Origin: Deltaproteobacteria bacterium
GTDB taxonomy: Bacteria; JAMCPX01
NCBI GenBank assembly: GCA_023381995.1
Contig: JAMCVD010000036.1
Location: 450 to 63,639, forward strand
DNA: 63,190 nt
Direction: 5' to 3'
Shown here: one piece after another, positions 1 through 63,190 of the stretch
Position numbering within the stretch: position 1 is the stretch's first letter
How the letters are laid out: every line of letters begins with the position of its first letter
Position numbers and translations under genes: made by a program
Notes under the pieces: generated by a model
The model's database searches: none
Seen by the model: the letters and a program-made list of their open reading frames with translations, nothing else
What the model was told of the DNA's origin: nothing

Positions 1-64
1 AGCAACAGTAACAAAAGGCGGGTCTAAATTGGTTGTTTACCTGTCATTCATTAAGATAGTGTAG
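1..64 (+). CDS. 3' end of a gene cut by the window edge. It is a paralogue of the zinc-ribbon protein at 519..1097.
   Basis: Frame 2 reads ATVTKGGSKLVVYLSFIKIV-stop (TAG at 62..64). This is near-identical to the C-terminus TATVTKDGSKLVVDLSFIKIV of the minus-strand ORF 519..1097. Confidence 0.5.
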   Translation, partial: ATVTKGGSKLVVYLSFIKIV

Positions 65-79
65 CCATTAGATATACCC
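1..79. repeat. Left arm of a 79-bp inverted repeat (partner at 504..582)
   Basis: The reverse complement of 504..582 matches 1..79 with 2 mismatches by eye. The arms are the 3' ends of two convergent paralogous genes. Confidence 0.85.
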
Positions 80-96
80 ATAATAACAACCTCCTC

Positions 97-134
97 AACT
101 TCTCAGTTGGGAGTGAACTTCACAGCTGAGAAGT
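97..134. promoter_or_regulatory. Palindromic element AACTTCTCAG-N18-CTGAGAAGTT containing the internal palindrome GTGAACTTCAC. It may be an operator or a hairpin terminator.
   Basis: The 10-bp arms are perfect. The same arms recur at 1232..1254 with a 3-nt spacer. Confidence 0.45.
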
Positions 135-205
135 TCACTTCCTGTAATCTTATACCTTCCTTATGCACAGCACATCCTTTGTCAGGCTCTGGTCCTATTT
201 CTCAT

Positions 206-385
206 TTAAAACAATAATAGAACTATGACTCCGCCCATGATGAATAATACCACATGCCTTAAAACCATAAAGGTGATTATTACAAATTCTCCTCTGCGAG
301 CCGGGCGTATCAGGATTGCATACCAAAGGGCCCAGAATGCCGCATAGGCTATAATCGCATACAGGAATAAATGCATCAGGTGCAT
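206..385 (-). CDS. Small two-TM membrane protein (59 aa, MHLMHLFLYAIIAYAAFWALWYAIL...)
   Basis: A strong SD (AAGGAGG) lies 6 nt upstream of the ATG at 385. The sequence is hydrophobic. The 82-aa track ORF is probably an N-terminal over-extension. Confidence 0.45.
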   Translation of the reverse strand: MHLMHLFLYAIIAYAAFWALWYAILIRPARRGEFVIITFMVLRHVVLFIMGGVIVLLLF

Positions 386-503
386 AATAACCTCCTTACA
401 TTTTAATTTTTTTCCCTTTAGTACCAACATTGTATCAAATGGCACTGACAGCATTATGTCCGTTTAATAGTATTATCCATTTATAATATTCTTCAAATTA
501 TTA

Positions 504-582
504 GGGTATATCTAATGGCTACACTATCTTAATGAATGACAGGTCAACAACCAATTTAGACCCGTCTTTTGTTACTGTTGCT
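504..582. repeat. Right arm of the 79-bp inverted repeat (partner at 1..79)
   Basis: See partner. gggtatatctaatggctacactatcttaatgaatgacaggtcaacaaccaatttagacccgtcttttgttactgttgct. Confidence 0.85.
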
Positions 583-1097
583 GTTTTCTTGTTAATCCTC
601 TTTACAGTACCTAACCCATAAAGCCCGGTATCAACTTCCATACCGGGCTTTAAAACAGCTTTAATTGCATCTCTTTGTAGCTGCCGTTCCCGTTCTGCAT
701 CACCTTTAACCCTTACATGTCTTAGGCTTGATGCCTTGTCCTCAAACTCCTTTGCTATCTCAATGTTCTGGTATGCTTTTCTTTCCTGTTTAAGGATCCG
801 TTCCCTGAAGGGGAGGTACCCAGGCTGGGTACAGAAGGCGATATCTGTAGTGAATGGTTTGTTATGTTCTATGACAGCATGAGCTTTATCCCGTCGTTTC
901 TTTGCCCATTGCTCATATTTATCAGCCTTTCGATCTGCCCTTGCTTGCCGGTATTGCCGTATTTCCTCAACGTCCTTTGGCTCACATCCTATGCAGAAAA
1001 TACCTGTTGTTTTCTCATACATCGCTTCTGTTCCAACTTCCAAGGTAGCATGACATTTATGACATTCTCCAGCATACTTCACTGTAATTTTACGCAT
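519..1097 (-). CDS. Hypothetical zinc-ribbon protein (CxxC...CxxC N-terminus, charged coiled middle), possibly DUF3560-like and typical of plasmid/phage cargo
   Basis: 192-aa ORF in AT-rich DNA. The N-terminus GECHKCH...CIGCEP has two Cys pairs. A paralogue fragment lies at 1..64. Confidence 0.6.
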   Translation of the reverse strand: MRKITVKYAGECHKCHATLEVGTEAMYEKTTGIFCIGCEPKDVEEIRQYRQARADRKADKYEQWAKKRRDKAHAVIEHNKPFTTDIAFCTQPGYLPFRERILKQERKAYQNIEIAKEFEDKASSLRHVRVKGDAERERQLQRDAIKAVLKPGMEVDTGLYGLGTVKRINKKTATVTKDGSKLVVDLSFIKIV

Positions 1098-1195
1098 CGT
1101 ATTTCTCCTTACAATGAACTTATATGACGAGATATTTCTAACCTTATCTTAGAAATATCTTGCTTCTTTTGACCCATTCATCCTTCTCGGAACCT

Positions 1196-1255
1196 AGAAG
1201 TTCAGAACTTCCCAGTTTAGAAGTTCGTTTGAACTTCTCAGTGTCTGAGAAGTTC
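1196..1255. promoter_or_regulatory. Array of five GAAGTTC/GAACTTC heptamers in alternating orientation, in the divergent intergenic region. Candidate operator for the RHH protein.
   Basis: agaagttcagaacttc ... agaagttcgtttgaacttctcagtgtctgagaagttc. A TTGACT-N17-TAATAC promoter-like pair follows at about 1264..1292. Confidence 0.5.
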
Positions 1256-1303
1256 AAACCTATTGACTTCACTACCTATTATTTGTAATACAAATATTAA
1301 ACT

Positions 1304-1516
1304 TTGTCAAGGCCCTTTTTTATGGCAAAAGATACTAAAATTATTGAATCTAAACGATCCCGTGGTCGTCCCTCCTTACCAGAGATGGACAAAAAGACCT
1401 ATTTAATTTCACTACGGCTCACAAAAGAAGAAAGAGATATCTACCAGGCCAAAGCTACTAAAGCCGGATTATCTCTTTCACAATGGATTCGGAAAAGCCT
1501 TAAAAGGATGAAATGA
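1304..1516 (+). CDS. Ribbon-helix-helix (CopG/MobC-like) DNA-binding protein. The ATG at 1322 is an alternative start to the TTG at 1304.
   Basis: The pattern KKTYLISLRLTKEERDIYQAKATKAGLSLSQWIRKSL is a typical RHH beta-strand/helix/helix. Confidence 0.6.
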   Translation: MSRPFFMAKDTKIIESKRSRGRPSLPEMDKKTYLISLRLTKEERDIYQAKATKAGLSLSQWIRKSLKRMK

Positions 1517-1686
1517 GCATATAGACATTATTCCCTGATACCTAGCCTGCCAAACGCTCACTTATAGGACCCTATAATTACCGATCAACTAAATAACTCT
1601 GCTAATAAGATCATCCACAATTGCCTATTTTTACCCGGAATTGATCAATGACTTCGTGGACAATATACCTACAATCTATTTATGAA

Positions 1687-1794
1687 TTATATGCTTAATA
1701 ACTCTAATTTCTTAATTACAAGACGTACACAAATAATTCCGACAATTGCCATAATCGCTATTTTAAAACAAAAGATAATTAGATCCCAATTCAT
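1687..1794 (-). CDS. Candidate 35-aa hydrophobic peptide (MNWDLIIFCFKIAIMAIVGIICVRLVIKKLELLSI)
   Basis: GAGGAGG SD 6 nt upstream of the ATG. Single TM-like segment. Below the ORF-track size cut-off. Confidence 0.3.
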   Translation of the reverse strand: MNWDLIIFCFKIAIMAIVGIICVRLVIKKLELLSI

Positions 1795-2879
1795 ATAACC
1801 TCCTCGTTATATTCTTTCATGGCATTCAAATAATTCTAATTATAATAGAATTACATCATCAGGACAAACAATCAATTATGTATTTATTCATAAATGCAAT
1901 AAGGCTGATGATAGCTATTATGATGACCATACCCCGGATATTGTATTTAATTACCATCTTTAATAATTATTACCTTTTTGAGCAGTATCTATAATTCTCT
2001 ATTTCGAAATTCCATAAATAATACAATGACCTAATAGGGTAATTAATTTATGAATTAATTATCCAGTAATCTCATTGAGATTTATAGATTTGCATCATTC
2101 CAATTAATTACAAGAAGTATACAATTAAAGTAATTCGGTCCTAATTCTTTTTACGACCTGTTTAATTACGATAGTCTTTAATTCCTATCTTCCTTTATGG
2201 TACGAAGATAATTCTAATTACTCCCAGGGTATTATATTAAATGGCCAATTCCTCAATTAATTCCCAATCTAATTATGCTTTCCTATCCCAGATCCGTATA
2301 TCCATCCCGAACTGAGCTCATATATCACCTTCCCCTAGGCCTTCAGGAACGATTTCTGTCATTATGGACGTCCTAAGCTGCCGGTCCATGCCCTGTATTG
2401 CGTGAAAAATGCCTCATTGGCCAATGAATTAGCTCCTAGACAGATATCTATTCATTAAGCTACTTAAAAGCCTTAATTTGCGTTCCTGGTTGATTTAGCC
2501 CCTACCATGGAGATGCATGTCTGCATCGGCATATCATCCAATAGTTTTAGGGCTTCAATATTAATTCATAGCTTATCAAAAATAAACCTTTGGATTCTTA
2601 TTTAATACCATATTGAATAAATTCCTTTTATTAATACCTGTAGCATTAATAATAATAGATAGGTGAACGGTAATTAGAATACAATAAATTTCTCATAAAG
2701 TCCTATGGCAAATCCATGTAAAAGAAATAAGTAAGTAGAGATATAGTAATACAAATATGTAATGGTTATCCCCCTTCTAGAATATGACTACATTTAATGT
2801 AGTGCTCGGGAATAAGCCACTAATGCGAGTTTGCCGCTTTCATGCCAGTTAACGTAAATGAAAGGGTATTCCAAATTAT

Positions 2880-2927
2880 GTAGCACAAAGCGATTTGTGC
2901 TACATATAATATAGCACAACGAGTGCT
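2880..2927. promoter_or_regulatory. Two operator-like palindromes sharing TAGCACAA and flanking a TATAAT hexamer
   Basis: GTAGCACAAA-gcga-TTTGTGCTAC at 2880..2903, TATAAT at 2905..2910, AGCAC-aacga-GTGCT at 2913..2927. Confidence 0.4.
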
Positions 2928-3098
2928 CTCAAATCTATTTTCCTCTTATCAATATCCTTAAAGTTTCTATAGTGGATCTATATTTCAAAAAAGCATTGGC
3001 TTGCGTATGATTATTTTATTGATCTCAAGGATTCTTGTATTTCCTATGCCTCCATCTCTTATAACAGGGACCTATTACCTATAATTATACATAGTATT

Positions 3099-3120
3099 TG
3101 TGGCTGTTTTGTGGCTGTTT
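3099..3120. repeat. Tandem 11-bp direct repeat TGTGGCTGTTT x2, close to the tmRNA 3' junction
   Basis: Read directly. It could be an arm-type recombinase site of the adjacent AT-rich element. Confidence 0.4.
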
Positions 3121-3237
3121 ATAAGCCAAAAATATCTAAAGTTTTACTTTTAATTACAAACATACTAAAACCCGCTAATGCAGGTCTGCAAAGGATTTGC
3201 TAGTAATCAGCCTCAAAAATCAAGACCTTATAAAGAA

Positions 3238-3584
3238 TGGAGGCGGCGGGAGTTGAACCCGCGTCCACAACTATTTTCACCTCTGGCACTACATGTTTAT
3301 CCTGTGTTCAAATGTTCGCTGTCTTCATCCCACGGGCAGGACTCTGACAGCTATTCCATTTGGGGTGCGACCTTGGGTTAAACGGAACAAATCCCCGAAA
3401 TCGCCTTGCTGAAAGGTTTATTGTTGAGACAGCCCGCAAGGTGGCCGTATCAACTCAGCTGCTTTTAATTAAGCAGCGAGTGCGTAGTCGTTTGCGACTA
3501 GTTTTTTCCATCCTTTTAACGAGTAGATGGGACCTCGACATGCACCAAAAGGTTATCTTAGCCGTGTCGAAACCCTTCGCCCCC
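3238..3584 (-). ncRNA. ssrA: tmRNA (SsrA), one-piece. The encoded tag is ANDYALAA.
   Basis: The 5' end GGGGGCGAAGGGTTTCGACACGG pairs with the 3' end GGACGCGGGTTCAACTCCCGCCGCCTCCA, including the G3:U wobble of the acceptor stem. The tag ORF GCA AAC GAC TAC GCA CTC GCT GCT TAA lies at 3469..3495. smpB is directly upstream. Confidence 0.92.
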
Positions 3585-3639
3585 ATTGGGCTCACTGTTT
3601 TATTACACTATTCTTCACGGTATTCGTAAAGACGCCTGT

Positions 3640-4113
3640 CTATTTCAGGCTGCGTCTCTGCTCTCTATCCATGTCTTTCTTCTTGATTTGCTCGCGTTTA
3701 TCAAAGAGCTTTCTGCCTTTGGCAATTGCAAATTCGAGCTTTGCCAGGCCTTTTTTAAAATATACACGTGTTGGCACTAAAGTAAAGCCCTTTTCCTTAA
3801 CCTTACCGGTCAATTTGTCTATCTCCGATCGGTTGAGCAGCAGTTTTCTTGTCCGGGTCGGATCATACCGCTCTGAAGTCATGTGGCTGTACGGCGATAT
3901 GTGCGCACCGACCAGAAAAACCTCATTATTTTTTACCATTACATAACTATCCCGTATATTCATAGCACCTGCTCTCAGGGACTTGACCTCATAGCCTTTA
4001 AGTACAAGGCCTGCTTCATAGCGGTCGTACAGCTCATAGTTATGCGATGCAATCCTGTTTATTGATATTTGTTTTGTGTGATCGGTGTCCGGCATAGAAA
4101 CAGTATATATCAT
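3640..4113 (-). CDS. smpB: SsrA-binding protein SmpB
   Basis: 157 aa with SmpB hallmarks (NRIASHNYELYDRYEAGLVLKGYEVKSLR ... RKLLLNRSEIDKL). AAGGAG SD. Adjacent to ssrA. Confidence 0.95.
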   Translation of the reverse strand: MIYTVSMPDTDHTKQISINRIASHNYELYDRYEAGLVLKGYEVKSLRAGAMNIRDSYVMVKNNEVFLVGAHISPYSHMTSERYDPTRTRKLLLNRSEIDKLTGKVKEKGFTLVPTRVYFKKGLAKLEFAIAKGRKLFDKREQIKKKDMDREQRRSLK

Positions 4114-4189
4114 TTCTCCTTTAAAACAAAGAGTCCGTGCATATAGTTGTTAAAGAGGTACACTGTTTTATACAGATTAGACATTTTAC

Positions 4190-4225
4190 TTGACAATATT
4201 TTATATTAGATTATAATCATTATAA
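4190..4225 (+). promoter_or_regulatory. Sigma-70 type promoter (TTGACA-N16-TATAAT) overlapped by a perfect 7-1-7 Per box, TTATAATCATTATAA
   Basis: TTGACA at 4190..4195, TATAAT at 4212..4217, palindrome at 4211..4225. The perR ATG at 4228 has no SD, so the mRNA is probably leaderless. Confidence 0.7.
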
Positions 4226-4227
4226 TT

Positions 4228-4644
4228 ATGAATGAGAAAATAAAAAAATATAAACTGCTCAATATAAAATTGACCCCGCAGAGGCTGGCGATACTTGATT
4301 ACCTCGAGGGAAACAGGATGCACCCTTCGGTAGAGCAGATATACAAACATGTTTCCCGGCGTTTTCCCTCCATGTCGTATGCAACGGTTTACAATGTCGT
4401 GAATACACTGGTTAAGCATAAGGTGGTCAAAGAGCTTTCCATCGATCCGGATAAAAAAAGGTTCGATCCGGATATGCATACGCATCATCACATGGTATGC
4501 ATCAAATGTAAAAAAATCATGGATATAGATATCGACTATTCGCTTCATGTCCCCGAGCAGGTACTTGAGGGATTTACCTTAATGGGCAATCATATAGAAT
4601 TCTACGGGATATGCGCACAGTGCAGGGGGAAGGACAAAGATTGA
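4228..4644 (+). CDS. perR: Fur-family peroxide-responsive repressor (PerR-like)
   Basis: Fur-family fold signature (TPQRLAILDYL, HHHMVC..C, C-terminal CxxC). First gene of an operon with peroxiredoxin and SOD. A Per box sits in its own promoter. Confidence 0.85.
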   Translation: MNEKIKKYKLLNIKLTPQRLAILDYLEGNRMHPSVEQIYKHVSRRFPSMSYATVYNVVNTLVKHKVVKELSIDPDKKRFDPDMHTHHHMVCIKCKKIMDIDIDYSLHVPEQVLEGFTLMGNHIEFYGICAQCRGKDKD

Positions 4645-4673
4645 AGCAATGTTATTAAAAAAGGAGGAACAGT

Positions 4674-5276
4674 ATGGAAACCTTGAGGATTGGTCAAAAG
4701 GTCCCGGAGTTCGAACTGGACACCTACGAGCCCCAGGAAGGCAGGTACGGCAGGTTCAATTTGAGGGATGCGATAGCAAAGAAGCAGTGGACGATACTCG
4801 TGTTCTATCCAGCGGACTTTACATTCGTCTGTCCAACGGAGCTGTCGGACCTCGCTGAGAGGCAGAAAGAGTTCAGGGACATGGGATGCGATATCGTGTC
4901 CGTAAGCACGGACACCAAGTTCGTTCACCTTGCGTGGCAGCTCCAGGAAAAGCTGTTGGACAAGGTAAAATACCATATGGGCGCAGACCCGAACGGCTCC
5001 CTGTCAAGGATGTTCGGCGTGTACGATGAAAACAGCGGGCTCGCATTCAGGGGCACTTTCATCATAAGCCCCGACGGAACCATCGTCAGCACCGAGGTCA
5101 ATCTCAACAATGTCGGAAGGAACGCGGACGAGCTTGTGAGAAAGGTGAGTGCGTTTATCTATGTACGGGAGCATCCCGAAGAGGTGTGTCCTGCAAAATG
5201 GAAGCCAGGGGCAAGGACCCTGAAGCCGGACGAGTCGCTGGTCGGCAACGTCTATAAAAAAGTACAAAACAAATAA
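4674..5276 (+). CDS. Typical 2-Cys peroxiredoxin (AhpC/Prx1 family)
   Basis: FYPADFTFVCPTEL peroxidatic Cys motif and VCPAKW resolving Cys. AGGAGG SD. Confidence 0.92.
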   Translation: METLRIGQKVPEFELDTYEPQEGRYGRFNLRDAIAKKQWTILVFYPADFTFVCPTELSDLAERQKEFRDMGCDIVSVSTDTKFVHLAWQLQEKLLDKVKYHMGADPNGSLSRMFGVYDENSGLAFRGTFIISPDGTIVSTEVNLNNVGRNADELVRKVSAFIYVREHPEEVCPAKWKPGARTLKPDESLVGNVYKKVQNK

Positions 5277-5290
5277 AGGAGGTATGGGAA

Positions 5291-5869
5291 ATGGCGTACA
5301 GTGCAAAGGACTATGGCAGGTTAATAGGGATCAAGGGGTTGAGCGAGCAGCTTTTGAAAAATCATTTCACCCTCTATCAGGGCTATGTAGCGAACACCAA
5401 CAAGGTCATCGATACCCTGAATGCGATGTTCAAAGAGGGTAAGTCTGCCGCACCGGAGTATGCGGAACTGAAGAGAAGACTGGGGTGGGAGTTCAACGGC
5501 ATGAGGCTCCATGAGCTTTACTTCGAGAACCTCGGCGGCAAAGAGCCCATCGACAGGGGCGGCAGGCTCGGCAAGAAACTGGTGGAGAGTTTCGGGAGCA
5601 TAGAGAACTGGGAAAAAGAGTTCAGGACGGTGGGAGCAATGAGAGGCATAGGATGGGCCATCCTCTATCAGGACAACACAAACGGCAATCTTATAAATTT
5701 CTGGATCAACGAGCATGACGCAGGCCACCCGTCGGGCTGTACGCCGGTCCTCATCATGGATGTATTCGAGCACGCCTTCATGCTTGACTATGGACTGAAG
5801 AGGGCGGACTACATTGAGGCCTTCTTCAAGAAGATAGACTGGTCCTCCGTGGGATCAAGGCTAAAGTAA
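5291..5869 (+). CDS. Fe/Mn-family superoxide dismutase (divergent subgroup)
   Basis: The C-terminal DVFEHAFMLDYG motif corresponds to DxWEHAYY. Conserved His residues are present in the N-domain. Confidence 0.8.
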   Translation: MAYSAKDYGRLIGIKGLSEQLLKNHFTLYQGYVANTNKVIDTLNAMFKEGKSAAPEYAELKRRLGWEFNGMRLHELYFENLGGKEPIDRGGRLGKKLVESFGSIENWEKEFRTVGAMRGIGWAILYQDNTNGNLINFWINEHDAGHPSGCTPVLIMDVFEHAFMLDYGLKRADYIEAFFKKIDWSSVGSRLK

Positions 5870-5893
5870 TCTTCCTGGACACAGCAAGGCTTC

Positions 5894-5923
5894 GGGCAGG
5901 ATGTCCGCGAAGACGTCCTGCCC
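5894..5923. terminator. Bidirectional stem-loop between the convergent SOD and HD-GYP genes
   Basis: gggcaggatgtc-cgcgaa-gacgtcctgccc (11 of 12 bp pair), followed by a short T-rich run. Confidence 0.5.
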
Positions 5924-5924
5924 T

Positions 5925-6605
5925 TCACTTCAAGGTCAATGACTTGTGAAAATCAAGCGAGAGCACCGCATCGTCGAAATGCACGATGTCCTTGCGCATA
6001 TAGAAGCCCGTTATCTCTTCGGAGTCCAGAAGTGCGTTTACGAGTATAGGATCGAGGCCCCGGCCGGACATGTCCATTATGGTATCTATCGCTGTATCGA
6101 TGGTAGAGGCATCCCTATACGGTGCGTCGCTGGTCACCGTATCAAAGACCTCTGCCAGATAGAGTATCCTTCCCTGGAGGCTGATCTGCTCGCCCCTCAG
6201 GCCGAGAGGATAGCCGGTACCGTCGAAAGTCTCATGGTGCTGTGCGACTGCCTTTACGATCTCGTCGGGCAAATTGATAAAATCCAGCATCCTTGCTCCG
6301 ATGTCAGGATGGGCCTTGACGATCCTGTATTCGTCCGCAGACAGTCGTGCCGGCTTATCGAGTATAGCGTCGTTAACGGCAGACAGTCCCACGTCATGCA
6401 GGAGGCCGGCCATCTGTACATATCTGACCTGCCGCCTGGACATGCCGATAGTATCGGCGAGTATGGCGGAATAGATACCGACCCTCACAGAGTGGCAGTA
6501 CCGTCTCCTCGACCGTGCGGACAGGACTGTGTTGAGGAGCCTCATCAAAGATTTCAGCTTTATCGGATCGCTGATCGAGCTACTGTAGAGAGTGAATTTT
6601 ATCAT
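5925..6605 (-). CDS. HD-GYP domain protein (probable c-di-GMP phosphodiesterase)
   Basis: HDVGL and HHETFDGTGYP motifs. Confidence 0.85.
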   Translation of the reverse strand: MIKFTLYSSSISDPIKLKSLMRLLNTVLSARSRRRYCHSVRVGIYSAILADTIGMSRRQVRYVQMAGLLHDVGLSAVNDAILDKPARLSADEYRIVKAHPDIGARMLDFINLPDEIVKAVAQHHETFDGTGYPLGLRGEQISLQGRILYLAEVFDTVTSDAPYRDASTIDTAIDTIMDMSGRGLDPILVNALLDSEEITGFYMRKDIVHFDDAVLSLDFHKSLTLK

Positions 6606-6770
6606 CTGGAACTCCTTTTTTCGGTTGGATAGGGCAGGCGGATCCTGCGCTTGAGGAAGTTGTGCGATATGCGTGGATGACCGGCGGACAAACGGGCGTG
6701 TACAATTTTACAGAGAGAAGGCACTCATTGAAAGGACACGGACAGGAAAAGCAATCGGTACGGCAGGTCA

Positions 6771-7142
6771 CTAACATCGTATGACCTTTCTTTTTATAAG
6801 ATGACAGGAATATCCCATTTCGGCATGGATGGGGACTCTGTCAGGAACAAACACGGAATGTGCGGGTAGCGCGCCGAAGGACGCCGGGCCTGTCATGGGA
6901 TTATAGTCGCTTATCGCATCGTAGCTGTTTATATCGTCCACATCGGCGAGGGTGGATTCCGGATTCGACGACTTGTGCTTCTCGATCTGCCTGCCGAAGA
7001 GATGGTATACCGAGATCGCATCGAACGTGGTACCTGCAGAGCCCATAGCATTGGTAAGACTCAGCACTGCCATCACTATTATTACCGTCAGCCTTATTGA
7101 GAAGCCAATCCTTTTATTCACGATTGTCTGCCGCGCCCGCAT
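6771..7142 (-). CDS. Hypothetical secreted protein
   Basis: 123-aa ORF with a signal-peptide-like N-terminus (RLTVIIVMAVLSLTNAMG). I recognise no family. Confidence 0.4.
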   Translation of the reverse strand: MRARQTIVNKRIGFSIRLTVIIVMAVLSLTNAMGSAGTTFDAISVYHLFGRQIEKHKSSNPESTLADVDDINSYDAISDYNPMTGPASFGALPAHSVFVPDRVPIHAEMGYSCHLIKRKVIRC

Positions 7143-7200
7143 GGCATTATGAATAGTTGTCGTATTGGCTCCGTGTCAAGAGTTTCTTGTACCTACGTAT

Positions 7201-8835
7201 TTAAGGCTTTGTCTTCTTCTCCATGAGCTGGACTATCCTGTTCCTGCCCGCGTACGGCTTTATCTCGAACCTGGTTATCTTGCTGATCTGCTTTATGATG
7301 TCCGACATCTTTTCTACCTCGCTTATAATCTTCGACGCATAGTCCGTCGTCACGGGGTCCCTGTCGTGTAATTTGTTCACGAGAAGCTCCGAATAGCCCT
7401 GAATGGCAGACAGGGGCTGGTTCAGGTTATGGGCAGCGGCACCGGCGAGGCTCGTCATCGCATCGTTCTTCTCCGCATCTATCAGCTTCGACAGGGCCTC
7501 ATCGAGGGACTTTTCCATCCGGATTTTTTCCCTTTCGTCCCTGAGGTAGCCCACGGTCATCTGCTCTTCGCTTTTTTCATTGTACACGATGGCCCCGGAC
7601 AGGGTGACGGGTATAAGCTCTCCGCTGCGTGCCCGAACCTCGACAGGATAGTTCCTGATGTGCTTCGTCGGACTCAGCCGGAGCGTCCTCATCACCTCTT
7701 TTGCAACGTTCTCCGGATAGAGCTGGGTAACATGGATGTGGTGTATGGCCTCCTCCCTCGAATAGCCAAAGAGCCGAGCGGCTTCCTCGTTGAAGAAGAG
7801 GAGCTTTCCGCTCGTATCGACCGCGATAATCGAGTCGGGCGAGCTGCTGATCGTCTTGAGGAGCAGGTCGGTCGTCTTGAGGAGCTCCCTGCTGAGCAGC
7901 TTCTCCTCGGTAATGTCCCTTACGGATATCAGCGAGACGTCCTGCCTTCCCGGCAGCGGGGTCGCTCTCAGGGAAAAGTTTTTCGTGGAGCCGTTCTTTA
8001 CCTTCACGTTGAGCTCGAATTTGTTCACGAAGTCCCTGTTGAGGTATTTCTGGAAGATCGTGTCCGCTGCCTGCCGGCTCGAACTGTCGGCCAGGCCGAT
8101 GGAGTAATGGGACCCTATAATCTCTTCCCTGGAATAGCCGGTGAGCTTTAAAAAGGTCTTGTTGGCGTTCCTGACTCTTCCGTCCCTGTCCACGAGGATC
8201 ATGCCTTCCAGCGCATTGTTGAACAGGAACTCGTACTCCTTGTTCATCGTAAAAAGCTCATACGCCTCTTTCATCGACTCTTCCAGCACCTTCATCTTCG
8301 CTATATTGAGTATGGCGCTCGCAAGCATGTTTGCCTGTATAAAATAGTATCTCTGCAGGAACGGCGACAGCTTTATGGCCTTTCTGGCCTTTATAAAGAT
8401 GACCCCCATGGTGTCGCTTATATCGAATATCGGCACTATGAAAATGGAGTGTATGTCCTTTTTGAGGACGATCTCTTTCTGCGTGTTGTCCAGCAGCGGA
8501 CTGTTTATGACGTCCTCTATGATCAGGGCTTCCTTCTTCCGGATCGCGGCGAGTATCTCTGGGTACTTGTCCGATTCCACGACAACCGTCCTATCGTCGC
8601 TGATCTCGCTGCTCGCGATGACCTCTATCCTGTCCTTCTTCTCGTCCGTAAACATCATGATGCTTACTTCAAACAGGCTCAACCTCTTTTTGAGCGATTC
8701 CGAGAATATGCTCAGGACGTCTTTATACGTGGCCACTCCCGTGATCCGTCTGTAGATGAACGACAGCTCCCTCAGCATGTCTTCCGCTGATAGGTCGTCG
8801 GTTATCGTCTGGATGTCGCTGATCTTGTCCGCCAC
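7201..8835 (-). CDS. GAF-PAS-PAS sensor protein that ends in a HisKA-like dimerisation/phosphoacceptor segment. No HATPase_c domain is present.
   Basis: PAS S-box motifs occur twice (LEGMILVDRDGRV.., SPDSIIAVDTSGKL..). The H-box AAAHNLNQPLSAIQGYSELL is followed by only about 75 further residues. Confidence 0.75.
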   Translation of the reverse strand: MADKISDIQTITDDLSAEDMLRELSFIYRRITGVATYKDVLSIFSESLKKRLSLFEVSIMMFTDEKKDRIEVIASSEISDDRTVVVESDKYPEILAAIRKKEALIIEDVINSPLLDNTQKEIVLKKDIHSIFIVPIFDISDTMGVIFIKARKAIKLSPFLQRYYFIQANMLASAILNIAKMKVLEESMKEAYELFTMNKEYEFLFNNALEGMILVDRDGRVRNANKTFLKLTGYSREEIIGSHYSIGLADSSSRQAADTIFQKYLNRDFVNKFELNVKVKNGSTKNFSLRATPLPGRQDVSLISVRDITEEKLLSRELLKTTDLLLKTISSSPDSIIAVDTSGKLLFFNEEAARLFGYSREEAIHHIHVTQLYPENVAKEVMRTLRLSPTKHIRNYPVEVRARSGELIPVTLSGAIVYNEKSEEQMTVGYLRDEREKIRMEKSLDEALSKLIDAEKNDAMTSLAGAAAHNLNQPLSAIQGYSELLVNKLHDRDPVTTDYASKIISEVEKMSDIIKQISKITRFEIKPYAGRNRIVQLMEKKTKP

Positions 8836-9755
8836 ACTACCCCCTGTGCACGTACCCTGTATCGTGGAGGGCCAGGGACACCTTTTTGCCGTGCTCGTAG
8901 AGCTTTATGCCGCGGCCCCTCACAATCTTTCCGATCCTGTATACCCTCGTGCCATTGATCCTGCTCCTGTACCTTTTCTCCGGGACGGTGAAGAGTAAAA
9001 CATAGTCGTCCCCGCCTGTCAAAACATAGTCGTACGGCGATTTGCCGAGTAACCGTGCCGCATGTCTCACGCCGGCCGTGACGGGCACGCTGTCGAGGCT
9101 TATCTCCGCGCCTTTCCTGCTTTCGTCGAGTATATGGGACAGGTCCCGGAGCAGTCCGTCGGACACGTCTATCATCGAGGTGGGTGACATGCTGTCCACG
9201 ATACGGATGCTTTCCCGAAGCATGGGGGACGGCTCGAGGTACCTCTTGACAAGCACGGGGTACGATCTGGTGTCCTTCAGCCTTATCAGGTCGAGGCCTG
9301 CCATGGCCTCGCCTGTTATGCCTGCAATACAGATCGCATCGCCTTCCCCGGCGCCGCTCCTCCGTATGAACCTTCCCCGGTAGGCGCTGCCTATGACAAC
9401 GGTGTCCGCCGCAAAGCTGCCGAGCATCCCGGCTATATTGCCGCCGATGAGGCTTATTCCGTACTCGCGTACACGCGACATAAATCCTTTCATGAACATA
9501 TCGATGTGTCGCACCGGGAAGCGGGCAGGCAGAAACAGGGAGAGCAGAGCGTAGAGCGGTACGCCTCCCATTGCGGCTATGTCGCTGATCGCTGCGCCGA
9601 GCGCCCTTTTACCGGCAGACTCCCATTCGTTCAACTCTCCGAGGAAGTGGACGCCGTCGACAATGCTGTCGACCGTGCAGAGGAGCTTGCTGCCTGCGGG
9701 TGTCTTTATTACCGCAGCATCGTCGCCTATGCCGAGGAGTACGCCGTGCCCGGGC

Positions 9756-12214
<2,459 letters not shown>

Positions 12215-12217
12215 ATT

Positions 12218-12661
12218 TTATCCCCTCTCTATTTTTATGTGTGTTTTCGAGTGCCTTCGTTCCTCTATCTTCTTCAAGATAATCTTCAATACCCCGCTCT
12301 TCAAAACGGCCTTCACGTCCTTGGTGTCGCACGTGATGGGTATCGGTATCGTCTTCGTAAAGTTGCCGAACGACCTCTCGATCTGGTTGTACCTTGCGAC
12401 ATCGGGCGCGACCGTCTCGGCCTTGATCCCTTGTACATAGATGACGTTGCTCTGGATAAAACATTCTATACTGTCCACTTCTATGCCCGGCACGTCCATC
12501 TCTATGATGAGCTCCCTGCCCTTTTCGTACATGTCGCTCTTTATGACAGGGACGCTCACGTCCTCCTCGAGCCAGCTCTCTATAGTTTTAATAGTAAAAT
12601 TCGTGAAATCCATGCCGTGCATGTTATCCATTAAGTCTTTTAACTTCATTTTTGACCTCAA
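12218..12661 (-). CDS. Hsp20/alpha-crystallin small heat-shock protein
   Basis: Alpha-crystallin domain pattern (DMYEKGRELIIEMDVPGI ... ERSFGNFTKTIPIP ... GVLKIILKK). Confidence 0.85.
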   Translation of the reverse strand: MRSKMKLKDLMDNMHGMDFTNFTIKTIESWLEEDVSVPVIKSDMYEKGRELIIEMDVPGIEVDSIECFIQSNVIYVQGIKAETVAPDVARYNQIERSFGNFTKTIPIPITCDTKDVKAVLKSGVLKIILKKIEERRHSKTHIKIERG

Positions 12662-14589
12662 TGTGGTATTTCGACTATCTTTTTACCACTTACCTTTAAC
12701 AAGTAAAGCCTTTTGGTAGGCACCCTTCTGCCGGCGTATGAGGTAATTCCTGTAACGCCCGGGAAGTCCTTTATCCCGAGCAGGCCGTTTCTGATGTCCT
12801 GCCTGTCCACGGCACCCTCCATGGCAGTGACAATTATACGGGCGGTATCGTACCCGAGCGCAGAGAGTATGTCCGGATCGCTGTGGAACAGGGACCTGTA
12901 TGCGTCCACGAAGGTCTCCGTGTACCCGTTTGTGCTCTGTGTAAAGAAACCGTCCGTATATATGGCGCCATCGACGTACCTGCCGCCCATCCGGACAAGC
13001 CCTTCCCCACTCCAGCCGTTGCCCCCGAGCAACTGGACGTTGTTAATGTCGTAGTAGAGGAGCTGCGGTGCTATCATCGCGACTTTCTCATAATAGTCGG
13101 GTATGAAGATGGCGGAGAAGTCGATGATCGGCGGAGGGCTGTTCTTCTGGTCCGGGGGGAGCTTCTGTATGTCCTGCTTCCTGAGATCGAGATAGTAGGT
13201 ACCGTCGAGCTTCTCTATCTGTGTCTTGAAGTCCGTCTCTGCGGGGGGATAGCCTTCGAGCCCCGTTATCGTCCCGCCACGTTCGAGTACCTGACTTACG
13301 AATGCCCTCATCATGTCTTCGCCGTACGTGCTCTCCGGATAGAGCACGGCAAACTGTCTCATCCCGAGGGTCGTCATGGCATAGCTCACGATGTTCTGTG
13401 CCTGGTTCTCGGGTGTAAGGCTGTTCTGGAACACGTAGTCCCCCGTAGTCGTTATATCGGACTTCTGGCTCAGGCTGACCATGGGAACGCCGTAGCTCTG
13501 CACCGTATAAGCCGCTTCCTGGGCGGTGCTGCCGAGCAGGGGACCTATGATTGTCGCCACATGGTCCTTCTTTACGAGCTCCTTGGCCTCCTTGGCGGCG
13601 AGCTCGGGTATGCCCCTGGAATCCATTATAAACAGGGTGTATCGCGAGGTAGGGCTGAACGCACCGAGTGCAAGCTCGATGCCGTTCAACACCTGTCCGC
13701 CGTATGGACCGAAGTCTCCGCTCAGCGGCAGGATGCACCCTATGTTGTTCATATCGACCTGCGTTATGTCCGTTATCTCCTGTCTGAGCGACAGGGCATC
13801 GTTCATGATGTCCGGAGCGTTGATACCCGACACGACGACGGCATCGACGAGCTCGAGGGCGTATTTATAATTGCTCGAGGAAAACATGTCCTGCGCCAGC
13901 TTCAGCCTCAGCAACGACAGTTCGTAGGTACTGTAGCTACTCCGGAGCATCTGCTGTATATCGGCGTCCGTCAGGTGTTCCTTGACTATCCTCTTGAGCA
14001 GCATCTGCGCAAGCTCCGTCTCCCTATCGTCCCTGAAATGGCCCGATGCATTCGACAGCGCATCGAAGGCGCCTTTGTATGCCCCGGTCTCGTAGTACGA
14101 CTCTCCCAGCAGGAAGTAGGCCCTGCCCTCTCTGTCTCCGCGGAGCCCTCCTATGACGGCATTGAGCCCGTTTATCGCATCGGTGTATCTTTTCTCCCTT
14201 ATGTTTACCACATTCACGCCTATTCTGGCATCGGCCGCGTAATCGCTCCCGGGGTAGTGATCGATCAGATCGTTGTAGTAGTACGATGCCTGTCCGTACG
14301 AGCCCGTTTTCAGGGCGAGTCCAGCGGCCTTCAGCAGGCCGAAAGGCGCCTGTGAGCTCTTGCTGTCGATGCTCGGTATCGATGCATAGAGCTTGATGGC
14401 CCCGCTGTAATCGTCGAGCGCTTCCTGCCTCTCTGCCCTCTGCTTTACGATGTCGATTGCGCTGCTCGCGCTCATGCGTGTGCCCTCATACCTCACCATC
14501 TTCGTAAAGCAGCCAGTAAGGACGATCAGGGAAGCCACGACAGCGGCATGTGCGATGGACACACGCCCGGTCTCCTCAGCGTACTTCAT
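12658..14589 (-). CDS. LpoA-like lipoprotein with an N-terminal TPR-like domain and a type-I periplasmic-binding (LivJ-like) domain
   Basis: Lipobox LIVLTGC. Periplasmic-binding core ILPLSGDFGPYGGQVLNGIELAL. The ATG at 14589 overlaps the upstream stop (ATGA). Confidence 0.7.
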   Translation of the reverse strand: MKYAEETGRVSIAHAAVVASLIVLTGCFTKMVRYEGTRMSASSAIDIVKQRAERQEALDDYSGAIKLYASIPSIDSKSSQAPFGLLKAAGLALKTGSYGQASYYYNDLIDHYPGSDYAADARIGVNVVNIREKRYTDAINGLNAVIGGLRGDREGRAYFLLGESYYETGAYKGAFDALSNASGHFRDDRETELAQMLLKRIVKEHLTDADIQQMLRSSYSTYELSLLRLKLAQDMFSSSNYKYALELVDAVVVSGINAPDIMNDALSLRQEITDITQVDMNNIGCILPLSGDFGPYGGQVLNGIELALGAFSPTSRYTLFIMDSRGIPELAAKEAKELVKKDHVATIIGPLLGSTAQEAAYTVQSYGVPMVSLSQKSDITTTGDYVFQNSLTPENQAQNIVSYAMTTLGMRQFAVLYPESTYGEDMMRAFVSQVLERGGTITGLEGYPPAETDFKTQIEKLDGTYYLDLRKQDIQKLPPDQKNSPPPIIDFSAIFIPDYYEKVAMIAPQLLYYDINNVQLLGGNGWSGEGLVRMGGRYVDGAIYTDGFFTQSTNGYTETFVDAYRSLFHSDPDILSALGYDTARIIVTAMEGAVDRQDIRNGLLGIKDFPGVTGITSYAGRRVPTKRLYLLKVSGKKIVEIPH

Positions 14590-15338
14590 GGCTTCTTTTG
14601 TTTCTCTTTCCTTGCGGCATTCAGGTACATCCTTGCTATGCCGTTGTTGGGGTCGTGCTTCAAGACGCTCTCCCATTCCACCACGGCATCGTCGAGCCTG
14701 CTCATGAGGTAATACACGATACCGAGGTTGACCCGCGCCGGCAGGTAATCGGCGTTTATGAACTTCGCCTCTTCCAGCTCCTTTATCGCCTGTGCGATCA
14801 TCCCCTTTTCCCTGAAGGCGACGGCGAGCTTCGTCTTTATGTCGACGAACGTGGGCTGGAGTTTCAATGCCTTCTCGTACTCTTCTATCGCGGCATCGCC
14901 GTCGTTTATCTCCATGTAGAGGTCTCCTATCTCTGCGTGCATGTTCGATAGCTTCGACGTAACGAGCCGGTCCTCCATTTCCTTTATACTGCCGGAATGG
15001 GACGACTCCTTTGCCCTGTTCAGGACGTTCTTCGCCTTTTCGTACTGGCCTATATCGTTGTACGTGACCGCGAGGTTGGTGGCGGCCTCCATGTACCCGG
15101 GATTTATTCTCATGGCGCTCTCAAAGTACTTTATAGCGTCCTTGATCTTCCCGTTTAAATGGAATATGACTCCCAGCATGTTGTAGACGTCCGCATAGTC
15201 CTTGTTCCCCTCCTCGAATATCAGGAGGTGCTGGAGGGCGATGTCGTAGTTGTTCCTGAGAAAGAACTCCTTGCCCAGCTTGTAATGCTCCCTGTCGTTG
15301 CTATTCATCTCGACGCCCCGAAAGATACCTCCCGCCAC
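14586..15338 (-). CDS. TPR-repeat protein
   Basis: Successive 34-residue TPR repeats (A..Y...G.......A...F..AL...P). Confidence 0.75.
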   Translation of the reverse strand: MAGGIFRGVEMNSNDREHYKLGKEFFLRNNYDIALQHLLIFEEGNKDYADVYNMLGVIFHLNGKIKDAIKYFESAMRINPGYMEAATNLAVTYNDIGQYEKAKNVLNRAKESSHSGSIKEMEDRLVTSKLSNMHAEIGDLYMEINDGDAAIEEYEKALKLQPTFVDIKTKLAVAFREKGMIAQAIKELEEAKFINADYLPARVNLGIVYYLMSRLDDAVVEWESVLKHDPNNGIARMYLNAARKEKQKKP

Positions 15339-15342
15339 TGCA

Positions 15343-16095
15343 TCATTTGTTATGGCCGCTCCTGGGGTATGCTTCCTTCAGCAGTTCGACGGTCCGCCTG
15401 TACTCTCCCTGAGCACCTATTCGCCTGTAGATCCCCGCAAGTTCATGCAACGCCCTGTCGCCGAGACCGCGCCCGGGGTACTTATTGTATACCTCCCTGA
15501 GCCTTCCTATTGCCGCCTCGTAATACCCGTGGTGGATGTAAAAGTCGGCTACATACATATCGTACCTCCCCAGGGTATACTCGCACTTCTGCGCATACTT
15601 CTTGGCCTCCGGGGCATACTTCGATGACGGATAGTTGTCCGCGATGTACCTGAATTCATCGAGCGCGTTGTAGATGCCCGTCTGATCTATGTCGTACGGT
15701 ATGCTCCCGATGAGCCATGTCTTCTGGTTATTGAGGAACGACTTCCCCTCCATGAAAACGGCGTAGGAGATATTGTCGTCGTTTGGGTACATCTTTACGA
15801 AATGTTCGTAGGCCTCCGCGGACTCGAGGTACCTCCCCTCCCTGTAGTATGAGTCCCCGATACGGAGCTGGGCAAGCGGTGCATAGGCCGAATAGGGATA
15901 GTTGTCGATAATCTGGTTCAGGGTCCCTCTGGCCTGCTCGTAGTCCGCGCCGAATATCGAGCCGCCCTTCAGCTCGTCCAGCGCCTTGTTGTAATACTCT
16001 TTGGGGCCGGGCTGCTTTTGTACGGGCGCGGTCGCACAGCCTGCGACAAGGGAAGCGAGTACGAACGACAAGGCTATGTACCCTCTGTCCCTCAT
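15343..16095 (-). CDS. bamD: Outer-membrane protein assembly factor BamD (YfiO family lipoprotein)
   Basis: Lipobox LVAGC. BamD-type TPR pattern (YPYSAYAPLAQLRIGDSYYREGRYLESAEAY..F...YP). Confidence 0.8.
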   Translation of the reverse strand: MRDRGYIALSFVLASLVAGCATAPVQKQPGPKEYYNKALDELKGGSIFGADYEQARGTLNQIIDNYPYSAYAPLAQLRIGDSYYREGRYLESAEAYEHFVKMYPNDDNISYAVFMEGKSFLNNQKTWLIGSIPYDIDQTGIYNALDEFRYIADNYPSSKYAPEAKKYAQKCEYTLGRYDMYVADFYIHHGYYEAAIGRLREVYNKYPGRGLGDRALHELAGIYRRIGAQGEYRRTVELLKEAYPRSGHNK

Positions 16096-16754
16096 TTTAT
16101 CGCCATGTGGTGTCGTATGTCCTTACCGATTACCATGAATATGACGTCCTCGGCTATATTGGTAGCATGATCCGCTATACGTTCAAGGTTTTTCGACACG
16201 AATATGAGATCGATGGCAGTGGGGATGGTGGTGTGATCGCTCATCATGTAGGTAAGGAGCTCCCTGAAGATCTGGTTATTGATATCGTCTATGGTGTCGT
16301 CCCTCGTAAGGACGTCCTCCGCAAGCTTGACGTCTTTCCTGATAAAGGCGTCGAGGCTGTCGCTCACCATCTTCTGTGCTATCGTCGATTCCCTGGGTAT
16401 GTCCACGAGCGGTTTGATCACGGGCCTCTCGAGCAGGGACTCGGTCCTCTGTGCTATGTTGACGGCCTGATCGCCGAGCCTCTCGAGGTCCGTATTGATC
16501 TTTATCGCCCCCGTTATCATGCGCAGATCACCTGCCTGGGGCTGTCGCAGGGCGAGGAGCTTGAGGCAGAAGTCGTCGATCTCTACGTGCATGGCATTGA
16601 CCGACTCTTCAAGCCCGTACACCTCCCTGAGCATTGCCGTGTCCCTGTCGGTCAGGGCCTTGACGGACTTGTGGATCATGGTCTGCGCAAGGCTGCCCAT
16701 CTTCACCAGCATGCCCGACAGCTCTTTCAATTCTTCGTCAAACTTTCTCTCCAT
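16092..16754 (-). CDS. phoU: Phosphate signalling complex protein PhoU
   Basis: Duplicated PhoU motifs (D..I......LERLGD.A.NIA and LERIADHATNIAEDV). Located downstream of pstB. Confidence 0.92.
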   Translation of the reverse strand: MERKFDEELKELSGMLVKMGSLAQTMIHKSVKALTDRDTAMLREVYGLEESVNAMHVEIDDFCLKLLALRQPQAGDLRMITGAIKINTDLERLGDQAVNIAQRTESLLERPVIKPLVDIPRESTIAQKMVSDSLDAFIRKDVKLAEDVLTRDDTIDDINNQIFRELLTYMMSDHTTIPTAIDLIFVSKNLERIADHATNIAEDVIFMVIGKDIRHHMAIK

Positions 16755-16764
16755 CGGTACTCCT

Positions 16765-17523
16765 TTATCCGAACCTGCCCGTTATATAGTCCTCCGTACG
16801 CTTGTCAATGGGATTGGTGAATATATCGGACGTCCTATTGAACTCTATGAGCTCGCCGAGGAGGAAGAATCCGGTATAGTCCGAGACCCGCGCGGCCTGC
16901 TGCATGTTGTGCGTCACGATGACGATCGTGTACCTTTCCTTTATCTGCTGTATGAGCTCCTCGATGCGGGCGGTCGAGATCGGGTCGAGGGCCGATGCGG
17001 GCTCGTCCATCAGTACGATCTCGGGTTCTATCGCGATGGTCCTTGCTATGCAAAGCCTCTGCTGCTGCCCGCCCGACAGGGTCGTGGCCGGCTTGAAAAG
17101 CTTGTCCTTGACCTCGTCCCACAGCGCCGCATTTTTAAGGCTCTGCTCCACCGTGTCTGCGATCCTGTCCTTCTTTTTTATGCCGTTGAGCTTCAGCCCT
17201 GCCGCCACGTTCTCGAAGATGCTCATGGTCGGGAAGGGGTTCGGCTTCTGGAACACCATCCCGATGCGCCGACGCACGAGGACCGGGTCGCTCGTTTTTG
17301 AGTATATGTCTATGCCGTCGAGCATGACCCTTCCACTTACCCGCGCGCTATCGACCACCTCGTGGATCCTGTTGAGACACCTCACGAATGTGGTCTTGCC
17401 GCATCCGGACGGCCCTATTACCGCGGTGACACCGTTCTCTTCGATATCGATAGTGATGTCCTTGATGGCCTGAACGGCGCCAAACCATGCATTCAGGTGC
17501 TCAATGACCAGCTTCTTCGCCAT
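16765..17523 (-). CDS. pstB: Phosphate ABC transporter ATP-binding protein PstB
   Basis: [15 protein letters not shown]..., Walker [23 protein letters not shown] signature. The ORF-track N-terminal extension is rejected. Confidence 0.93.
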
Positions 17524-17531
17524 ACCTATAC

Positions 17532-18377
17532 TTATAAAGCATATTTTGCTTTTGTAAACAGCTTTGATACTATATTGACGACGAGAACAATGGCGATAAG
17601 GACGAAAGCGGTGCCCCACGCGATCTCGTTCCAGTCGCGGTACGGGGACGACGCATAATTGTATATGAGCACGGTCATCGTGGAGATGGGCTGGTCCAGC
17701 CTGAGGCTCATGAACGAGTTGTTGAACGCGGTGAAGAGCAGCGGCGCCGTCTCCCCGCCGACCCGTGCGACCGCAAGCATTATGCCCGTTATGATGCCGG
17801 TCAGCGCAGTCCTCAGGACAATGAAGATGGTCACTTTCCATCGCGGTATTCCCAGTGCGAGTGCCGCCTCCCGTATGGTATCGGGCACCGTTTTCAGGAG
17901 CTCCTCGCTGGTCCTGGTTATGATGGGGAGCATGAGTAAGGAAAGCGCGACACCACCAGAGAACGCGGAGAACTCATGCATCGGAAGGACGACCATGGTG
18001 TACGCGACGATGCCCGCCACGATGGAGGGTATGCCGTTCAGGACGTCCGCGAAGTACCTCACCACGGGTGCGAGCCTGTTCTTGCCGAACTCGGCCAGGT
18101 ATATCCCTGCCATTATGCCGATCGGTATCGCTATGGCAGATGCCACGCCCACCACGACGAAGCTCCCGACGATGGCATTGGCGATGCCGCCGCCCGACTC
18201 GCCCGTCGGCCTCGGCAGTCTGACAAAGAAGTCCCAGTTTATCGCCGAAGCGCCCCTGGCCATCGTGTAGAGGAGTATCAAGAGCAGTACGGCGACGCCG
18301 AACATCGCGGAGCCGTACGACAGGACGAGCATGAGACTATTAACGGCACGCCTCTTCAGGTAGCTCAGGGAGCTCAC
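17532..18377 (-). CDS. pstA: Phosphate ABC transporter permease PstA
   Basis: PstA-type permease ([22 protein letters not shown]). The GTG start overlaps the pstC stop (GTGA). Confidence 0.88.
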
Positions 18378-19282
18378 TGCACGATCCTCTCTCTGCTTAC
18401 GAGCAGCCGTGCGACGGCGTTGAATACCATGGAGATCGCAAAGAGTATGAGCGCGAGCTCTATCAGCGAGGACACGTAGAGCTTCGTCGTTGCCTCCGTG
18501 AACTCGTTGGCTATCACGCTCGCAATGGTATACGAAGGGGCGAACAGCGATGCAGATATCGACGGTGCGTTGCCTATCACCATCGTTACGGCCATCGTCT
18601 CCCCGAGCGCCCTGCCGAACCCGAGCATTACCGCGCCGGTCAGGCCTGACCGCGAATGGGGGAAGACTATCTTCGATATTACCTCCCACCGCGTCATGCC
18701 GAGCGCAAAGCCGGCCTCCTTGTAGAGCATCGGAACGGTATTGAATATGTCCCTGGAGATGGAGGCGATTGTCGGGATAATCATGATGGACAATATGATG
18801 CCGCCGGCCAGCATGCCTACCCCTATGGGTACCCCGCCGAACAGCGGTATGGAGCCAAAATATCGGCTGAGTACAGGCTCGACATACATCTGAAGGAAAG
18901 GGACCATCACAAACAGTCCCCACAAGCCGTAAATGATGCTGGGGATCGCGGCGAGCAGCTCGATCATAAGGGACACGGACGGCCGTATCGCCTGCGGGGC
19001 GAGCTCGGAAAGAAAGACGGCTATGCCGATGCTTATCGGGAGCGCGATGATCAGCGCTATGACGGACGAGACGATCGTGCCGAAGATGAACGGGAGGGCA
19101 CCGAAGACCTCGTTTACTGGGTCCCATGTCGTGGTAACGAGGAACTTCAGGCCGAACCTGCCTATGGACAGCTCTGAGCCCTTGAAGAGCTCATACACGA
19201 TTACCGCGATGAGCAACAATATCATGGAGGCGAATACCGTCGATAGAAACCTGATCGTCCTGTCGCCTGTTGCGAGCTTCAT
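18374..19282 (-). CDS. pstC: Phosphate ABC transporter permease PstC. Start uncertain (ATG at 19282 or TTG at 19321).
   Basis: PstC-type permease (EAGFALGMTRWEVISKIVFP). Confidence 0.88.
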   Translation of the reverse strand: MKLATGDRTIRFLSTVFASMILLLIAVIVYELFKGSELSIGRFGLKFLVTTTWDPVNEVFGALPFIFGTIVSSVIALIIALPISIGIAVFLSELAPQAIRPSVSLMIELLAAIPSIIYGLWGLFVMVPFLQMYVEPVLSRYFGSIPLFGGVPIGVGMLAGGIILSIMIIPTIASISRDIFNTVPMLYKEAGFALGMTRWEVISKIVFPHSRSGLTGAVMLGFGRALGETMAVTMVIGNAPSISASLFAPSYTIASVIANEFTEATTKLYVSSLIELALILFAISMVFNAVARLLVSRERIVQ

Positions 19283-19332
19283 ATCGACTTTCAGACTACC
19301 TTTCCGGGCACACGCAGACAAGTAAATTGTAG

Positions 19333-19349
19333 TTTACATGGATTTTACA
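19333..19349. promoter_or_regulatory. Pho-box-like direct repeat TTTACA-N5-TTTACA upstream of pstC
   Basis: The hexamers are spaced 11 bp start-to-start, as in PhoP/PhoB boxes. Located 50-70 bp upstream of the pstC start. Confidence 0.4.
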
Positions 19350-19371
19350 CGGACGTAACACCGATATCCTG

Positions 19372-19400
19372 TTGACAGCCGGCAGAGAAAAAAATATATA
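19372..19400 (+). promoter_or_regulatory. Sigma-70-like promoter TTGACA-N17-TATATA for the HAD phosphatase gene
   Basis: Hexamers read directly. Divergent from pstC. Confidence 0.5.
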
Positions 19401-19444
19401 TTTCGCAGGAGAACGGGACATTGAAACGCGAGAAGAAGACGCAC

Positions 19445-20287
19445 ATGCAGGGCCGGTTGATCGTTTTTACGGACCTCGACGGCACGCTGCTCGACTACTC
19501 TACCTACTCATACGAGCATTCGGAAGAAGGCATGGGGCTGCTGAGGGAGCGGGACATCCCGCTGATATTCTGCACGAGCAAGTCTTACGCGGAGGTCGTC
19601 TACTTCAGGGAGAAGACAGGGAACACCTCCCCGTTCATCGTCGAGAACGGCGGGGCGATCTATATACCCGGAGGGCAGGCAGCGCTGTTCAGGAGGGCCG
19701 GACGGCCTGGACAATTCAGGAACTCCGGCGGGTATGCGGTCATACAGCTCGGGGCCGACTATGCAAGGCTGAGGCAGGTATTTGAGCAGATAAAGAGGGA
19801 GTTCCACGAGAGGGTCATCGGCTTCGGAGACATGGACGTCCGGAAGGTCGCATCGTACCTCAATCTCCCGCCCGGACTCGCAGGCATGGCTAAGGAAAGG
19901 AGGTACGATGAGCCGTTCATTCTGGAAGACCCTTCCCTGCTCGACGGAATAAAGCAATTCGCCGAACGTCGCGGGCTCAGGGTATACCCCGGGACAAGGT
20001 TCTATCACCTCATGGGCGATACGGACAAGGGGATCGCGGTAAAGGTGCTCGTGTCGGCATACAGGGAGATGTACGGCGGGCTGACTTCTGCAGCGGTCGG
20101 CGAAGGCAAGAACGACGAGCCCATGTTCAGGCAGGTCGACGTCCCCTACCTCGTCCAGAGACCTGATGGTAAATATGTTGACATACGCATGGATAATATT
20201 GTTAAAATAGATAAGGTAGGGCCCGAGGGATTCACCTCGGCAGTCAAGAGACTATTGAGCACGGAGGGCTTGTATAATGGAATATAA
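19445..20287 (+). CDS. HAD-IIB family phosphatase (mannosyl/glucosyl-3-phosphoglycerate phosphatase-like)
   Basis: LIVFTDLDGTLL motif I, FCTSK motif II, GEGKNDEPMF motif IV. Confidence 0.75.
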   Translation: MQGRLIVFTDLDGTLLDYSTYSYEHSEEGMGLLRERDIPLIFCTSKSYAEVVYFREKTGNTSPFIVENGGAIYIPGGQAALFRRAGRPGQFRNSGGYAVIQLGADYARLRQVFEQIKREFHERVIGFGDMDVRKVASYLNLPPGLAGMAKERRYDEPFILEDPSLLDGIKQFAERRGLRVYPGTRFYHLMGDTDKGIAVKVLVSAYREMYGGLTSAAVGEGKNDEPMFRQVDVPYLVQRPDGKYVDIRMDNIVKIDKVGPEGFTSAVKRLLSTEGLYNGI

Positions 20288-22148
20288 AACGGTTCCAGAA
20301 ATGTTCTGGGACAGGCTGTCCAAGAACCAGGACAGGATACTGCTGAAGTACAAGTCGAGCGGCCGCTGGCAGGACCTTTCGTGGCGGGACTTCGGCGAGC
20401 AGGCAAGCTGGCTCGCAAAAGGGTTCCTGGAGCTCGGCATAAAGAAAGACGACAAGATATGCATACTCTCCGAGAACAGGCTCGAATGGTACCTCACGGA
20501 CATCGCCCTAATAAGCATAGGCGCCACGGACGTGCCTATCTATCCGACGAACACCCCGTGGCAGATAGAGTACCTGCTCAACGATGCGGAGGCAAGGGCG
20601 GTCGTCGTATCCACGATGACCCAGTACAACAAGGTCCTGCAGGTAAAGAGCAAGCTGAAGGCACTCGAGGGCATCATCATCATGGAACCGGACCAGACCT
20701 TCAAGGAGGACAAGGCCGTATTCGAGAGGGAGGGCCTGCAGTCGAAATACAAGAGGGCCGAGGACGGGCTGCTGTCCTTCTCCACCCTCGTCAACAAGGG
20801 CAGGACCTCCGGTCTCGACGGCGAGCTCAGGGAAAGGATAAAGTCCGTCAAGCAGGACGACCTCATAACGATCATCTATACCTCCGGGACAACCGGCGAG
20901 CCAAAAGGCGTGATGCTCACGCACAGCAACATAATGTCCGACATCGAGGGGCTCGAGGACAAGGTCAACCAGTACATGCACGAGGGAGAGACAGCGCTGT
21001 GCTTCCTCCCCCTGAGCCACTCCTTCGCGAGGACGGCGGACTACTACGCGATGCTGTACTTCAACGTGACCATGTCCATAGCAGAGAGCATAGACAGGCT
21101 GATGGCCAACCTTCAGGAAATAAGGCCCACGGTCATGGTCTCCGTCCCCCGGGTTTACGAGAAGGCCTACGCAAGGATCCTCGAGACGGTCGATCGCGGC
21201 AGTCGGATGCAGAAAAAGGTCTTCCGCTGGGCAGTGGATGTTGCGGACAGGTTCGTAGGGGCCAGCTCCGGAGGCAGCGGCGTGCCGCTCATGCTCAGGC
21301 TGAAGTATGCCGTAGGAGACAGACTCGTCTACAGCACGATGAGGGAGAAGCTCGGAGGCAGGATAAAATACTTCATCTCCGGCGGGGCGCCCCTGTCTCC
21401 GGAACTCGGCAGGTTCTTCCACGGCATGGGCATAAACATCCTGGAGGGCTACGGACTTACGGAGACGTCCCCGGTCATAGCGGTAAACGATCCGGGATAC
21501 GTAAAGTACGGCACCGTAGGCAGGCCATTGAAGAACTGTCTCATAAAGATCGCACAGGACGGCGAGATACTCGTCAAGGGCCCGATGATAATGAAGGGCT
21601 ATTACAACAAGCCCGATATGACCGCCGAGGTCATAGACAAAGACGGCTGGTTCCACACCGGGGACATAGGGTTCATCGATGATAAGGGGTACCTCCATAT
21701 CACCGACAGAAAGAAAGACCTCATCGTCACCGCCGGCGGGAAGAACATCGCGCCACAGCCCATAGAGAACATGCTCAAGCTGAACAAGTTCATCGAGCAG
21801 ACCGCCATGATCGGCGACAAGAGGCCCTACTGCGTCGCCCTCATCGTACCGAACTTCGAGGCATTGTACGAGTATGCCAGAGAGAACCAGATACCGTACA
21901 AAGGAAAAGGCGATCTCATAGAGAAGCCTGAGGTACAGCAGCTCTACAAGGGTGTGATAGACGGGGTCAACGGCCACCTTGCCCGCTATGAGACGATAAA
22001 AAAGTTCAAGCTCCTGTCGAAGGAGTTCTCGGAGGCGACCGGCGAGCTTACCCCTACCCTGAAGGTGAAAAGGCGCATCCTCATGGAGAAGTACGGGGAT
22101 GCGATCGAGCAGATGTACCGCGATGTCAGCAAAGAGGTAAACCTGTAG
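20277..22148 (+). CDS. Long-chain acyl-CoA synthetase (AMP-forming ligase, FadD-like)
   Basis: AMP-binding signature YTSGTTGEPKGVMLTH, plus GYGLTETS and GWFHTGD. Confidence 0.9.
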   Translation: MEYKTVPEMFWDRLSKNQDRILLKYKSSGRWQDLSWRDFGEQASWLAKGFLELGIKKDDKICILSENRLEWYLTDIALISIGATDVPIYPTNTPWQIEYLLNDAEARAVVVSTMTQYNKVLQVKSKLKALEGIIIMEPDQTFKEDKAVFEREGLQSKYKRAEDGLLSFSTLVNKGRTSGLDGELRERIKSVKQDDLITIIYTSGTTGEPKGVMLTHSNIMSDIEGLEDKVNQYMHEGETALCFLPLSHSFARTADYYAMLYFNVTMSIAESIDRLMANLQEIRPTVMVSVPRVYEKAYARILETVDRGSRMQKKVFRWAVDVADRFVGASSGGSGVPLMLRLKYAVGDRLVYSTMREKLGGRIKYFISGGAPLSPELGRFFHGMGINILEGYGLTETSPVIAVNDPGYVKYGTVGRPLKNCLIKIAQDGEILVKGPMIMKGYYNKPDMTAEVIDKDGWFHTGDIGFIDDKGYLHITDRKKDLIVTAGGKNIAPQPIENMLKLNKFIEQTAMIGDKRPYCVALIVPNFEALYEYARENQIPYKGKGDLIEKPEVQQLYKGVIDGVNGHLARYETIKKFKLLSKEFSEATGELTPTLKVKRRILMEKYGDAIEQMYRDVSKEVNL

Positions 22149-22201
22149 GATGCCGTGATCGGTGTACGACATTCTGTACGATAAGCAAAAAAGGAGGATA
22201 T

Positions 22202-22951
22202 ATGCTTAGGGCAAAAACAATGATAGCGGTGGCTATCGTGCTGCTTTTCTCGGTAAAGTCGTTTGCATTCACCATCGGCGATGCTGAAAAGGTATTCAAC
22301 GACTATGACAGGGACGTCTCAAACCTTCAAAAATCCATAGCTATGTTTGAGCAGATCGCGAAAGAATCCAAGGACCCGAATGTGACTTATCAGGCTTACG
22401 TGGACGAGTCAAGAGCGTACCTGTCTCTGGGCGACCAGGCAAAGCTTACGCATACGGACGCCCTGAAGGACTACGAGGCAGGGAAGGCTGCGAGCATGAA
22501 GGCGATAGAAGTCAACCCCGGGGGTGCGATGGGCTATTTCTGGCATGCCGCAAACATCGGCAGGGTGAGCCAGTACAAAGGTGTCCTGAACTCCCTGTTC
22601 ATGCTGCCAGACTTTAAGAAATACCTCGGCAAGGCGTACGCGATAGACAAAACGGACATGAACATACTCGAGGCCTACGGAGAGATGTACTACGAGCTGC
22701 CGTGGATAGCCGGCGGGAGCGACAAGAAGGCACTGGAATTCCTGAACGAGTCCCTCAAATCGGACCCCAACTTTACCCTTTCGATGGCCATAATGGGCAA
22801 GGTCTATATAAAGGAAGACCAATACGACAAGGCCCGGGACATACTGGAGAAGGTCATCAACTATACGACCCCCACCTACAGGGCGGACTGGGCCATGTTC
22901 GACAAGCCCCTCGCGCAAAGGCTGCTGGACTCCATAAAGGGCAAGAAATAG
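22202..22951 (+). CDS. Secreted TPR-like protein of unknown function
   Basis: Signal peptide MIAVAIVLLFSVKSFA, helical-repeat composition, AGGAGG SD. Confidence 0.6.
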   Translation: MLRAKTMIAVAIVLLFSVKSFAFTIGDAEKVFNDYDRDVSNLQKSIAMFEQIAKESKDPNVTYQAYVDESRAYLSLGDQAKLTHTDALKDYEAGKAASMKAIEVNPGGAMGYFWHAANIGRVSQYKGVLNSLFMLPDFKKYLGKAYAIDKTDMNILEAYGEMYYELPWIAGGSDKKALEFLNESLKSDPNFTLSMAIMGKVYIKEDQYDKARDILEKVINYTTPTYRADWAMFDKPLAQRLLDSIKGKK

Positions 22952-22989
22952 GGCCCACCAGGCGGGTGCGTACGCGCCCCCGCCGCCGT

Positions 22990-23391
22990 ATGAACGAGAT
23001 AACCGTATTCATAGACGGCGCGTCGAGGGGGAACCCCGGGGAAGCGGGCTGCGGTGTCGTCATACACGGAGTGAAAGACGGACCCATCCATCTGACAAAG
23101 TACATCGGCCATGCAACCAACAACGCCGCGGAGTATAGCGCGCTGATCCTTGCGCTTGAAAAGCTCAAAGAGCTCGGCATCAAGAAGCTGAAACTCAAGT
23201 CCGACTCGCAGCTCCTCGTCTATCAATTGAACGGCAGGTATGCCGTAAAGAGCCCGGGCATACGGAAGCTGTTCAGGGTGTACATGAGCCTCGCCGTACA
23301 TTTCGAAAGCATCGCCGTGGAGCATATACCGAGAGAGCTGAACAGAGAGGCCGACATGCTCGCCAACCTCGCGATCGACCAGAAATCATAG
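22990..23391 (+). CDS. rnhA: Ribonuclease HI family protein
   Basis: VFIDGASRGNPGEAGCG, NNAAEYSALILAL and DSQLLV...NREADMLAN carry the DEDD catalytic residues. Confidence 0.85.
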   Translation: MNEITVFIDGASRGNPGEAGCGVVIHGVKDGPIHLTKYIGHATNNAAEYSALILALEKLKELGIKKLKLKSDSQLLVYQLNGRYAVKSPGIRKLFRVYMSLAVHFESIAVEHIPRELNREADMLANLAIDQKS

Positions 23392-23649
23392 CGGCAAAAG
23401 GCCTGTTTGGTCGGTTCACAAACCGCCCGATTATGAATTGCCTCGATCTGGCAGTCTTCTAACCCATTGGTAATAAGCTGGGGCATGTTCCTAAGTTTTC
23501 CTCTTGCAGCTATACCATGAAAAAATGGGCATCAACTTTAAAAAACAGGGCATCATGCCATTTTGGAACACCTACCATGCCAAAAAAGCTTGTCATTTAG
23601 GGCAATGGATGATCTAATAAACACTGAAATTTCAATCGCAGGAGGACGT

Positions 23650-24798
23650 ATGAAGAGCCATTTCTTTACCGAAGAGCACGAGATGTTCAGGAAGAGCGTA
23701 AGGGACTTTGTCACGAAGAACCTTGTGCCTCACGCCGACGAGTGGGAGGAGGCTCAGGACTTTCCCAAGGAGCTGTTCAAGACGCTGGGAGGCATGAATT
23801 TCCTCGGCATACGGTACCCCGAGAAATACGGCGGCATGGGACTTGATATATTCTATGACATCGTGTTCTACGAGGAGCTCTACAGGTCGAGGATGCCCGG
23901 GTTGTGCCTCGACGTCATGGTGGACACGGACATGGCCACACCCGTGCTGTTCAAGCACGGCACCGAGGAACAGAAGGCGAAATACCTGACAAAGGCGATA
24001 CGGGGCGAGGCGGTCTTCGCGATAGGCTACACCGAGCCGAACGCGGGCTCGGACGTCGCGGGGATACGGAGCACCGCAAAGAGGGTGGCCGGCGGGTACG
24101 CGATAAACGGCTCGAAGATCTTCATCACGAACGGTACGTGGGCAGACTACATCATCGTGGCCGCGAAGACGGACGCGGAAAAGGCCCACAAGGGCATCAC
24201 CCTGTTCCTCCTCGATACGAAGACAAAGGGCTTTACGGTGGGCAGGAAGCTGAAGAAGCTCGGGCACCACTCGTCCCATACCGCGGAATTGTTCTTCGAT
24301 GACTGCTTCGTCCCGGACGACATGGTCGTCGGCGAGGTGAACAGGGGCTTCTACTATATCATGGAGGGCTTCCAGACCGAGAGGATCATGGGCTCCGTGG
24401 GCGTCATCGCGCTTGCGCAGGTGGCCCTGGAGGACGCGGTGGGCTATGCGAAGGAGCGGATGACCTTCGGCAAGCCCATATCCCGGCACCAGGCAATAGC
24501 CCACAAGCTGGTCGACATGGCCACGCAGCTCGAGGCCGCGAGGCAGCTCGCGTACAACGGTGCATGGCTGCTCGACCACGGCGAAGACGCAACGAAGGAG
24601 ATCTCCATGGCGAAGCTCTACTCGTGCGAGGTGGCGAACAGGGTCACGTACGATGCGATCCAGGTGTTCGGCGGATACGGCTACATGGAAGAGTATCCCG
24701 TGGCACGGGCCTACCGGGACGCACGGATGTTCACCATCGGTGCCGGCACGACGGAGATCATGAAGGAGATCATAGCGAAGAGGATGGAGTTGTACTGA
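23650..24798 (+). CDS. Acyl-CoA dehydrogenase
   Basis: YTEPNAGSD, ITNG and QVFGGYGYMEEYPVARAYRDARMFTIGAGTTEI. AGGAGG SD before the ATG at 23650. Confidence 0.9.
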   Translation: MKSHFFTEEHEMFRKSVRDFVTKNLVPHADEWEEAQDFPKELFKTLGGMNFLGIRYPEKYGGMGLDIFYDIVFYEELYRSRMPGLCLDVMVDTDMATPVLFKHGTEEQKAKYLTKAIRGEAVFAIGYTEPNAGSDVAGIRSTAKRVAGGYAINGSKIFITNGTWADYIIVAAKTDAEKAHKGITLFLLDTKTKGFTVGRKLKKLGHHSSHTAELFFDDCFVPDDMVVGEVNRGFYYIMEGFQTERIMGSVGVIALAQVALEDAVGYAKERMTFGKPISRHQAIAHKLVDMATQLEAARQLAYNGAWLLDHGEDATKEISMAKLYSCEVANRVTYDAIQVFGGYGYMEEYPVARAYRDARMFTIGAGTTEIMKEIIAKRMELY

Positions 24799-25006
24799 AA
24801 CGAGACAGGGAGTAAGGGCCTGATCAGAAAAGAGCGGCACACCGTGAACTGCGTGGTAAATATCCGTGGTCCGCTTCATGGACGACTTCTTTTCCCGCGT
24901 CAGAGACACAAGGCGCCCCATCCATGCCACGGCCCCGTTGAGCAAAAACAGCTTCGTGCCGCTCGCAATGAGGAGTAGGCCCTTACTCCTTCCGGAGATT
25001 GAAGAC

Positions 25007-25693
25007 ATGAACCCTACCGAACACGACATAGCCGGGATGTTCGATCTGGTGTCCGGGCGGTACGACCTGCTCAACCATGTCCTGTCCGGGTACACGGACG
25101 TCAGATGGAGGAAGAAGGCCATCGGCATGAGCCTCCGCAGCGGCGTGAAGGATGTCCTGGACGTCTCCACCGGCACCGGCGACATGGCCATCGGCTACGA
25201 AAGGGCCGGCAGCGGGGTGCACGTCTACGGCCTCGACATAAGCATGGAGATGCTGAGAATAGCCAGGACAAAGGCCGGCCTCGGCACGGGCGGCGTCAGG
25301 CTCATAAGGGGCTCCGGGCTGTCCCTGCCTTTCAGAGACGGCACGTTCGACCTCGTGAGCTGCGCGTTCGGTATAAGGAACATCTACCCCAGGGAGCAGG
25401 GCATACGGGAATTCTACAGGGTGCTGAGGCCGGGCGGGGGCATCGCCATACTCGAGTTCTCCATGCCCCCGGGCGCCTTCGGAAGGATCTACAGGCTCTA
25501 TTTCGACAGGGTGCTCCCCCTGCTCGGCAACCTGATCTCCGGGACAAGGGCCTATACCTACCTTACGAGCTCCGTCCGGGCATTCCCGGTACAGGCGACC
25601 TTCACGCGCATGCTCGCGTCCGAAGGGTTCAGGGACATAGAGATTACGGCCCTCACGCACGGCATAGCGGCCCTCTACTCGGGCAAGAAATAG
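25007..25693 (+). CDS. ubiE: Demethylmenaquinone/ubiquinone methyltransferase UbiE/MenG
   Basis: FDLVSGRYDLLNHVLSGYTDVRWRKKA and the SAM motif VLDVSTGTGDMA. Confidence 0.85.
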   Translation: MNPTEHDIAGMFDLVSGRYDLLNHVLSGYTDVRWRKKAIGMSLRSGVKDVLDVSTGTGDMAIGYERAGSGVHVYGLDISMEMLRIARTKAGLGTGGVRLIRGSGLSLPFRDGTFDLVSCAFGIRNIYPREQGIREFYRVLRPGGGIAILEFSMPPGAFGRIYRLYFDRVLPLLGNLISGTRAYTYLTSSVRAFPVQATFTRMLASEGFRDIEITALTHGIAALYSGKK

Positions 25694-25703
25694 ACACGGA
25701 GGC

Positions 25704-27038
25704 TCAGAGCTTCAGCAGCTTCCACTTGCCCCGCTTCAGCCCTATAAACATGAATGCGCTCAGAAGGAATATGTACGTGTCTGCGGAGAGCCACAGGCCC
25801 ACGATCTTCAGCCCTGCCACTACCCCGAGCACGTACGAGAGCGGCACGAACACCAGCCAGTGCAGAGACACGTCGACATACATGACGTACTTCGTGTAGC
25901 CTGCCCCGAACAGCGACTGGCTCGCAACGATGCCGATGCCCTCGAACACGAGCGCAAGGCTGTAGATGATCAGCGCCTTCGAGCCTTCTGCCAGAACGCC
26001 CGGGGTGTCCGTAAACAGGCCTATGACATGCCTGGGCATGCATATAAAGGCAAGGGCCATGACGGCCATTATACCAGCAGCGAGCTTTATCGAGCTGTCC
26101 GCATACCCCTGGGCCTCGTCCGGCCGGCCCGAGCCCAGGCTCTGGCCGACCATCGTAGCGGCGGCGGTACCGAAGCCGAGCAGGGGCAGGAACGTGAGGG
26201 AGGCGAGCTGGGTCAGGATCGTCGTCGCGGCCTGTGTCACGACATCGATCGTGCCCGATATGACGATGAACGCCTCGAAGCCCATCGTCGTCAGCACCGC
26301 TGCGATGGACGCGGGGTAGCTGATCCTTATTATCTCTTTCACGATCTTCAGGCTTACCCCCTTCGACCTATAGATGTTGAACGCTCTGTACCTCTTCCTG
26401 AAACTGTAGAGTATGATCAGCAGCGCGCCCGCAAAAGAGCTCGCCGTGGCGGATATGCCCGCGCCTTCTACGCCGAGCCTGGGCATGCCCAGGTGTCCGA
26501 GGATCATACCGTAGGACAGTACGACGTTCATTATATTCATTATGATCGCTATATACATGTAGACCCACGTCTTGCCGGTCGCATCAAAGAAGGCCTTGTA
26601 GACAACGATGATGAGGAAGGGGAAGAGCCCGACAAACCGTACCCTGATGAACTTCGCGCCTTCCACTGCGACAACCCTGTTGCTCGTGAGCAGCGCAAAA
26701 AGGGGCTTCGATATGGTATAGCCCACGGCGCTGACCGTCGTACCGAGTATCACGGCCATGACGATGCCCACGAACAGGACCTCGCCCGCCCTGTCATAGT
26801 TCTTCTCGCCGAACCTGCGCGTCACCAGGCTGAGTATGCCAACCGATATTGCATTGAATGCGCCGCCGAAGACCCACAGCGTTATGATGCCCACACCGAG
26901 CGCGGCGAGGCCCGTCTTTGCGTCCGCTCCGAGCCTCCCCACCATCGCGACGTCGAACAGGTTGATGAAGGTCTGGGTAAGCATGCCGATCATGACGGGC
27001 AGTGCGAGCCTCATGATGGTCGCGTACGTGCTTTTCAC
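25704..27038 (-). CDS. MATE family efflux transporter
   Basis: 12-TM MATE pattern (IMRLALPVMIGMLTQTFINLFDVAMVGRLG). The GTG start overlaps the upstream stop (GTGA). Confidence 0.85.
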   Translation of the reverse strand: MKSTYATIMRLALPVMIGMLTQTFINLFDVAMVGRLGADAKTGLAALGVGIITLWVFGGAFNAISVGILSLVTRRFGEKNYDRAGEVLFVGIVMAVILGTTVSAVGYTISKPLFALLTSNRVVAVEGAKFIRVRFVGLFPFLIIVVYKAFFDATGKTWVYMYIAIIMNIMNVVLSYGMILGHLGMPRLGVEGAGISATASSFAGALLIILYSFRKRYRAFNIYRSKGVSLKIVKEIIRISYPASIAAVLTTMGFEAFIVISGTIDVVTQAATTILTQLASLTFLPLLGFGTAAATMVGQSLGSGRPDEAQGYADSSIKLAAGIMAVMALAFICMPRHVIGLFTDTPGVLAEGSKALIIYSLALVFEGIGIVASQSLFGAGYTKYVMYVDVSLHWLVFVPLSYVLGVVAGLKIVGLWLSADTYIFLLSAFMFIGLKRGKWKLLKL

Positions 27039-29905
27039 TGTATGGGGGCCCCGATCTGGAAATAGAACGACGGCGGCGGGTATGTATCGAAGGCGTAGGC
27101 ATACCCGAACGTCAGGCGGAACGGGAACATGTACCCGATGTACGTATCGAGGTCCAGCTCGACGCCCGCGGACGAGATGTTCCTGAGGGTAGTGCCGGCG
27201 TCGTCGAAAAACGGTACGAAAGAGACCTTGTCGAGATAGAACGGGAGTGTGGAGATCCCCCTGTCCGGGATACCGACGGGACACCGGTACTCGAGACTCG
27301 CGGCATAAGCACGGGTACCGGTCAAGACGCCGGACGCATAGCCCCGCGCCGGGACGCTCGTGTAATTGCCGTTCCCAAAGAGGGACTGCATACCGCCGAT
27401 CGAAAACAGAGTGCTTCCGCCGGACAGGCCCTCCGCAAACCCGTAGACGCCCTTGACGTAGACGACGTGGTTCTCCGCGGCCCCCGGCAAGTACGCCCTG
27501 AACTGCGATACCGACAGCGAGACGTTGCTCCTGCTGCCGAGGACGGAGAGGTCATGCTCGAAGTACGTATCGAATATGATGCCGTCCTCCCTGCTTATGG
27601 ACGTATCGAAGACGGACGTCGTGTCTATGTCATAGGTCGCCGTGATGCCGCTCAGCGTGCCCGTGAACGGGACGTTGTCTATATACGGGGGGAGCGGCGA
27701 GAGTGACCTGATGTAGGTATAACTGTAGCCGGCGCCTACGGACTGTCTGTACCTTACACGGTTTATCGGGTACGCCACTCCGATCGCTGCGTTGTCCCTC
27801 AACTGAACATACGAATGACTGGTGCCCGAGGCCGGCTCCGTGTAGGTGGCGGCTATGTACGGCATCGCCCCTCCGGCGACGTCTATCTCCGGCGCAAAGG
27901 ACTCGTTCGTGTAAGAAACGCTGGCCCCGGGGCTCCCGTGGGCGTGCGGATACCCCGTATAGTAGAGCAGCACGGAGTACGTGTTGTGTCCGATGAGGTC
28001 CGAGCCGGCCGTGTAGACGCCGATGGAGTACGCGTCGCTCGTCAACGATACCGTGGGGAGCCACCACGTCGGGACGAGGGTACCGAGCGGCGAATAGCCG
28101 CTCTCGACGGTCCTGACCGCTTTATGAGGCTGGACCTGCTGTACGGTGAACTCCCTGGGTATGTAGACCTTCCCGAAGGCCGCGGGATCGAACGGCATCG
28201 TGTAGATATTGAAGCCCGTGGGATCGAGCTTCGTGAACGCTATCGTGCTGTCGTCCGGGGAGATCTGCGACTCGTAGGCGCCCCCGACGACATTCGTGAC
28301 CCGGGAGATCACGCCCTCCGTTATCGAATATGCGTAGAGGTTCGCTATGCCCGTCATGTCGGAAGAAAATACGACGTACCTGTCGTCCCTCGACCACTCA
28401 GGGAACAGGTTCAGATGGCTGTTCGATATGACGGTCGTGACCGTCTCGCCCCGCTGATTCATGATCTCTATGGCACACTCTCCATTATTGTCCTTCACCG
28501 CTACCGCTATATCCCTACCATTCCACGACCATCTCGGGTCAAGGAATTGTCCATTCCCGTCCATCGACGCGATGACTGCCGCAGGCCCGCCGGCCTTCAG
28601 ATCGTAGACCATGAGCTGCGACCGCATCGAAGAGCTGGAGGCCAGGACGGCCTTCGAGCAGTCAGGGGAGACGTCGACGCCCCGTGCCCGTGCCCCCTCC
28701 GTGAGCCTCTTCACGCTGCCCGTCCCCGTGTCGAGCCGGTACAGATCGTCGTACAGGTAGAAGTTCCTGAAATACTCGTCCTGGACGAAGAAAAGCCCGC
28801 GGCCGCACACGGAGCTCGAGTAGTCGCTGTTCCTTCTGGCGACCCATTCCGCCTTCCCGGCGTCCGTGCCGGTGTAGAAGATCCCCATCAGGCTCCTGCC
28901 GTCATACGACGTATAGTAGATGCCCTTCCCGCCGGCGTCCCACACCGGACCGCGCGTGTATGCGCCCGTGTGCGTGACCTGCCGCGAGTACGTGTGCCCG
29001 GAGAACACGACCGACAGCGCTGTGAGTATGGCCTGTCGTCTGATCCCGTCCTCCCACGTACGCCACTGCGATGCGAAGCCCCTACCGCCGAAGGCGAGCT
29101 TCGAGTCCCTGTCGATGAGCAGGGGCACGTAGGTGTAGTGCTCCGAATAGTCCGCGAGCGCCCTGTCGGAATACCTCTCCGAAAGGTACTGCATGAACTT
29201 CCCTCCGTACAGGTACACCCAGTCCCCGAACGGCCACCTGCTCGGTATACCGTCTCCCTCGTCTATAGGGGGGAGCTCGTCGTGCAGCGCCTGCAGCCTC
29301 AGGAGGGCGTTGAAGTAGCTGCCTCTGTCCCTCCCGGCGCTCGTAAGCTCCGACTCGTTATGGACCGCGTAGCCCTCGATGATCCAGTCGGGCTCCACCT
29401 CGTTCACGAAAAATAACCTGCCGAAGACATCGTTCAGGAAGCCGAAGAGCCCCCTCGACTGATCGAGGTGCAGGACATGGGTATACTCATGGATGAAGAT
29501 CATCTTCAGCCAGTCGTCGTAGTTGATTATGCTCGAGTACGCATCGGGCGGCACGGCGAATATGACGATATGGTTGTAGTAGTACGGGGTGGTCTCTCCG
29601 TTGGTGAAGTCCGTGGCGTTCGACAGGAGCAGGTACGTCTTCCTCGACGGGGCCCATCCCATGCGTGCCGTCATACCTGGGTAGTATGTCTCCGCGATGT
29701 CTATGAGCCTATGGGCGAGCGGCGACTCGTTCGCCGGGAACGTAAGCGAGAAGTGCGCCGATTCTATCGTCTTCCATACCTCGTTCGGCGGCGCATTTCT
29801 GAAGTCCTGCGCCCGTGCGTCCATGCCGGCCAGCAGCACCATGAGAACGATCTGAAAAAAAAGGGCTTCCAGAAATGCATTTTTCCTTGTACTTATATAC
29901 GCCAT
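27035..29905 (-). CDS. Large exported protein with an HExxH metallopeptidase-like domain, PD40/TolB-type beta-propeller repeats and a C-terminal beta-barrel-like region
   Basis: Signal peptide after M48 of the ORF. IFIHEYTHVLHL zinc motif. Repeated S/T-D-G..IAF/VVF propeller strands. The C-terminus is rich in alternating aromatic residues (..FRLTFGYAYAF..FYFQIG). Confidence 0.6.
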   Translation of the reverse strand: MAYISTRKNAFLEALFFQIVLMVLLAGMDARAQDFRNAPPNEVWKTIESAHFSLTFPANESPLAHRLIDIAETYYPGMTARMGWAPSRKTYLLLSNATDFTNGETTPYYYNHIVIFAVPPDAYSSIINYDDWLKMIFIHEYTHVLHLDQSRGLFGFLNDVFGRLFFVNEVEPDWIIEGYAVHNESELTSAGRDRGSYFNALLRLQALHDELPPIDEGDGIPSRWPFGDWVYLYGGKFMQYLSERYSDRALADYSEHYTYVPLLIDRDSKLAFGGRGFASQWRTWEDGIRRQAILTALSVVFSGHTYSRQVTHTGAYTRGPVWDAGGKGIYYTSYDGRSLMGIFYTGTDAGKAEWVARRNSDYSSSVCGRGLFFVQDEYFRNFYLYDDLYRLDTGTGSVKRLTEGARARGVDVSPDCSKAVLASSSSMRSQLMVYDLKAGGPAAVIASMDGNGQFLDPRWSWNGRDIAVAVKDNNGECAIEIMNQRGETVTTVISNSHLNLFPEWSRDDRYVVFSSDMTGIANLYAYSITEGVISRVTNVVGGAYESQISPDDSTIAFTKLDPTGFNIYTMPFDPAAFGKVYIPREFTVQQVQPHKAVRTVESGYSPLGTLVPTWWLPTVSLTSDAYSIGVYTAGSDLIGHNTYSVLLYYTGYPHAHGSPGASVSYTNESFAPEIDVAGGAMPYIAATYTEPASGTSHSYVQLRDNAAIGVAYPINRVRYRQSVGAGYSYTYIRSLSPLPPYIDNVPFTGTLSGITATYDIDTTSVFDTSISREDGIIFDTYFEHDLSVLGSRSNVSLSVSQFRAYLPGAAENHVVYVKGVYGFAEGLSGGSTLFSIGGMQSLFGNGNYTSVPARGYASGVLTGTRAYAASLEYRCPVGIPDRGISTLPFYLDKVSFVPFFDDAGTTLRNISSAGVELDLDTYIGYMFPFRLTFGYAYAFDTYPPPSFYFQIGAPIQ

Positions 29906-30012
29906 ACCCACAAGTAGATCGCATAAACGGAACGAACTTACAATGATAACGATCACACGCCGGCACCCGGACAGAGGAGAAAACTCTTCCCCTGCATTCA
30001 AAAATGGGCTAA

Positions 30013-31053
<1,041 letters not shown>

Positions 31054-32415
31054 ATGAAAAAGCCAACGTACGCACAGCTCGCACGGATGGACAAATCGTA
31101 CCTCTGGCACCCGTTCACGCAAATGGAGTCATGGGAAAAAGAGGAGATTCTGATCATCGAGAGGGGCCGGGGGAACTACCTGATAGACGTGAAGGGCAGA
31201 AGGTACCTCGACGGCGTCTCGTCCCTCTGGACGAACGTCCACGGTCACGGGAAGAGGTACATCGACGCCGCGATAAAGGGCCAGTTGGGCAGGATCGCGC
31301 ACTCCACGTTCCTCGGTCTGAGCCATCCGGGCGCAATCGTACTGTCGAAGATGCTCCTCGACATCGTGCCCCCGGGACTGGAGAGGGTGTTCTATTCGGA
31401 CAACGGCGCCACGGCCGTCGAGATAGCGATAAAGATGGCCCTTCAATACTGGCACAACATCGGCGAACCGCAGCGGTACCTATTCGTCTCGCTGGACAAC
31501 GCGTACCACGGGGACACCATCGGCTCCGTGAGCGTGGGGGGCATCGGGCTGTTCCACTCGACCTACAAGCCCCTGCTCTTCGAGACGGTCAAGGCGCCCT
31601 CGCCGTACTGCTACCGGTGCGGGCTCGGCCTCGAATACCCCTCGTGCGGCCTTGCGTGCGCACGGAAGGTCGGGGACATACTCGCCTCGAACGAGGGAAA
31701 GGTCGCGGGGCTGGTCATCGAGCCCATGATCCAGGCCGCGGGTGGGTTCATCCTGTCGCCCCCGGGCTACCTGAAGGCGATCGAAGAGATTACGAAGAGG
31801 CACGGCGTGCTCCTGATAGCGGACGAGGTCGCAACGGGCTTCGGGAGGACCGGCAGGATGTTCGCGTGCGAGCACGAGCACGTATCGCCGGACATCATGA
31901 CTGCCGCAAAGGGCATAAGCGGGGGATACCTCCCGGTCGCGGCAACATTCACTACCGGAAGGGTCTACGATGCGTTCCTCGGCGGGTACGGGGAGAAAAA
32001 GACCTTCTACCACGGTCACACGTACACCGCCAACCCCCTCGGCGTCGCGGCGTGCATAGCGAACCTCGAGCTGTTCAGGAAAGAGAGGGTCATCCGGAGG
32101 CTCAGGCCGAAGATAAGGCTGCTGAAGGAAGGGCTCGGCAGGATCGCGGCGCTCGAGCACGTCGGAGAGGTGAGGCAGATCGGCATGATGACGGGCATAG
32201 AGCTCGTCAGGGACAGGGCGACGAAAGAGCCCTACCCCTTCGAGCAGAGGACCGGCGCTCGGGTGTGCTTCGAGACGAGGAAGCACGGGATCTTCATACG
32301 GCCGCTCGACGACGTCGTCGTCCTTATGCCGCCGCTCTCCATCACGGAGCGCCAACTCTCGTACCTGCTCAAATCCGTCGAGGGCGCCATACGGGCGGTC
32401 ACAGAACAGCGGTAA
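31054..32415 (+). CDS. bioA: Adenosylmethionine-8-amino-7-oxononanoate aminotransferase BioA
   Basis: Class-III aminotransferase. YLWHPFTQM N-terminus, ADEVATGFGRTG, and PLP-Lys context TAAKGISGGYLP. Confidence 0.9.
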   Translation: MKKPTYAQLARMDKSYLWHPFTQMESWEKEEILIIERGRGNYLIDVKGRRYLDGVSSLWTNVHGHGKRYIDAAIKGQLGRIAHSTFLGLSHPGAIVLSKMLLDIVPPGLERVFYSDNGATAVEIAIKMALQYWHNIGEPQRYLFVSLDNAYHGDTIGSVSVGGIGLFHSTYKPLLFETVKAPSPYCYRCGLGLEYPSCGLACARKVGDILASNEGKVAGLVIEPMIQAAGGFILSPPGYLKAIEEITKRHGVLLIADEVATGFGRTGRMFACEHEHVSPDIMTAAKGISGGYLPVAATFTTGRVYDAFLGGYGEKKTFYHGHTYTANPLGVAACIANLELFRKERVIRRLRPKIRLLKEGLGRIAALEHVGEVRQIGMMTGIELVRDRATKEPYPFEQRTGARVCFETRKHGIFIRPLDDVVVLMPPLSITERQLSYLLKSVEGAIRAVTEQR

Positions 32416-32472
32416 GGGACCCGAAGCCCCAATCCTTTCATCCGCTCTGCAAGCGGCGTGCCCGTGAGAAAC

Positions 32473-33693
32473 CTACCTTATGTGCAGCAGCTTCTTCACG
32501 GCACCCGGGAAGAAGTACGCGAGGAGGGTCTGCGCCCCCAGGTAAGAGCCTTTGATGGTCCATTTCCTGCCGTTCACGACGACGGCCGCCACGGCGATCT
32601 CCGGATCGTCGACCGGCGCAATGCCGACAAACCACTCGTAGTCGCCGTCCGGATCGGAGCCGTGGATAGAGCCCGTCTTCCCGGCCACGCTGATGCCCGC
32701 AAGTATATACCTTCCCCTCCTGTTGAAAAAGGCCCCCCTTGACGTGCCCTTCACGATCGTCAGCCTCATCATGCCCAAGAGCTCCTTCGCCGTCTGCGGC
32801 GATACGACCTGCGTGTACCCCTGTCTCGAATTACCGAACCCCTCGTACGGTACGCACATTCTGCCCCGGTCGGCGATCGCCTGTACTATCAGCGCGGCAT
32901 GAAAAGGACTGAGGGTAATGTCAGGATTCAGTCCTGCGCCCGTCTGGGCGATGTCGACCGCATCATCGTCCACGGCCGCACTGCTCTTCATTATGAAGGC
33001 GGGCCCGACCTCCCTGTTGAAGTAGAACCTGTCGAAATAGGTCTGGAGGCTGCTGTTGCCGATCTTGTAGAGGGCGAGCTTGCCGAACACAGGGTTGTTG
33101 GACTTTGCGAGTGCCATCGAAAAGGTGATGTGCTTCCTGCCGTCGTTGTAGCCGTTCGTCAGCGCCTTTACGCTCTGGCTCGCGTTCCTGGAATCGTAAG
33201 AGAAGGACGCATACGGCGGTATGTGGTGCATCTCGATGGCAGCGGACGCGGTCACGAGCTTGACGAGGGAGGCCGCGGGATACGCATCGAAGGCGGAGAA
33301 GCCGGCCCCCCTGCTGACGACCGCGAGCGTCCTGCACGTCTTTACATCGATCGCAACGACGGCGCCGTACTTCACCTCGTACCTGTCCATCATATGATCT
33401 ATCCACCTGGTTATGATGTTCTTCGGCAGCCCCCTCCCGTGCGGGCCCATGATGACGCTCTGCCCCTCCCCGGCAGGGGGAGAAACGACCGTTGCGGCCG
33501 TCATACCCGACGCGGGCTGCCGCTGCACCGACACCGGGGGATGGCCACGGGCCCTGCCCGTGCGGTTGACGGCGGCATAGAGAAAAAAGCCGAGAACGGC
33601 TATCGTCGAGAGCAGTATGTAGGGCAGGGAGGCATGCCGAAACCTCCTCCTGAGCGACCTGAGATGGTTTTTCTGATACGAGCGCCAGTTCAT
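32473..33693 (-). CDS. Membrane-anchored penicillin-binding transpeptidase-domain protein
   Basis: SxxK (ASLVK), SxN (KSNN) and KTG (GKTGS) motifs. N-terminal TM anchor. Confidence 0.75.
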   Translation of the reverse strand: MNWRSYQKNHLRSLRRRFRHASLPYILLSTIAVLGFFLYAAVNRTGRARGHPPVSVQRQPASGMTAATVVSPPAGEGQSVIMGPHGRGLPKNIITRWIDHMMDRYEVKYGAVVAIDVKTCRTLAVVSRGAGFSAFDAYPAASLVKLVTASAAIEMHHIPPYASFSYDSRNASQSVKALTNGYNDGRKHITFSMALAKSNNPVFGKLALYKIGNSSLQTYFDRFYFNREVGPAFIMKSSAAVDDDAVDIAQTGAGLNPDITLSPFHAALIVQAIADRGRMCVPYEGFGNSRQGYTQVVSPQTAKELLGMMRLTIVKGTSRGAFFNRRGRYILAGISVAGKTGSIHGSDPDGDYEWFVGIAPVDDPEIAVAAVVVNGRKWTIKGSYLGAQTLLAYFFPGAVKKLLHIR

Positions 33694-34757
33694 TATAGGC
33701 TGATGTACGGCAGCAGGAGGTCGCTGTTTGTGATGAGGTACGCCAGGAGCCTCGAGCTGTCGGTGTAGCGTCGCATGACGCTCTTCATCCTCGACGGGTC
33801 GCCGCCGATCGCATTCAGGAGCAGCATGGTATCGATAATCGTGGTGCGCTGTCTCTTCGTCATGCCGAAATACCCGGCCTTGATCGAGACCTCGTTCGGC
33901 GTGAGATGGACAAACATGGCCGCCAGCAGCAGCAGGCGCCTGTCCTCCGGCGTCACCGATCTCGTGCTCACTATCTTCTCATACATGCCCCTAATGTCCT
34001 CCAAGGTTTTATGGTCCGGGACGATGTCCGCAAGGGCCCCGAGCTCGTATGCTCTGCTTATAAACACAAACGGCCTCTCCTCCGCAAGATATATGTTGAT
34101 CTCCTTCATGCGCCTCTGGCCGCTTATCGTCTTCAGCGCGCCACCAGATACGGCGCCCTTCAGCGCCTTCAACGTCTGCGTCTCGATCCGGAACCCCAGT
34201 CTCACCTCGAACCGTATCGCCCTGTAGATGCGCGTAGGATCGTCGATGAAGCTCCCGGGATGCAGGGCCCTGACGACCGACGACGCGAGGTCGCCGTGGC
34301 CGTCGAAGGGGTCGACGAGCTCGGTACGGTCGGCCCCATCGAGCTTCACTGCCATTGCGTTTATGGTAAAGTCCCTCCTCGAGAGGTCCCTGAGTATGTC
34401 GGGCGCTGCCTCGACGCGCGGGAGCGCCCCGGGACGATCGTACACCTCTGTCCTCATCGTCGCGACGTCTATGTGCCTCCGGCCAGGCACCGCGATGGTC
34501 GCGGTCAGTCTTTCCCTATACACGGTCAGGTCGCTGCCTTTTATCCGGTTCGCAAGGAGGGTCGCGAACCTGATGCCGTCGTCCCTCACGACTATATCGA
34601 GGTCTATACTATCCCTCCCGAGCATCAGGTCCCTTACAGGGCCGCCAACCAGGTAGATGTCTTCGTTCAGCCTGCCGGCGGTGTCCTGTATGACAGAGAC
34701 GTAATCCTGAGTCGTACTATCGAGCCTTTTCAAAATGTCTGCTATAGGGACTTCCAT
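33693..34757 (-). CDS. Poly(A) polymerase/CCA-adding tRNA nucleotidyltransferase family protein. Start uncertain (34757, 34775 or 34856).
   Basis: Head-domain motif GGPVRDLMLGRDSIDLDIVV and RDFTINAMA. GGTGGAG SD before the ATG at 34757. Confidence 0.75.
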   Translation of the reverse strand: MEVPIADILKRLDSTTQDYVSVIQDTAGRLNEDIYLVGGPVRDLMLGRDSIDLDIVVRDDGIRFATLLANRIKGSDLTVYRERLTATIAVPGRRHIDVATMRTEVYDRPGALPRVEAAPDILRDLSRRDFTINAMAVKLDGADRTELVDPFDGHGDLASSVVRALHPGSFIDDPTRIYRAIRFEVRLGFRIETQTLKALKGAVSGGALKTISGQRRMKEINIYLAEERPFVFISRAYELGALADIVPDHKTLEDIRGMYEKIVSTRSVTPEDRRLLLLAAMFVHLTPNEVSIKAGYFGMTKRQRTTIIDTMLLLNAIGGDPSRMKSVMRRYTDSSRLLAYLITNSDLLLPYISL

Positions 34758-34861
34758 GGTAAGCTCCACCGCCATCGGCGGTCTTACCGTATCATATAAT
34801 CTTTTTACCGCTTTTGCAACGACGGGTCGAAAGGTTGACTTGCCTTCGATGCACATCTACT

Positions 34862-35626
34862 ATGACGGCCATGGACACCATCACTGTCATCATACCCGCA
34901 CGGTACGGCTCGAAACGGCTGCCGGGGAAGCCCCTCCTGAGACTCGGCGGCAGGACGATCATCCAGCACGTCTACGAAAACGCCGCCGCATCGAGGCTCG
35001 TCGACAGGGTCATCGTTGCGACCGACGACAGGCGCATATACGATGCGGTCAGGGGGTTCGGCGGCGATTGCGCCATGACGCCGAAGGGCATACGCAGCGG
35101 CACCGACAGGATAGCCCATGTCGCAAAGGACATAGACAGCGGACTGATAATGAACCTGCAGGGAGACGAGCCCTTCCTGACGCCCTCCGTCTTCGAGAGG
35201 GGGCTGAAGGCCGCCCTCGCGGACCGCACGAGCGACGTGGTGACGCTCGCCTCGAAAATAGCGACGGCCGACGAGCTCGACGACCCGAACAACGTAAAGG
35301 TCGTCATGGACAAAGAGGGACACGCCCTCTATTTCTCGCGCTTCCCCATACCGTTCGTGAGGGACGATGACGGAAAGCTTGTCAAAACCGTAAAAGGACA
35401 CTACAGACATATCGGTATATACATATTCAGGCGCACGGCGCTGCTCGAGTTCGTAAAGCTGAAGCAGTCGGCACTCGAAAGGATGGAGCGCCTCGAGCAG
35501 TTGAGGCTGCTGGAGAACGGCTACAGGATCACGGTCGTCGTTACCGGAAGCCCGCCCGCGGGAATCGACACCGCAAGGGACATGGAGAGGGCGAGAGAAA
35601 TAGTAAGGGACAGGGAAGGAAGGTAG
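34862..35626 (+). CDS. kdsB: 3-deoxy-manno-octulosonate cytidylyltransferase KdsB
   Basis: [29 protein letters not shown]. Confidence 0.92.
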
Positions 35627-35627
35627 T

Positions 35628-37232
35628 ATGAAATCCAAATTTATATTCGTGACGGGCGGGGTGGTGTCCTCGCTCGGCAAGGGCATAGCGTCGTCCTCCA
35701 TCGCCGCCCTGCTGCAGGCAAGGGGTCTCAATGTCACACTCCAGAAGCTCGACCCGTACATCAACGTCGATCCCGGGACAATGAACCCCTATCAGCACGG
35801 AGAGGTGTTCGTTACCGATGACGGCGCCGAGACGGACCTCGACCTCGGCCATTACGAGCGGTTCACGAACATAAGCATAACGCACTCGAACAACGTGACC
35901 GCGGGCCAGGTGTACGATGCCGTCATAACCAAGGAGAGGAAAGGGGAGTACCTCGGCGGCACCGTGCAGGTCATCCCCCACATAACCGACGAGATAAAAC
36001 ACAGGATACGGGAGAACGCCAGGGGCAAGGACATCGCCATCATAGAGATCGGAGGGACGGTGGGAGACATAGAGAGCCTCCCGTTCCTCGAGGCCATCAG
36101 GCAGCTCAAGAAGGACGTCGGGCCCGAGAACGTCCTCTATGTGCACCTCACGCTCGTGCCGTACATAAAGGGATCGGGCGAGCTGAAGACAAAGCCCACC
36201 CAGCACTCCGTAAAAGAGCTCAGGGCCATAGGCATCCAGCCCGACATCCTGCTCTGCAGGACGGACAGGCACATCGACAAAGACCTCAAGGCGAAGATCG
36301 CGTTGTTCAGCGACGTCGATCAGGACGCCGTGATAGCTGCCATCGACGTCGAGTCCATATACGACGTACCCGTCGTGTTCCACACCGAAGGGCTCGACGA
36401 GAAGATCATCGAGAAGCTGCATATCTGGACGGGTGCGCCCGATCTCTCGAAATGGGAGTCCCTCTCAAAGAAGACCGCCGGCATAAAGGACCAGGTGACG
36501 ATAGGCATCGTCGGCAAGTACGTGCACCTGAGGGACTCCTACAAGAGCCTCCACGAGGCGCTGACGCACGGCGGCGTCGCAAACAGCGTAAAGGTAAACC
36601 ACAAGTACATAGACTCCGAAGAGATAGAGAAAGAGGGCCCGGCGAAGTTCTTGAACGACGTCGACGGCATACTCGTACCCGGAGGGTTCGGCAACAGGGG
36701 CATAGAGGGCAAGGTCCTTGCCGCCAGGTACGCTCGGGAAAAGAAGATACCGTACTTCGGTATATGCCTCGGCATGCAGATCGCCGTCATCGAGTTCGCA
36801 CGCCACGTCCTCAATATAAAAGACGCGAACAGCAGCGAGTTCGACCCGGGGACCAGGAACCCCGTCATAGACCTGATGCCCGAGCAGAAGGACAACAAGC
36901 AGCTCGGCGGCTCGATGCGGCTCGGTGCATACGAGTGCAGGATCAAGCCCGGCACGCACGCGGCCAGGGCGTACGGCAGGGACACGATACACGAGAGGCA
37001 CAGGCACAGGTACGAGTTCAACAACGCCTACAGGGAGGGCTTCGTATCGAAGGGCATGATCGTGAGCGGAGAGTATCCGACCAAGAAGCTCGTCGAGATC
37101 ATAGAGCTGAAGAACCACCCGTGGTTCCTCGGGTGCCAGTTCCACCCGGAATTCAAGTCCAGGCCCATCGCCCCGCACCCGCTGTTCGCACAATTCATAA
37201 AGGCCTCCGCAAAGAAAAGCGCCCGCCACTGA
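35628..37232 (+). CDS. pyrG: CTP synthase
   Basis: [18 protein letters not shown]-terminus, GATase Cys GICLGMQ, HRHRYE. Confidence 0.97.
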
Positions 37233-37300
37233 AGGCCATGCACACTCCACAGGGACGAAAAGGGACCGCGTAGCACCTCACCCTCTCGCCAAAGAGTAAA

Positions 37301-39856
37301 ATGCATACGAAAAAGGCTCGAGGCATGGACACCAGAATAGTTAATATTCACGAAGCCGACAAATTTAAACTGATCAAAACATTGTCTCCATACTTCATAG
37401 TGGCTGCTGTTTCTCTTGCATACCTCTCTCATTACACCCATTATCTTTTTGTCACAGACGTGGCCAATGATGAAGAAGTTATGTCGGGGGCATGGCGCAT
37501 TATTCATGGACAGGTGATATACAGAGATTTTTTTGAGATCTTCGCACCGGGAAACTTCTTTCTACTTGCGCTTATCTATAAATTGTTTGGCTATGGTCTT
37601 ATCATTACGAACAAGGCTTTAATTGTTCTTGATGTCATTTGCAATATCTTGCTTTTCCAAATCTCCTCTATGGTATTAAAACGCTGGTACGCCATTATCC
37701 CTCCGTTATTGTTTCTTACCATAGGCTTCCCGAGCTGGTTCATCTTCAGCCATTACTGGACCACATCTGTTACGCTCCTGACAGCCATTATATTCCTGTC
37801 GGTTTACATGGAAAAACTAACTTCAACGAGTAAATCGAATAACCTATTTCTTTTTTTATCGGGGTTATTTGTAGGCTTGACCGGTATTTTCCTGCAATCG
37901 ACAGGCGTTTATACGACAGTTATACTTTTAATCGTAATTTATCTCAGAACAAAAAAGCTCCACGGTGAATTTAAAAGAATTTTGATATTCGGTACCGGTA
38001 TCATCGTACCTGTTTCAGGTTTCGTCCTATATCTTCTCCTCAACAACGCCTTTACCGCATTTATTCATAACCAGATTATATTGCTTGAAATGTATCCGAC
38101 TACGACCTATTTTTTTGCAAAGCCATTGATGTCTTTGTACAATCTCGTAACCCCTATAAAACTTATATTCATTATTTCTTTTGTAGGAAGTCTTATTCTT
38201 CTAATCTTTACAAGGGATGCATCGGATACAGAGATTATTTTTTTTGCAGGAAACATCATATGCTTTCTTACTGCATGGCAAAGACTTACTGTAGGTACGT
38301 TAGGTACGGCTTATACAACAACATCTTTGAGTTTTATATTCATCTTTTACCTCATTATTTTATTTATTAGACACATAAAAGACCGTCATTCTGGACTTAT
38401 CTACAAACTTGCAAATCTACTTGTTCACGGTGCATTTATAGCCATTGCAGCCGCATCGCTTATAATTATTTATAAAGACATATCAAACATAAAAACAAAA
38501 GCGTTTCATTTTTTACTGAGGGATACTGCTTATTGGACTTATGATGAAAAAGGAGCAGAAGACCTCATTAAATTTCACAAAGAGTCGAAGAAAATGCTTG
38601 GCAACGACAAGGAGGTATTCGCTTATCCGCTCGCATCTACATTGTATATGCTGTTAGATTTAAATAATCCTACAAACTACGATGTAATGTTAGGTTTTGG
38701 TCGGGCCGCAAGTGCCCCCGCAGATGTTTTAAAGGACGTGACAAATCAATTGGTGTCAACGAAAACAAAGTTCATTATAACTTATCAATGGTCGTATAGA
38801 TTCCTGCTTATCTGGTCGCAGAGAAACGGTGTTGTGTTCGAGCCGAACATGCTTGAAAACTTTATATGGGACAACTATACGGATGTACTGCATGTAGGTC
38901 TCTATACGCTCTGGGAACTAAGGGCGTTGAAGCCAGGGGATACTATTGCCATAACGGTGAAGGGCCATCCCGAATTAAATGAGACCGCTACTGTAACAAA
39001 CGCCGGCTATATCCGGGGGCCTGACCGATCCGAGACAAAAGTGGAAGGACTGCCTCTGTATCATGTAAAAGACCTATATGCAAAGATGATGAGTAACTAC
39101 GGCATTACCTCCAACGACGTCGGTATCGCTCCCTATAAAGAGCATGAATTCAACACGTCGGAAAATTTTATGACAAGCCCCTCTCCTTTCACCTTATCTG
39201 GAGACTGTATATTCTGGGTCCTGAACCAATCGATATGTTACTCCGTACCGTATACACGAAATAATATCGCTTCTATCTCTCCCAAAACCATCTCGGTGAC
39301 CGTCACCGGCGCCGTAAGGCATGCGGGCACCCTTACCCTGAACGACGGGGCAAGGCTGGCGGACACCTTTACCCTGACAGGGGGCCACATACCTTCGGCG
39401 GACTTCAGCAACATCGTCATTATAAGGCACCACAAGGAAATAAGGGCAGACCTCCTAAAATATGTGCGGACGAAAGACCAGGCCTACAATCCATTGCTTC
39501 GGAACCACGACACTGTTTATATAAACAGCGTCCCTCACAGAACCATTTCGGTGACCGTCACCGGCGCCGTACGGCATGCGGGCACCCTTACCCTGAACGA
39601 CGGGGCAAGGCTGGCAGACACCTTTCCTGCGACTGGCGGTCTGCTGCCCGTGTCGAATCTACGCAGCATCACCATCCTGAGGAAGGACAGGCTGATAAAG
39701 GCAGACTTTCTACAGTATATACGGACTCGAAATACCGCCTACAATCCCCCTCTCGAAAACAACGATATCGTCTCTATACCGAAAGGCAACGAGCACCCGG
39801 ACATCAACGATATAAGGGAGGCCGCAAAAGCCCTTATCCTGAAAGGGAAGAAATAA
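37301..39856 (+). CDS. Fusion protein. A multi-TM GT-C-like (ArnT/PMT-type) membrane domain is joined to a Wza-like polysaccharide-export module (Poly_export plus 2 SLBB domains).
   Basis: The N-terminal roughly 540 aa is highly hydrophobic with an acidic first loop (VANDEEV). The C-terminus has LKPGDTIAITVKGHPELN..V...G.I (Poly_export) and two ISVTVTGAVRHAGTLTLNDGARLADTF (SLBB) units. Confidence 0.65.
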   Translation: MHTKKARGMDTRIVNIHEADKFKLIKTLSPYFIVAAVSLAYLSHYTHYLFVTDVANDEEVMSGAWRIIHGQVIYRDFFEIFAPGNFFLLALIYKLFGYGLIITNKALIVLDVICNILLFQISSMVLKRWYAIIPPLLFLTIGFPSWFIFSHYWTTSVTLLTAIIFLSVYMEKLTSTSKSNNLFLFLSGLFVGLTGIFLQSTGVYTTVILLIVIYLRTKKLHGEFKRILIFGTGIIVPVSGFVLYLLLNNAFTAFIHNQIILLEMYPTTTYFFAKPLMSLYNLVTPIKLIFIISFVGSLILLIFTRDASDTEIIFFAGNIICFLTAWQRLTVGTLGTAYTTTSLSFIFIFYLIILFIRHIKDRHSGLIYKLANLLVHGAFIAIAAASLIIIYKDISNIKTKAFHFLLRDTAYWTYDEKGAEDLIKFHKESKKMLGNDKEVFAYPLASTLYMLLDLNNPTNYDVMLGFGRAASAPADVLKDVTNQLVSTKTKFIITYQWSYRFLLIWSQRNGVVFEPNMLENFIWDNYTDVLHVGLYTLWELRALKPGDTIAITVKGHPELNETATVTNAGYIRGPDRSETKVEGLPLYHVKDLYAKMMSNYGITSNDVGIAPYKEHEFNTSENFMTSPSPFTLSGDCIFWVLNQSICYSVPYTRNNIASISPKTISVTVTGAVRHAGTLTLNDGARLADTFTLTGGHIPSADFSNIVIIRHHKEIRADLLKYVRTKDQAYNPLLRNHDTVYINSVPHRTISVTVTGAVRHAGTLTLNDGARLADTFPATGGLLPVSNLRSITILRKDRLIKADFLQYIRTRNTAYNPPLENNDIVSIPKGNEHPDINDIREAAKALILKGKK
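39286..39370 (+). repeat. 85-bp GC-rich direct repeat, copy 1 (inside SLBB domain 1)
   Basis: 3 mismatches against 39541..39625. The offset is exactly 255 bp (85 codons). Confidence 0.9.
39541..39625 (+). repeat. 85-bp GC-rich direct repeat, copy 2 (inside SLBB domain 2)
   Basis: See copy 1. The flanking parts of the two SLBB domains are far more diverged. Confidence 0.9.
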
Positions 39857-39874
39857 GACATGCCGAAGGAGGCT

Positions 39875-40144
39875 CTACATCGTCTCCTGCATGACCCCAA
39901 ATATTTTATCGTACATTGTGTATGTCACGGTATATATACTTCTTGCATAAACGATTCTGCATCTTACGATTCCTTGCATGTGCGCAGCGGGTATGTTGAT
40001 ATAATTCCGAAGATCTAAGTAATCTGAATTGCCGAACAGCAGGAACCTTGAACGGTTCAATCTCTTGTTGTGAAACTCAATGGAACATGGAGTTCCGTAG
40101 AAAATCTTGACTGTTTCAAACAACAGGCACATAAATTTTGTCAT
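39875..40144 (-). pseudogene. pabC: Truncated aminodeoxychorismate lyase-like (class IV aminotransferase family) gene. Only the N-terminal approximately 80 aa remain.
   Basis: LFETVKIFYG....EFHNKRLNRSR ... RCRIVY matches the N-terminal pattern of the family. The ORF ends at a sharp AT-to-GC composition junction near 39900. Confidence 0.5.
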
Positions 40145-40325
40145 TGAGTTCTTGATATTCTTTTCCCGGATCGCTGTATATGGTTATTCCGCCGCCGCTT
40201 TTAAATACGTATCCCCCGGGGGTGTTTTCCACGAATCGTATCATCACGGCGCTGTCAAGATTACGCCCGTCAAAGTAACCGAAAATCCCCGTATAGGACC
40301 AGCGGGAGCATTTGAACAGAAACAA
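40116..40325 (-). pseudogene. pabB: C-terminal remnant of a chorismate-binding enzyme (aminodeoxychorismate/anthranilate synthase component I)
   Basis: YTGIFGYFDG..LDSAVMIRF......GGGITIYSDPGKEYQELNDKI is the conserved C-terminus of the family. Everything upstream is replaced by the IS110-family element. Confidence 0.6.
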
Positions 40326-41835
40326 TCATGCGGGCCTTCGGCCGGCACCAATAAGAATGAAAATTACTCAGACGCATACAGTATTCCCGTTTCCTGATTT
40401 GCTATGATACTATCCTCTGTAAAAGGAGGATATAAGTATGGAGATAATAATAGACAAAGGATGTGGGTTAGACGTCCACAAAGAGACAGTCGTGGCATGT
40501 GTCATGGGAAGCGGGATAAAGAAGGAAATTCGGACCTACTCTACGATGACCGGAGAATTGTACAAGATGAAGGAGTGGCTCAAAGGACTGGGGGTCACCC
40601 ATGTGGCGATGGAAAGCACGGGGGTCTACTGGAAACCGATATTCAACATACTGGAAGATAGTTTTGAAGTTATTCTCGTCAATGCCCGGCACATAAAGAA
40701 TGTCCCCGGACGCAAGACGGATGTGAAAGACTGTGAATGGATATGTAAGCTATTGCGCAGCGGGCTGGTCAACGGGAGTTTTATACCCCCGAGGGATATT
40801 CGGGAATTGAGAGATTTAACACGCTATCGGAGGAAACTGATAGAGGCGATAAGTGCAGAGAAAAACCGCGTACAGAAAGTGTTGGAAGATGCGAACATCA
40901 AGCTATCATCGGTGGTAACGGATAGTTTCGGTACCAGTGGCAGTGAAATTATAGAGGAATTGATGAGAGGGGAATTAACGATAGACCAGATGGCGGGTCT
41001 TGCTCGCGGTAAACTTATCAAGAAGAAAGAAAAGCTCAAGCAAGCATTACAGGGATACTTTACGGCACATCATAAATTCATGATACAGGTATCGCTGAAC
41101 CACATCAGCGCTATCGAGCAACAGATAGCAGCACTTGATGCGGCGATAGACGAGAAGCTGAAGAAGCATGAGAAGGAATATCAGTTATTACAGACCATAC
41201 CCGGGGTCAAAGAGCACGGAGCATCATCGATCATAGGGGAGATCGGGACGGAAATGGACAAATTTGCGAGCGAGGACCACCTCTCCTCATGGGCAGGGAT
41301 AAGTCCCGGGAACAACGAGAGCGCTGGTAAAAAAAGGAGTGGACACACGACACACGGAGACACCTTCCTCAAAAGCATCTTGGTAGAATGTGCGTGGGCC
41401 GCAGTAAGAACGAAAAACACGTATTTAAAAGGGAAATATCACAGCTTAGCAGGTAGGCGGGGGAAAAAGCGGGCATTGATAGCAGTCGGGCATAAGATAT
41501 TGATTATGTGCTATCACATTATAAAGTATAAACAGTCCTATAAAGAATTGGGGGCAGATTATCTGATACAACAAAGAAAACAACAGATCGTAAGAAGCCA
41601 TGTCAGAATGTTGAAGAAACTCGGCTACACGGTGGACATTAAGCAACCGGCTGCTGCGTAAGAGATTTGAAGAATTTGTAGGGAACAATGTCGGAAAGTA
41701 CTGGTGGTTTTTTTAACCCCGTAACAGAAACTGACAAGGCCGGTTGCAAGAACCAATAATTGTTGTCACAGAGCACGCGGAAGAAAATTTTACATATTCT
41801 AACTGGCCTTTTCCTACAATAAAACAGGGCTCATA
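40326..41835 (+). mobile_element. IS110-family insertion sequence (boundaries approximate)
   Basis: The transposase CDS is flanked by about 110 bp on the 5' side and about 175 bp on the 3' side of non-coding DNA. The left edge is where pabB homology stops. The right edge is the terminal IR of the IS21 remnant. Confidence 0.55.
40438..41661 (+). CDS. IS110-family transposase (DEDD RuvC-like domain plus Transposase_20 domain)
   Basis: GLDVHKETVV, VAMESTGVYW and GRKTDVKDCEWI (DEDD), with QTIPGV...A..IIGEIG in the C-domain. AGGAGG SD. Confidence 0.92.
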   Translation: MEIIIDKGCGLDVHKETVVACVMGSGIKKEIRTYSTMTGELYKMKEWLKGLGVTHVAMESTGVYWKPIFNILEDSFEVILVNARHIKNVPGRKTDVKDCEWICKLLRSGLVNGSFIPPRDIRELRDLTRYRRKLIEAISAEKNRVQKVLEDANIKLSSVVTDSFGTSGSEIIEELMRGELTIDQMAGLARGKLIKKKEKLKQALQGYFTAHHKFMIQVSLNHISAIEQQIAALDAAIDEKLKKHEKEYQLLQTIPGVKEHGASSIIGEIGTEMDKFASEDHLSSWAGISPGNNESAGKKRSGHTTHGDTFLKSILVECAWAAVRTKNTYLKGKYHSLAGRRGKKRALIAVGHKILIMCYHIIKYKQSYKELGADYLIQQRKQQIVRSHVRMLKKLGYTVDIKQPAAA

Positions 41836-41965
41836 TGTGTATTTCACTCAATTCTGCCACCTGTTTCAATTCAAAGTTGCCACTGATTACAATCCAATTC
41901 TGCCACCCCCATCGGAGCGTAAGCGACGCTGACATTTTTTCTTATCTCCTATAGTTCATTTTAAG

Positions 41966-42439
41966 TCAAGCCTTCCTTTGTTTTCTCATAGATTCCCCGG
42001 TAAGTTCAATCTTATATGCATTATGGACAAGCCGATCCAGGATGGCATCTGCAATGGTAGGGTCCATCATCACATCATGCCAGTTTTTAACAGGCAGTTG
42101 GCTGGTAACAATGGTAGACCTCAGTCCATGTCTATCTTCCATAATCTCAAGCAAGTCACGGCATTGGTGTTCTGTGAGTTTGGATAATCCAAAGTCATCA
42201 AGCACAAGAAGGTCTATCTTGGAAAAGGTTGTGAGTAGTTTATTGTATCTGCCATCTCCCTTTGCAATACCAAGTTCCTCAAGCAGTCGTGGCAATCTCT
42301 GATACAGGGCTTTGTAACCTTGTCTATATGCACTGTTTGCAAGGGCACAGGCAATATAAGATTTCCCTATACCTGTAGGTCCTGTTAAAAGGACGTTTTG
42401 ATAGTCTTTAATCCATTCACATGAGCCAAGCTTTAGCAA
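41966..42439 (-). pseudogene. istB: IstB-like ATPase, N-terminally truncated
   Basis: Walker A GPTGIGKSY, LLVLDDFG, ADAILDRLVHNAYKIELTGESMR. About 90 N-terminal residues are missing. Upstream DNA reads as istA C-terminal fragments in other frames. Confidence 0.8.
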
Positions 42440-42907
42440 AAGATGTTTATCCAGTCCTCTTTGACAACGTAGGTCAATATCCTTTGGTGTGCCTTGGGCA
42501 TGTGCTCGGTTACTGTCGTATGCTTGAATGGTTCATTACTCCTGATATGACTTGCTACACGGTTCCCCTTATACAGGCATTCAACAGTTTGAGCTGTTAT
42601 ACTCGCATCAATCTGCTGCCTTGTCCCTTGGCTTTCTTACCCTCGCAGGGATAACCACTGTCCCATAATACTTGCCATCTCCTGATACGTGGGGTTGATG
42701 TCTGGCTCATATCGACACACACGCGATACCCCAGAAAGCAGATTGTCGGGAACGATAAGCTCAGGTACACCTCCAAAATACTCAAATGCATGTACATGTG
42801 AGCTTATCCAGTTATAAAGCTCCTGACTCCAGGTTGCCTCAGCGTATGTGTAATTACTCGCTCCAAGTACTGCTACAAATACCTGTGCCTGCTGAATCTT
42901 GCCGGTG

Positions 42908-43384
42908 TTACGGTCGATTACAGGTATCGTTGTTCCACAGTAGTCTACAAACAGCTTCTCCTCCTGCCTTGTGATCCTGACGCATCACAACATCCAGCTT
43001 GCCTAACCACCTACGATAAAGCTGACAGAACCGGGTATATTGGTACCCATCAGGATATTGCTCCTTGTATTCCTGCCATAAAAGGGCTTTCGTTACATCC
43101 TTATTTTTGAGCTCTTCATGTACTTTTGACCAGTCAGGCTCAATCCTTGAACATGACAGAGTATTCAAAGTACCCTTGAACAACAGCCTCTCAAGTCCTG
43201 CATCGTCTATATCCGGGGAAATCGGCCATGTTAAGCCTGTCTGCTTTGCCCTGCGGATATAATCAGCTACAGTAGGTCTGGATACACAGCAACTGAGTGC
43301 TATCTGACGGTTACTGAGACCATTCTCATACTTTAAACGCAATATCTCTTTAACCTTACGCATGGTTATTCGCTCCCTTGGCAT
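42908..43384 (-). pseudogene. istA: IstA transposase N-terminal fragment (HTH domains), frameshifted after about 145 aa
   Basis: MRKVKEILRLKYENGLSNRQIA..SRPTVADYIRRA and LWQEYKEQYPDGYQYTRFCQLYRRW. The DDE core is absent or fragmented downstream. Confidence 0.8.
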
Positions 43385-43553
43385 CTGAACCTCCTCTTTT
43401 CGATTTTAAGAGGTCCAGAATACCACTTCTTTGATTAAGCCAGCGTTTGTACGAGACCCTTTGGAGATGGGCCCCGCCCGATTTGATTGAAATCAGTGAC
43501 CGATTTGCATTGAAATACACACTTTTGGGGTTAAAAAGCGGGATATGCGGCAC

Positions 43554-44372
43554 TTATCTCACAAGGTACTCTGAATGAACAGTTTTAAAGAGGTATGGGA
43601 TAAAAAAGAATGCAACTATTGATAAGAAAAATAGGACAATGGTCAATAGTGCAGATCTTCTCCCAACCCAGTTTCTGTTAAGTCTGAGATGCAGGAATAG
43701 TCCGTATGCAAGCCATACTACGAGTGACCATGTCTCTACGGGATCAAATCCCCAGTACCTGCCCCATGCATTGTTTGCCCATATAGAGCCTGCTATTATC
43801 ATTATAACACAGAAAGCAAAGCCCAGTGCATTAAACCTGTAGATAGCGATATCGAGCTTATCTAAAGACTGGTGAGGCAACAACTGTTTATGTTTATCAT
43901 TGTCTTTATAGAGATAAAGCACAGCGCTTCCAAATGCTATGAGAAATGAGCCAACAGTAAGCTTTGCAAACAGCACATGAAGGACAAGCCAGTAGCTTCT
44001 TAGTGAGGGCGGAAGCGGTATATCCCTTGCAGATGCCATTAAGCCGAAACCGAGGGCAAGGAAGATTACGGGGATCACAACAAATGACGCCTGTTTTAAA
44101 AAAGTCAGCCTTTTTTGTACAAGAAGATAAAACAACATCGCCACCCATGTATTGGAGCTTATAACCTCGTACATGTTAATATAAGGACCGTGTCCAACCC
44201 TTATCCATCTTATGAGTATCGAGGCACCGTGAGGCACAAGGCCGATAGCACATAATAAAAGTGCGATATGAGTAAGCCTTTCTTTTTTGAACACGAATCC
44301 GATGATAGCAAAGATACTGCCAAACCCGTACAGACTTACGGCAATCCAGTAAAGGATGATTTCTTCTTTCAT
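43554..44372 (-). CDS. ccsA: System II cytochrome c biogenesis protein CcsA (ResC)
   Basis: WWD-type haem-handling motif WANNAWGRYWGFDPVETWSLV. Multi-TM. ATGA overlap with resB. Confidence 0.9.
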   Translation of the reverse strand: MKEEIILYWIAVSLYGFGSIFAIIGFVFKKERLTHIALLLCAIGLVPHGASILIRWIRVGHGPYINMYEVISSNTWVAMLFYLLVQKRLTFLKQASFVVIPVIFLALGFGLMASARDIPLPPSLRSYWLVLHVLFAKLTVGSFLIAFGSAVLYLYKDNDKHKQLLPHQSLDKLDIAIYRFNALGFAFCVIMIIAGSIWANNAWGRYWGFDPVETWSLVVWLAYGLFLHLRLNRNWVGRRSALLTIVLFFLSIVAFFFIPYLFKTVHSEYLVR

Positions 44373-45724
44373 GATTCACACTCCTCTTCAATCTCTTCCA
44401 TCTCTTCCATCTCCTGTTTGTAGGTATTCTCTGTGGTAAGTCTACTATAGGACTTTGCACCAATAAAGAGCCTTTTATCTTCATAAGCAAGCCAGAGCCT
44501 TTTTGGTATAATAAATACAAAACTAAGGATAGAAAGCGCGAGCAAAACGAACCCGGTAAATACAACAGGTACACCGTAATCTCTTGAAACATAAAAGCCT
44601 GTCCATTTTACCATGTTATGAAAGACCAATTCAAAGTCCCCAAGCGAAATCACATCTCCGTTTTTAATATTGTTGTAATGAAGGGTTTTATCGCTTTCCA
44701 AGATCTCAATAGATAACCTATCAGGGTTAGATACATCCACGCTCAATATACTCAGATAACCAAGTATGGGAATATTAAACTGCTGGGTAAGTACACCCAT
44801 AGTGTTCTTTTTATAGGGAAAGTTCACATACCCTGTTGTTTCATAACCTGTAGCTTTATCCACAAGACCGAAATAGGCGGAGTAGCCATAATAGTTTGTT
44901 TGATAAAAGCTAAATCCTTCTAACCTGAGTGGTTTGTTCATCTCAACGTCCTTAGAAAATAAAGGTGTTCCGTTTTTATAAACCTCTACAATGCTCTTAT
45001 AAAGCCTTGGATGGTCTTTGTCCCAGTATGTTACATGAAAGCTTTTCAATCTAATCTGAAAATCAAGTTGAGGCTTTACATGCAGAAAGCCGTACGAGCT
45101 GCCTAAGAAATTCGGCTCTCCTATGGGGAACAATTGTCCCTCCGACAGCTCAATATGTCCTTTAAAGAATGTAAGCCCTGTTATAAGCACCCCTGTCAGG
45201 ATAATCAACATAGATAGATGAAGAAGGGGAATGCCTAAAAGCCCCATAGTATGCTTTGATGCTACAAAACCATCAGCATAAGCCTTTATCCTGTAACCCT
45301 TGCGCTTCAATGTATGCGTAATCTTTTCTTTGAACTCATCTCCGTTGTTATTTACCGGAATAGTCTCATGGATTTTAAGTCCAGCTATCTCCTGTGATGA
45401 CATGGGACGATAATCGCCAAGCTGTTTGATCACGATCTTTATCCGCTCGTAAGAGTTTAAGGCTATGTTAAAAGAGAAAATCAGCACAATGCTGAGAAAC
45501 CACCATGTTGTGTAAACATGATCAATCCCGAGAAAAGATATAAGCTTTGTGAGATATGGGTATGATGCATGAAGGTAAAAATACCCGCCGCTTTCTTCCC
45601 AGTTCCATTGAGGAATCAATGTCGAGAGAACAAGAAAAGCAGCTATTAAGATGATAAAGACCGCAGCAAGCCTTCGCGACCTCAAAATGGTTAACAGCTT
45701 TTTTATTTTATTGTCTATCAACAC
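44369..45724 (-). CDS. resB: System II cytochrome c biogenesis protein ResB/CcsB
   Basis: ResB-type N-terminus (LRSRRLAAVFIILIAAFLVLSTLIPQ), a large periplasmic loop and C-terminal TMs. Immediately upstream of ccsA. Confidence 0.85.
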   Translation of the reverse strand: MLIDNKIKKLLTILRSRRLAAVFIILIAAFLVLSTLIPQWNWEESGGYFYLHASYPYLTKLISFLGIDHVYTTWWFLSIVLIFSFNIALNSYERIKIVIKQLGDYRPMSSQEIAGLKIHETIPVNNNGDEFKEKITHTLKRKGYRIKAYADGFVASKHTMGLLGIPLLHLSMLIILTGVLITGLTFFKGHIELSEGQLFPIGEPNFLGSSYGFLHVKPQLDFQIRLKSFHVTYWDKDHPRLYKSIVEVYKNGTPLFSKDVEMNKPLRLEGFSFYQTNYYGYSAYFGLVDKATGYETTGYVNFPYKKNTMGVLTQQFNIPILGYLSILSVDVSNPDRLSIEILESDKTLHYNNIKNGDVISLGDFELVFHNMVKWTGFYVSRDYGVPVVFTGFVLLALSILSFVFIIPKRLWLAYEDKRLFIGAKSYSRLTTENTYKQEMEEMEEIEEECES

Positions 45725-48520
45725 TTAACCGCAGCTATCAACTGCGCCCGTACTATGACAGTACCACTCGCGCCAGTTGCCGCTGGTTGCCCAGTTAATC
45801 CCGGAGTGGAGTCCATAGTTGGGTATGCTCATGTACGGCGATGGATCACAGTCATCAAATCTCAGCAGTCTGTACCGCTTCCACCCATGGGGTATGGCAA
45901 CATGACATGCCTGACATGGCCTTATATTATGTCTGTTGGTGTGAAGGTTTTGTATGCCCTGAACAAATCCTGTATTTGCAAAATTAGGGTCATGACAGTT
46001 AAAGCACCATATCCTTCCGGAATCCGTGCTGTACTTAACCGTATTGTTCCATGCATTATAAGGACTACCCACAGGCACTTTAAGAATGAATGGATTTATA
46101 GAGCCGTGCGGTCCTTCCGGCGTTGAGCTTGATGCATTGTCTATACCGTGACAGCTACTGCATCTGAGCTTTGCTGTTCTGATCTGTGCGTTTGTCAGTC
46201 CTGAAAGCGTTGGCTCCATCACACCAATGTATGTCGCGTTAAAATTGCCGTAGGTTGTGCTTGCCCGCGGCGTAACATTGCCGATATTTGGTCCGTATGA
46301 ATTACATCCCGCGCCTGATGCAGGTAATACGGATGCTGTCTGGTCGGCTTCTACATAATGATACGACCAGTTATTCACATTGAGTTCCTGCGCCATGTTC
46401 GTCTGCTGCCATGATGCAGAGGGCGTGGGATTGGGTGCGTTTGCTGCAAGCCCATAAGCCCAGTTGGAATGACACTTAAGGCACAGTTTGTAATCAAGGT
46501 TTATGTTTGTTGCCCCGCCGGATTGAGCCAGTGTAACGGATGCGTTGGGTGCATAAACGTAATTGGAAGATACGAGGTCAACGAAATCCTGCTGCGGGTT
46601 TGTTACTGTTACGCCGCTTGCTCCATACAGAGGGATGGAAGCCGTCGCTGTGTGCGCGTTATGACAGTCCGCACATGCCACATGTCTGTTTGCACCACTC
46701 AACGTTCCATCGTTGAATAACAGCCCTTCTCCATAAGGCTTATGCAGATAGCTTGTCGTGGTTATCGGATGCAGGTATGGCTTGTTAAAAGCACTGTCTA
46801 TGGATGTTGATACCGCACTCATCGCAGCTACATTGTAGTAATCCTTGTTGGGCGCATTCGGATTGTTCGCACCGTGGCACTGGAAACAAAATCTCTCTTC
46901 AAGCGGCGACGGCGGCAGACCTGATTGAAGGTATGGAAGCAGCCATAAGCCAAGCGGGGCAAGTATGGATGAAAGTGTTGAATCGTGTAAGCCAAACACA
47001 TAAGGGTAGGTTGTTATCTGGGCACTCTGTGCACTCTTTGGATAGAGTGTATCATTGTGACACTTGGTGCAGTTTGCATTAAATGTATTGTTATAATTAC
47101 AGCCTGTCTCTGTAGAAGAGGTGAAAAGCGATGATACTTGATAGTTGTGTGCGGATGCATTGTATGCCGAGACCTGATTTGCGGGTATATCTGCCACAGG
47201 GATGTAGGGCGTGGTTGTCGTGCTGTCGGGTTGTGAATAGCTCTTTGTCTGGAGTGTCAAATGGCAGGAAAGACAGATACCAGGTGTTGATGTGCTGTTC
47301 ACGAAATCCGTGTTTGTAAATGTATTGGCTGATGTGGGTGTAGGCGATAAGGAGATGGCTGTCCTTAGGTTATAAGCCCTGCCGCCGGTTGATACGTTTA
47401 CATCGGGGCTGAATACATCGTGATCCGCATGACACATAAGGCATCTGCGATTCGTATCTGATGTTCCTTCGAGTGTGGCCGGTATGGAAAGCAGCGGATA
47501 CACTGCCTGTGTGTTGTTCATGTAATGATGGAAGTCCGTTGTCGTATTCATGGGATTGAATATGGACGAATGACACTGGATGCAGTCCTGCGCGCCATGG
47601 CTTTCCGTAAACTCAAACCCGTTGCCGTGCGGATGACATGCCATACAGTTCTGTCCATTGTGATGCGTCTGACCACTGCATGCGAGTGTAAATGTTGTGC
47701 CCGATGTGTATCTGTGATGATTCGTCTGAGTATGACATGTTTCGCATATATTTGATGTGTAGTAGTTTATACCGCCTGATGTTGTAAATGTTGTCCCATC
47801 TGCAAACGAATGTGTTCCGGTGTTGTTGTAAAAGTATATATTGTTCCATCCTGCCGTGTACATCCTTGATCTGATAAGCCTGCCGTAAAAGATGCTGTAG
47901 CTCGCACCGACACTTGTGGATGCACTCAGCCCTGATGTGCCCTGCACTATCTGTACTGTAAGCGTGTTTGTATTATTATCTGTTATCATAAAGACAGCAG
48001 GCTGGTTTGTATCGGGATAGATAGTGTTTGTTATTGTAGCGGTGTTCGGGACAAGGATACTGTCCTTCCATTGACCCACTACCCAGTTTGCCGATGCGTC
48101 AGTAAGTGTTGTTGCCGTTACACCCGAAACAGTGCCTGTAAAGATATAAGCCTGCGTACCAAAAGCGCGCCACTGCTCTTGCTGATGTGGATCATGACAG
48201 TTTGTGCATTGTCTTGACCATGTCCCATACTTTGTTGTGGTTGTCGTTGAAGAATGACCTTGAACAAAATCTGCTATGGTGCCGTTGTGACAGCTCTGGC
48301 ACAGGTTGTCTATGGTGACTGCTGTATTTGTCAGAAGAAAGCCTGCTGTACCCGCATTATGGGCAACATGACAGCCTGTAATGTTGCCCTGAGGGTTTGA
48401 TAGGCATGATATGCCATAAGACATATTATGGGGCGGGTCTGTCGCATAAACAACAGACGGCAACAATAGTATGAAAAGCATGATAATAAAGTGTATGCCA
48501 AATTGTTTTAATTCCTTCAT
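45725..48520 (-). CDS. Large secreted multihaem c-type cytochrome with 14 CXXCH motifs plus one possible CX10CH site. Thr/Asn/Ser-rich.
   Basis: Signal peptide IIMLFILLLPSVVYA. Motifs, in order: CQSCH, CTNCH, CETCH, CMACH, CIQCH, CLMCH, CLSCH, CTKCH, CFQCH, CADCH, CLKCH, CSSCH, CFNCH, CQACH. Confidence 0.9.
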   Translation of the reverse strand: MKELKQFGIHFIIMLFILLLPSVVYATDPPHNMSYGISCLSNPQGNITGCHVAHNAGTAGFLLTNTAVTIDNLCQSCHNGTIADFVQGHSSTTTTTKYGTWSRQCTNCHDPHQQEQWRAFGTQAYIFTGTVSGVTATTLTDASANWVVGQWKDSILVPNTATITNTIYPDTNQPAVFMITDNNTNTLTVQIVQGTSGLSASTSVGASYSIFYGRLIRSRMYTAGWNNIYFYNNTGTHSFADGTTFTTSGGINYYTSNICETCHTQTNHHRYTSGTTFTLACSGQTHHNGQNCMACHPHGNGFEFTESHGAQDCIQCHSSIFNPMNTTTDFHHYMNNTQAVYPLLSIPATLEGTSDTNRRCLMCHADHDVFSPDVNVSTGGRAYNLRTAISLSPTPTSANTFTNTDFVNSTSTPGICLSCHLTLQTKSYSQPDSTTTTPYIPVADIPANQVSAYNASAHNYQVSSLFTSSTETGCNYNNTFNANCTKCHNDTLYPKSAQSAQITTYPYVFGLHDSTLSSILAPLGLWLLPYLQSGLPPSPLEERFCFQCHGANNPNAPNKDYYNVAAMSAVSTSIDSAFNKPYLHPITTTSYLHKPYGEGLLFNDGTLSGANRHVACADCHNAHTATASIPLYGASGVTVTNPQQDFVDLVSSNYVYAPNASVTLAQSGGATNINLDYKLCLKCHSNWAYGLAANAPNPTPSASWQQTNMAQELNVNNWSYHYVEADQTASVLPASGAGCNSYGPNIGNVTPRASTTYGNFNATYIGVMEPTLSGLTNAQIRTAKLRCSSCHGIDNASSSTPEGPHGSINPFILKVPVGSPYNAWNNTVKYSTDSGRIWCFNCHDPNFANTGFVQGIQNLHTNRHNIRPCQACHVAIPHGWKRYRLLRFDDCDPSPYMSIPNYGLHSGINWATSGNWREWYCHSTGAVDSCG

Positions 48521-49980
48521 GGATTTAAAGCCTCTTTTTGCATCATATACCGTATCTGCTCATCGTCTTTCATCATGCCCCTTAGCTTGGCGCCTATGTA
48601 TGAATTCTTCATGAGTATCGTCATAAGTCTGACCATAAATCTTCTTTTGTCCATGGACAGGGATTTCAACTGCCTCATCTTGTGCATATAAAATTCCTTT
48701 GTCGTCTGTACAAGAGCATCCTCGAGCTCGCTGAGCTCCATTGCATCAGGCTTAACAACAGGCTCAACGAGGTTATACCTTCTGTAGTCTTTTACGGTTA
48801 TGTGCTCTTTGAGCTGAGGGTATATGTCACTGTAGGGCCAGGGTGCTATTGCGAGGAAAAAAGCCATGTCCGGGTTATAATAAACCGCCGTATCAAGTGC
48901 ATGGCTTATCGTGTCATGGGTTTCGTAGGGCATGCCAAGCACAAAGCTTGTCTCGGATATAATCCCTGCTTTGTTTATAATATCTATTGCCCTCTTGCTC
49001 TGTTCAGCCTTTATATCTTTTTTGAACAATTCAAGTGATGTATTGCTACCTGATTCTACGCCGACATATATATGGGATACCCCTGCCTTTACATAAAGGT
49101 CCATTATATCTTCGTCTCTGACAATGTCATCTACCCTTGTTTCAAGAAGGAGCTTGATCTTCAAGCCTTTCTGGATAATTAGATTTAGTATATCAACCCA
49201 TCGCTGCCTGTTTGCCGTAGGGTATTCATCGGCAAGCATGACGACTTTTACGCCATAGCGTTCTGAAAGCATCTCAAGCTCATTTACAAATGATAGGGCT
49301 GATCTCTGTCTCCATCTTTTTTCCCAGAAAAGCTGCTGTGAGCAGAAACTGCATTGATGAATGCATCCTCTGGAAGAGCTTACTATGCCAAGCGTAGCAT
49401 TATCGTCGGGGAAATAGCGATAGTCTTCCCAGTTCACCAGATCCCATGCAGGCGTTAATGCATCAAGCGACATGGAAAGCTCGCGGTTGGGCGTTACCCG
49501 TATGACATTATTTTCTTTAAACGCAATACCCTTTACATGCCCCATATTTCCGCATGCATTTATGGCGTCAAGGAGCTCCACAAAAGTAACCTCTCCCTCT
49601 CCGCGAACAACATAATCAATAGAGCTATGGTCGTTAAGCAGCTCGTTGAACATGAATGTCGGGTGCACATTGCCAATCACCGTAATGATATGCTCATCTA
49701 TCATCTTAGCATGGCTTAAAACCTCAACCGCATCAGGCAAGGATGCTGTTATTGCAGTTGTAGCAACCACATCAGGCCTGTCGGTTATTATTTTTCTGAT
49801 TATATCTTCATGGGTATGAAACAGGCTCATTGCATCGTAAATCTCAACATCATAGCCTGCCTGCCTTAATGAGCCTGCTATATATACAAGCCCGAGCGGC
49901 AGCCATACACCTGCTGATTCCACAACACCGGAGTGATATGGCGGTGTAACAAGCATAACCTTTTTTACGCGCTTACGCAT
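48517..49980 (-). CDS. B12-binding-domain radical SAM protein (class B)
   Basis: N-terminal cobalamin-binding-like Rossmann segment (MLVTPPY...LGLVYIAGSLRQAGYDVEIYD) and the cluster motif CIHQCSFC. 4-nt and 8-nt overlaps with its neighbours. Confidence 0.85.
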   Translation of the reverse strand: MRKRVKKVMLVTPPYHSGVVESAGVWLPLGLVYIAGSLRQAGYDVEIYDAMSLFHTHEDIIRKIITDRPDVVATTAITASLPDAVEVLSHAKMIDEHIITVIGNVHPTFMFNELLNDHSSIDYVVRGEGEVTFVELLDAINACGNMGHVKGIAFKENNVIRVTPNRELSMSLDALTPAWDLVNWEDYRYFPDDNATLGIVSSSRGCIHQCSFCSQQLFWEKRWRQRSALSFVNELEMLSERYGVKVVMLADEYPTANRQRWVDILNLIIQKGLKIKLLLETRVDDIVRDEDIMDLYVKAGVSHIYVGVESGSNTSLELFKKDIKAEQSKRAIDIINKAGIISETSFVLGMPYETHDTISHALDTAVYYNPDMAFFLAIAPWPYSDIYPQLKEHITVKDYRRYNLVEPVVKPDAMELSELEDALVQTTKEFYMHKMRQLKSLSMDKRRFMVRLMTILMKNSYIGAKLRGMMKDDEQIRYMMQKEALNP

Positions 49981-51343
49981 GCCTTCTCCTTATCAACAGC
50001 ATAAACAATCCGAGTATAATCAACACGGTATATCCATCCATTATTGATGCACTGCCCGACATTTTATCCGATGTATTGCACGAACACCCTGCACTTTTTG
50101 AGGTTGCAACGGCATTGCTTGTGACTGTTGTCAGCGGTTTTCCTATTATTGAGGGTGAACCTGTTGGCGTTGGCGGCAGTGGCTTTTTGTCAATGTTGAA
50201 TACCTCAACGCGGCTATTAAAAGGATCGGCAACATAGAGAAGCCCGTTGATCCTATCAATGGCAAGGCTTGTTGGATTTTTGAATGCACCAGGCTCGGTT
50301 CCATAAGAGCCTATTGCACCAACAAACTGGTTTTGATTTGTATATACAAACACTGCATTCTGATATGCATCTGCTACATAATACCTGCCAAAATCATCTC
50401 CCGCAACACCAACAGGTCTTGTAAGGCTTGAGTTATTGTCAAACCCAGGATTAAAACCCGACCATCCAATATTGCCCTGTAATCCATACTGACCTACCTG
50501 TGTGGTTGTAGTACCGGCAGTGTTTATCAGAACGATGCTTGCCTTTAAAGGGTCCGCGACAGCAAGGTTATTTAGTAAACTATCAAAATCCATACCAACA
50601 GGCATACCCATCTGGGGATAAGTAAAATTAGATATGCTGTTACAACCCGCATCTATACTATGAATCCCATTGGCATCTGATACATAAATAATGTAAGAAG
50701 CTCTATCTACCGTGATGCCTGATGGGTTATTAAAGCGATTATTATTACATAGATTATTTAAAAAATTTCCATCTATTGAAAAATAAGATGCTATGTCTCC
50801 TTCAGATTTTAAAACAACATACAGCACATTATGCATGACTGTTATTGAACCTGGTTTATTACTAAGGGTAATACCAAAACGTTTATGACCATTGTGATCA
50901 AAAGAGGTTACTGAGTATACCTGTGGTTGAGACACATAAAGATTTCCATTCTCATCAACTGCAACATAAACAGGGCTTTGTAAACCTGTTATCATACCTT
51001 TATAGAATGCAGGCTCTACATTTACAGAAACAAAGGTAAAAGATTGACCCCCAAGCGTTGAATTTACAATAACACTTATTGTGTAGCTACCCCCAACAAG
51101 CGGTGATAGCCATCGTGCATGATTCCCGCTCCATGTAATAAAGCTTCCTGTTGTTGCACTATAAGTAAAAACAAGCCCTCCATTGTCCGTTGAACTCGCA
51201 TTAACTGTCAGAAGGGTTGATCTACCGGGAAATATAGCTGAAGGATCTGCATAAATGCCATTAATTATAGGTGCAGACGCATGTGTCTCTATTATACCTG
51301 CAAATAAAACAGCTATGCATGTTATAAAAATCTTTTTTAACAT
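49973..51343 (-). CDS. Secreted Ig-like plus NHL-repeat beta-propeller protein with a C-terminal Cys-containing TM/Arg-rich sorting-signal-like tail
   Basis: Signal peptide. Repeated NHL strands (P.G...D..G..YVAD..N.V). The C-terminus is ..SAGCSCNTSD...YTVLIILGLFMLLIRRRHA. Confidence 0.8.
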   Translation of the reverse strand: MLKKIFITCIAVLFAGIIETHASAPIINGIYADPSAIFPGRSTLLTVNASSTDNGGLVFTYSATTGSFITWSGNHARWLSPLVGGSYTISVIVNSTLGGQSFTFVSVNVEPAFYKGMITGLQSPVYVAVDENGNLYVSQPQVYSVTSFDHNGHKRFGITLSNKPGSITVMHNVLYVVLKSEGDIASYFSIDGNFLNNLCNNNRFNNPSGITVDRASYIIYVSDANGIHSIDAGCNSISNFTYPQMGMPVGMDFDSLLNNLAVADPLKASIVLINTAGTTTTQVGQYGLQGNIGWSGFNPGFDNNSSLTRPVGVAGDDFGRYYVADAYQNAVFVYTNQNQFVGAIGSYGTEPGAFKNPTSLAIDRINGLLYVADPFNSRVEVFNIDKKPLPPTPTGSPSIIGKPLTTVTSNAVATSKSAGCSCNTSDKMSGSASIMDGYTVLIILGLFMLLIRRRHA

Positions 51344-51368
51344 AATCCTCCTTTATGACAAATATAGT

Positions 51369-51384
51369 AGCAAATTTCGTGCCA
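51369..51384 (-). promoter_or_regulatory. Consensus sigma-54 (-24/-12) promoter TGGCACGAAATTTGCT
   Basis: GG and GC are at the canonical spacing. It lies 25 nt upstream of the ATG of the NHL/sorting-signal gene, and an AAAGGAGG SD follows. Confidence 0.75.
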
Positions 51385-51590
51385 AAATGCAATAAATACT
51401 AAACATATCCATTAAGCCCCAAAACGCATTTAAAAATAACCCAAGCTTCGCTTGTGTGCCCGGGTTGGGTGTCTCGAGCGAACGAGCAAATTCCTGTCTG
51501 CGTGTAACGCACAGGCAGGTTCTTATTGCATTTTTTGGATAAATGGAAGCATCACAATACATAGCGACTTAAACGTAGTTATAATCCGCT

Positions 51591-52766
51591 TCATCTGTTA
51601 AATGGATTAAAATAAGGGCCTGGTATACCTGGATTATAATTAAATGGCTTAAGGGCTGGATGTGTTTTTGTAGTTGTTGTGAAAAGATTTGGCGTTGGAT
51701 TATGATCGACACCATGGCAGCTTAAAAAGCATTCTACATTACTCTGCGTTTTAAATACAACGTTAAGTCTGCCTGCAGAGTTTGGCAGTACAACGGTAAA
51801 CCTCGGATCCTTGTTAAACCTGATAAGATCAGGATAATTGATTGAGCCGTGTGAGTCGTGACATGTAAAACAAGAGGCCTGTGCATTCACTACATGTTCT
51901 CTGTGATACAAAAAGCTCTGGTTGCCCAGTATGCTTGTCCTGTTATGGCACTGGTAGCATAATGCATAAGCATACTCACTCTCAGGCATACCGTCCTGCT
52001 TGTTATAATTCTTGTTCAGTATCGGTGCGTATAGAGAGCCATGCGGTGAAGAACCGCCTACGGTATTGTCGGAGCTGTGGCAATTGGTGCAGTTTACATA
52101 GCTTGATGTTGTCCATGGAGGGATCAGACTTGGGACAAGATAATTTTTTCCCGGCGACTCAACAGGATGATAGGATGCGTTTGATGGATTAAACTCTACC
52201 GCCTTGTCCGTTTCATAAGGCGGAAGGGGCTGGTTTGCGTGGCATTCAAAGCAAAGCTCGTATTCATAGTGCATACCGCTGTTAAACCATAGCATCTTTC
52301 TCTGACCTTGTTGAGATATACCTGCTGACTCTAAATGATGAGGGCTATGGCAGTCAATGCATTCAGCATGACGCGATGTACTGTTTACCTGTCCGTACTT
52401 TTGCTCCATAACCGTCATGTATGAAACTGTATCAAGAGGGTGATGTGACGGCTTTTGAAAATCCTGCTCAACATCGGGTATGCGGGGTATGGGTGATGAC
52501 ATCAAGAGCATACCTGAAAGCCTTGCCTTATTCTGTTCCTGTGCATTGCCATGACATTGAAAACACAGGCTTGAGCCGTTTTTTACGAGCATGGGTGTTC
52601 CGGCAATACCATGCCCAGCATGACAGCTTGCGCATCCCTTGGGTAGAGAGAGGTGCGGGTTTGTCGTATTTACGGCTTCTGCATACACCTTACACTGTAG
52701 TATATTGTATGATACCAAGCCGACAACAATCAGTAAAAGTATTCTCTTCATAGTCATATCCATCAC
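51591..52766 (-). CDS. Multihaem c-type cytochrome (7 CXXCH plus 1 CX3CH)
   Basis: Signal peptide. CASCH, CFQCH, CIDCH, CFECH, CTNCH, CYQCH, CFTCH and CFLSCH. Confidence 0.9.
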   Translation of the reverse strand: MMDMTMKRILLLIVVGLVSYNILQCKVYAEAVNTTNPHLSLPKGCASCHAGHGIAGTPMLVKNGSSLCFQCHGNAQEQNKARLSGMLLMSSPIPRIPDVEQDFQKPSHHPLDTVSYMTVMEQKYGQVNSTSRHAECIDCHSPHHLESAGISQQGQRKMLWFNSGMHYEYELCFECHANQPLPPYETDKAVEFNPSNASYHPVESPGKNYLVPSLIPPWTTSSYVNCTNCHSSDNTVGGSSPHGSLYAPILNKNYNKQDGMPESEYAYALCYQCHNRTSILGNQSFLYHREHVVNAQASCFTCHDSHGSINYPDLIRFNKDPRFTVVLPNSAGRLNVVFKTQSNVECFLSCHGVDHNPTPNLFTTTTKTHPALKPFNYNPGIPGPYFNPFNR

Positions 52767-53506
52767 ATCTTATGACAGGCTATACAAACCTGCGTAGTAT
52801 TGGATTTTCTTAAAAAATGCACGCCAGAGGCGGAAAAATTATCATCCTGATGCGGATTGTGGCACGATGTACACTGCACCTCATTATTGCGGTCAAGCCT
52901 TACCCCATTAGGATCATCTTCCATCTCCGTCATACTTGCAAGGTTTGAACCTGTAACATAGCTCTGCGTAATCATCTTTTGTGTTACAACAAAGGATATG
53001 GGATGACTGCCGGAAAGGTTTGTTCCGAGATACCCCTTTGATGTTGACGGCATGGTTGTTATGTTGTTCTGCATGGGGATTGATGAACTCCTGCTCCTGA
53101 CCTGTCCAATGGCTATGGTACCGTCATGGCAGCTCAGACACAGCTTTGATGCCCCATCAGGTGTCACAGGTTTACCGCCCGGTGACAGTGATTCGAGGCT
53201 ATTGGACCAGTACATATTGTAATTTGTGCCTGTATTCAGCTTCTTGTTCCACAGAGGCGTGTTCGGCTCAGCATCATGCGGGGTATGACAGAATATACAC
53301 ACCTGTTTCTCTGTTGTGGACTTTATCCTGCCGGGACCGGATACGGACAGATTATGCAGTGTATTCAGAACACTTCCGGCATACGCAAGACTGCAGCTCA
53401 GTAATAATAACATTACCGGTAAAAAAATTACAGCCGCTCGCTTTACAAACAGTGAAACATGGCTGTCTCTTTGTTTATTGATGTAGTGCTTCATTCTTTG
53501 TATCAC
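52763..53506 (-). CDS. Tetrahaem c-type cytochrome (doubled-CXXCH type, 247 aa), paralogue of 59321..60064
   Basis: HNLS...CIFCHTPH, CLSCHDG, CTSCHNPH, CIACH. Confidence 0.9.
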   Translation of the reverse strand: MIQRMKHYINKQRDSHVSLFVKRAAVIFLPVMLLLLSCSLAYAGSVLNTLHNLSVSGPGRIKSTTEKQVCIFCHTPHDAEPNTPLWNKKLNTGTNYNMYWSNSLESLSPGGKPVTPDGASKLCLSCHDGTIAIGQVRSRSSSIPMQNNITTMPSTSKGYLGTNLSGSHPISFVVTQKMITQSYVTGSNLASMTEMEDDPNGVRLDRNNEVQCTSCHNPHQDDNFSASGVHFLRKSNTTQVCIACHKM

Positions 53507-54527
53507 CTATCCTTTTAAATATATCAATCCTGTTGTTTAGCCCATCTGCAACATAAATGTAGCTATGCTCAACAGCTATGCCTGCCGGCATTGATAACTC
53601 GCCGTCATCTGTCCCATGTCTGCCAAATGTCATAAGATAATCCCCTTTACCGTTAAACATCTGAACCACATCAAACAATGCATCGGTTATATAAATGATG
53701 CCGTCAGAATCCACTGCTATGCTTTTGGGTCTGGCAAAATCACCGCTTCCATCCCCCTGTCTGCCGAAGGATGATATGAATTTACCGCTCAGTGAAAACG
53801 TCTGGATCCTGAAGTTAAGGCTGTCAATGATGAATACCGTGTTATTTTTTATTGCAATGGCTGTTGGAAAATTAAATTCACCTGCCCGATCTCCATGTGA
53901 GCCAAAGGAAAATTTGGGCTTACCCTTATCATCATATACAAAAACCCTGTTCATGCCGGTATCTACAATGTATACATCTCCGTTCTGTGCAACGGCAACA
54001 GAGGTGGGTCTGATAAACGAGCCATTGTTTATGTTCCCAATACACCTGCCTCTGCTGCTTATGATAAATATAGTTTTTTGGGAAGAATCCGCAACATATA
54101 TTCTCTTACCTGTTATTGCTATGCCTGTCGGTGCGGTGAAATATGAGGCTCCGCATTTACTGATAACAGCAAAGCTGTTATTACCTTTATCAAAAAGTAT
54201 CACATTCGATGCCTGTATATCCGTAACCCCTATAACCCCTTTGTAAGCAGCGATCGCAAAAGGAGGAAACCTGGTGCTGTACCGGCTGTTTTCACCTGCG
54301 ATAAAATTGAATATCCGTGAAAACCAGCCCGGCTTGATGCCAAGATCGTTTGCAGAGTATACAGAGCGCACATAGTATATTCTTGGGTTGTTTTCAGGCC
54401 AGACAATGTTTACGGCTTTAACATGCGGTGCATGCGCACAAGTAGAAAGGATGGATATGATGAACACACCTATACCCAAAAATGAAATGCGGGTGGGTGC
54501 CTGTTCCAACCCTCTCAACTTTATCAT
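53475..54527 (-). CDS. NHL-repeat six-bladed beta-propeller protein (exported, possibly a lipoprotein)
   Basis: Repeated ..P.GIA.....IYV.D..N.RI..F motifs. The N-terminal IVWPENNPRIYY box is shared with 60214..61248. Confidence 0.85.
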   Translation of the reverse strand: MIKLRGLEQAPTRISFLGIGVFIISILSTCAHAPHVKAVNIVWPENNPRIYYVRSVYSANDLGIKPGWFSRIFNFIAGENSRYSTRFPPFAIAAYKGVIGVTDIQASNVILFDKGNNSFAVISKCGASYFTAPTGIAITGKRIYVADSSQKTIFIISSRGRCIGNINNGSFIRPTSVAVAQNGDVYIVDTGMNRVFVYDDKGKPKFSFGSHGDRAGEFNFPTAIAIKNNTVFIIDSLNFRIQTFSLSGKFISSFGRQGDGSGDFARPKSIAVDSDGIIYITDALFDVVQMFNGKGDYLMTFGRHGTDDGELSMPAGIAVEHSYIYVADGLNNRIDIFKRIGDTKNEALHQ

Positions 54528-54540
54528 TCTTTAACTCCTA

Positions 54541-55422
54541 TCATTGTTCTTTCACCTCCGGTATTGGTTGTATAGGTATACGCATCTTAAACTCGGGCAG
54601 CGGCGATTCAAAGGTATTCTGTTTGACGGTATTGGGCTTCCTGTCGGGCTGTGTGCTTGACTCGGTTACTTCAACACTCTTAACGTTATTGCGTAATTGA
54701 GAGGAAGAATATATACCAATGCCCAGCATAATATGCATCTCACCCTTTCCTGTATAAGACATGCCGCCACCAATGCCTGCCGATAAAACGGCCGAGCTAT
54801 CGGCAAAATAGTATCTTGCACCTGCAGTACCTTCAACCCTGTTTTTAAAACCGGTGCTGTTGACGATCCAGTTGTCTGTATCAAAAAGTATATTCAATTG
54901 CTCTCCTACCCTGTAAATTATACCGCCACTTAAGATGACCGCTCTTAGTACCGATAAGTAGCCTGTACTGAAAATGAGATCAAATTTATTCAAATGCCTC
55001 TCAATAATCTCCCGTATATCTATTGACGGATGCCCTGAAAGGTTGTCACCAACCACACAAGTGGCGATCTCCGGTCTTTGCAGGTACCGCCATTTTACCC
55101 CTGCGATCATGCCTATACTGTTTTTCTCATAAAGCAGTTGATAGTCGTTATAATGTACAGCACCGATCATAAGCTCCAGGTCATTCAGTGCACCGAATGA
55201 TACGGTAACAGGCGAAACATTAAAGTTATCTGTTCTCTCCTGTTTATAGTATCCTGCCCATACGCTGTAAAGGGATACGCCGCTATTCAATGTGGACGCA
55301 TCCGGTACATCAAATATACCTGATAATCCGTTCTTGTACGGCGCTGCATGGAGTGCCCCGGCAATAACGAGTATCAGCAGCATTGATATACATAATTTCA
55401 AAGCAATATTCCTCAGCATCAC
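54541..55422 (-). CDS. Exported protein, possibly YjbH/outer-membrane-like. The C-terminus is Pro/Gln-rich.
   Basis: Signal peptide LLILVIAGALHA. GLSGIFDVPDASTL resembles the YjbH-family N-terminus. Beta-rich composition. Confidence 0.45.
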   Translation of the reverse strand: MMLRNIALKLCISMLLILVIAGALHAAPYKNGLSGIFDVPDASTLNSGVSLYSVWAGYYKQERTDNFNVSPVTVSFGALNDLELMIGAVHYNDYQLLYEKNSIGMIAGVKWRYLQRPEIATCVVGDNLSGHPSIDIREIIERHLNKFDLIFSTGYLSVLRAVILSGGIIYRVGEQLNILFDTDNWIVNSTGFKNRVEGTAGARYYFADSSAVLSAGIGGGMSYTGKGEMHIMLGIGIYSSSQLRNNVKSVEVTESSTQPDRKPNTVKQNTFESPLPEFKMRIPIQPIPEVKEQ

Positions 55423-57608
55423 GGCAATTCCTCATGCAGTCTCTTCAAAAATGTATGCAAGCTCCACAGATCTGGATCATTTAAAGCACCGGTATATAGT
55501 GTCTTATTCATCTTTATTGCCATGGCTATGTTTCTTTGTGCCTCGGGTTGATTGCCCAACCTTGCATAAGCACATGCAAGGTTGTAGTATACATACGGAT
55601 CGAGCTGCTTTACTGCCTTTAATAGAGATAACGCCTTATCATATTTTTTCAACCGTATGTAGAGCGATGCAAGGTTTACAGCCGTATCTTTTTGATCAGG
55701 ATTTAGCTCCAACGCATGCTTATACGCGTGCAGTGACTGATCGTATAAACCAAGATGCTCGCTTGCCTCTCCCTGCAATTCAAACAATGTATAATCGTAT
55801 GGATCAAGCTTCTGTGCCTTTTTAACGGTATTCAGTGCCGCGGTGTAGCTGCCCTCTCTTATAAGTACCACTGCCCGGTCGCTCATGATACTCGCCTGAA
55901 CAACGGGAGAAAAAAAAGCAAGCCTGTATGCCATATTAAATTGTTTCATTGCATTGCTGTAATCACCTTTGTCCGAATAAAGTATGCCAAGCCATCGCCG
56001 CGCCTGAAGATAGTAAGGAGATAGGTCTACAGTATCTTTCAGATCCTCGAAAGCCCCTGCTGCGTTTCCACGATTGATTCTAATCATTGCCCTGTCAAAA
56101 AAATAGTTTTCATTAAAAGGCGCCTGAGTAATGGCATAAGAAAGTTTATCTTCAATTTCATTCTCAAACTTATTCGGCATTGCATGCTCCTGTTTAAACA
56201 GGGTATCGGCAAAAATATATGATCTTTGGGCAATGGCTATATGAAAAGCGGCAATGAATACCAAGAAGCTTAAGACCACAAGCACATAGTTGATAACCTT
56301 CCATACATAAGGCTTTATATTAAAATTGTTATCAGCGTATAAACTGGCGATGCCGGAATACATCCAGAATAAAAAGCCCGTTGCAGGCATTCTAAGAGGG
56401 AATGAGAATAAGCCGATAATAAGCAGACTGACAAATCCGAGGAACCCGCCGATGAGGGCAGGCATGTCTTTTCCTTCAGCCTTTGATATGCCGCATGTAA
56501 ATACATATAGTATATAAATAAGTAAACCCGTAAATATCAGGATGCCGGGAATGCCTGTTTCCGATAGTATGTTGAGGTATTCGTTGTGTGCATAGTTCAT
56601 GGTAACGTGGTTCGAAAACGTCATCATGGATAACGCCCTATCAGCATAGAGAGGGAATACGGCATCAAATGCGCCAAACCCGATGCCTGAGACCGGATGC
56701 GATGGTACAAGCGATACGAGTATTGATTTCCATGTAAGCAATCTGACGATGTTATCGGAATAATGTATATTGAATATAGATGTGAAATAACCGATCAAGC
56801 TGTTTGTCTGACTGGATATCAAGGACAGCAAAAAAGCTCCTGCAGCCACTATGCCTGCAGCGTAGAGAGGAGACAGATTTATCGTGACTTGTCTTTTTCT
56901 TCTTATATAAACAAGGAGAGCGATGCTTACAAGACTTACAACAATCAAAGCAACCCATGAAGCCCTTGAATGTGAGATTATAACATAAAGTATACCTCCC
57001 ATTATCGCAATACTGAGGACAATGCTGTTCCACAGTTTTTTCCTGAAAATGAACTGGCCAATAAGCAAAGGCAAGACACTGACGATGTACTCTGCACCGA
57101 AATTGGACAGCCCAAAGGTAGATACTGGATTTATCCTGCCATACTGATCAGCGGGTATATAGCCGAACAAACCGGTAATCTGAACAATGCCTATTGATAC
57201 ACTTATTATAACCGCAATGGCAGCAGCAAGTGTAAGCAGGCCCACATCGTCCTCATCCGGTGCCAGTATAATCAAAGCAGGATAGATAAAAAATGGACCA
57301 AGTACTTTTATGATTTCAACAAACCCCTTTATAGGTACTTCTGAGAATATTATAGAAATAACAATCCATACACCCATTATGCCTGTAAACAGCATTACGC
57401 CGGGTATTTTTGCAGGCATTTTATGCCGATGGATCACAGAAGCAAGACCAAAGAATATAAAAGCAGAGAAAGCAGAAAATGTGATCTTGATCCACTCATA
57501 CTCCCATCCCCATTTAATAAGAGGCATTATGAAGCACCAAAAAACCATGATTGATAACAGAGAATTTAAATACCTATTCACCAATATAGCCTCCAAAGTT
57601 CCTCCCAA
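55419..57608 (-). CDS. O-antigen ligase-like (Wzy_C) polytopic membrane protein fused to C-terminal TPR repeats
   Basis: About 11 TM segments with a large loop typical of the Wzy_C/PglL/WaaL family. The C-terminal 250 aa consists of TPR units. Confidence 0.7.
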   Translation of the reverse strand: MGGTLEAILVNRYLNSLLSIMVFWCFIMPLIKWGWEYEWIKITFSAFSAFIFFGLASVIHRHKMPAKIPGVMLFTGIMGVWIVISIIFSEVPIKGFVEIIKVLGPFFIYPALIILAPDEDDVGLLTLAAAIAVIISVSIGIVQITGLFGYIPADQYGRINPVSTFGLSNFGAEYIVSVLPLLIGQFIFRKKLWNSIVLSIAIMGGILYVIISHSRASWVALIVVSLVSIALLVYIRRKRQVTINLSPLYAAGIVAAGAFLLSLISSQTNSLIGYFTSIFNIHYSDNIVRLLTWKSILVSLVPSHPVSGIGFGAFDAVFPLYADRALSMMTFSNHVTMNYAHNEYLNILSETGIPGILIFTGLLIYILYVFTCGISKAEGKDMPALIGGFLGFVSLLIIGLFSFPLRMPATGFLFWMYSGIASLYADNNFNIKPYVWKVINYVLVVLSFLVFIAAFHIAIAQRSYIFADTLFKQEHAMPNKFENEIEDKLSYAITQAPFNENYFFDRAMIRINRGNAAGAFEDLKDTVDLSPYYLQARRWLGILYSDKGDYSNAMKQFNMAYRLAFFSPVVQASIMSDRAVVLIREGSYTAALNTVKKAQKLDPYDYTLFELQGEASEHLGLYDQSLHAYKHALELNPDQKDTAVNLASLYIRLKKYDKALSLLKAVKQLDPYVYYNLACAYARLGNQPEAQRNIAMAIKMNKTLYTGALNDPDLWSLHTFLKRLHEELP

Positions 57609-59265
57609 GCTGGATAATCAATCCATGAACAACGCTGTCAGCGCCCGGTATGTGCTGGTTAATCAAGTATCCTCTTATATTGAGAAACAGCAGACGGTAG
57701 TAATGTGTTACATAAACCTCATACCTTGTATACTCTGATGATGGGTAATATGACGCGCTATTGAATCCGCGTTGTAAAACTATACTTGCAGCGGTATTAT
57801 GGATGGATGTTACGGCAAGCGTTGTTGAAATGTATTGGTTTCTGTACCATGCCTGAGGCGTGGAATTGCTGAGAAGCCCTCCTGTGAGCGAGAATAAACC
57901 AATGTGTGTTACAGGCAGGGAGAATATAAGATTCAGCATACGATTGTATAAAGGGTACTGGTTATAGAAACCGTTTTGAAATACCCTTTCGTATGTAAAA
58001 TTGGATTGAAGATAGGCAGGCTTGAAATAAGCGCTATAGAGCTGTGCAAGATAGCGGAAGTCATCAAGATTATTACCTGAGCCCTGCGTGTATCTTGTGA
58101 TCATATAGTTCACGTCATTGTAGACATTAAAGAATTTAAAATCCTTCGTGCCTATACCGCCGTCAAGATAATTGGCATGCGACAGCCCCTGACCTGCAGG
58201 CGGATTTTGTAGCATTGCAACTGCGATGTTATACCCTGCGTTTACATAGTAGTGGTCCCATGGCTTTAAATAGGTAATGCCTCCCTGTAAAAATTCTGTA
58301 TCCATTGAGCTGGTGCCTGCATCACCGGAGCTTTTTGAATCTATCACATAAATACCGTTTAAAAGACTTACGGTGTTTGTTGCACGATAATAAAGGTTAT
58401 AGCCTGCCTGCGTACCCTGAGCACTGCCACTGCTGTAGGCAGTTGTGTTATAGTCGGCAAAATAGTTTGTAGTCATTCTCCAGTCAGGGGTACTCACAAG
58501 GTTTGTATATATATTCAGTTGATCTGTCGAAACCGTTGTCTGCGACGGATATGTATACGCAAAATTATAGGTGCTTAACCCTGTATAGAGGTGTAATGTC
58601 TTGTTAAAGGTTTTATTGTCATTAACAGCAAAACCATTTGTAGTGTAATTGTTGTTTGTGATAAGATCATTCTGCGTAGTATACTGGTATTGACCTGTTA
58701 ATACGTTATCCCTGTCTGCCTTTGAAAACGATACAACAGAGGTTGTTCTGTCCTGCTTGAATGGGTAGGGAACGCCGGATGTCGAGTCGCGTGTTTTATC
58801 AAGAATAATGTTGAATCTTGGAAGAGAGTTTATGGCAATGGCCCAGTTCAAGCCATAAGAAAATGTATGCATCTTGAGTAAGTAGCCTGTACCTGTGTCC
58901 TGCTCGTTATATATGTCTCTTATATAGGACAGCAGCGGGGAGCTATCAGGCAAAAGGGTGAGGTTTAATGCATAGCCCGTCGTATACCTTCTTAATCCGC
59001 CTCCACCGGTCATGTAATCTATATCATCAATGTTGAGGCCTGACGAAAATACGGCGAGTCTTGGATCGTATATGTAGGTTGCGAAGTTAAGTCCAAGTGC
59101 ACCGGCGAATCCTCTTGTATAGATGGAGGTGTTATTATAATCGGCAAGGTAGTCCTCGTATCTTAAACTTGTCTGTCCTCCTATATAATACCTGTGGGCA
59201 TATACATTGATTGGTAAAAAGAGCACGCATACGATTATCAGGATATATCTTTGCATTACTTTCAT
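57574..59265 (-). CDS. Predicted large outer-membrane beta-barrel protein (about 563 aa, rich in Tyr/Asn/Thr/Gly)
   Basis: Signal peptide ILIIVCVLFLPINVYA. Long series of alternating-hydrophobicity strands. GAGGTG SD before the ATG at 59265. Confidence 0.5.
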   Translation of the reverse strand: MKVMQRYILIIVCVLFLPINVYAHRYYIGGQTSLRYEDYLADYNNTSIYTRGFAGALGLNFATYIYDPRLAVFSSGLNIDDIDYMTGGGGLRRYTTGYALNLTLLPDSSPLLSYIRDIYNEQDTGTGYLLKMHTFSYGLNWAIAINSLPRFNIILDKTRDSTSGVPYPFKQDRTTSVVSFSKADRDNVLTGQYQYTTQNDLITNNNYTTNGFAVNDNKTFNKTLHLYTGLSTYNFAYTYPSQTTVSTDQLNIYTNLVSTPDWRMTTNYFADYNTTAYSSGSAQGTQAGYNLYYRATNTVSLLNGIYVIDSKSSGDAGTSSMDTEFLQGGITYLKPWDHYYVNAGYNIAVAMLQNPPAGQGLSHANYLDGGIGTKDFKFFNVYNDVNYMITRYTQGSGNNLDDFRYLAQLYSAYFKPAYLQSNFTYERVFQNGFYNQYPLYNRMLNLIFSLPVTHIGLFSLTGGLLSNSTPQAWYRNQYISTTLAVTSIHNTAASIVLQRGFNSASYYPSSEYTRYEVYVTHYYRLLFLNIRGYLINQHIPGADSVVHGLIIQLGRNFGGYIGE

Positions 59266-59281
59266 AAAGAGACTGCACCTC

Positions 59282-59306
59282 AAAAAAAGGGGGGCTTTCG
59301 CCCCCT
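59282..59306 (-). terminator. Strong intrinsic terminator (GGGGGC-GAAA-GCCCCC followed by T7) downstream of the tetrahaem gene
   Basis: Minus strand reads agagggggcgaaagcccccctttttttgag. It sits between the stop at 59321 and the next start at 59265. Confidence 0.8.
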
Positions 59307-59320
59307 CTGAAGAAGCAGTT

Positions 59321-60064
59321 TTATTTTATGTGACAATCAAGACAGAGCTGACTGCTTGTTATCGCATCCCTTAATAACAAAGGATTTACCGAGCCGTGAA
59401 CAGCATGGCAGCTTCCGCATTCAATACCCTTACCTATCCCACCATTGGGATCACCGAACAGCAACACCTTTGTAGGACTTGCCTGGAACTGAGAAATATT
59501 TACGCCGCCACCAGTGCTGATACCGTTGTACGGCGAGTATCCGGGATACGGGATACCAATGGGATGATTGCCGTTCATATTGCCACCGACCCCGACCTCA
59601 TATGTTGTATTCGTCAACTGGTATGACGCGTTCACATCACCTTGCATGGGTATGGAGTAATTTGAATTAACAACGCCTGTTGACTCGTTAAACACCTCGT
59701 TGACCTGGCCTATTGCAACCGAGCCGTCATGACACGCAATACATTTGAATGACGGCAGGTTTGCCGGGTTTGTGGGCAGTACTGTTCCACCTGATGTTCC
59801 TGTTGCGCTGCCGGTGCCCCATATCCATGTTGTATTTATTGATGCTGCATGGTTCCATATAAACCTCTGATCAAGAGCATGGTGAGGGGTATGACAGAAC
59901 ACGCATACCTGGCTCGTACCACCTGATGTTGTTGCCTGTGATCGTGTGTAATTCGTTGAGCTTGCCGATAGATTATGCTTGGTTGTAGTAATAGCCGCGT
60001 TAGCTATTACAGTTAGCCCCACCAGTAAGGCTAACATTGATACTGCAAAACTTATCTTTTTCAT
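59321..60064 (-). CDS. Tetrahaem c-type cytochrome (doubled-CXXCH type, 247 aa)
   Basis: Signal peptide. HNLS...CVFCHTPH, CIACHDG, CGSCHAVH, CLDCH. Has its own SD, a promoter-like element and a terminator. Confidence 0.9.
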   Translation of the reverse strand: MKKISFAVSMLALLVGLTVIANAAITTTKHNLSASSTNYTRSQATTSGGTSQVCVFCHTPHHALDQRFIWNHAASINTTWIWGTGSATGTSGGTVLPTNPANLPSFKCIACHDGSVAIGQVNEVFNESTGVVNSNYSIPMQGDVNASYQLTNTTYEVGVGGNMNGNHPIGIPYPGYSPYNGISTGGGVNISQFQASPTKVLLFGDPNGGIGKGIECGSCHAVHGSVNPLLLRDAITSSQLCLDCHIK

Positions 60065-60070
60065 TGCTTT

Positions 60071-60097
60071 TACCTCCTTTTTATCATTAAGGAGGTA
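60071..60097 (-). promoter_or_regulatory. Perfect 9-bp hairpin pairing the SD of the tetrahaem gene with an upstream anti-SD (TACCTCCTT-N9-AAGGAGGTA)
   Basis: Read directly. The 3' arm is the AAGGAGGT ribosome-binding site, 6 nt before the ATG at 60064. Confidence 0.55.
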
Positions 60098-60112
60098 TCA
60101 GGAATCATGCCA
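60097..60112 (-). promoter_or_regulatory. Sigma-54-like element TGGCATGATTCCTGAT. The -24 half is identical to that of the promoter at 62388..62403. The -12 GC is degenerate.
   Basis: TGGCATGAT is shared 9/9 with the upstream promoter. At the -12 position it reads CTGA instead of TTGC. Confidence 0.3.
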
Positions 60113-60116
60113 GTTT

Positions 60117-60197
60117 GTTTCACCCTTTTGATCATTATTCACAGATTAAAAGCGCGTTTTCACCCCTAGCCCATACGGGAATTGGGTGTTTTCACCC
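60117..60197. repeat. Three direct copies of GTTT(T)CACCC (minus strand GGGTGAAA(A)C) upstream of the sigma-54-like element
   Basis: Copies at 60117..60125, 60156..60165 and 60188..60197. The last copy is embedded in a nested stem-loop at 60174..60205. Confidence 0.6.
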
Positions 60198-60213
60198 ACC
60201 CGTATACTGAAAA

Positions 60214-61248
60214 TCAATGTTTATTTGCCCGTTTTTCCGTATTGATTAATTGATATACATTAACCCTGTAGCTATAGCTATCTGCGACATAAATACGATT
60301 ATTTTTATCTATCGCAATAGCAGTTGGTATGATCAACTGTCCTGGTCCAATACCAGGTCCACCAAAATACATCAAAGGCTTCCATTCCTTTGTAAACATC
60401 TGTACCGCATGAAAATCAGAATCTGCAATATAGATATTTCCGTATGTATCAAATGCTATGCCCTTTATCCTGTCAAATGTGCCGGGGGCATCGCCCTCTA
60501 CCCCAAACTTGCCAAGAAACTTTCCATCAGGGCTAAACCATTGAACCCTGAAATTCATTGTATCGCTTACATAGAGATCCCCATTACTATTAACAGCAAG
60601 GTATGTAGGGAAATTGAACTCTCCATCTCCAGTGCCTCTTTTACCAATGGTTTTTATATATCTTCCCTTCATGGTGAATACCTTTATGTCATGCCCCTTT
60701 GCCTCATTAAATGCCGTATCCGCCACATAGAGTAGCTCCTTTGTTCTATCCATTGCAAGACCCGTAGGCCTAAGAAACATGTTAGCGCCAATATCTTTGA
60801 TGAACTTACCATGTTTATCAAACACCCTTACAAGCTTCAAGGAAGAATCAGCAACATAGACATTTTCGTCCTTATCCAGTGCTACACCAAATGGATTTAC
60901 AAGATGGTATCTTTGGTCCGTGCCAATGTATCTTACTTTCTTTTCTTTAAAATCAAACACGAACACAGCACCAAGCTGATAATCCGTCACATAAACACGC
61001 TGTGCGTCATCACTGATGGCAATTCCCATGGGCTGAACAAGCGAGGGTTCTTGTTTAGGACCGAGTAAAAAGTTAAGAAACCTTTGCCATGCGCTTTGAG
61101 GAAAATCATATCGCCCATGAAGTGCTTCAATATATTCTATATGCGGTTTATTGGGAGGCAGGGGCCATACGATCTTGTCCGGCTTTATCCCGGCAGCAGC
61201 ACAACCTGTAAATATAATAAATAAAAGCAATAAAATTCTTTTCATCAC
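60214..61248 (-). CDS. NHL-repeat beta-propeller lipoprotein
   Basis: Lipobox IIFTGC. Six NHL-type blades. Paralogue of 53475..54527. Confidence 0.85.
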   Translation of the reverse strand: MMKRILLLLFIIFTGCAAAGIKPDKIVWPLPPNKPHIEYIEALHGRYDFPQSAWQRFLNFLLGPKQEPSLVQPMGIAISDDAQRVYVTDYQLGAVFVFDFKEKKVRYIGTDQRYHLVNPFGVALDKDENVYVADSSLKLVRVFDKHGKFIKDIGANMFLRPTGLAMDRTKELLYVADTAFNEAKGHDIKVFTMKGRYIKTIGKRGTGDGEFNFPTYLAVNSNGDLYVSDTMNFRVQWFSPDGKFLGKFGVEGDAPGTFDRIKGIAFDTYGNIYIADSDFHAVQMFTKEWKPLMYFGGPGIGPGQLIIPTAIAIDKNNRIYVADSYSYRVNVYQLINTEKRANKH

Positions 61249-61254
61249 ACCCCC

Positions 61255-62328
61255 TTACCAGTTTGATTCTTTGCCATGACATCTTTTACACATATCTAGC
61301 TTTGTTTCACCGGCATACCACATATAAGGGTGATTAGATGAATGCGGATTATGACAGCTTATGCAGGTAAGTGGCTTGCCTTTCAGCTCCTTCATATCAT
61401 ATACACCTGACACAGGATGAGGCTTGTTCTGCGGGGTCGTAAAGACATGATACCCATCAGCCTGTTTTTTATGGCATGTTGCGCATAGCTCATTTACAGG
61501 CTTCTTCAACATGAAATCATTGTTCGTGCCGTGCGGATCATGGCATGCTGTACAGCCGTATTTTTCTATGGCAGGATGCACAACCTTGTCCTTGTCTTTT
61601 GGCTCATGACACATATAGCAGAGTTCCTTGCCTCTTGCGGCGAGCATATAAGGATTATCGGAAGCATGAGGGCTATGGCAGTTTGTGCATTCACCGCCTG
61701 CAACAGCAGGGTGTATTACCCTTCTTCCCGTTAGATCGTCTGCATGGCAGATAAAGCATGTATTGCTTACAGGAGAGGGCTTTCTTAAAAGATGGTCATG
61801 CTCTGATTCATGGGCATGATGGCATGTAAGGCACTTCCCAAGTTTTACAGCAGCATGTACATAAGTTTTTTTTATCATATCCTTATGACACGACAAACAT
61901 AGCCCCGCCATGTTATTGATAGGTTGAACAAGGTAGATGTCCCTGTTGTCTTGTCTCTGGATAAAAACCGGTCCCATTATCATACCTTTTGTTCTCAATA
62001 AATAGTTGTTATTTTCAGAATGTGGATTATGACACATCACACATCGGCCCTGTGCAACGGGTGGATGCACATCCTTTTTTGTGTTTTTTTTATCGTGACA
62101 CGTATAGCACAGCGCTGGAACACGGGCAGAGAGTGTGAATTTATGATTACCTTTTGCCGGCACATGACAGTCCTTACATCCCATGCTGTCAAGCGCCGGA
62201 TGTTTAAAAGAGCCTGATAAAATGCCTGTATGACACTTTGAAGTTGTGCAACCTTCACTTGTGTCAGCAAGACTTACTGCAGGTACTAATATTATTATTC
62301 CTACTATTAAGGACAATTGTTTTATCAT
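61255..62328 (-). CDS. Multihaem c-type cytochrome (12 CXXCH plus an N-terminal CX4CH), c3/c7-like repeats
   Basis: Signal peptide. CTTSKCH, CKDCH, CYTCH, CVMCH, CLSCH, CLTCH, CFICH, CTNCH, CYMCH, CTACH, CATCH, CISCH, CKRCH. Confidence 0.9.
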   Translation of the reverse strand: MIKQLSLIVGIIILVPAVSLADTSEGCTTSKCHTGILSGSFKHPALDSMGCKDCHVPAKGNHKFTLSARVPALCYTCHDKKNTKKDVHPPVAQGRCVMCHNPHSENNNYLLRTKGMIMGPVFIQRQDNRDIYLVQPINNMAGLCLSCHKDMIKKTYVHAAVKLGKCLTCHHAHESEHDHLLRKPSPVSNTCFICHADDLTGRRVIHPAVAGGECTNCHSPHASDNPYMLAARGKELCYMCHEPKDKDKVVHPAIEKYGCTACHDPHGTNNDFMLKKPVNELCATCHKKQADGYHVFTTPQNKPHPVSGVYDMKELKGKPLTCISCHNPHSSNHPYMWYAGETKLDMCKRCHGKESNW

Positions 62329-62387
62329 TAAATCCTTATTCTACATAAACGGTGATATAGATACATCTCCACTTTGTTAGAAAAGTA

Positions 62388-62403
62388 AGCAAACATCATG
62401 CCA
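62388..62403 (-). promoter_or_regulatory. Sigma-54 (-24/-12) promoter TGGCATGATGTTTGCT upstream of the first cytochrome gene
   Basis: Canonical GG/GC spacing. About 60 nt upstream of the ATG at 62328, with an AAGGA SD. Confidence 0.7.
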
Positions 62404-62411
62404 ATTGTGGA

Positions 62412-62717
62412 TTATTTGATGTTGTGTTTTTTCATCCTGTACCGCAGGGCATCCCGCGTAATAGACAACGCCTGGGCAGCTTTGGTCTGATTGCCCTCCG
62501 CGAGGGCAAGTGCCTTGAGGATGAGTTCCTTCTCGACCTTTTCGAGTTCCATGGAACTGTAGTGATCGGTACCGGCCTCTTCCGGGGATTCTATGAGTTC
62601 TATGGGTAGATATTCTTTTTTGAGTATTTTATCGTTCGTCAGAAGGATCATTCTTTCTATAATATTTTTTAACTCCCTCACGTTGCCGGGCCAGACGTAC
62701 TGCATAAAATAATTCAC
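62412..62717 (-). pseudogene. C-terminal remnant of a sigma-54-dependent transcriptional activator (end of the AAA+ domain plus the Fis-type HTH)
   Basis: YVWPGNVRELKNIIER and GNQTKAAQALSITRDALRYRMKKH. An in-frame stop lies 6 codons upstream of the first homologous residue. No receiver or AAA+ core is present. Confidence 0.8.
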
Positions 62718-62787
62718 CTGAATTCCAATGCATTTTTAGTCACTACACTTTAAGTAGACTTTTGTCAATCGATTTTAAAATATTGTC

Positions 62788-62841
62788 ATTTAAACTTGAA
62801 AAGTGCACTGATTTTGGGTGATTTAAACTTGAAAAGTGCAC
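62788..62841. repeat. Two 21-bp direct repeats ATTTAAACTTGAAAAGTGCAC (33 bp start-to-start) preceded by TGTC. Candidate terminus of a transposable element extending rightwards.
   Basis: Copies at 62788..62808 and 62821..62841. They lie about 70 bp beyond the break point of the truncated activator gene. Confidence 0.4.
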
Positions 62842-63190
62842 CAATGTAAACGATATTGATTAGTTTAAAGAGAGTAGTAGGTTTTATAAATAATGATAGA
62901 AACAATCTGAATAAAAAATAACAAACTGTTTCATAATGAATGCAAAGTTTATTATACGGACTTTATGGCGTGCAGTTTCTCATATATGATACGTTAACAA
63001 AATCTAATACAACCCTATAAATGGGTTTTTATATACATAAGATCAGCGCGACTATGGGATTTTCGGAAGAAACTTACGCTTTCATCCTCGCAGAACCACT
63101 TCAAACCGTAAGGTCTTGCTATATGGAATATGGTAGTAGACATAATCTTTCTTACGGGAGCCCTCGGGAGGCTTAACGTACGATTTTTTC

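Follow-up and report, generated by a model that had tools for sequence, protein, structure and literature searches.

The gene island described here, dense in multihaem cytochromes, raises the question of whether it encodes an extracellular electron transfer (EET) system of a new kind or a form of one already known. It lies within a 63,190-nucleotide stretch of DNA (the window, to which all positions refer) from a deltaproteobacterium known from metagenomes alone, and a preliminary description had proposed it as a candidate undescribed EET or cytochrome-filament system. Judged by its genes, the island enlarges on the OmcE cytochrome nanowire cluster, a known system with which bacteria pass electrons to or from extracellular solids; it matches the published core gene set of that cluster, and we reject a new kind of system. 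The assignment to EET or cytochrome-filament loci stands, borne by OmcE homology and that same core gene set. Taken as a whole, this is likely a horizontally acquired, expanded OmcE-type EET locus arranged as two sigma-54-dependent operons.

Extent, composition, and flanks of the island

All 14 ORFs previously described as a co-directional cluster were recovered on the minus strand at the same positions (43554-62328), joined by overlaps of 4-8 nt or by short gaps, with sizeable gaps only of 247 nt (51344-51590), 149 nt, and 55 nt. GC content is 0.429 across 43554-62403 compared to 0.569 in the core (5000-37232), and these values of 42.9% and 56.9% bear out a drop that had been estimated as about 43% against 52-63%. 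The low-GC block has its onset at ~37300, directly past pyrG. Composition together with ORF and domain annotation places in the rest of this block (37301..43384, mixed strands) a gene for a Wza-like polysaccharide export protein (37301-39856, plus strand) and, on the flank of the island, an intact IS110 transposase gene (40438-41661, plus strand) and fragments of IS21 istB and istA (41966-42439 and 42908-43384, minus strand). The opposite flank holds the remnant of a sigma-54 enhancer-binding protein (62412-62717, minus strand), its last 101 aa with an AAA_lid and a Fis-type HTH (HTH_8), so that the IS remnants on one side and the truncated regulator on the other, both noticed earlier, are present. 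The same 14-gene block occurs with other flanks in low-GC metagenome-assembled genomes at 83-86% nucleotide identity, and 13 of the 14 island proteins are 73-92% identical to their relatives, with all 14 ORFs intact and no frameshifts. The low-GC island was probably acquired horizontally.

The five island cytochromes, each with a Paired_CXXCH domain, carry 12, 4, 4, 7, and 14 CXXCH motifs, which agrees with the 41 counted previously; of three variant motifs counted alongside them, a CX4CH and a CX3CH were found and the third was not confirmed. Domain searches proposed in the preliminary description also recovered CcsA, ResB, B12-binding with Radical_SAM, NHL in three proteins, and Wzy_C with TPR.

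OmcE homologues and their neighbors

Two tetrahaem proteins, E1 (59321..60064, minus strand) and E2 (52763..53506, minus strand), are, on sequence evidence, clearly homologous along their whole length to OmcE, the filament subunit of Geobacter, a homology that the preliminary description had felt unable to assert. E1, a stand-alone OmcE-type cytochrome and candidate filament subunit, matches the OmcE nanowire subunit 7TFS over its full length (E 4.7e-22, query 4-247 to target 5-232) as well as 9YUQ (E 6e-15), and E2 matches 7TFS at E 6.3e-30 (query 27-246 to target 7-231), with a marginal match to the hexahaem OmcS (E 0.058). Profile scores separate the two: E1 scores 120 bits as a stand-alone protein versus 96 bits as the N-domain of an 11-haem cytochrome, and E2 scores 236 bits as the N-domain versus 140 bits as stand-alone. 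E1 is a divergent member of the family, reaching 40-54 bits against most relatives. Four CXXCH motifs and eight haem-ligating histidines (H51, H74, H77, H127, H168, H216, H219, and H245) are invariant in the family alignment, a second family alignment with E1 as reference gave the same invariant ligands, including the four distal histidines, and the N-terminal H-(N/D)-(L/F)-S histidine motif of OmcE is retained in E1. A haem-free AF2 model of E1 reached a pLDDT of 53, and its Foldseek matches are meaningless.

Homology further indicates that E2 and the adjacent protein, which has 7 CXXCH motifs, one CX3CH, and its own signal peptide (51591..52766, minus strand), are a split form of a conserved 12-haem (11 CXXCH + 1 CX3CH) cytochrome with an OmcE-like N-terminal domain. 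This domain sits at residues ~1-210 of 69 eleven-CXXCH proteins, and E2 is its split-off counterpart. The split-off C-terminal domain, the 7-haem protein, contains an MtrC/MtrF-like domain (PF22113, 43.6 bits, cut-off 30), and its CX3CH at residue 346 is a family feature, present in 63 of 69 homologues. Split forms of the 11+1-haem cytochrome also occur in related loci L008, L020, L038, L039, and L041. Two further cytochromes complete the set. A predicted periplasmic, MtrA/DmsE-like cytochrome (61255..62328, minus strand) has 12 CXXCH motifs and a CX4CH at residue 27; it scores 208 bits on Paired_CXXCH_1, 34.9 bits on PF22113 (cut-off 30), and E 1e-16 against the MtrA chain 6R2Q_A, and its 124 bits on the DmsE-family model TIGR03508 lie under the 192-bit cut-off. 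The 931-aa cytochrome with 14 CXXCH motifs (45725..48520, minus strand) is rich in Ser, Thr, and Asn and carries the 7-haem domain type once more at residues ~570-930; a PDB search for it returned no relative.

The 563-aa exported protein (57574..59265, minus strand) had been labelled an outer-membrane barrel, a label that was not confirmed. Aligned by hhalign to 43 positional equivalents (E 7.6e-18, probability 99%), it proved to be a short, divergent member of the putative outer-membrane barrel family, of ~670 aa, that occurs in OmcE-type clusters; a search with an iterated HMM recovered all 43. The ~670-aa family has OmpA-like period-2 amphipathicity (z 2.2-4.8) and a C-terminal R-x-F consensus, and its gene in L039 and L041 is preceded by one for a SurA-like chaperone. 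This remote homology speaks for the label, but the 563-aa protein itself gave no direct sign of a barrel fold: its amphipathicity test was negative (z -0.4), its AF2 pLDDT is 25, and its C-terminus reads ...RNFGGYIGE, not Phe. Searches of Pfam, NCBIfam, and PDB profiles, including those of MtrB/PioB porins, found no match for the protein or its family.

Two NHL beta-propeller proteins are putative lipoproteins with lipoboxes identified by eye: lipoprotein a (60214..61248, minus strand; NHL 102 bits; FTGC), whose gene adjoins the OmcE-like gene as in most related loci, and lipoprotein b (53475..54527, minus strand; NHL 82 bits; LSTC). The third NHL protein (456 aa; 49973..51343, minus strand) has a conserved C-terminal Cys motif, a TM helix, and an RRR tail; its gene is the fastest-evolving of the island (58% identity to relatives), and its N-terminal region, earlier called Ig, has no family match. 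What had been read as a triplicated NHL partner is a core pair of lipoproteins, which the known cluster also has, and an additional third protein. A polytopic Wzy_C (O-antigen-ligase-like) membrane protein with a C-terminal TPR (55419..57608, minus strand; Wzy_C 60 bits, TPR_2 65 bits) occurs in close relatives only. Next to it, the exported 293-aa orphan (54541..55422, minus strand) has only 5 relatives among 1.84 billion representatives; we dropped its former label of YjbH-like, as Pfam and NCBIfam searches gave no family-model match at E 0.01, and a PDB search also gave none.

As previously described, the island carries its own System II cytochrome c maturation genes, with ResB (44369..45724, minus strand; PF05140, 178 bits) and CcsA (43554..44372, minus strand; PF01578, 135 bits) in adjacent genes. 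It also encodes a B12-binding radical SAM enzyme, predicted to be cytoplasmic (48517..49980, minus strand), that resembles BchE, the anaerobic Mg-protoporphyrin IX monomethyl ester cyclase, in its B12-binding and radical SAM architecture and in a strong full-length match (TIGR02026). BchE itself was rejected as its identity because 411 bits fall below the equivalog cut-off of 481, and, unlike that of BchE, its setting is ResB-CcsA and multihaem cytochromes in an island without photosynthesis genes. Of 36 informative metagenome loci, 21 have a relative of the enzyme (46-58% identity) immediately behind ResB-CcsA, a recurrent pairing that possibly reflects a new step in cytochrome maturation.

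Conservation and comparison with known systems

Relatives turned up in at least 578 species in a genome scan, and the best 80 loci, which we analyzed, come from Planctomycetota, Verrucomicrobiota, Nitrospirota, Bacteroidota, Calditrichota, Acidobacteriota, Desulfobacterota, Gammaproteobacteria, and others. Their recurrent gene order is OmcE-like, NHL, small multihaem, ~670-aa protein, NHL, and 11-haem. In the 45 loci with enough upstream sequence, an NHL gene is adjacent to and directly upstream of the 11-haem/E2 gene in 42, and the barrel family is found in 36, a second NHL in 35, a stand-alone OmcE-like gene in 33, a small multihaem gene in 31, and all five core genes in 23, these counts being conditional on an E2/11-haem-like gene because the loci were gathered by similarity to E2. 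The NHL and barrel-family genes travel with the cytochromes in other genomes, and so a lack of co-conservation, which the preliminary description had named as telling against its reading, was not what we found. Lineage-specific components are the Wzy_C-TPR protein, the NHL protein at 49973-51343, the 14-haem cytochrome, and the 293-aa orphan, and the earlier remark that the radical SAM and Wzy_C genes belong to no characterized conduit held, as both, along with the 293-aa and 14-haem genes, lie outside the conserved core. The OmcE family itself comprises more than 2,000 clusters.

We compared the island by published description with the omcE cluster of Desulfuromonadia (G. sulfurreducens GSU0615-0618 region; D. 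soudanensis WTL), which consists of OmcE, two multihaem cytochromes, two beta-propeller lipoproteins, and a large barrel (Petersen et al. 2025, bioRxiv 10.1101/2025.10.22.684050) and adjoins resB/ccsB, with glycosylation and TPR genes often attached (bioRxiv 10.1101/2025.10.22.684050). The island and the omcE cluster share an OmcE-homologous tetrahaem protein, a pair of multihaem cytochromes, a pair of beta-propeller lipoproteins, a large putative barrel, adjoining resB/ccsA, and attached TPR and glycan-related genes. Unlike the omcE cluster, the island puts its 12-haem gene first, its barrel-family protein has diverged strongly and is shorter by about 100 aa, its second multihaem cytochrome is split into OmcE-like and 7+1-haem proteins, and it adds the Wzy_C-TPR protein, the 293-aa orphan, the third NHL, the BchE-like radical SAM enzyme, and the 14-haem cytochrome. 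The omcE cluster sits in a conserved purHDE...ffh neighborhood, whereas the island is low-GC with IS remnants. Filaments have been seen for OmcE-family proteins of three species, G. sulfurreducens, D. soudanensis, and G. metallireducens (bioRxiv 10.1101/2025.10.22.684050), and the physiological importance of OmcE filaments in Geobacter is disputed (PMC13194489).

The island shares with Mtr and porin-cytochrome conduits (Shewanella MtrCAB, 6R2Q; Geobacter OmaB-OmbB-OmcB) an MtrA/DmsE-like protein, a putative large outer-membrane protein, and an outer cytochrome with an MtrC/MtrF-type domain, the 7-haem protein. However, the 563-aa protein has no detectable MtrB/PioB porin homology, the 12-haem protein falls under the DmsE-family cut-off, and Mtr systems lack the NHL lipoproteins and OmcE-like proteins present here. 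By the idea of mounting a filament on the outer membrane, the island can also be likened, by description, to the OmcS companion (osc) cluster of Geobacter, where porin-like and accessory periplasmic proteins reportedly serve this end, in work ascribed to Shen et al. 2025. Many of the related loci belong to Verrucomicrobiota and Acidobacteriota, the phyla of the peat clusters EET1-4, porin-scaffold-cytochrome clusters of uncultured phyla with conserved, syntenic OmcE-like, MtrA-like, and MtrC-like cytochromes and porins that the source models as Mtr-like conduits; these are of other lineages, and the accessible text reports no radical SAM, Wzy_C, or split cytochrome (bioRxiv 10.64898/2026.05.27.727921). 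A further literature parallel, by description, is DFE_448-451 and DFE_461-465 of Desulfovibrio ferrophilus IS5, NHL beta-propeller and multihaem clusters tied to electron uptake under donor limitation, for which uptake was proposed and no OmcE-type subunit or barrel was discussed (PMC5815863).

Regulation, proposed operation, and alternatives

Read from its sigma-54 boxes, the island is probably two operons, 62328 to 51591 and 51343 to 43554. Each has such a box (GG-N10-GC) on its coding strand, in the intergenic region ahead of its first gene. The -24/-12 type promoter P1, TGGCATGATGTTTGC (62389..62403, minus strand), lies 61 nt upstream of the 12-haem gene with one mismatch to TGGCAC-N5-TTGC and is conserved at this position in the relatives L001, L003, and L007; P2, TGGCACGAAATTTGC (51370..51384, minus strand), is perfect, lies 27 nt upstream of the 456-aa NHL gene, and has a counterpart at the same place in relatives. 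Since the adjacent activator gene is truncated, expression would depend on another activator; about 20 of 80 distant loci have a full-length enhancer-binding protein of ~450 aa beside the cluster. At the activator's place, relatives have an HTH_28/HTH_29 gene that is transposase-like by our reading. Directly after E1 stands a strong intrinsic-terminator-like hairpin, GGGGGCGAAAGCCCCC followed by T7 (59290..59305, minus strand), which relatives retain; in distant loci, a hairpin of this kind stands behind 10 of 43 stand-alone OmcE-like genes compared to 41 of 850 other ORFs.

We suggest that operon 1 (62328 to 51591) encodes a conduit and a wire. The periplasmic MtrA-like 12/13-haem cytochrome would carry electrons across the periplasm and feed the large outer-membrane protein of the OmcE-cluster 'barrel' family, with the two NHL beta-propeller lipoproteins as scaffolds and the conserved 12-haem cytochrome, here E2 plus the 7+1-haem MtrC-like protein, on the outside. 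E1, presumably over-produced owing to the terminator behind its gene, would be the candidate polymerizing nanowire subunit, and a possible task of the Wzy_C-TPR protein is to anchor the Ser/Thr-rich surface cytochromes or to glycosylate them. To this, operon 2 (51343 to 43554) would contribute an NHL protein anchored at the surface, a giant outer cytochrome with 14 haems, and the dedicated haem-attachment module ResB-CcsA with its BchE-like B12 radical SAM partner.

The same genes could instead build a conduit only, a porin-cytochrome type trans-outer-membrane complex in which E1 and E2 are monomeric or complex-bound tetrahaem cytochromes of the surface or periplasm and there is no nanowire. 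MtrA-like and MtrC-like parts are present, and the NHL partner (42/45), the barrel family (36/45), and the 11/12-haem cytochrome are more constant than the stand-alone OmcE-like gene (33/45); moreover, filaments are proven for three family members only (bioRxiv 10.1101/2025.10.22.684050), and similar peat clusters are modelled as Mtr-like conduits (bioRxiv 10.64898/2026.05.27.727921). Yet E1 keeps every OmcE haem ligand, the N-terminal His motif included, the strong conserved terminator after it is typical of over-produced fibre subunits, and homologues in the same gene context polymerize (bioRxiv 10.1101/2025.10.22.684050). We hold a conduit without a wire to be possible but rather unlikely.

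Multihaem chains are reversible in principle, and the same hardware might instead draw electrons in, with Fe(0), reduced minerals, electrodes, or partner cells as their source. The uptake clusters of NHL and multihaem proteins noted above (PMC5815863) favor this direction, but the island has no inner-membrane quinol/quinone module to indicate coupling and sequence sets no direction, leaving uptake doubtful in our estimation, though with a real chance of being correct. That the island is silent or decaying cargo, mobilized without an activator, unexpressed in this host, and heading for loss, seems quite improbable: only the part for the last 101 aa of the sigma-54 activator is left, IS remnants lie on the flank, and relatives have the transposase-like gene in the activator's place, but 14 intact ORFs without frameshifts at 73-92% identity (58% for the NHL at 49973-51343) and the conservation of both sigma-54 boxes and the terminator argue against decay, and activators are able to act from elsewhere in the genome. 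There is only a slight chance that the GC jump is an assembly or binning chimera of two organisms. The step at about 37.3 kb is very sharp (0.59 to 0.41), and Logan contigs from the same run end near both edges of the low-GC block; however, an independent Logan contig spans pyrG and 149 nt of the first low-GC gene with 0 mismatches, and the contig breaks are explained by the IS elements.

Within the favored reading of an acquired OmcE-type locus, the secretion, anchoring, start, and stop of cytochrome nanowires touch on an open question in the field. We tentatively propose, as two linked ideas that are rather unlikely to hold, that the 12-haem cytochrome with its OmcE-like N-domain, here E2, is a membrane-proximal base or nucleator for stand-alone OmcE subunits and that the BchE-like enzyme modifies haem or a precursor. 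If true, the base or nucleator would answer how cytochrome nanowires are anchored and initiated, and nanowire subunits would have arisen by fission or duplication of an OmcE-like domain; the radical SAM enzyme would act in the cytoplasm before export, and some giant cytochromes would bear a non-standard haem. The natural split of the 12-haem cytochrome offers a ready-made dissection of the conduit-to-wire junction. The island is compact and self-contained, supplying promoters, accessory genes, and maturation genes of its own, and it has evidently passed between lineages as one unit, which makes it a candidate for reconstitution in a heterologous host. Present in at least 578 species representatives in one scan, the core cluster is broad enough to support the view that this EET hardware is widespread far beyond Geobacter.

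Composition and borders of the island

The preliminary description had placed fourteen co-directional genes on the minus strand between 43554 and 62403, and we recovered all 14 open reading frames there, joined by overlaps of 4-8 nt or by short gaps. The 41 CXXCH motifs it had claimed were likewise counted, distributed as 12 + 4 + 4 + 7 + 14 over five cytochromes, with variant haem motifs in the 12-haem protein (CX4CH; 61255-62328) and the 7-haem protein (CX3CH; 51591-52766). Pfam detected doubled-CXXCH domains in all five cytochromes and bore out the main domain labels: CcsA, ResB, B12-binding with Radical_SAM, NHL in three proteins, and Wzy_C with TPR. Two other labels found no support in any test. 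The 'YjbH-like' 293-aa protein (54541-55422) gave neither a family nor a structure match and has five relatives only, and no Ig or known sorting-signal family was recognised in the N-terminal region or C-terminal tail of the 456-aa NHL protein (49973-51343), which ends in a conserved Cys motif, a hydrophobic helix and an RRR tail.

The island is compositionally anomalous, with a GC content of 0.429 over 43554-62403 vs 0.569 over 5000-37232. The low-GC block starts at about 37300, directly after pyrG and earlier than initially described, and also holds a gene for an 851-aa Wza-like exporter (37301-39856), an intact IS110 transposase and IS21 istB/istA fragments. A chimeric assembly was considered as the source of the GC step and judged unlikely. 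Within the Wza-like polysaccharide export gene lies a 248-nt tandem direct repeat (39276-39778, 73% identity), which is an internal domain duplication. At the opposite border, a gene for a sigma-54 enhancer-binding protein is reduced to its final 101 codons (62412-62717), which cover the AAA lid and the Fis-type HTH. Just upstream of this truncated activator gene, at 62785-62841, lies a pair of direct repeats of 24 nt, resembling GTGCACTTTTCAAGTTTAAAT when read on the minus strand and separated by 33 nt. They correspond to the 'transposon-like terminus' noted previously and may be a mobile-element end or a binding site. The sole match in an Rfam search was tmRNA, so we recognise no riboswitch in the island. 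This tmRNA gene (minus strand, 3235-3584; tag ANDYALAA) has smpB as its neighbour at 3640-4113. Its 3' end is a classical site of integration, and the very low-GC region that follows (1-3237, GC 0.355) resembles a further island inserted there.

OmcE homologues and the conserved core

The two tetrahaem proteins, E1 (59321-60064) and E2 (52763-53506), each of 247 aa, match the OmcE filament subunit of Geobacter sulfurreducens (PDB 7TFS) over their full length, with E-values of 4.7e-22 and 6.3e-30, respectively. A second structure, 9YUQ, aligns with both as well; its PDB label reads only 'Putative multiheme cytochrome c', and we regard it as the OmcE bundle of Desulfuromonas soudanensis. All four CXXCH motifs are invariant in an alignment with 21 database relatives, as are four more histidines, one of them in the N-terminal H-N/D-L/F-S motif. 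An AF2 model of E1 without haems reached a pLDDT of 53, and its Foldseek matches were meaningless. At E <= 1e-5 the OmcE-like family counts more than 2,176 clusters of sequences, and a scan with the OmcE-like alignment, using one genome per species, found a relative in at least 578 species. OmcE-like proteins with 5-7 CXXCH motifs were seen in some of the related loci L008-L087 (e.g. L010, L022, L067, L079), their genes often transcribed divergently beside the cluster; they are reminiscent of the OmcE-like proteins with five haems that Petersen et al. mention.

The whole 14-gene block occurs in the same order in three metagenome-assembled genomes labelled 'Deltaproteobacteria bacterium' (GCA_027455085.1, GCA_023382265.1 and GCA_023487665.1) and in several ENA contigs, at 83-86% nucleotide identity, with other flanks and a cluster GC of 0.36-0.42. 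More distantly, the best 80 loci came from Planctomycetota, Verrucomicrobiota, Nitrospirota, Bacteroidota, Ignavibacteria, Calditrichota, Acidobacteriota, Desulfobacterota, Gammaproteobacteria, Zixibacteria and Myxococcota. Their recurrent gene order is an OmcE-like tetrahaem protein, an NHL protein, a small multihaem protein, a protein of ~650-720 aa, another NHL protein and an 11-CXXCH protein (~570-600 aa). In 45 loci the sequence extends 7.5 kb or more upstream of the 11-haem gene. Among these, an adjacent NHL gene was present in 42, a barrel-family gene in 36, a second NHL gene in 35, a stand-alone OmcE-like gene in 33 and a small multihaem gene in 31; all five features co-occurred in 23/45. 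The figures are conditional on the loci having been gathered by similarity to E2.

These 11-CXXCH proteins account for E2 and its 7-haem neighbour. In 69 of them, a full OmcE-like domain at residues ~1-210 is followed by a 7-haem part of ~350 residues. E2 has a median score of 155 bits against these N-domains and only 64 bits against stand-alone OmcE-like proteins; in profile comparisons it scores 236 vs 140 bits for the N-domain and stand-alone models, and E1 scores 96 vs 120 bits. Besides a signal peptide of its own, the 7-haem part has a domain of MtrC/MtrF type that scores above the Pfam cut-off; the 7-haem protein had no informative match in the PDB. The same split, a 4-haem gene and then a 7-haem gene, recurs in Nitrospirota, Acidobacteriota and Brocadiia loci. 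A C-terminal CX3CH motif, C-x-L-x-C-H-G-x-(D/N)-H, is kept in 63/69 fused proteins and also in split ones, so the fused unit is really a 12-haem cytochrome. E2 and the 7-haem protein are one conserved cytochrome in split form, produced by true fission and not by a frameshift.

The remaining core component is the 563-aa protein (57574-59265). This protein matched no family and no PDB entry, and a profile built from it and its relatives likewise found nothing among PDB sequences. A word search gave three close relatives only; word-index searches with the single sequence or the profile returned just 3-4 proteins, with low-complexity words swamping the candidates, and a simple HMM of 43 positional equivalents did not match it. 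Its link to the positional ~670-aa proteins was seen only through the reverse profile, iteration and hhalign: the profile of the 563-aa protein and its relatives detected ~670-aa proteins, recovered 43/43 after iteration, and aligned with that family in hhalign at 99% probability (E 7.6e-18, 282 columns). On the basis of the iterated profile and hhalign, it is a short, divergent member of the ~670-aa family. That family has a C-terminal R-x-F consensus and period-2 hydrophobic patterning (z 2.2-4.8) comparable to an OmpA control (4.9). A gene for a SurA-like peptidyl-prolyl isomerase/chaperone lies immediately upstream of the barrel-family gene in one Acidobacteriota and one Nitrospirae locus (L039:6112-7137 and L041:5834-6871). 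The patterning test was negative for the window's own protein (z -0.4), and an AF2 model from 5 sequences only was unusable (pLDDT 24.7). For these two reasons the earlier 'barrel' label stands as membership in a family with outer-membrane-protein signals, and the barrel itself is putative.

Regulatory signals and the proposed second operon

We detected four matches in the window to TGGCAC-N5-TTGC with at most one mismatch, two of which lie on the coding strand in the intergenic stretches ahead of the two genes that open the proposed operons: one at 62389-62403, 61 nt before the 12-haem gene, and a perfect match at 51370-51384, 27 nt before the 456-aa NHL gene. Relatives have only two such sigma-54 boxes, at the same two places. 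A third match (TGGCAGTATCTTTGC, one mismatch, minus strand) inside ccsA at 44308-44322 is probably due to chance. Of the best 80 distant loci, about 20 have full-length sigma-54 activator genes beside the cluster; here only the stump is present. A sigma-70 promoter scan gave nothing above chance. At 59290-59305, directly after E1, a perfect GC hairpin is followed by a T7 tail; it is kept in relatives, and in distant loci terminator-like hairpins follow 10/43 stand-alone OmcE-like genes vs 41/850 other open reading frames. A terminator after the gene is the usual arrangement for over-produced fibre subunits such as pilins.

The 456-aa NHL protein is 58% identical to its relatives vs 73-92% for the other 13 island proteins. 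The intergenic region upstream of it (to 51590) is not alignable at the nucleotide level with the related loci L138 and L003, and in some relatives it holds an extra open reading frame of 149-163 aa. In the 931-aa 14-haem protein (45725-48520), residues ~570-930 are homologous both to the conserved cytochrome's 7-haem C-domain and to the 7-haem proteins that precede ResB-CcsA-radical SAM elsewhere; searches found no informative PDB match for the protein and no informative relative for its N-terminal half.

The radical SAM enzyme scored 411 bits against the BchE model TIGR02026 (cut-off 481), a result that points to a BchE-like enzyme but not BchE. A metagenome scan gave 49 loci with relatives, 46-58% identical over full-length matches. 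CcsA, usually with ResB before it, lies within two genes upstream of the radical SAM gene in 21 of the 36 informative loci (those with at least 1 kb upstream), often with a large multihaem cytochrome ahead, and a radical SAM match is nearby in only 1 of the best 80 distant OmcE-type loci. These contexts tie the enzyme to System II maturation and not to the OmcE core. In the metagenome loci L088-L136 (e.g. L115:9649-10017, L089:3580-4056), one of two conserved types of small open reading frame separates CcsA from the radical SAM gene, encoding either a membrane protein of ~123 aa or an exported protein of ~160-200 aa; neither type has a Pfam match. Our literature search found no report of a B12 radical SAM enzyme linked to ResB/CcsA.

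Proposed mechanism and relation to described clusters

The analysis shows homology, domain content, synteny that is conserved, the split cytochrome, the sequence motifs and the anomalous composition; the mechanism that follows is an inference. The direction of electron flow is not readable from sequence. We suggest that electrons may leave the periplasmic MtrA-like 12/13-haem protein, cross the barrel-family protein and reach the outer 12-haem unit formed by E2 and the 7+1-haem protein, in a complex that the NHL lipoproteins would hold together, and that E1, made in excess, would form an OmcE-type filament. ResB-CcsA and the BchE-like enzyme may serve the heavy haem demand. The Wzy_C family comprises O-antigen ligases as well as pilin and protein O-oligosaccharyltransferases, and the Wzy_C-TPR protein may attach glycans to the Ser/Thr-rich surface cytochromes or anchor them. 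Geobacter OmcE clusters carry glycosylation genes (bioRxiv 10.1101/2025.10.22.684050).

The system had been called a candidate undescribed one, which did not hold, as its core matches the omcE cluster described by Petersen et al. The minimal omcE cluster consists of two multihaem cytochromes, two beta-propeller lipoproteins, OmcE and a large beta-barrel protein; resB/ccsB adjoins, commonly followed by glycosylation and TPR genes, and homologues occur in five phyla including Nitrospirota (bioRxiv 10.1101/2025.10.22.684050). Every listed part is present in the window, the barrel as a putative one. Clusters of NHL propellers and cytochromes are also known from Desulfovibrio ferrophilus (PMC5815863), and a study of peat Acidobacteriota and Verrucomicrobiota describes 'porin-scaffold-cytochrome' clusters with OmcE-like cytochromes (bioRxiv 10.64898/2026.05.27.727921). 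In its core the system is of a known kind, and the locus represents a new and expanded form of it on a mobile-looking island. Two features seem worth pursuing: the recurrent pairing of the radical SAM enzyme with System II, and the OmcE-like domain with which the conserved 12-haem cytochrome begins, which could possibly act as the base or nucleator of the wire.

Follow-up and report, generated by a model that had tools for sequence, protein, structure and literature searches.

A low-GC OmcE-type cytochrome island with predicted sigma-54 promoters and an insertion-truncated activator gene in a deltaproteobacterial metagenomic bin

The DNA analysed here (the window, to which all positions refer) comprises 63,190 nt of contig JAMCVD010000036.1 from assembly GCA_023381995.1 (Deltaproteobacteria bacterium), a metagenomic bin of 2.1 Mb in 134 contigs that is 84% complete. 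Part of the window carries a cluster of cytochrome genes with a GC content of 42.9% and, beside it, the remnant of a regulatory gene with 45% GC, as against 53–62% in the neighbouring core genes. The cluster is without counterpart in two genomes of the same genus and is present in another genus at 85% amino acid identity (G006, the sole close orthologous island available for comparison). It is surrounded by insertion-sequence debris, namely an IstB fragment, an IS110 and nested insertion sequences. A mis-binned contig was rejected as the explanation, since the left 6–37 kb of the window has the genome-typical GC content of 53–62% and core genes such as pyrG. For the same reason the low-GC part is read as a genomic island, bounded by insertion sequences and, as its composition and distribution indicate, horizontally acquired.

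Every island ORF from 43554 to 62328 has an open, full-length reading frame, and the ORFs show synteny with those of G006. Downstream of the promoter P1 described below (51591..62328, minus strand), the ORF list together with Pfam and PDB matches gave genes for a 12-haem cytochrome, an NHL beta-propeller lipoprotein, an OmcE-like tetrahaem cytochrome, a 569-aa putative barrel with no Pfam match, a Wzy_C-TPR protein, a 293-aa protein, a second NHL propeller and two further cytochromes. Downstream of promoter P2 (43554..51343, minus strand) lie genes for an NHL-type protein, a B12-binding radical SAM enzyme, a 931-aa multihaem cytochrome, ResB and CcsA. The OmcE homologue matches the PDB entries 7TFS (E 4.7e-22) and 9YUQ (E 6e-15). 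According to the passages searched in a description of the omcE nanowire gene cluster of Desulfuromonadia, which has homologues in five phyla including Nitrospirota, the minimal cluster encodes an OmcE-like tetrahaem subunit, one or more beta-propeller lipoproteins, a large outer-membrane barrel and more multihaem cytochromes (PMC13712944). Measured against these passages, the island is alike in its OmcE homologue, two NHL lipoproteins, large putative barrel, multihaem cytochromes and nearby resB/ccsA; it differs in its low GC content and its bounding insertion sequences, and has as extras a second OmcE-sized tetrahaem gene, the radical SAM enzyme and the 931-aa cytochrome. Its gene content thus identifies it as a predicted OmcE-type cytochrome nanowire cluster, the barrel component being putative. 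The same passages name transcriptional regulators among the cluster genes and do not mention sigma-54 control (PMC13712944).

Sigma-54 promoters were sought as GG at −24 and GC at −12, exactly 10 nt apart, in the context TGGCAC-N5-TTGCW. The two elements with exact spacing that had been claimed in the preliminary description were both recovered on the minus strand, P1 (TGGCATGATGTTTGCT, 62403..62388) matching the consensus with one mismatch and P2 (TGGCACGAAATTTGCT, 51384..51369) matching it with none. P1 precedes by 60 nt the start codon (ATG, 62328) of the gene for the 357-aa 12-haem cytochrome, and the stop codon of the regulator remnant is found 9 nt upstream of P1. P2 is situated in an intergenic gap of 247 nt, with the start codon of the gene for the NHL-type protein of 456 aa (ATG, 51343) 26 nt downstream and an AGGAGG Shine-Dalgarno sequence within the predicted leader of ~15 nt. 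Both are outside coding sequence, neither being covered by any long ORF. Although the scan of the window thus recovered P1 and P2, the count of matches is not significant (four at ≤1 mismatch against 2.05 expected, with 16 of 100 shuffles reaching four); it is position and conservation, not number, that carry significance. In the whole genome (2.1 Mb) only 14 sites fit TGGCACG-N4-TTGCW with ≤1 mismatch and GG/GC fixed, and P1 and P2 are among the few of these that are intergenic, correctly oriented and 25–60 nt before a long ORF.

Comparison with the orthologous island of G006 showed that P1 is identical in 18 of 18 nt, whereas the surrounding DNA is poorly conserved, and that the equivalent of P2 reads TGGCATGTTTCTTGCT, with TGGCA.G and TTGCT retained and the spacer changed. 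The third element, which had been said to share the −24 half, was found as P3 (TGGCATGATTCCTGAT, 60112..60097, minus strand) in front of the OmcE-like tetrahaem gene. Its −24 half is kept; however, GA replaces the near-invariant GC at −12, so that P3 falls outside the sigma-54 definition used and would be a weakened third site, not a canonical promoter. P3 is also preserved in G006, where it reads TGGCATGAATCCTGTT, and the equivalent position is canonical elsewhere (TGGCATATTTTTTGCA in genome G012 and TGGCATGTTTTGTGCT in genome G035). G006 also has an exact copy of a fourth motif, TGGCAGTATCTTTGCT (44322..44307), which was rejected as a promoter; lying within the first 25 codons of ccsA, it was treated as coding conservation. 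An intact rpoN is present on contig C70, where a Sigma54_DBD match of 204 bits (C70:23781-24254) falls inside an open frame of 455 aa. The earlier suggestion that the cluster is wired to sigma-54 is therefore borne out by the placement of P1 and P2, their conservation in G006 and the presence of rpoN, and from these features we infer that the island depends on RpoN.

The regulator remnant upstream of P1 (62412..62717, minus strand) consists of the last 101 codons of a gene for an NtrC-type enhancer-binding response regulator, as judged from Pfam and from a PDB match to ZraR, with residues 210–301 of which it aligns. It contains the C-terminal half of the AAA+ lid, a linker and a Fis-type HTH, matching AAA_lid_14 at positions 34–83 of 87 and HTH_8 at residues 58–98 (E 1.3e-13). 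The receiver domain and the sigma-54 interaction domain are absent from it, and Pfam gave no Sigma54_activat match, in agreement with the earlier reading of this ORF as about 100 C-terminal residues of an enhancer-binding protein devoid of sensory and ATPase core. Because only positions 34–83 of AAA_lid_14 are present and Sigma54_activat is missing, the remnant is not a functional member of the NtrC family of enhancer-binding proteins. It has 94–95% protein identity and ~96% DNA identity to a full-length 447-aa gene in a genome of the sister genus (G005), and this homology extends from the stop codon to 62715, at about which position the DNA of the enhancer-binding protein ends. Codons 9–101 differ from the G005 gene by ~9 synonymous changes and one non-synonymous change. 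The genome itself was searched for full-length paralogues, as had been proposed, and an intact regulator was found on contig C79, to which the remnant is only 74% identical in protein. The remnant is accordingly an extra, foreign copy and not the resident regulator. Its lost 5′ part was not found anywhere in the bin; the junction between its stop codon and P1 had no exact match in the metagenome contigs, in which a search for relatives gave only proteins ≤38% identical.

At 62716 the regulator gene is joined directly to the terminal inverted repeat (ACCTGAATTCC...TTTTTAGTCACTAC) of an IS4/IS1634-like element, which may belong to the IS1634 kind. Its right end (62716..62783, minus strand) matches the ends of copies on contigs C92 and C119 and holds the last 13 codons and the stop codon of the transposase. 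A full copy with a DDE_Tnp_1 transposase and matching ends is located on C92 at ~3000–4660, and it was the only copy found when the other end of the window's element was searched for. The element is in turn interrupted by a second repeated sequence (62784..62866, no strand assigned), 89% identical to C115:5463-5550, which begins with TGTCAT, contains two direct copies of TTTAAACTTGAAAAGTGCAC and probably represents one end of a further mobile element. As in other cases of regulator genes turned into pseudogenes by insertion sequences, the junction lies precisely at a terminal repeat, a full copy with a DDE_Tnp_1 transposase exists elsewhere and contig breaks fall at other copies of the element; the present case differs in that only one end is visible and the insertion sequence has itself been interrupted. 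The loss of the adjacent activator, claimed earlier, is thus traced to a cut at 62716, and the sequence organisation points to truncation by IS insertion, an ordinary kind of gene decay.

The truncation might instead be a minority allele or a chimeric metagenome join, most cells having a complete regulator gene in front of P1. The source, a bin 84% complete in 134 contigs, and the end of the contig within repeats 470 nt past the junction would be in keeping with such an artefact. However, the junction is exactly at the inverted-repeat terminus, the copy in the window is diverged (83% to the C92 copy) and has its own nested insertion, unlike an artefact of repeat collapse, and the bin contains no second 5′ part of such a gene. 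Furthermore, the independent Logan assembly of run SRR10252151, made with a second assembler, has 100% identity over a stretch of 890 nt that includes every junction. We therefore regard the truncation as genuine and not as an effect of the contig edge, and an assembly artefact as extremely improbable; since the junctions recur in the second assembly, the regulator will not be restored by improved assembly alone.

The intact C79 regulator is encoded with a kinase in the resident kinase-regulator pair, in the layout era-der-yihY-kinase-regulator that is common to all family members examined. The pair occurs in 11 of 11 other family genomes examined, while the island occurs in one of these 11 (G006), so that the pair must have other targets as well. 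At no fewer than six further separate loci (G012, G035, L051, L049, L052, L064 and L067), pairs of the same orthogroup were also found beside homologous clusters of cytochrome genes that have sigma-54 promoters. In L067 the arrangement is the same, with the regulator followed by TGGTATTAAAATTGCA and then by the cytochrome operon, and for the pairs in G012, G035, L051 and L049 the best match in the genome under study is C79 in all four cases. Because the orthogroup recurs in this manner, it was reasonable to call the truncated activator cognate-looking, as the preliminary description did. The partner kinases (C79, G005, G012, G035, L049 and L051) have one periplasmic CXXCH motif between two membrane segments and are probably c-haem sensors, a property suggested by this motif. 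They share the single CXXCH between membrane segments with the c-haem sensor domains of GSU0935 and GSU0582 of Geobacter sulfurreducens (3B42 and 3B47), which are chemoreceptors, unlike the kinases considered here; 3B42 is the top PDB match of the C79 periplasmic domain, near full length but weak (E 0.06). Within the window the remnant has no accompanying kinase gene.

Over the last 48 residues six differences separate the remnant from the C79 regulator, and both share the recognition helix (T/S)RDALRYRMKK. With a DNA-binding helix almost identical to that of the remnant, the C79 regulator is the likeliest candidate for activating the island in trans. Six other sigma-54 activators are encoded in the genome (C2, C7, C19, C24, C53 and C127), and it is rather unlikely that one of these, and not C79, drives the island. 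In favour of such a role, the C7 activator, too, has a CXXCH kinase as its partner, and the C2 activator is encoded beside a 13-haem cytochrome; but the HTHs of all these other activators are only ~35–45% identical to that of the remnant, and the cluster-linked pairs of other genomes are closest to C79. The C7 kinase-regulator pair was rejected as the partner, its HTH being unrelated and its neighbours being an RND efflux system.

On balance, the locus is probably best explained as an OmcE-type island with sigma-54 promoters whose own activator was cut by an insertion sequence and which is now activated in trans, most likely by the C79 pair. Such clusters are normally partnered by a membrane histidine kinase with a CXXCH motif and an NtrC-type sigma-54 activator. 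The island would have arrived from a donor akin to the sister genus with the activator gene immediately upstream of P1, its operons starting at P1 and P2 and P3 being weakened. An IS4/IS1634-like element would then have entered the activator gene, leaving the last 101 codons, and the second element would later have inserted into the IS; activation would now fall to the resident C79 kinase-regulator pair. The preliminary description had left it between a silent island, service in trans and modulation by an HTH fragment. Service in trans is the best supported of these, because both P1 and P2 have been retained in the island of G006, where an adjacent activator is lacking, which shows that such an island can be maintained with a distant one. 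This provides a concrete model of regulation for an OmcE-type island of extracellular electron transfer in an uncultured lineage, in which two well-supported candidate sigma-54 promoters would mark the operon starts and a pair of a putative haem-type sensor kinase and an activator recurs beside such clusters in several phyla. No new mechanism is revealed, the gene decay being of a known kind; the locus would nevertheless be a clean natural case of a transferred island that lost its own activator and relies on the orthologous regulator of its host, useful for heterologous expression of such clusters and for predicting when these organisms make cytochrome filaments.

Enhancers were searched for as palindromes with arms of 5–8 nt and as 8–10-mers with one mismatch, in the 260–350 nt upstream of twelve promoters from five genomes and locus L051. 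No convincing upstream activator sequence shared by these promoters, including P1, P2 and P3 of the genome and of G006, was detected in this search. The recurrent TTTCAGTAT was rejected as it belongs to the coding or formerly coding end (..FQY) of an NHL gene, and ATTGCATTT as it is lost between orthologous promoters. Two perfect palindromes were also noted upstream of P1 (TTGCCCTCGCGGAGGGCAA and AGTTCCATGGAACT). Both fall within the part that codes for the remnant, and synonymous changes break them in orthologues; lacking conservation, they are not considered to be sites. Compared with the glnAp2/NtrBC and ZraSR systems, the locus is alike in its GG-N10-GC elements, the presence of rpoN and the similarity of the remnant to the ZraR C-terminus, and the intact relatives of the remnant likewise have REC, AAA+ and Fis-type HTH domains; it differs in that the local activator is a stump of 101 codons and that no upstream activator sequence or IHF site was identified.

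Sequence similarity between the genome and G006 ends right at the −24 element of P1, and the original P1 enhancer may therefore be gone. The island could then have been orphaned, its activator destroyed, the P1 enhancer replaced by unrelated DNA and the cluster silent and decaying. The lack of an enhancer motif, the junction with foreign DNA only 9 nt upstream of P1 and the IS debris around the island are all consistent with such a fate. We nevertheless consider it unlikely, given that the ORFs are intact throughout, that P1 and P2 are intact as well, and that the G006 promoters have been conserved under divergence, again without an adjacent activator.

Besides activation in trans, a contribution of the remnant itself has to be considered, for its reading frame is open, with no decay, and a 97-aa product starting at an internal ATG was accepted by a gene caller. 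Isolated C-terminal domains of NtrC-type proteins can dimerise and bind DNA. The remnant could thus be expressed, the adjoining transposase gene on the same strand being one conceivable source of read-through, and its product, a lid-plus-HTH protein of ~97–101 aa, could occupy enhancer sites and damp or reshape activation. The excess of synonymous over non-synonymous changes relative to G005 would fit such a function; yet there are only ~10 differences in all, and divergence before the truncation explains the low non-synonymous count equally well. Moreover, the N-terminus was made by the accidental IS junction, an in-frame stop is found seven codons upstream, no Shine-Dalgarno sequence is evident and no enhancer site is known, all of which makes an active remnant highly improbable. 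It is likewise very doubtful that a stump transcribed from the insertion sequence competes or forms mixed dimers with the resident activator at enhancer sites as a built-in damper; if it did, a transposon would have turned an activator gene into a brake on a newly acquired electron-export island.

The extreme end of the contig (63170..63190, no strand assigned) is a short dispersed repeat with two copies on contig C129 and further copies on C98 and C96. Both assemblies end there because of this repeat, the Logan contig extending 10 nt deeper into it.

The window covers positions 450–63639 of contig C118 in the bin under study (G000; 2.1 Mb, 134 contigs, 84% complete); the contig terminates at the window's right edge, and among the window ORFs every gene concerned lies on the minus strand. 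The genes of the cytochrome island run from a 357-aa 12-haem cytochrome (start at 62328) down to 43554. The first gene is followed by an NHL beta-propeller lipoprotein and a 247-aa tetrahaem cytochrome. Next come a 569-aa protein that matches no Pfam family, a Wzy_C-TPR protein and one of 293 aa, and then a second NHL propeller with two further cytochromes; past a 247-nt gap come an NHL-type protein, a B12-binding radical SAM enzyme, a 931-aa cytochrome, ResB and CcsA. Over its full length, the tetrahaem protein is homologous to the nanowire subunit OmcE (7TFS, E 4.7e-22; 9YUQ, E 6e-15), and the gene set fits the minimal omcE cluster as outlined in PMC13712944, i.e. OmcE, two multihaem cytochromes, two beta-propeller lipoproteins and a large barrel.

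The GC content of this block is ~43%, as compared with 53–62% in the core genes on its left, and the left border (40438..43384) is IS debris, consisting of an intact IS110-family transposase (40438..41661, plus strand), an IstB fragment covering profile positions 82–235 (41966..42439, minus strand) and a 158-aa HTH protein fragment (42908..43384, minus strand). The island is absent from the two same-genus genomes and present in G006, a genome of another genus of the same family, where the first cytochrome is 85% identical in protein. The block is read as a horizontally acquired island. The G006 copy comes after smpB and the tmRNA gene, at a place where islands classically integrate. At that locus (L020, G006:C64, 9783..11560) the tmRNA gene encodes the tag ANDYALAA, and the whole island follows ~1 kb downstream, the intervening DNA being AT-rich with no clear gene.

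Both consensus sigma-54 elements of the preliminary description are present on the minus strand, P1 at 62403..62388 (TGGCATGATGTTTGCT) and P2 at 51384..51369 (TGGCACGAAATTTGCT). A motif scan of the window recovered both, although its count alone (4 observed versus 2.05 expected) is not significant. Stronger evidence comes from position and conservation. In the whole bin, only 14 sites fit TGGCACG-N4-TTGCW when GG/GC is fixed and no more than one mismatch is allowed, and P1 and P2 belong to the small subset of these that is intergenic, on the right strand and 25–60 nt before a long ORF. The P1 segment TTGGCATGATGTTTGCTT is identical over 18 nt in G006 while the flanks on both sides align poorly; the P2 counterpart there, TGGCATGTTTCTTGCT, lies 29 nt ahead of the orthologous start codon and retains the -24 and -12 blocks with an altered spacer. 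With the usual geometry, transcripts from P1 would have a leader of ~48 nt and those from P2 one of ~15 nt, and both leaders include a Shine-Dalgarno sequence; rpoN is intact on contig C70.

The third element, P3 (60112..60097, minus strand), does share the -24 half, as had been described, but has no complete -12 GC. It is retained between G000 and G006 (TGGCATGATTCCTGAT and TGGCATGAATCCTGTT, respectively), with the C of the -12 GC missing, whereas genomes G012 and G035 have canonical sites at the corresponding place ahead of the OmcE-like gene; a weakened sigma-54 site is therefore the best description of P3. Immediately upstream of it there is a sigma-70-like match (60163..60134). In the same region (60140..60215, minus strand; L020 13730..13930 in G006), the first NHL gene's stop codon is followed by TTTTCAGTATAC and hairpins containing GTGAAAAC. 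In G012 and G035 the same TTTCAGTAT is coding sequence, for the ..FQY C-terminus of the NHL protein, so the end of the gene has shifted; in G006 the gene's 3' end is duplicated here over ~130 nt. A fourth near-consensus motif, TGGCAGTATCTTTGCT (44307..44322, minus strand), is identical in G006; as it lies ~50 nt into the coding part of ccsA, its identity probably reflects coding conservation and not a promoter.

The ORF at 62412..62717 (minus strand) comprises the last 101 codons of an NtrC-type sigma-54 activator gene, and it indeed holds only the end of the lid (AAA_lid_14 positions 34–83) and HTH_8, aligning with the C-terminal 90 residues of the ZraR, NtrC and NifA structures. The full gene in G005, a genome of another genus, encodes a 447-aa REC-AAA+-HTH protein, and its 3' end is ~96% identical in DNA to the remnant from the stop codon to 62715. 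There the homology gives way to ACCTGAATTCC...TTTTTAGTCACTAC, and the final 13 codons of a transposase gene come next. On contig C92 this terminus bounds a complete element with a DDE_Tnp_1 transposase, and it also ends contig C119. The IS copy beside the remnant is itself broken at 62784 by a second repeat, which consists of TGTCAT and TTTAAACTTGAAAAGTGCAC twice and is also found at C115:5463. C118 then ends in a third repeat, short and dispersed, of the form (A/G)GCTTAACGTACGATTTTTTC then CGAATTCTGCG (63170..63190; further copies on C129, C98 and C96). The Logan assembly of SRR10252151, which carries the same truncation, matches base for base over 890 nt through all junctions, its contig ending 10 nt beyond C118 inside the same repeat. 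From the IS terminus at the break and the identical second assembly, it follows that the truncation is a real insertion junction and not a contig-edge effect, the adjacent activator gene having been cut by the IS. A rival reading takes the truncation for a minority allele; the 5' part of a second such regulator gene was not found in the bin. Another is that the HTH-only stump is expressed.

Compared with G005, codons 9–101 of the remnant show about nine synonymous substitutions and a single non-synonymous one, and the reading frame has no shift. Either the cut is recent relative to the divergence from G005 or the differences predate it, having arisen while the gene was whole. The first eight codons (62694..62717, minus strand; ..NYFMQYV) resemble the gene of the same-genus genome G001 (LNYFMQYN), and the copy looks like a mosaic with a G001-like start and the rest nearly identical to G005.

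Two lines of evidence on the remnant as the cognate activator point in different directions. Within the family, a regulator of its orthogroup occurs in 11 of the 11 other genomes examined, in a conserved block of housekeeping context, era-der-yihY-kinase-regulator (with dnaX-ybaB-recR after it in several genomes), whereas the island is confined to G000 and G006, and in G006 no activator adjoins it. The bin's own block, with an intact regulator, sits on contig C79. The remnant shares 94% protein identity with G005 versus 74% with C79, and by this comparison is an extra copy. In more distant genomes, in contrast, there is physical linkage between the orthogroup and homologous cytochrome clusters that carry sigma-54 motifs, which bears out its description as cognate-looking. 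In G012, a REC-cytochrome-NHL-tetrahaem operon runs divergently from the kinase and regulator genes (TGGTATAGTTTTTGCA and TGGCATATTTTTTGCA), and in G035 so do genes for a 357-aa 12-haem cytochrome (53% identical), NHL, tetrahaem and 565-aa barrel-sized proteins (AGGCATGTTTTTTGCT and TGGCATGTTTTGTGCT). The order is kinase, regulator, AGGCACATATATTGCA and 13-haem cytochrome at locus L051, and regulator, TGGTATTAAAATTGCA, REC and cytochrome at L067/L083; at L049/L066, L052 and L064 a regulator lies within a few kb of the cluster. The kinase/regulator pairs of G012, G035, L051 and L049 each have C79 as best match in G000. By analogy with these clusters, the regulator-promoter-cytochrome layout of the island is thus a natural one. 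The G035 regulator (L022, G035:C108, 4200..5722, minus strand) is split by a frameshift, with the lid end and HTH in another frame after residue ~349; this would be a sequencing error or else an independent second case of decay of this regulator. The regulator-promoter-target order seen at P1 recurs on contig C24 of the bin (36608..37620), where an activator gene, with an ORF of merely 269 aa, is followed 160 nt on by TGGCATGCTATTTGCT and then a 470-aa ORF.

Taken as a whole, the preliminary description is confirmed and its interpretation supported and sharpened: the window contains an OmcE-type island with sigma-54 promoters, next to an activator gene inactivated by an IS. Both parts are of known kinds, and the biology proposed for them is plausible. 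Most likely the donor was a lower-GC relative with the island directly behind the regulator gene; the G005 similarity ends at the stop codon and P1 begins 9 nt later. The IS then cut the island-borne copy. The resident C79 pair is the best candidate activator of P1 and P2, because remnant and C79 share the recognition helix (T/S)RDALRYRMKK and agree at 42 of their last 48 residues. Rival readings are that another of the six resident activators drives the island or that it is silent. The reading is weakest at the enhancer: a search for shared palindromes and k-mers found no such site upstream of P1, P2 or P3. P1 may have lost its original enhancer, given that upstream similarity between G000 and G006 stops at the -24 element, and in that case may be activated from solution or from distant sites.

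The six partner kinases that were read (C79, G005, G012, G035, L049 and L051) each have a single CXXCH between two membrane segments. In the PDB, the C79 periplasmic domain finds its best match, a weak one (E 0.06), in the haem-c sensor domain of GSU0935. Another single-CXXCH kinase of the bin (C7, 12..3529) is paired with a sigma-54 activator of unrelated HTH; a 185-aa gene lies between the two, and the pair adjoins an RND efflux system in a low-GC stretch.
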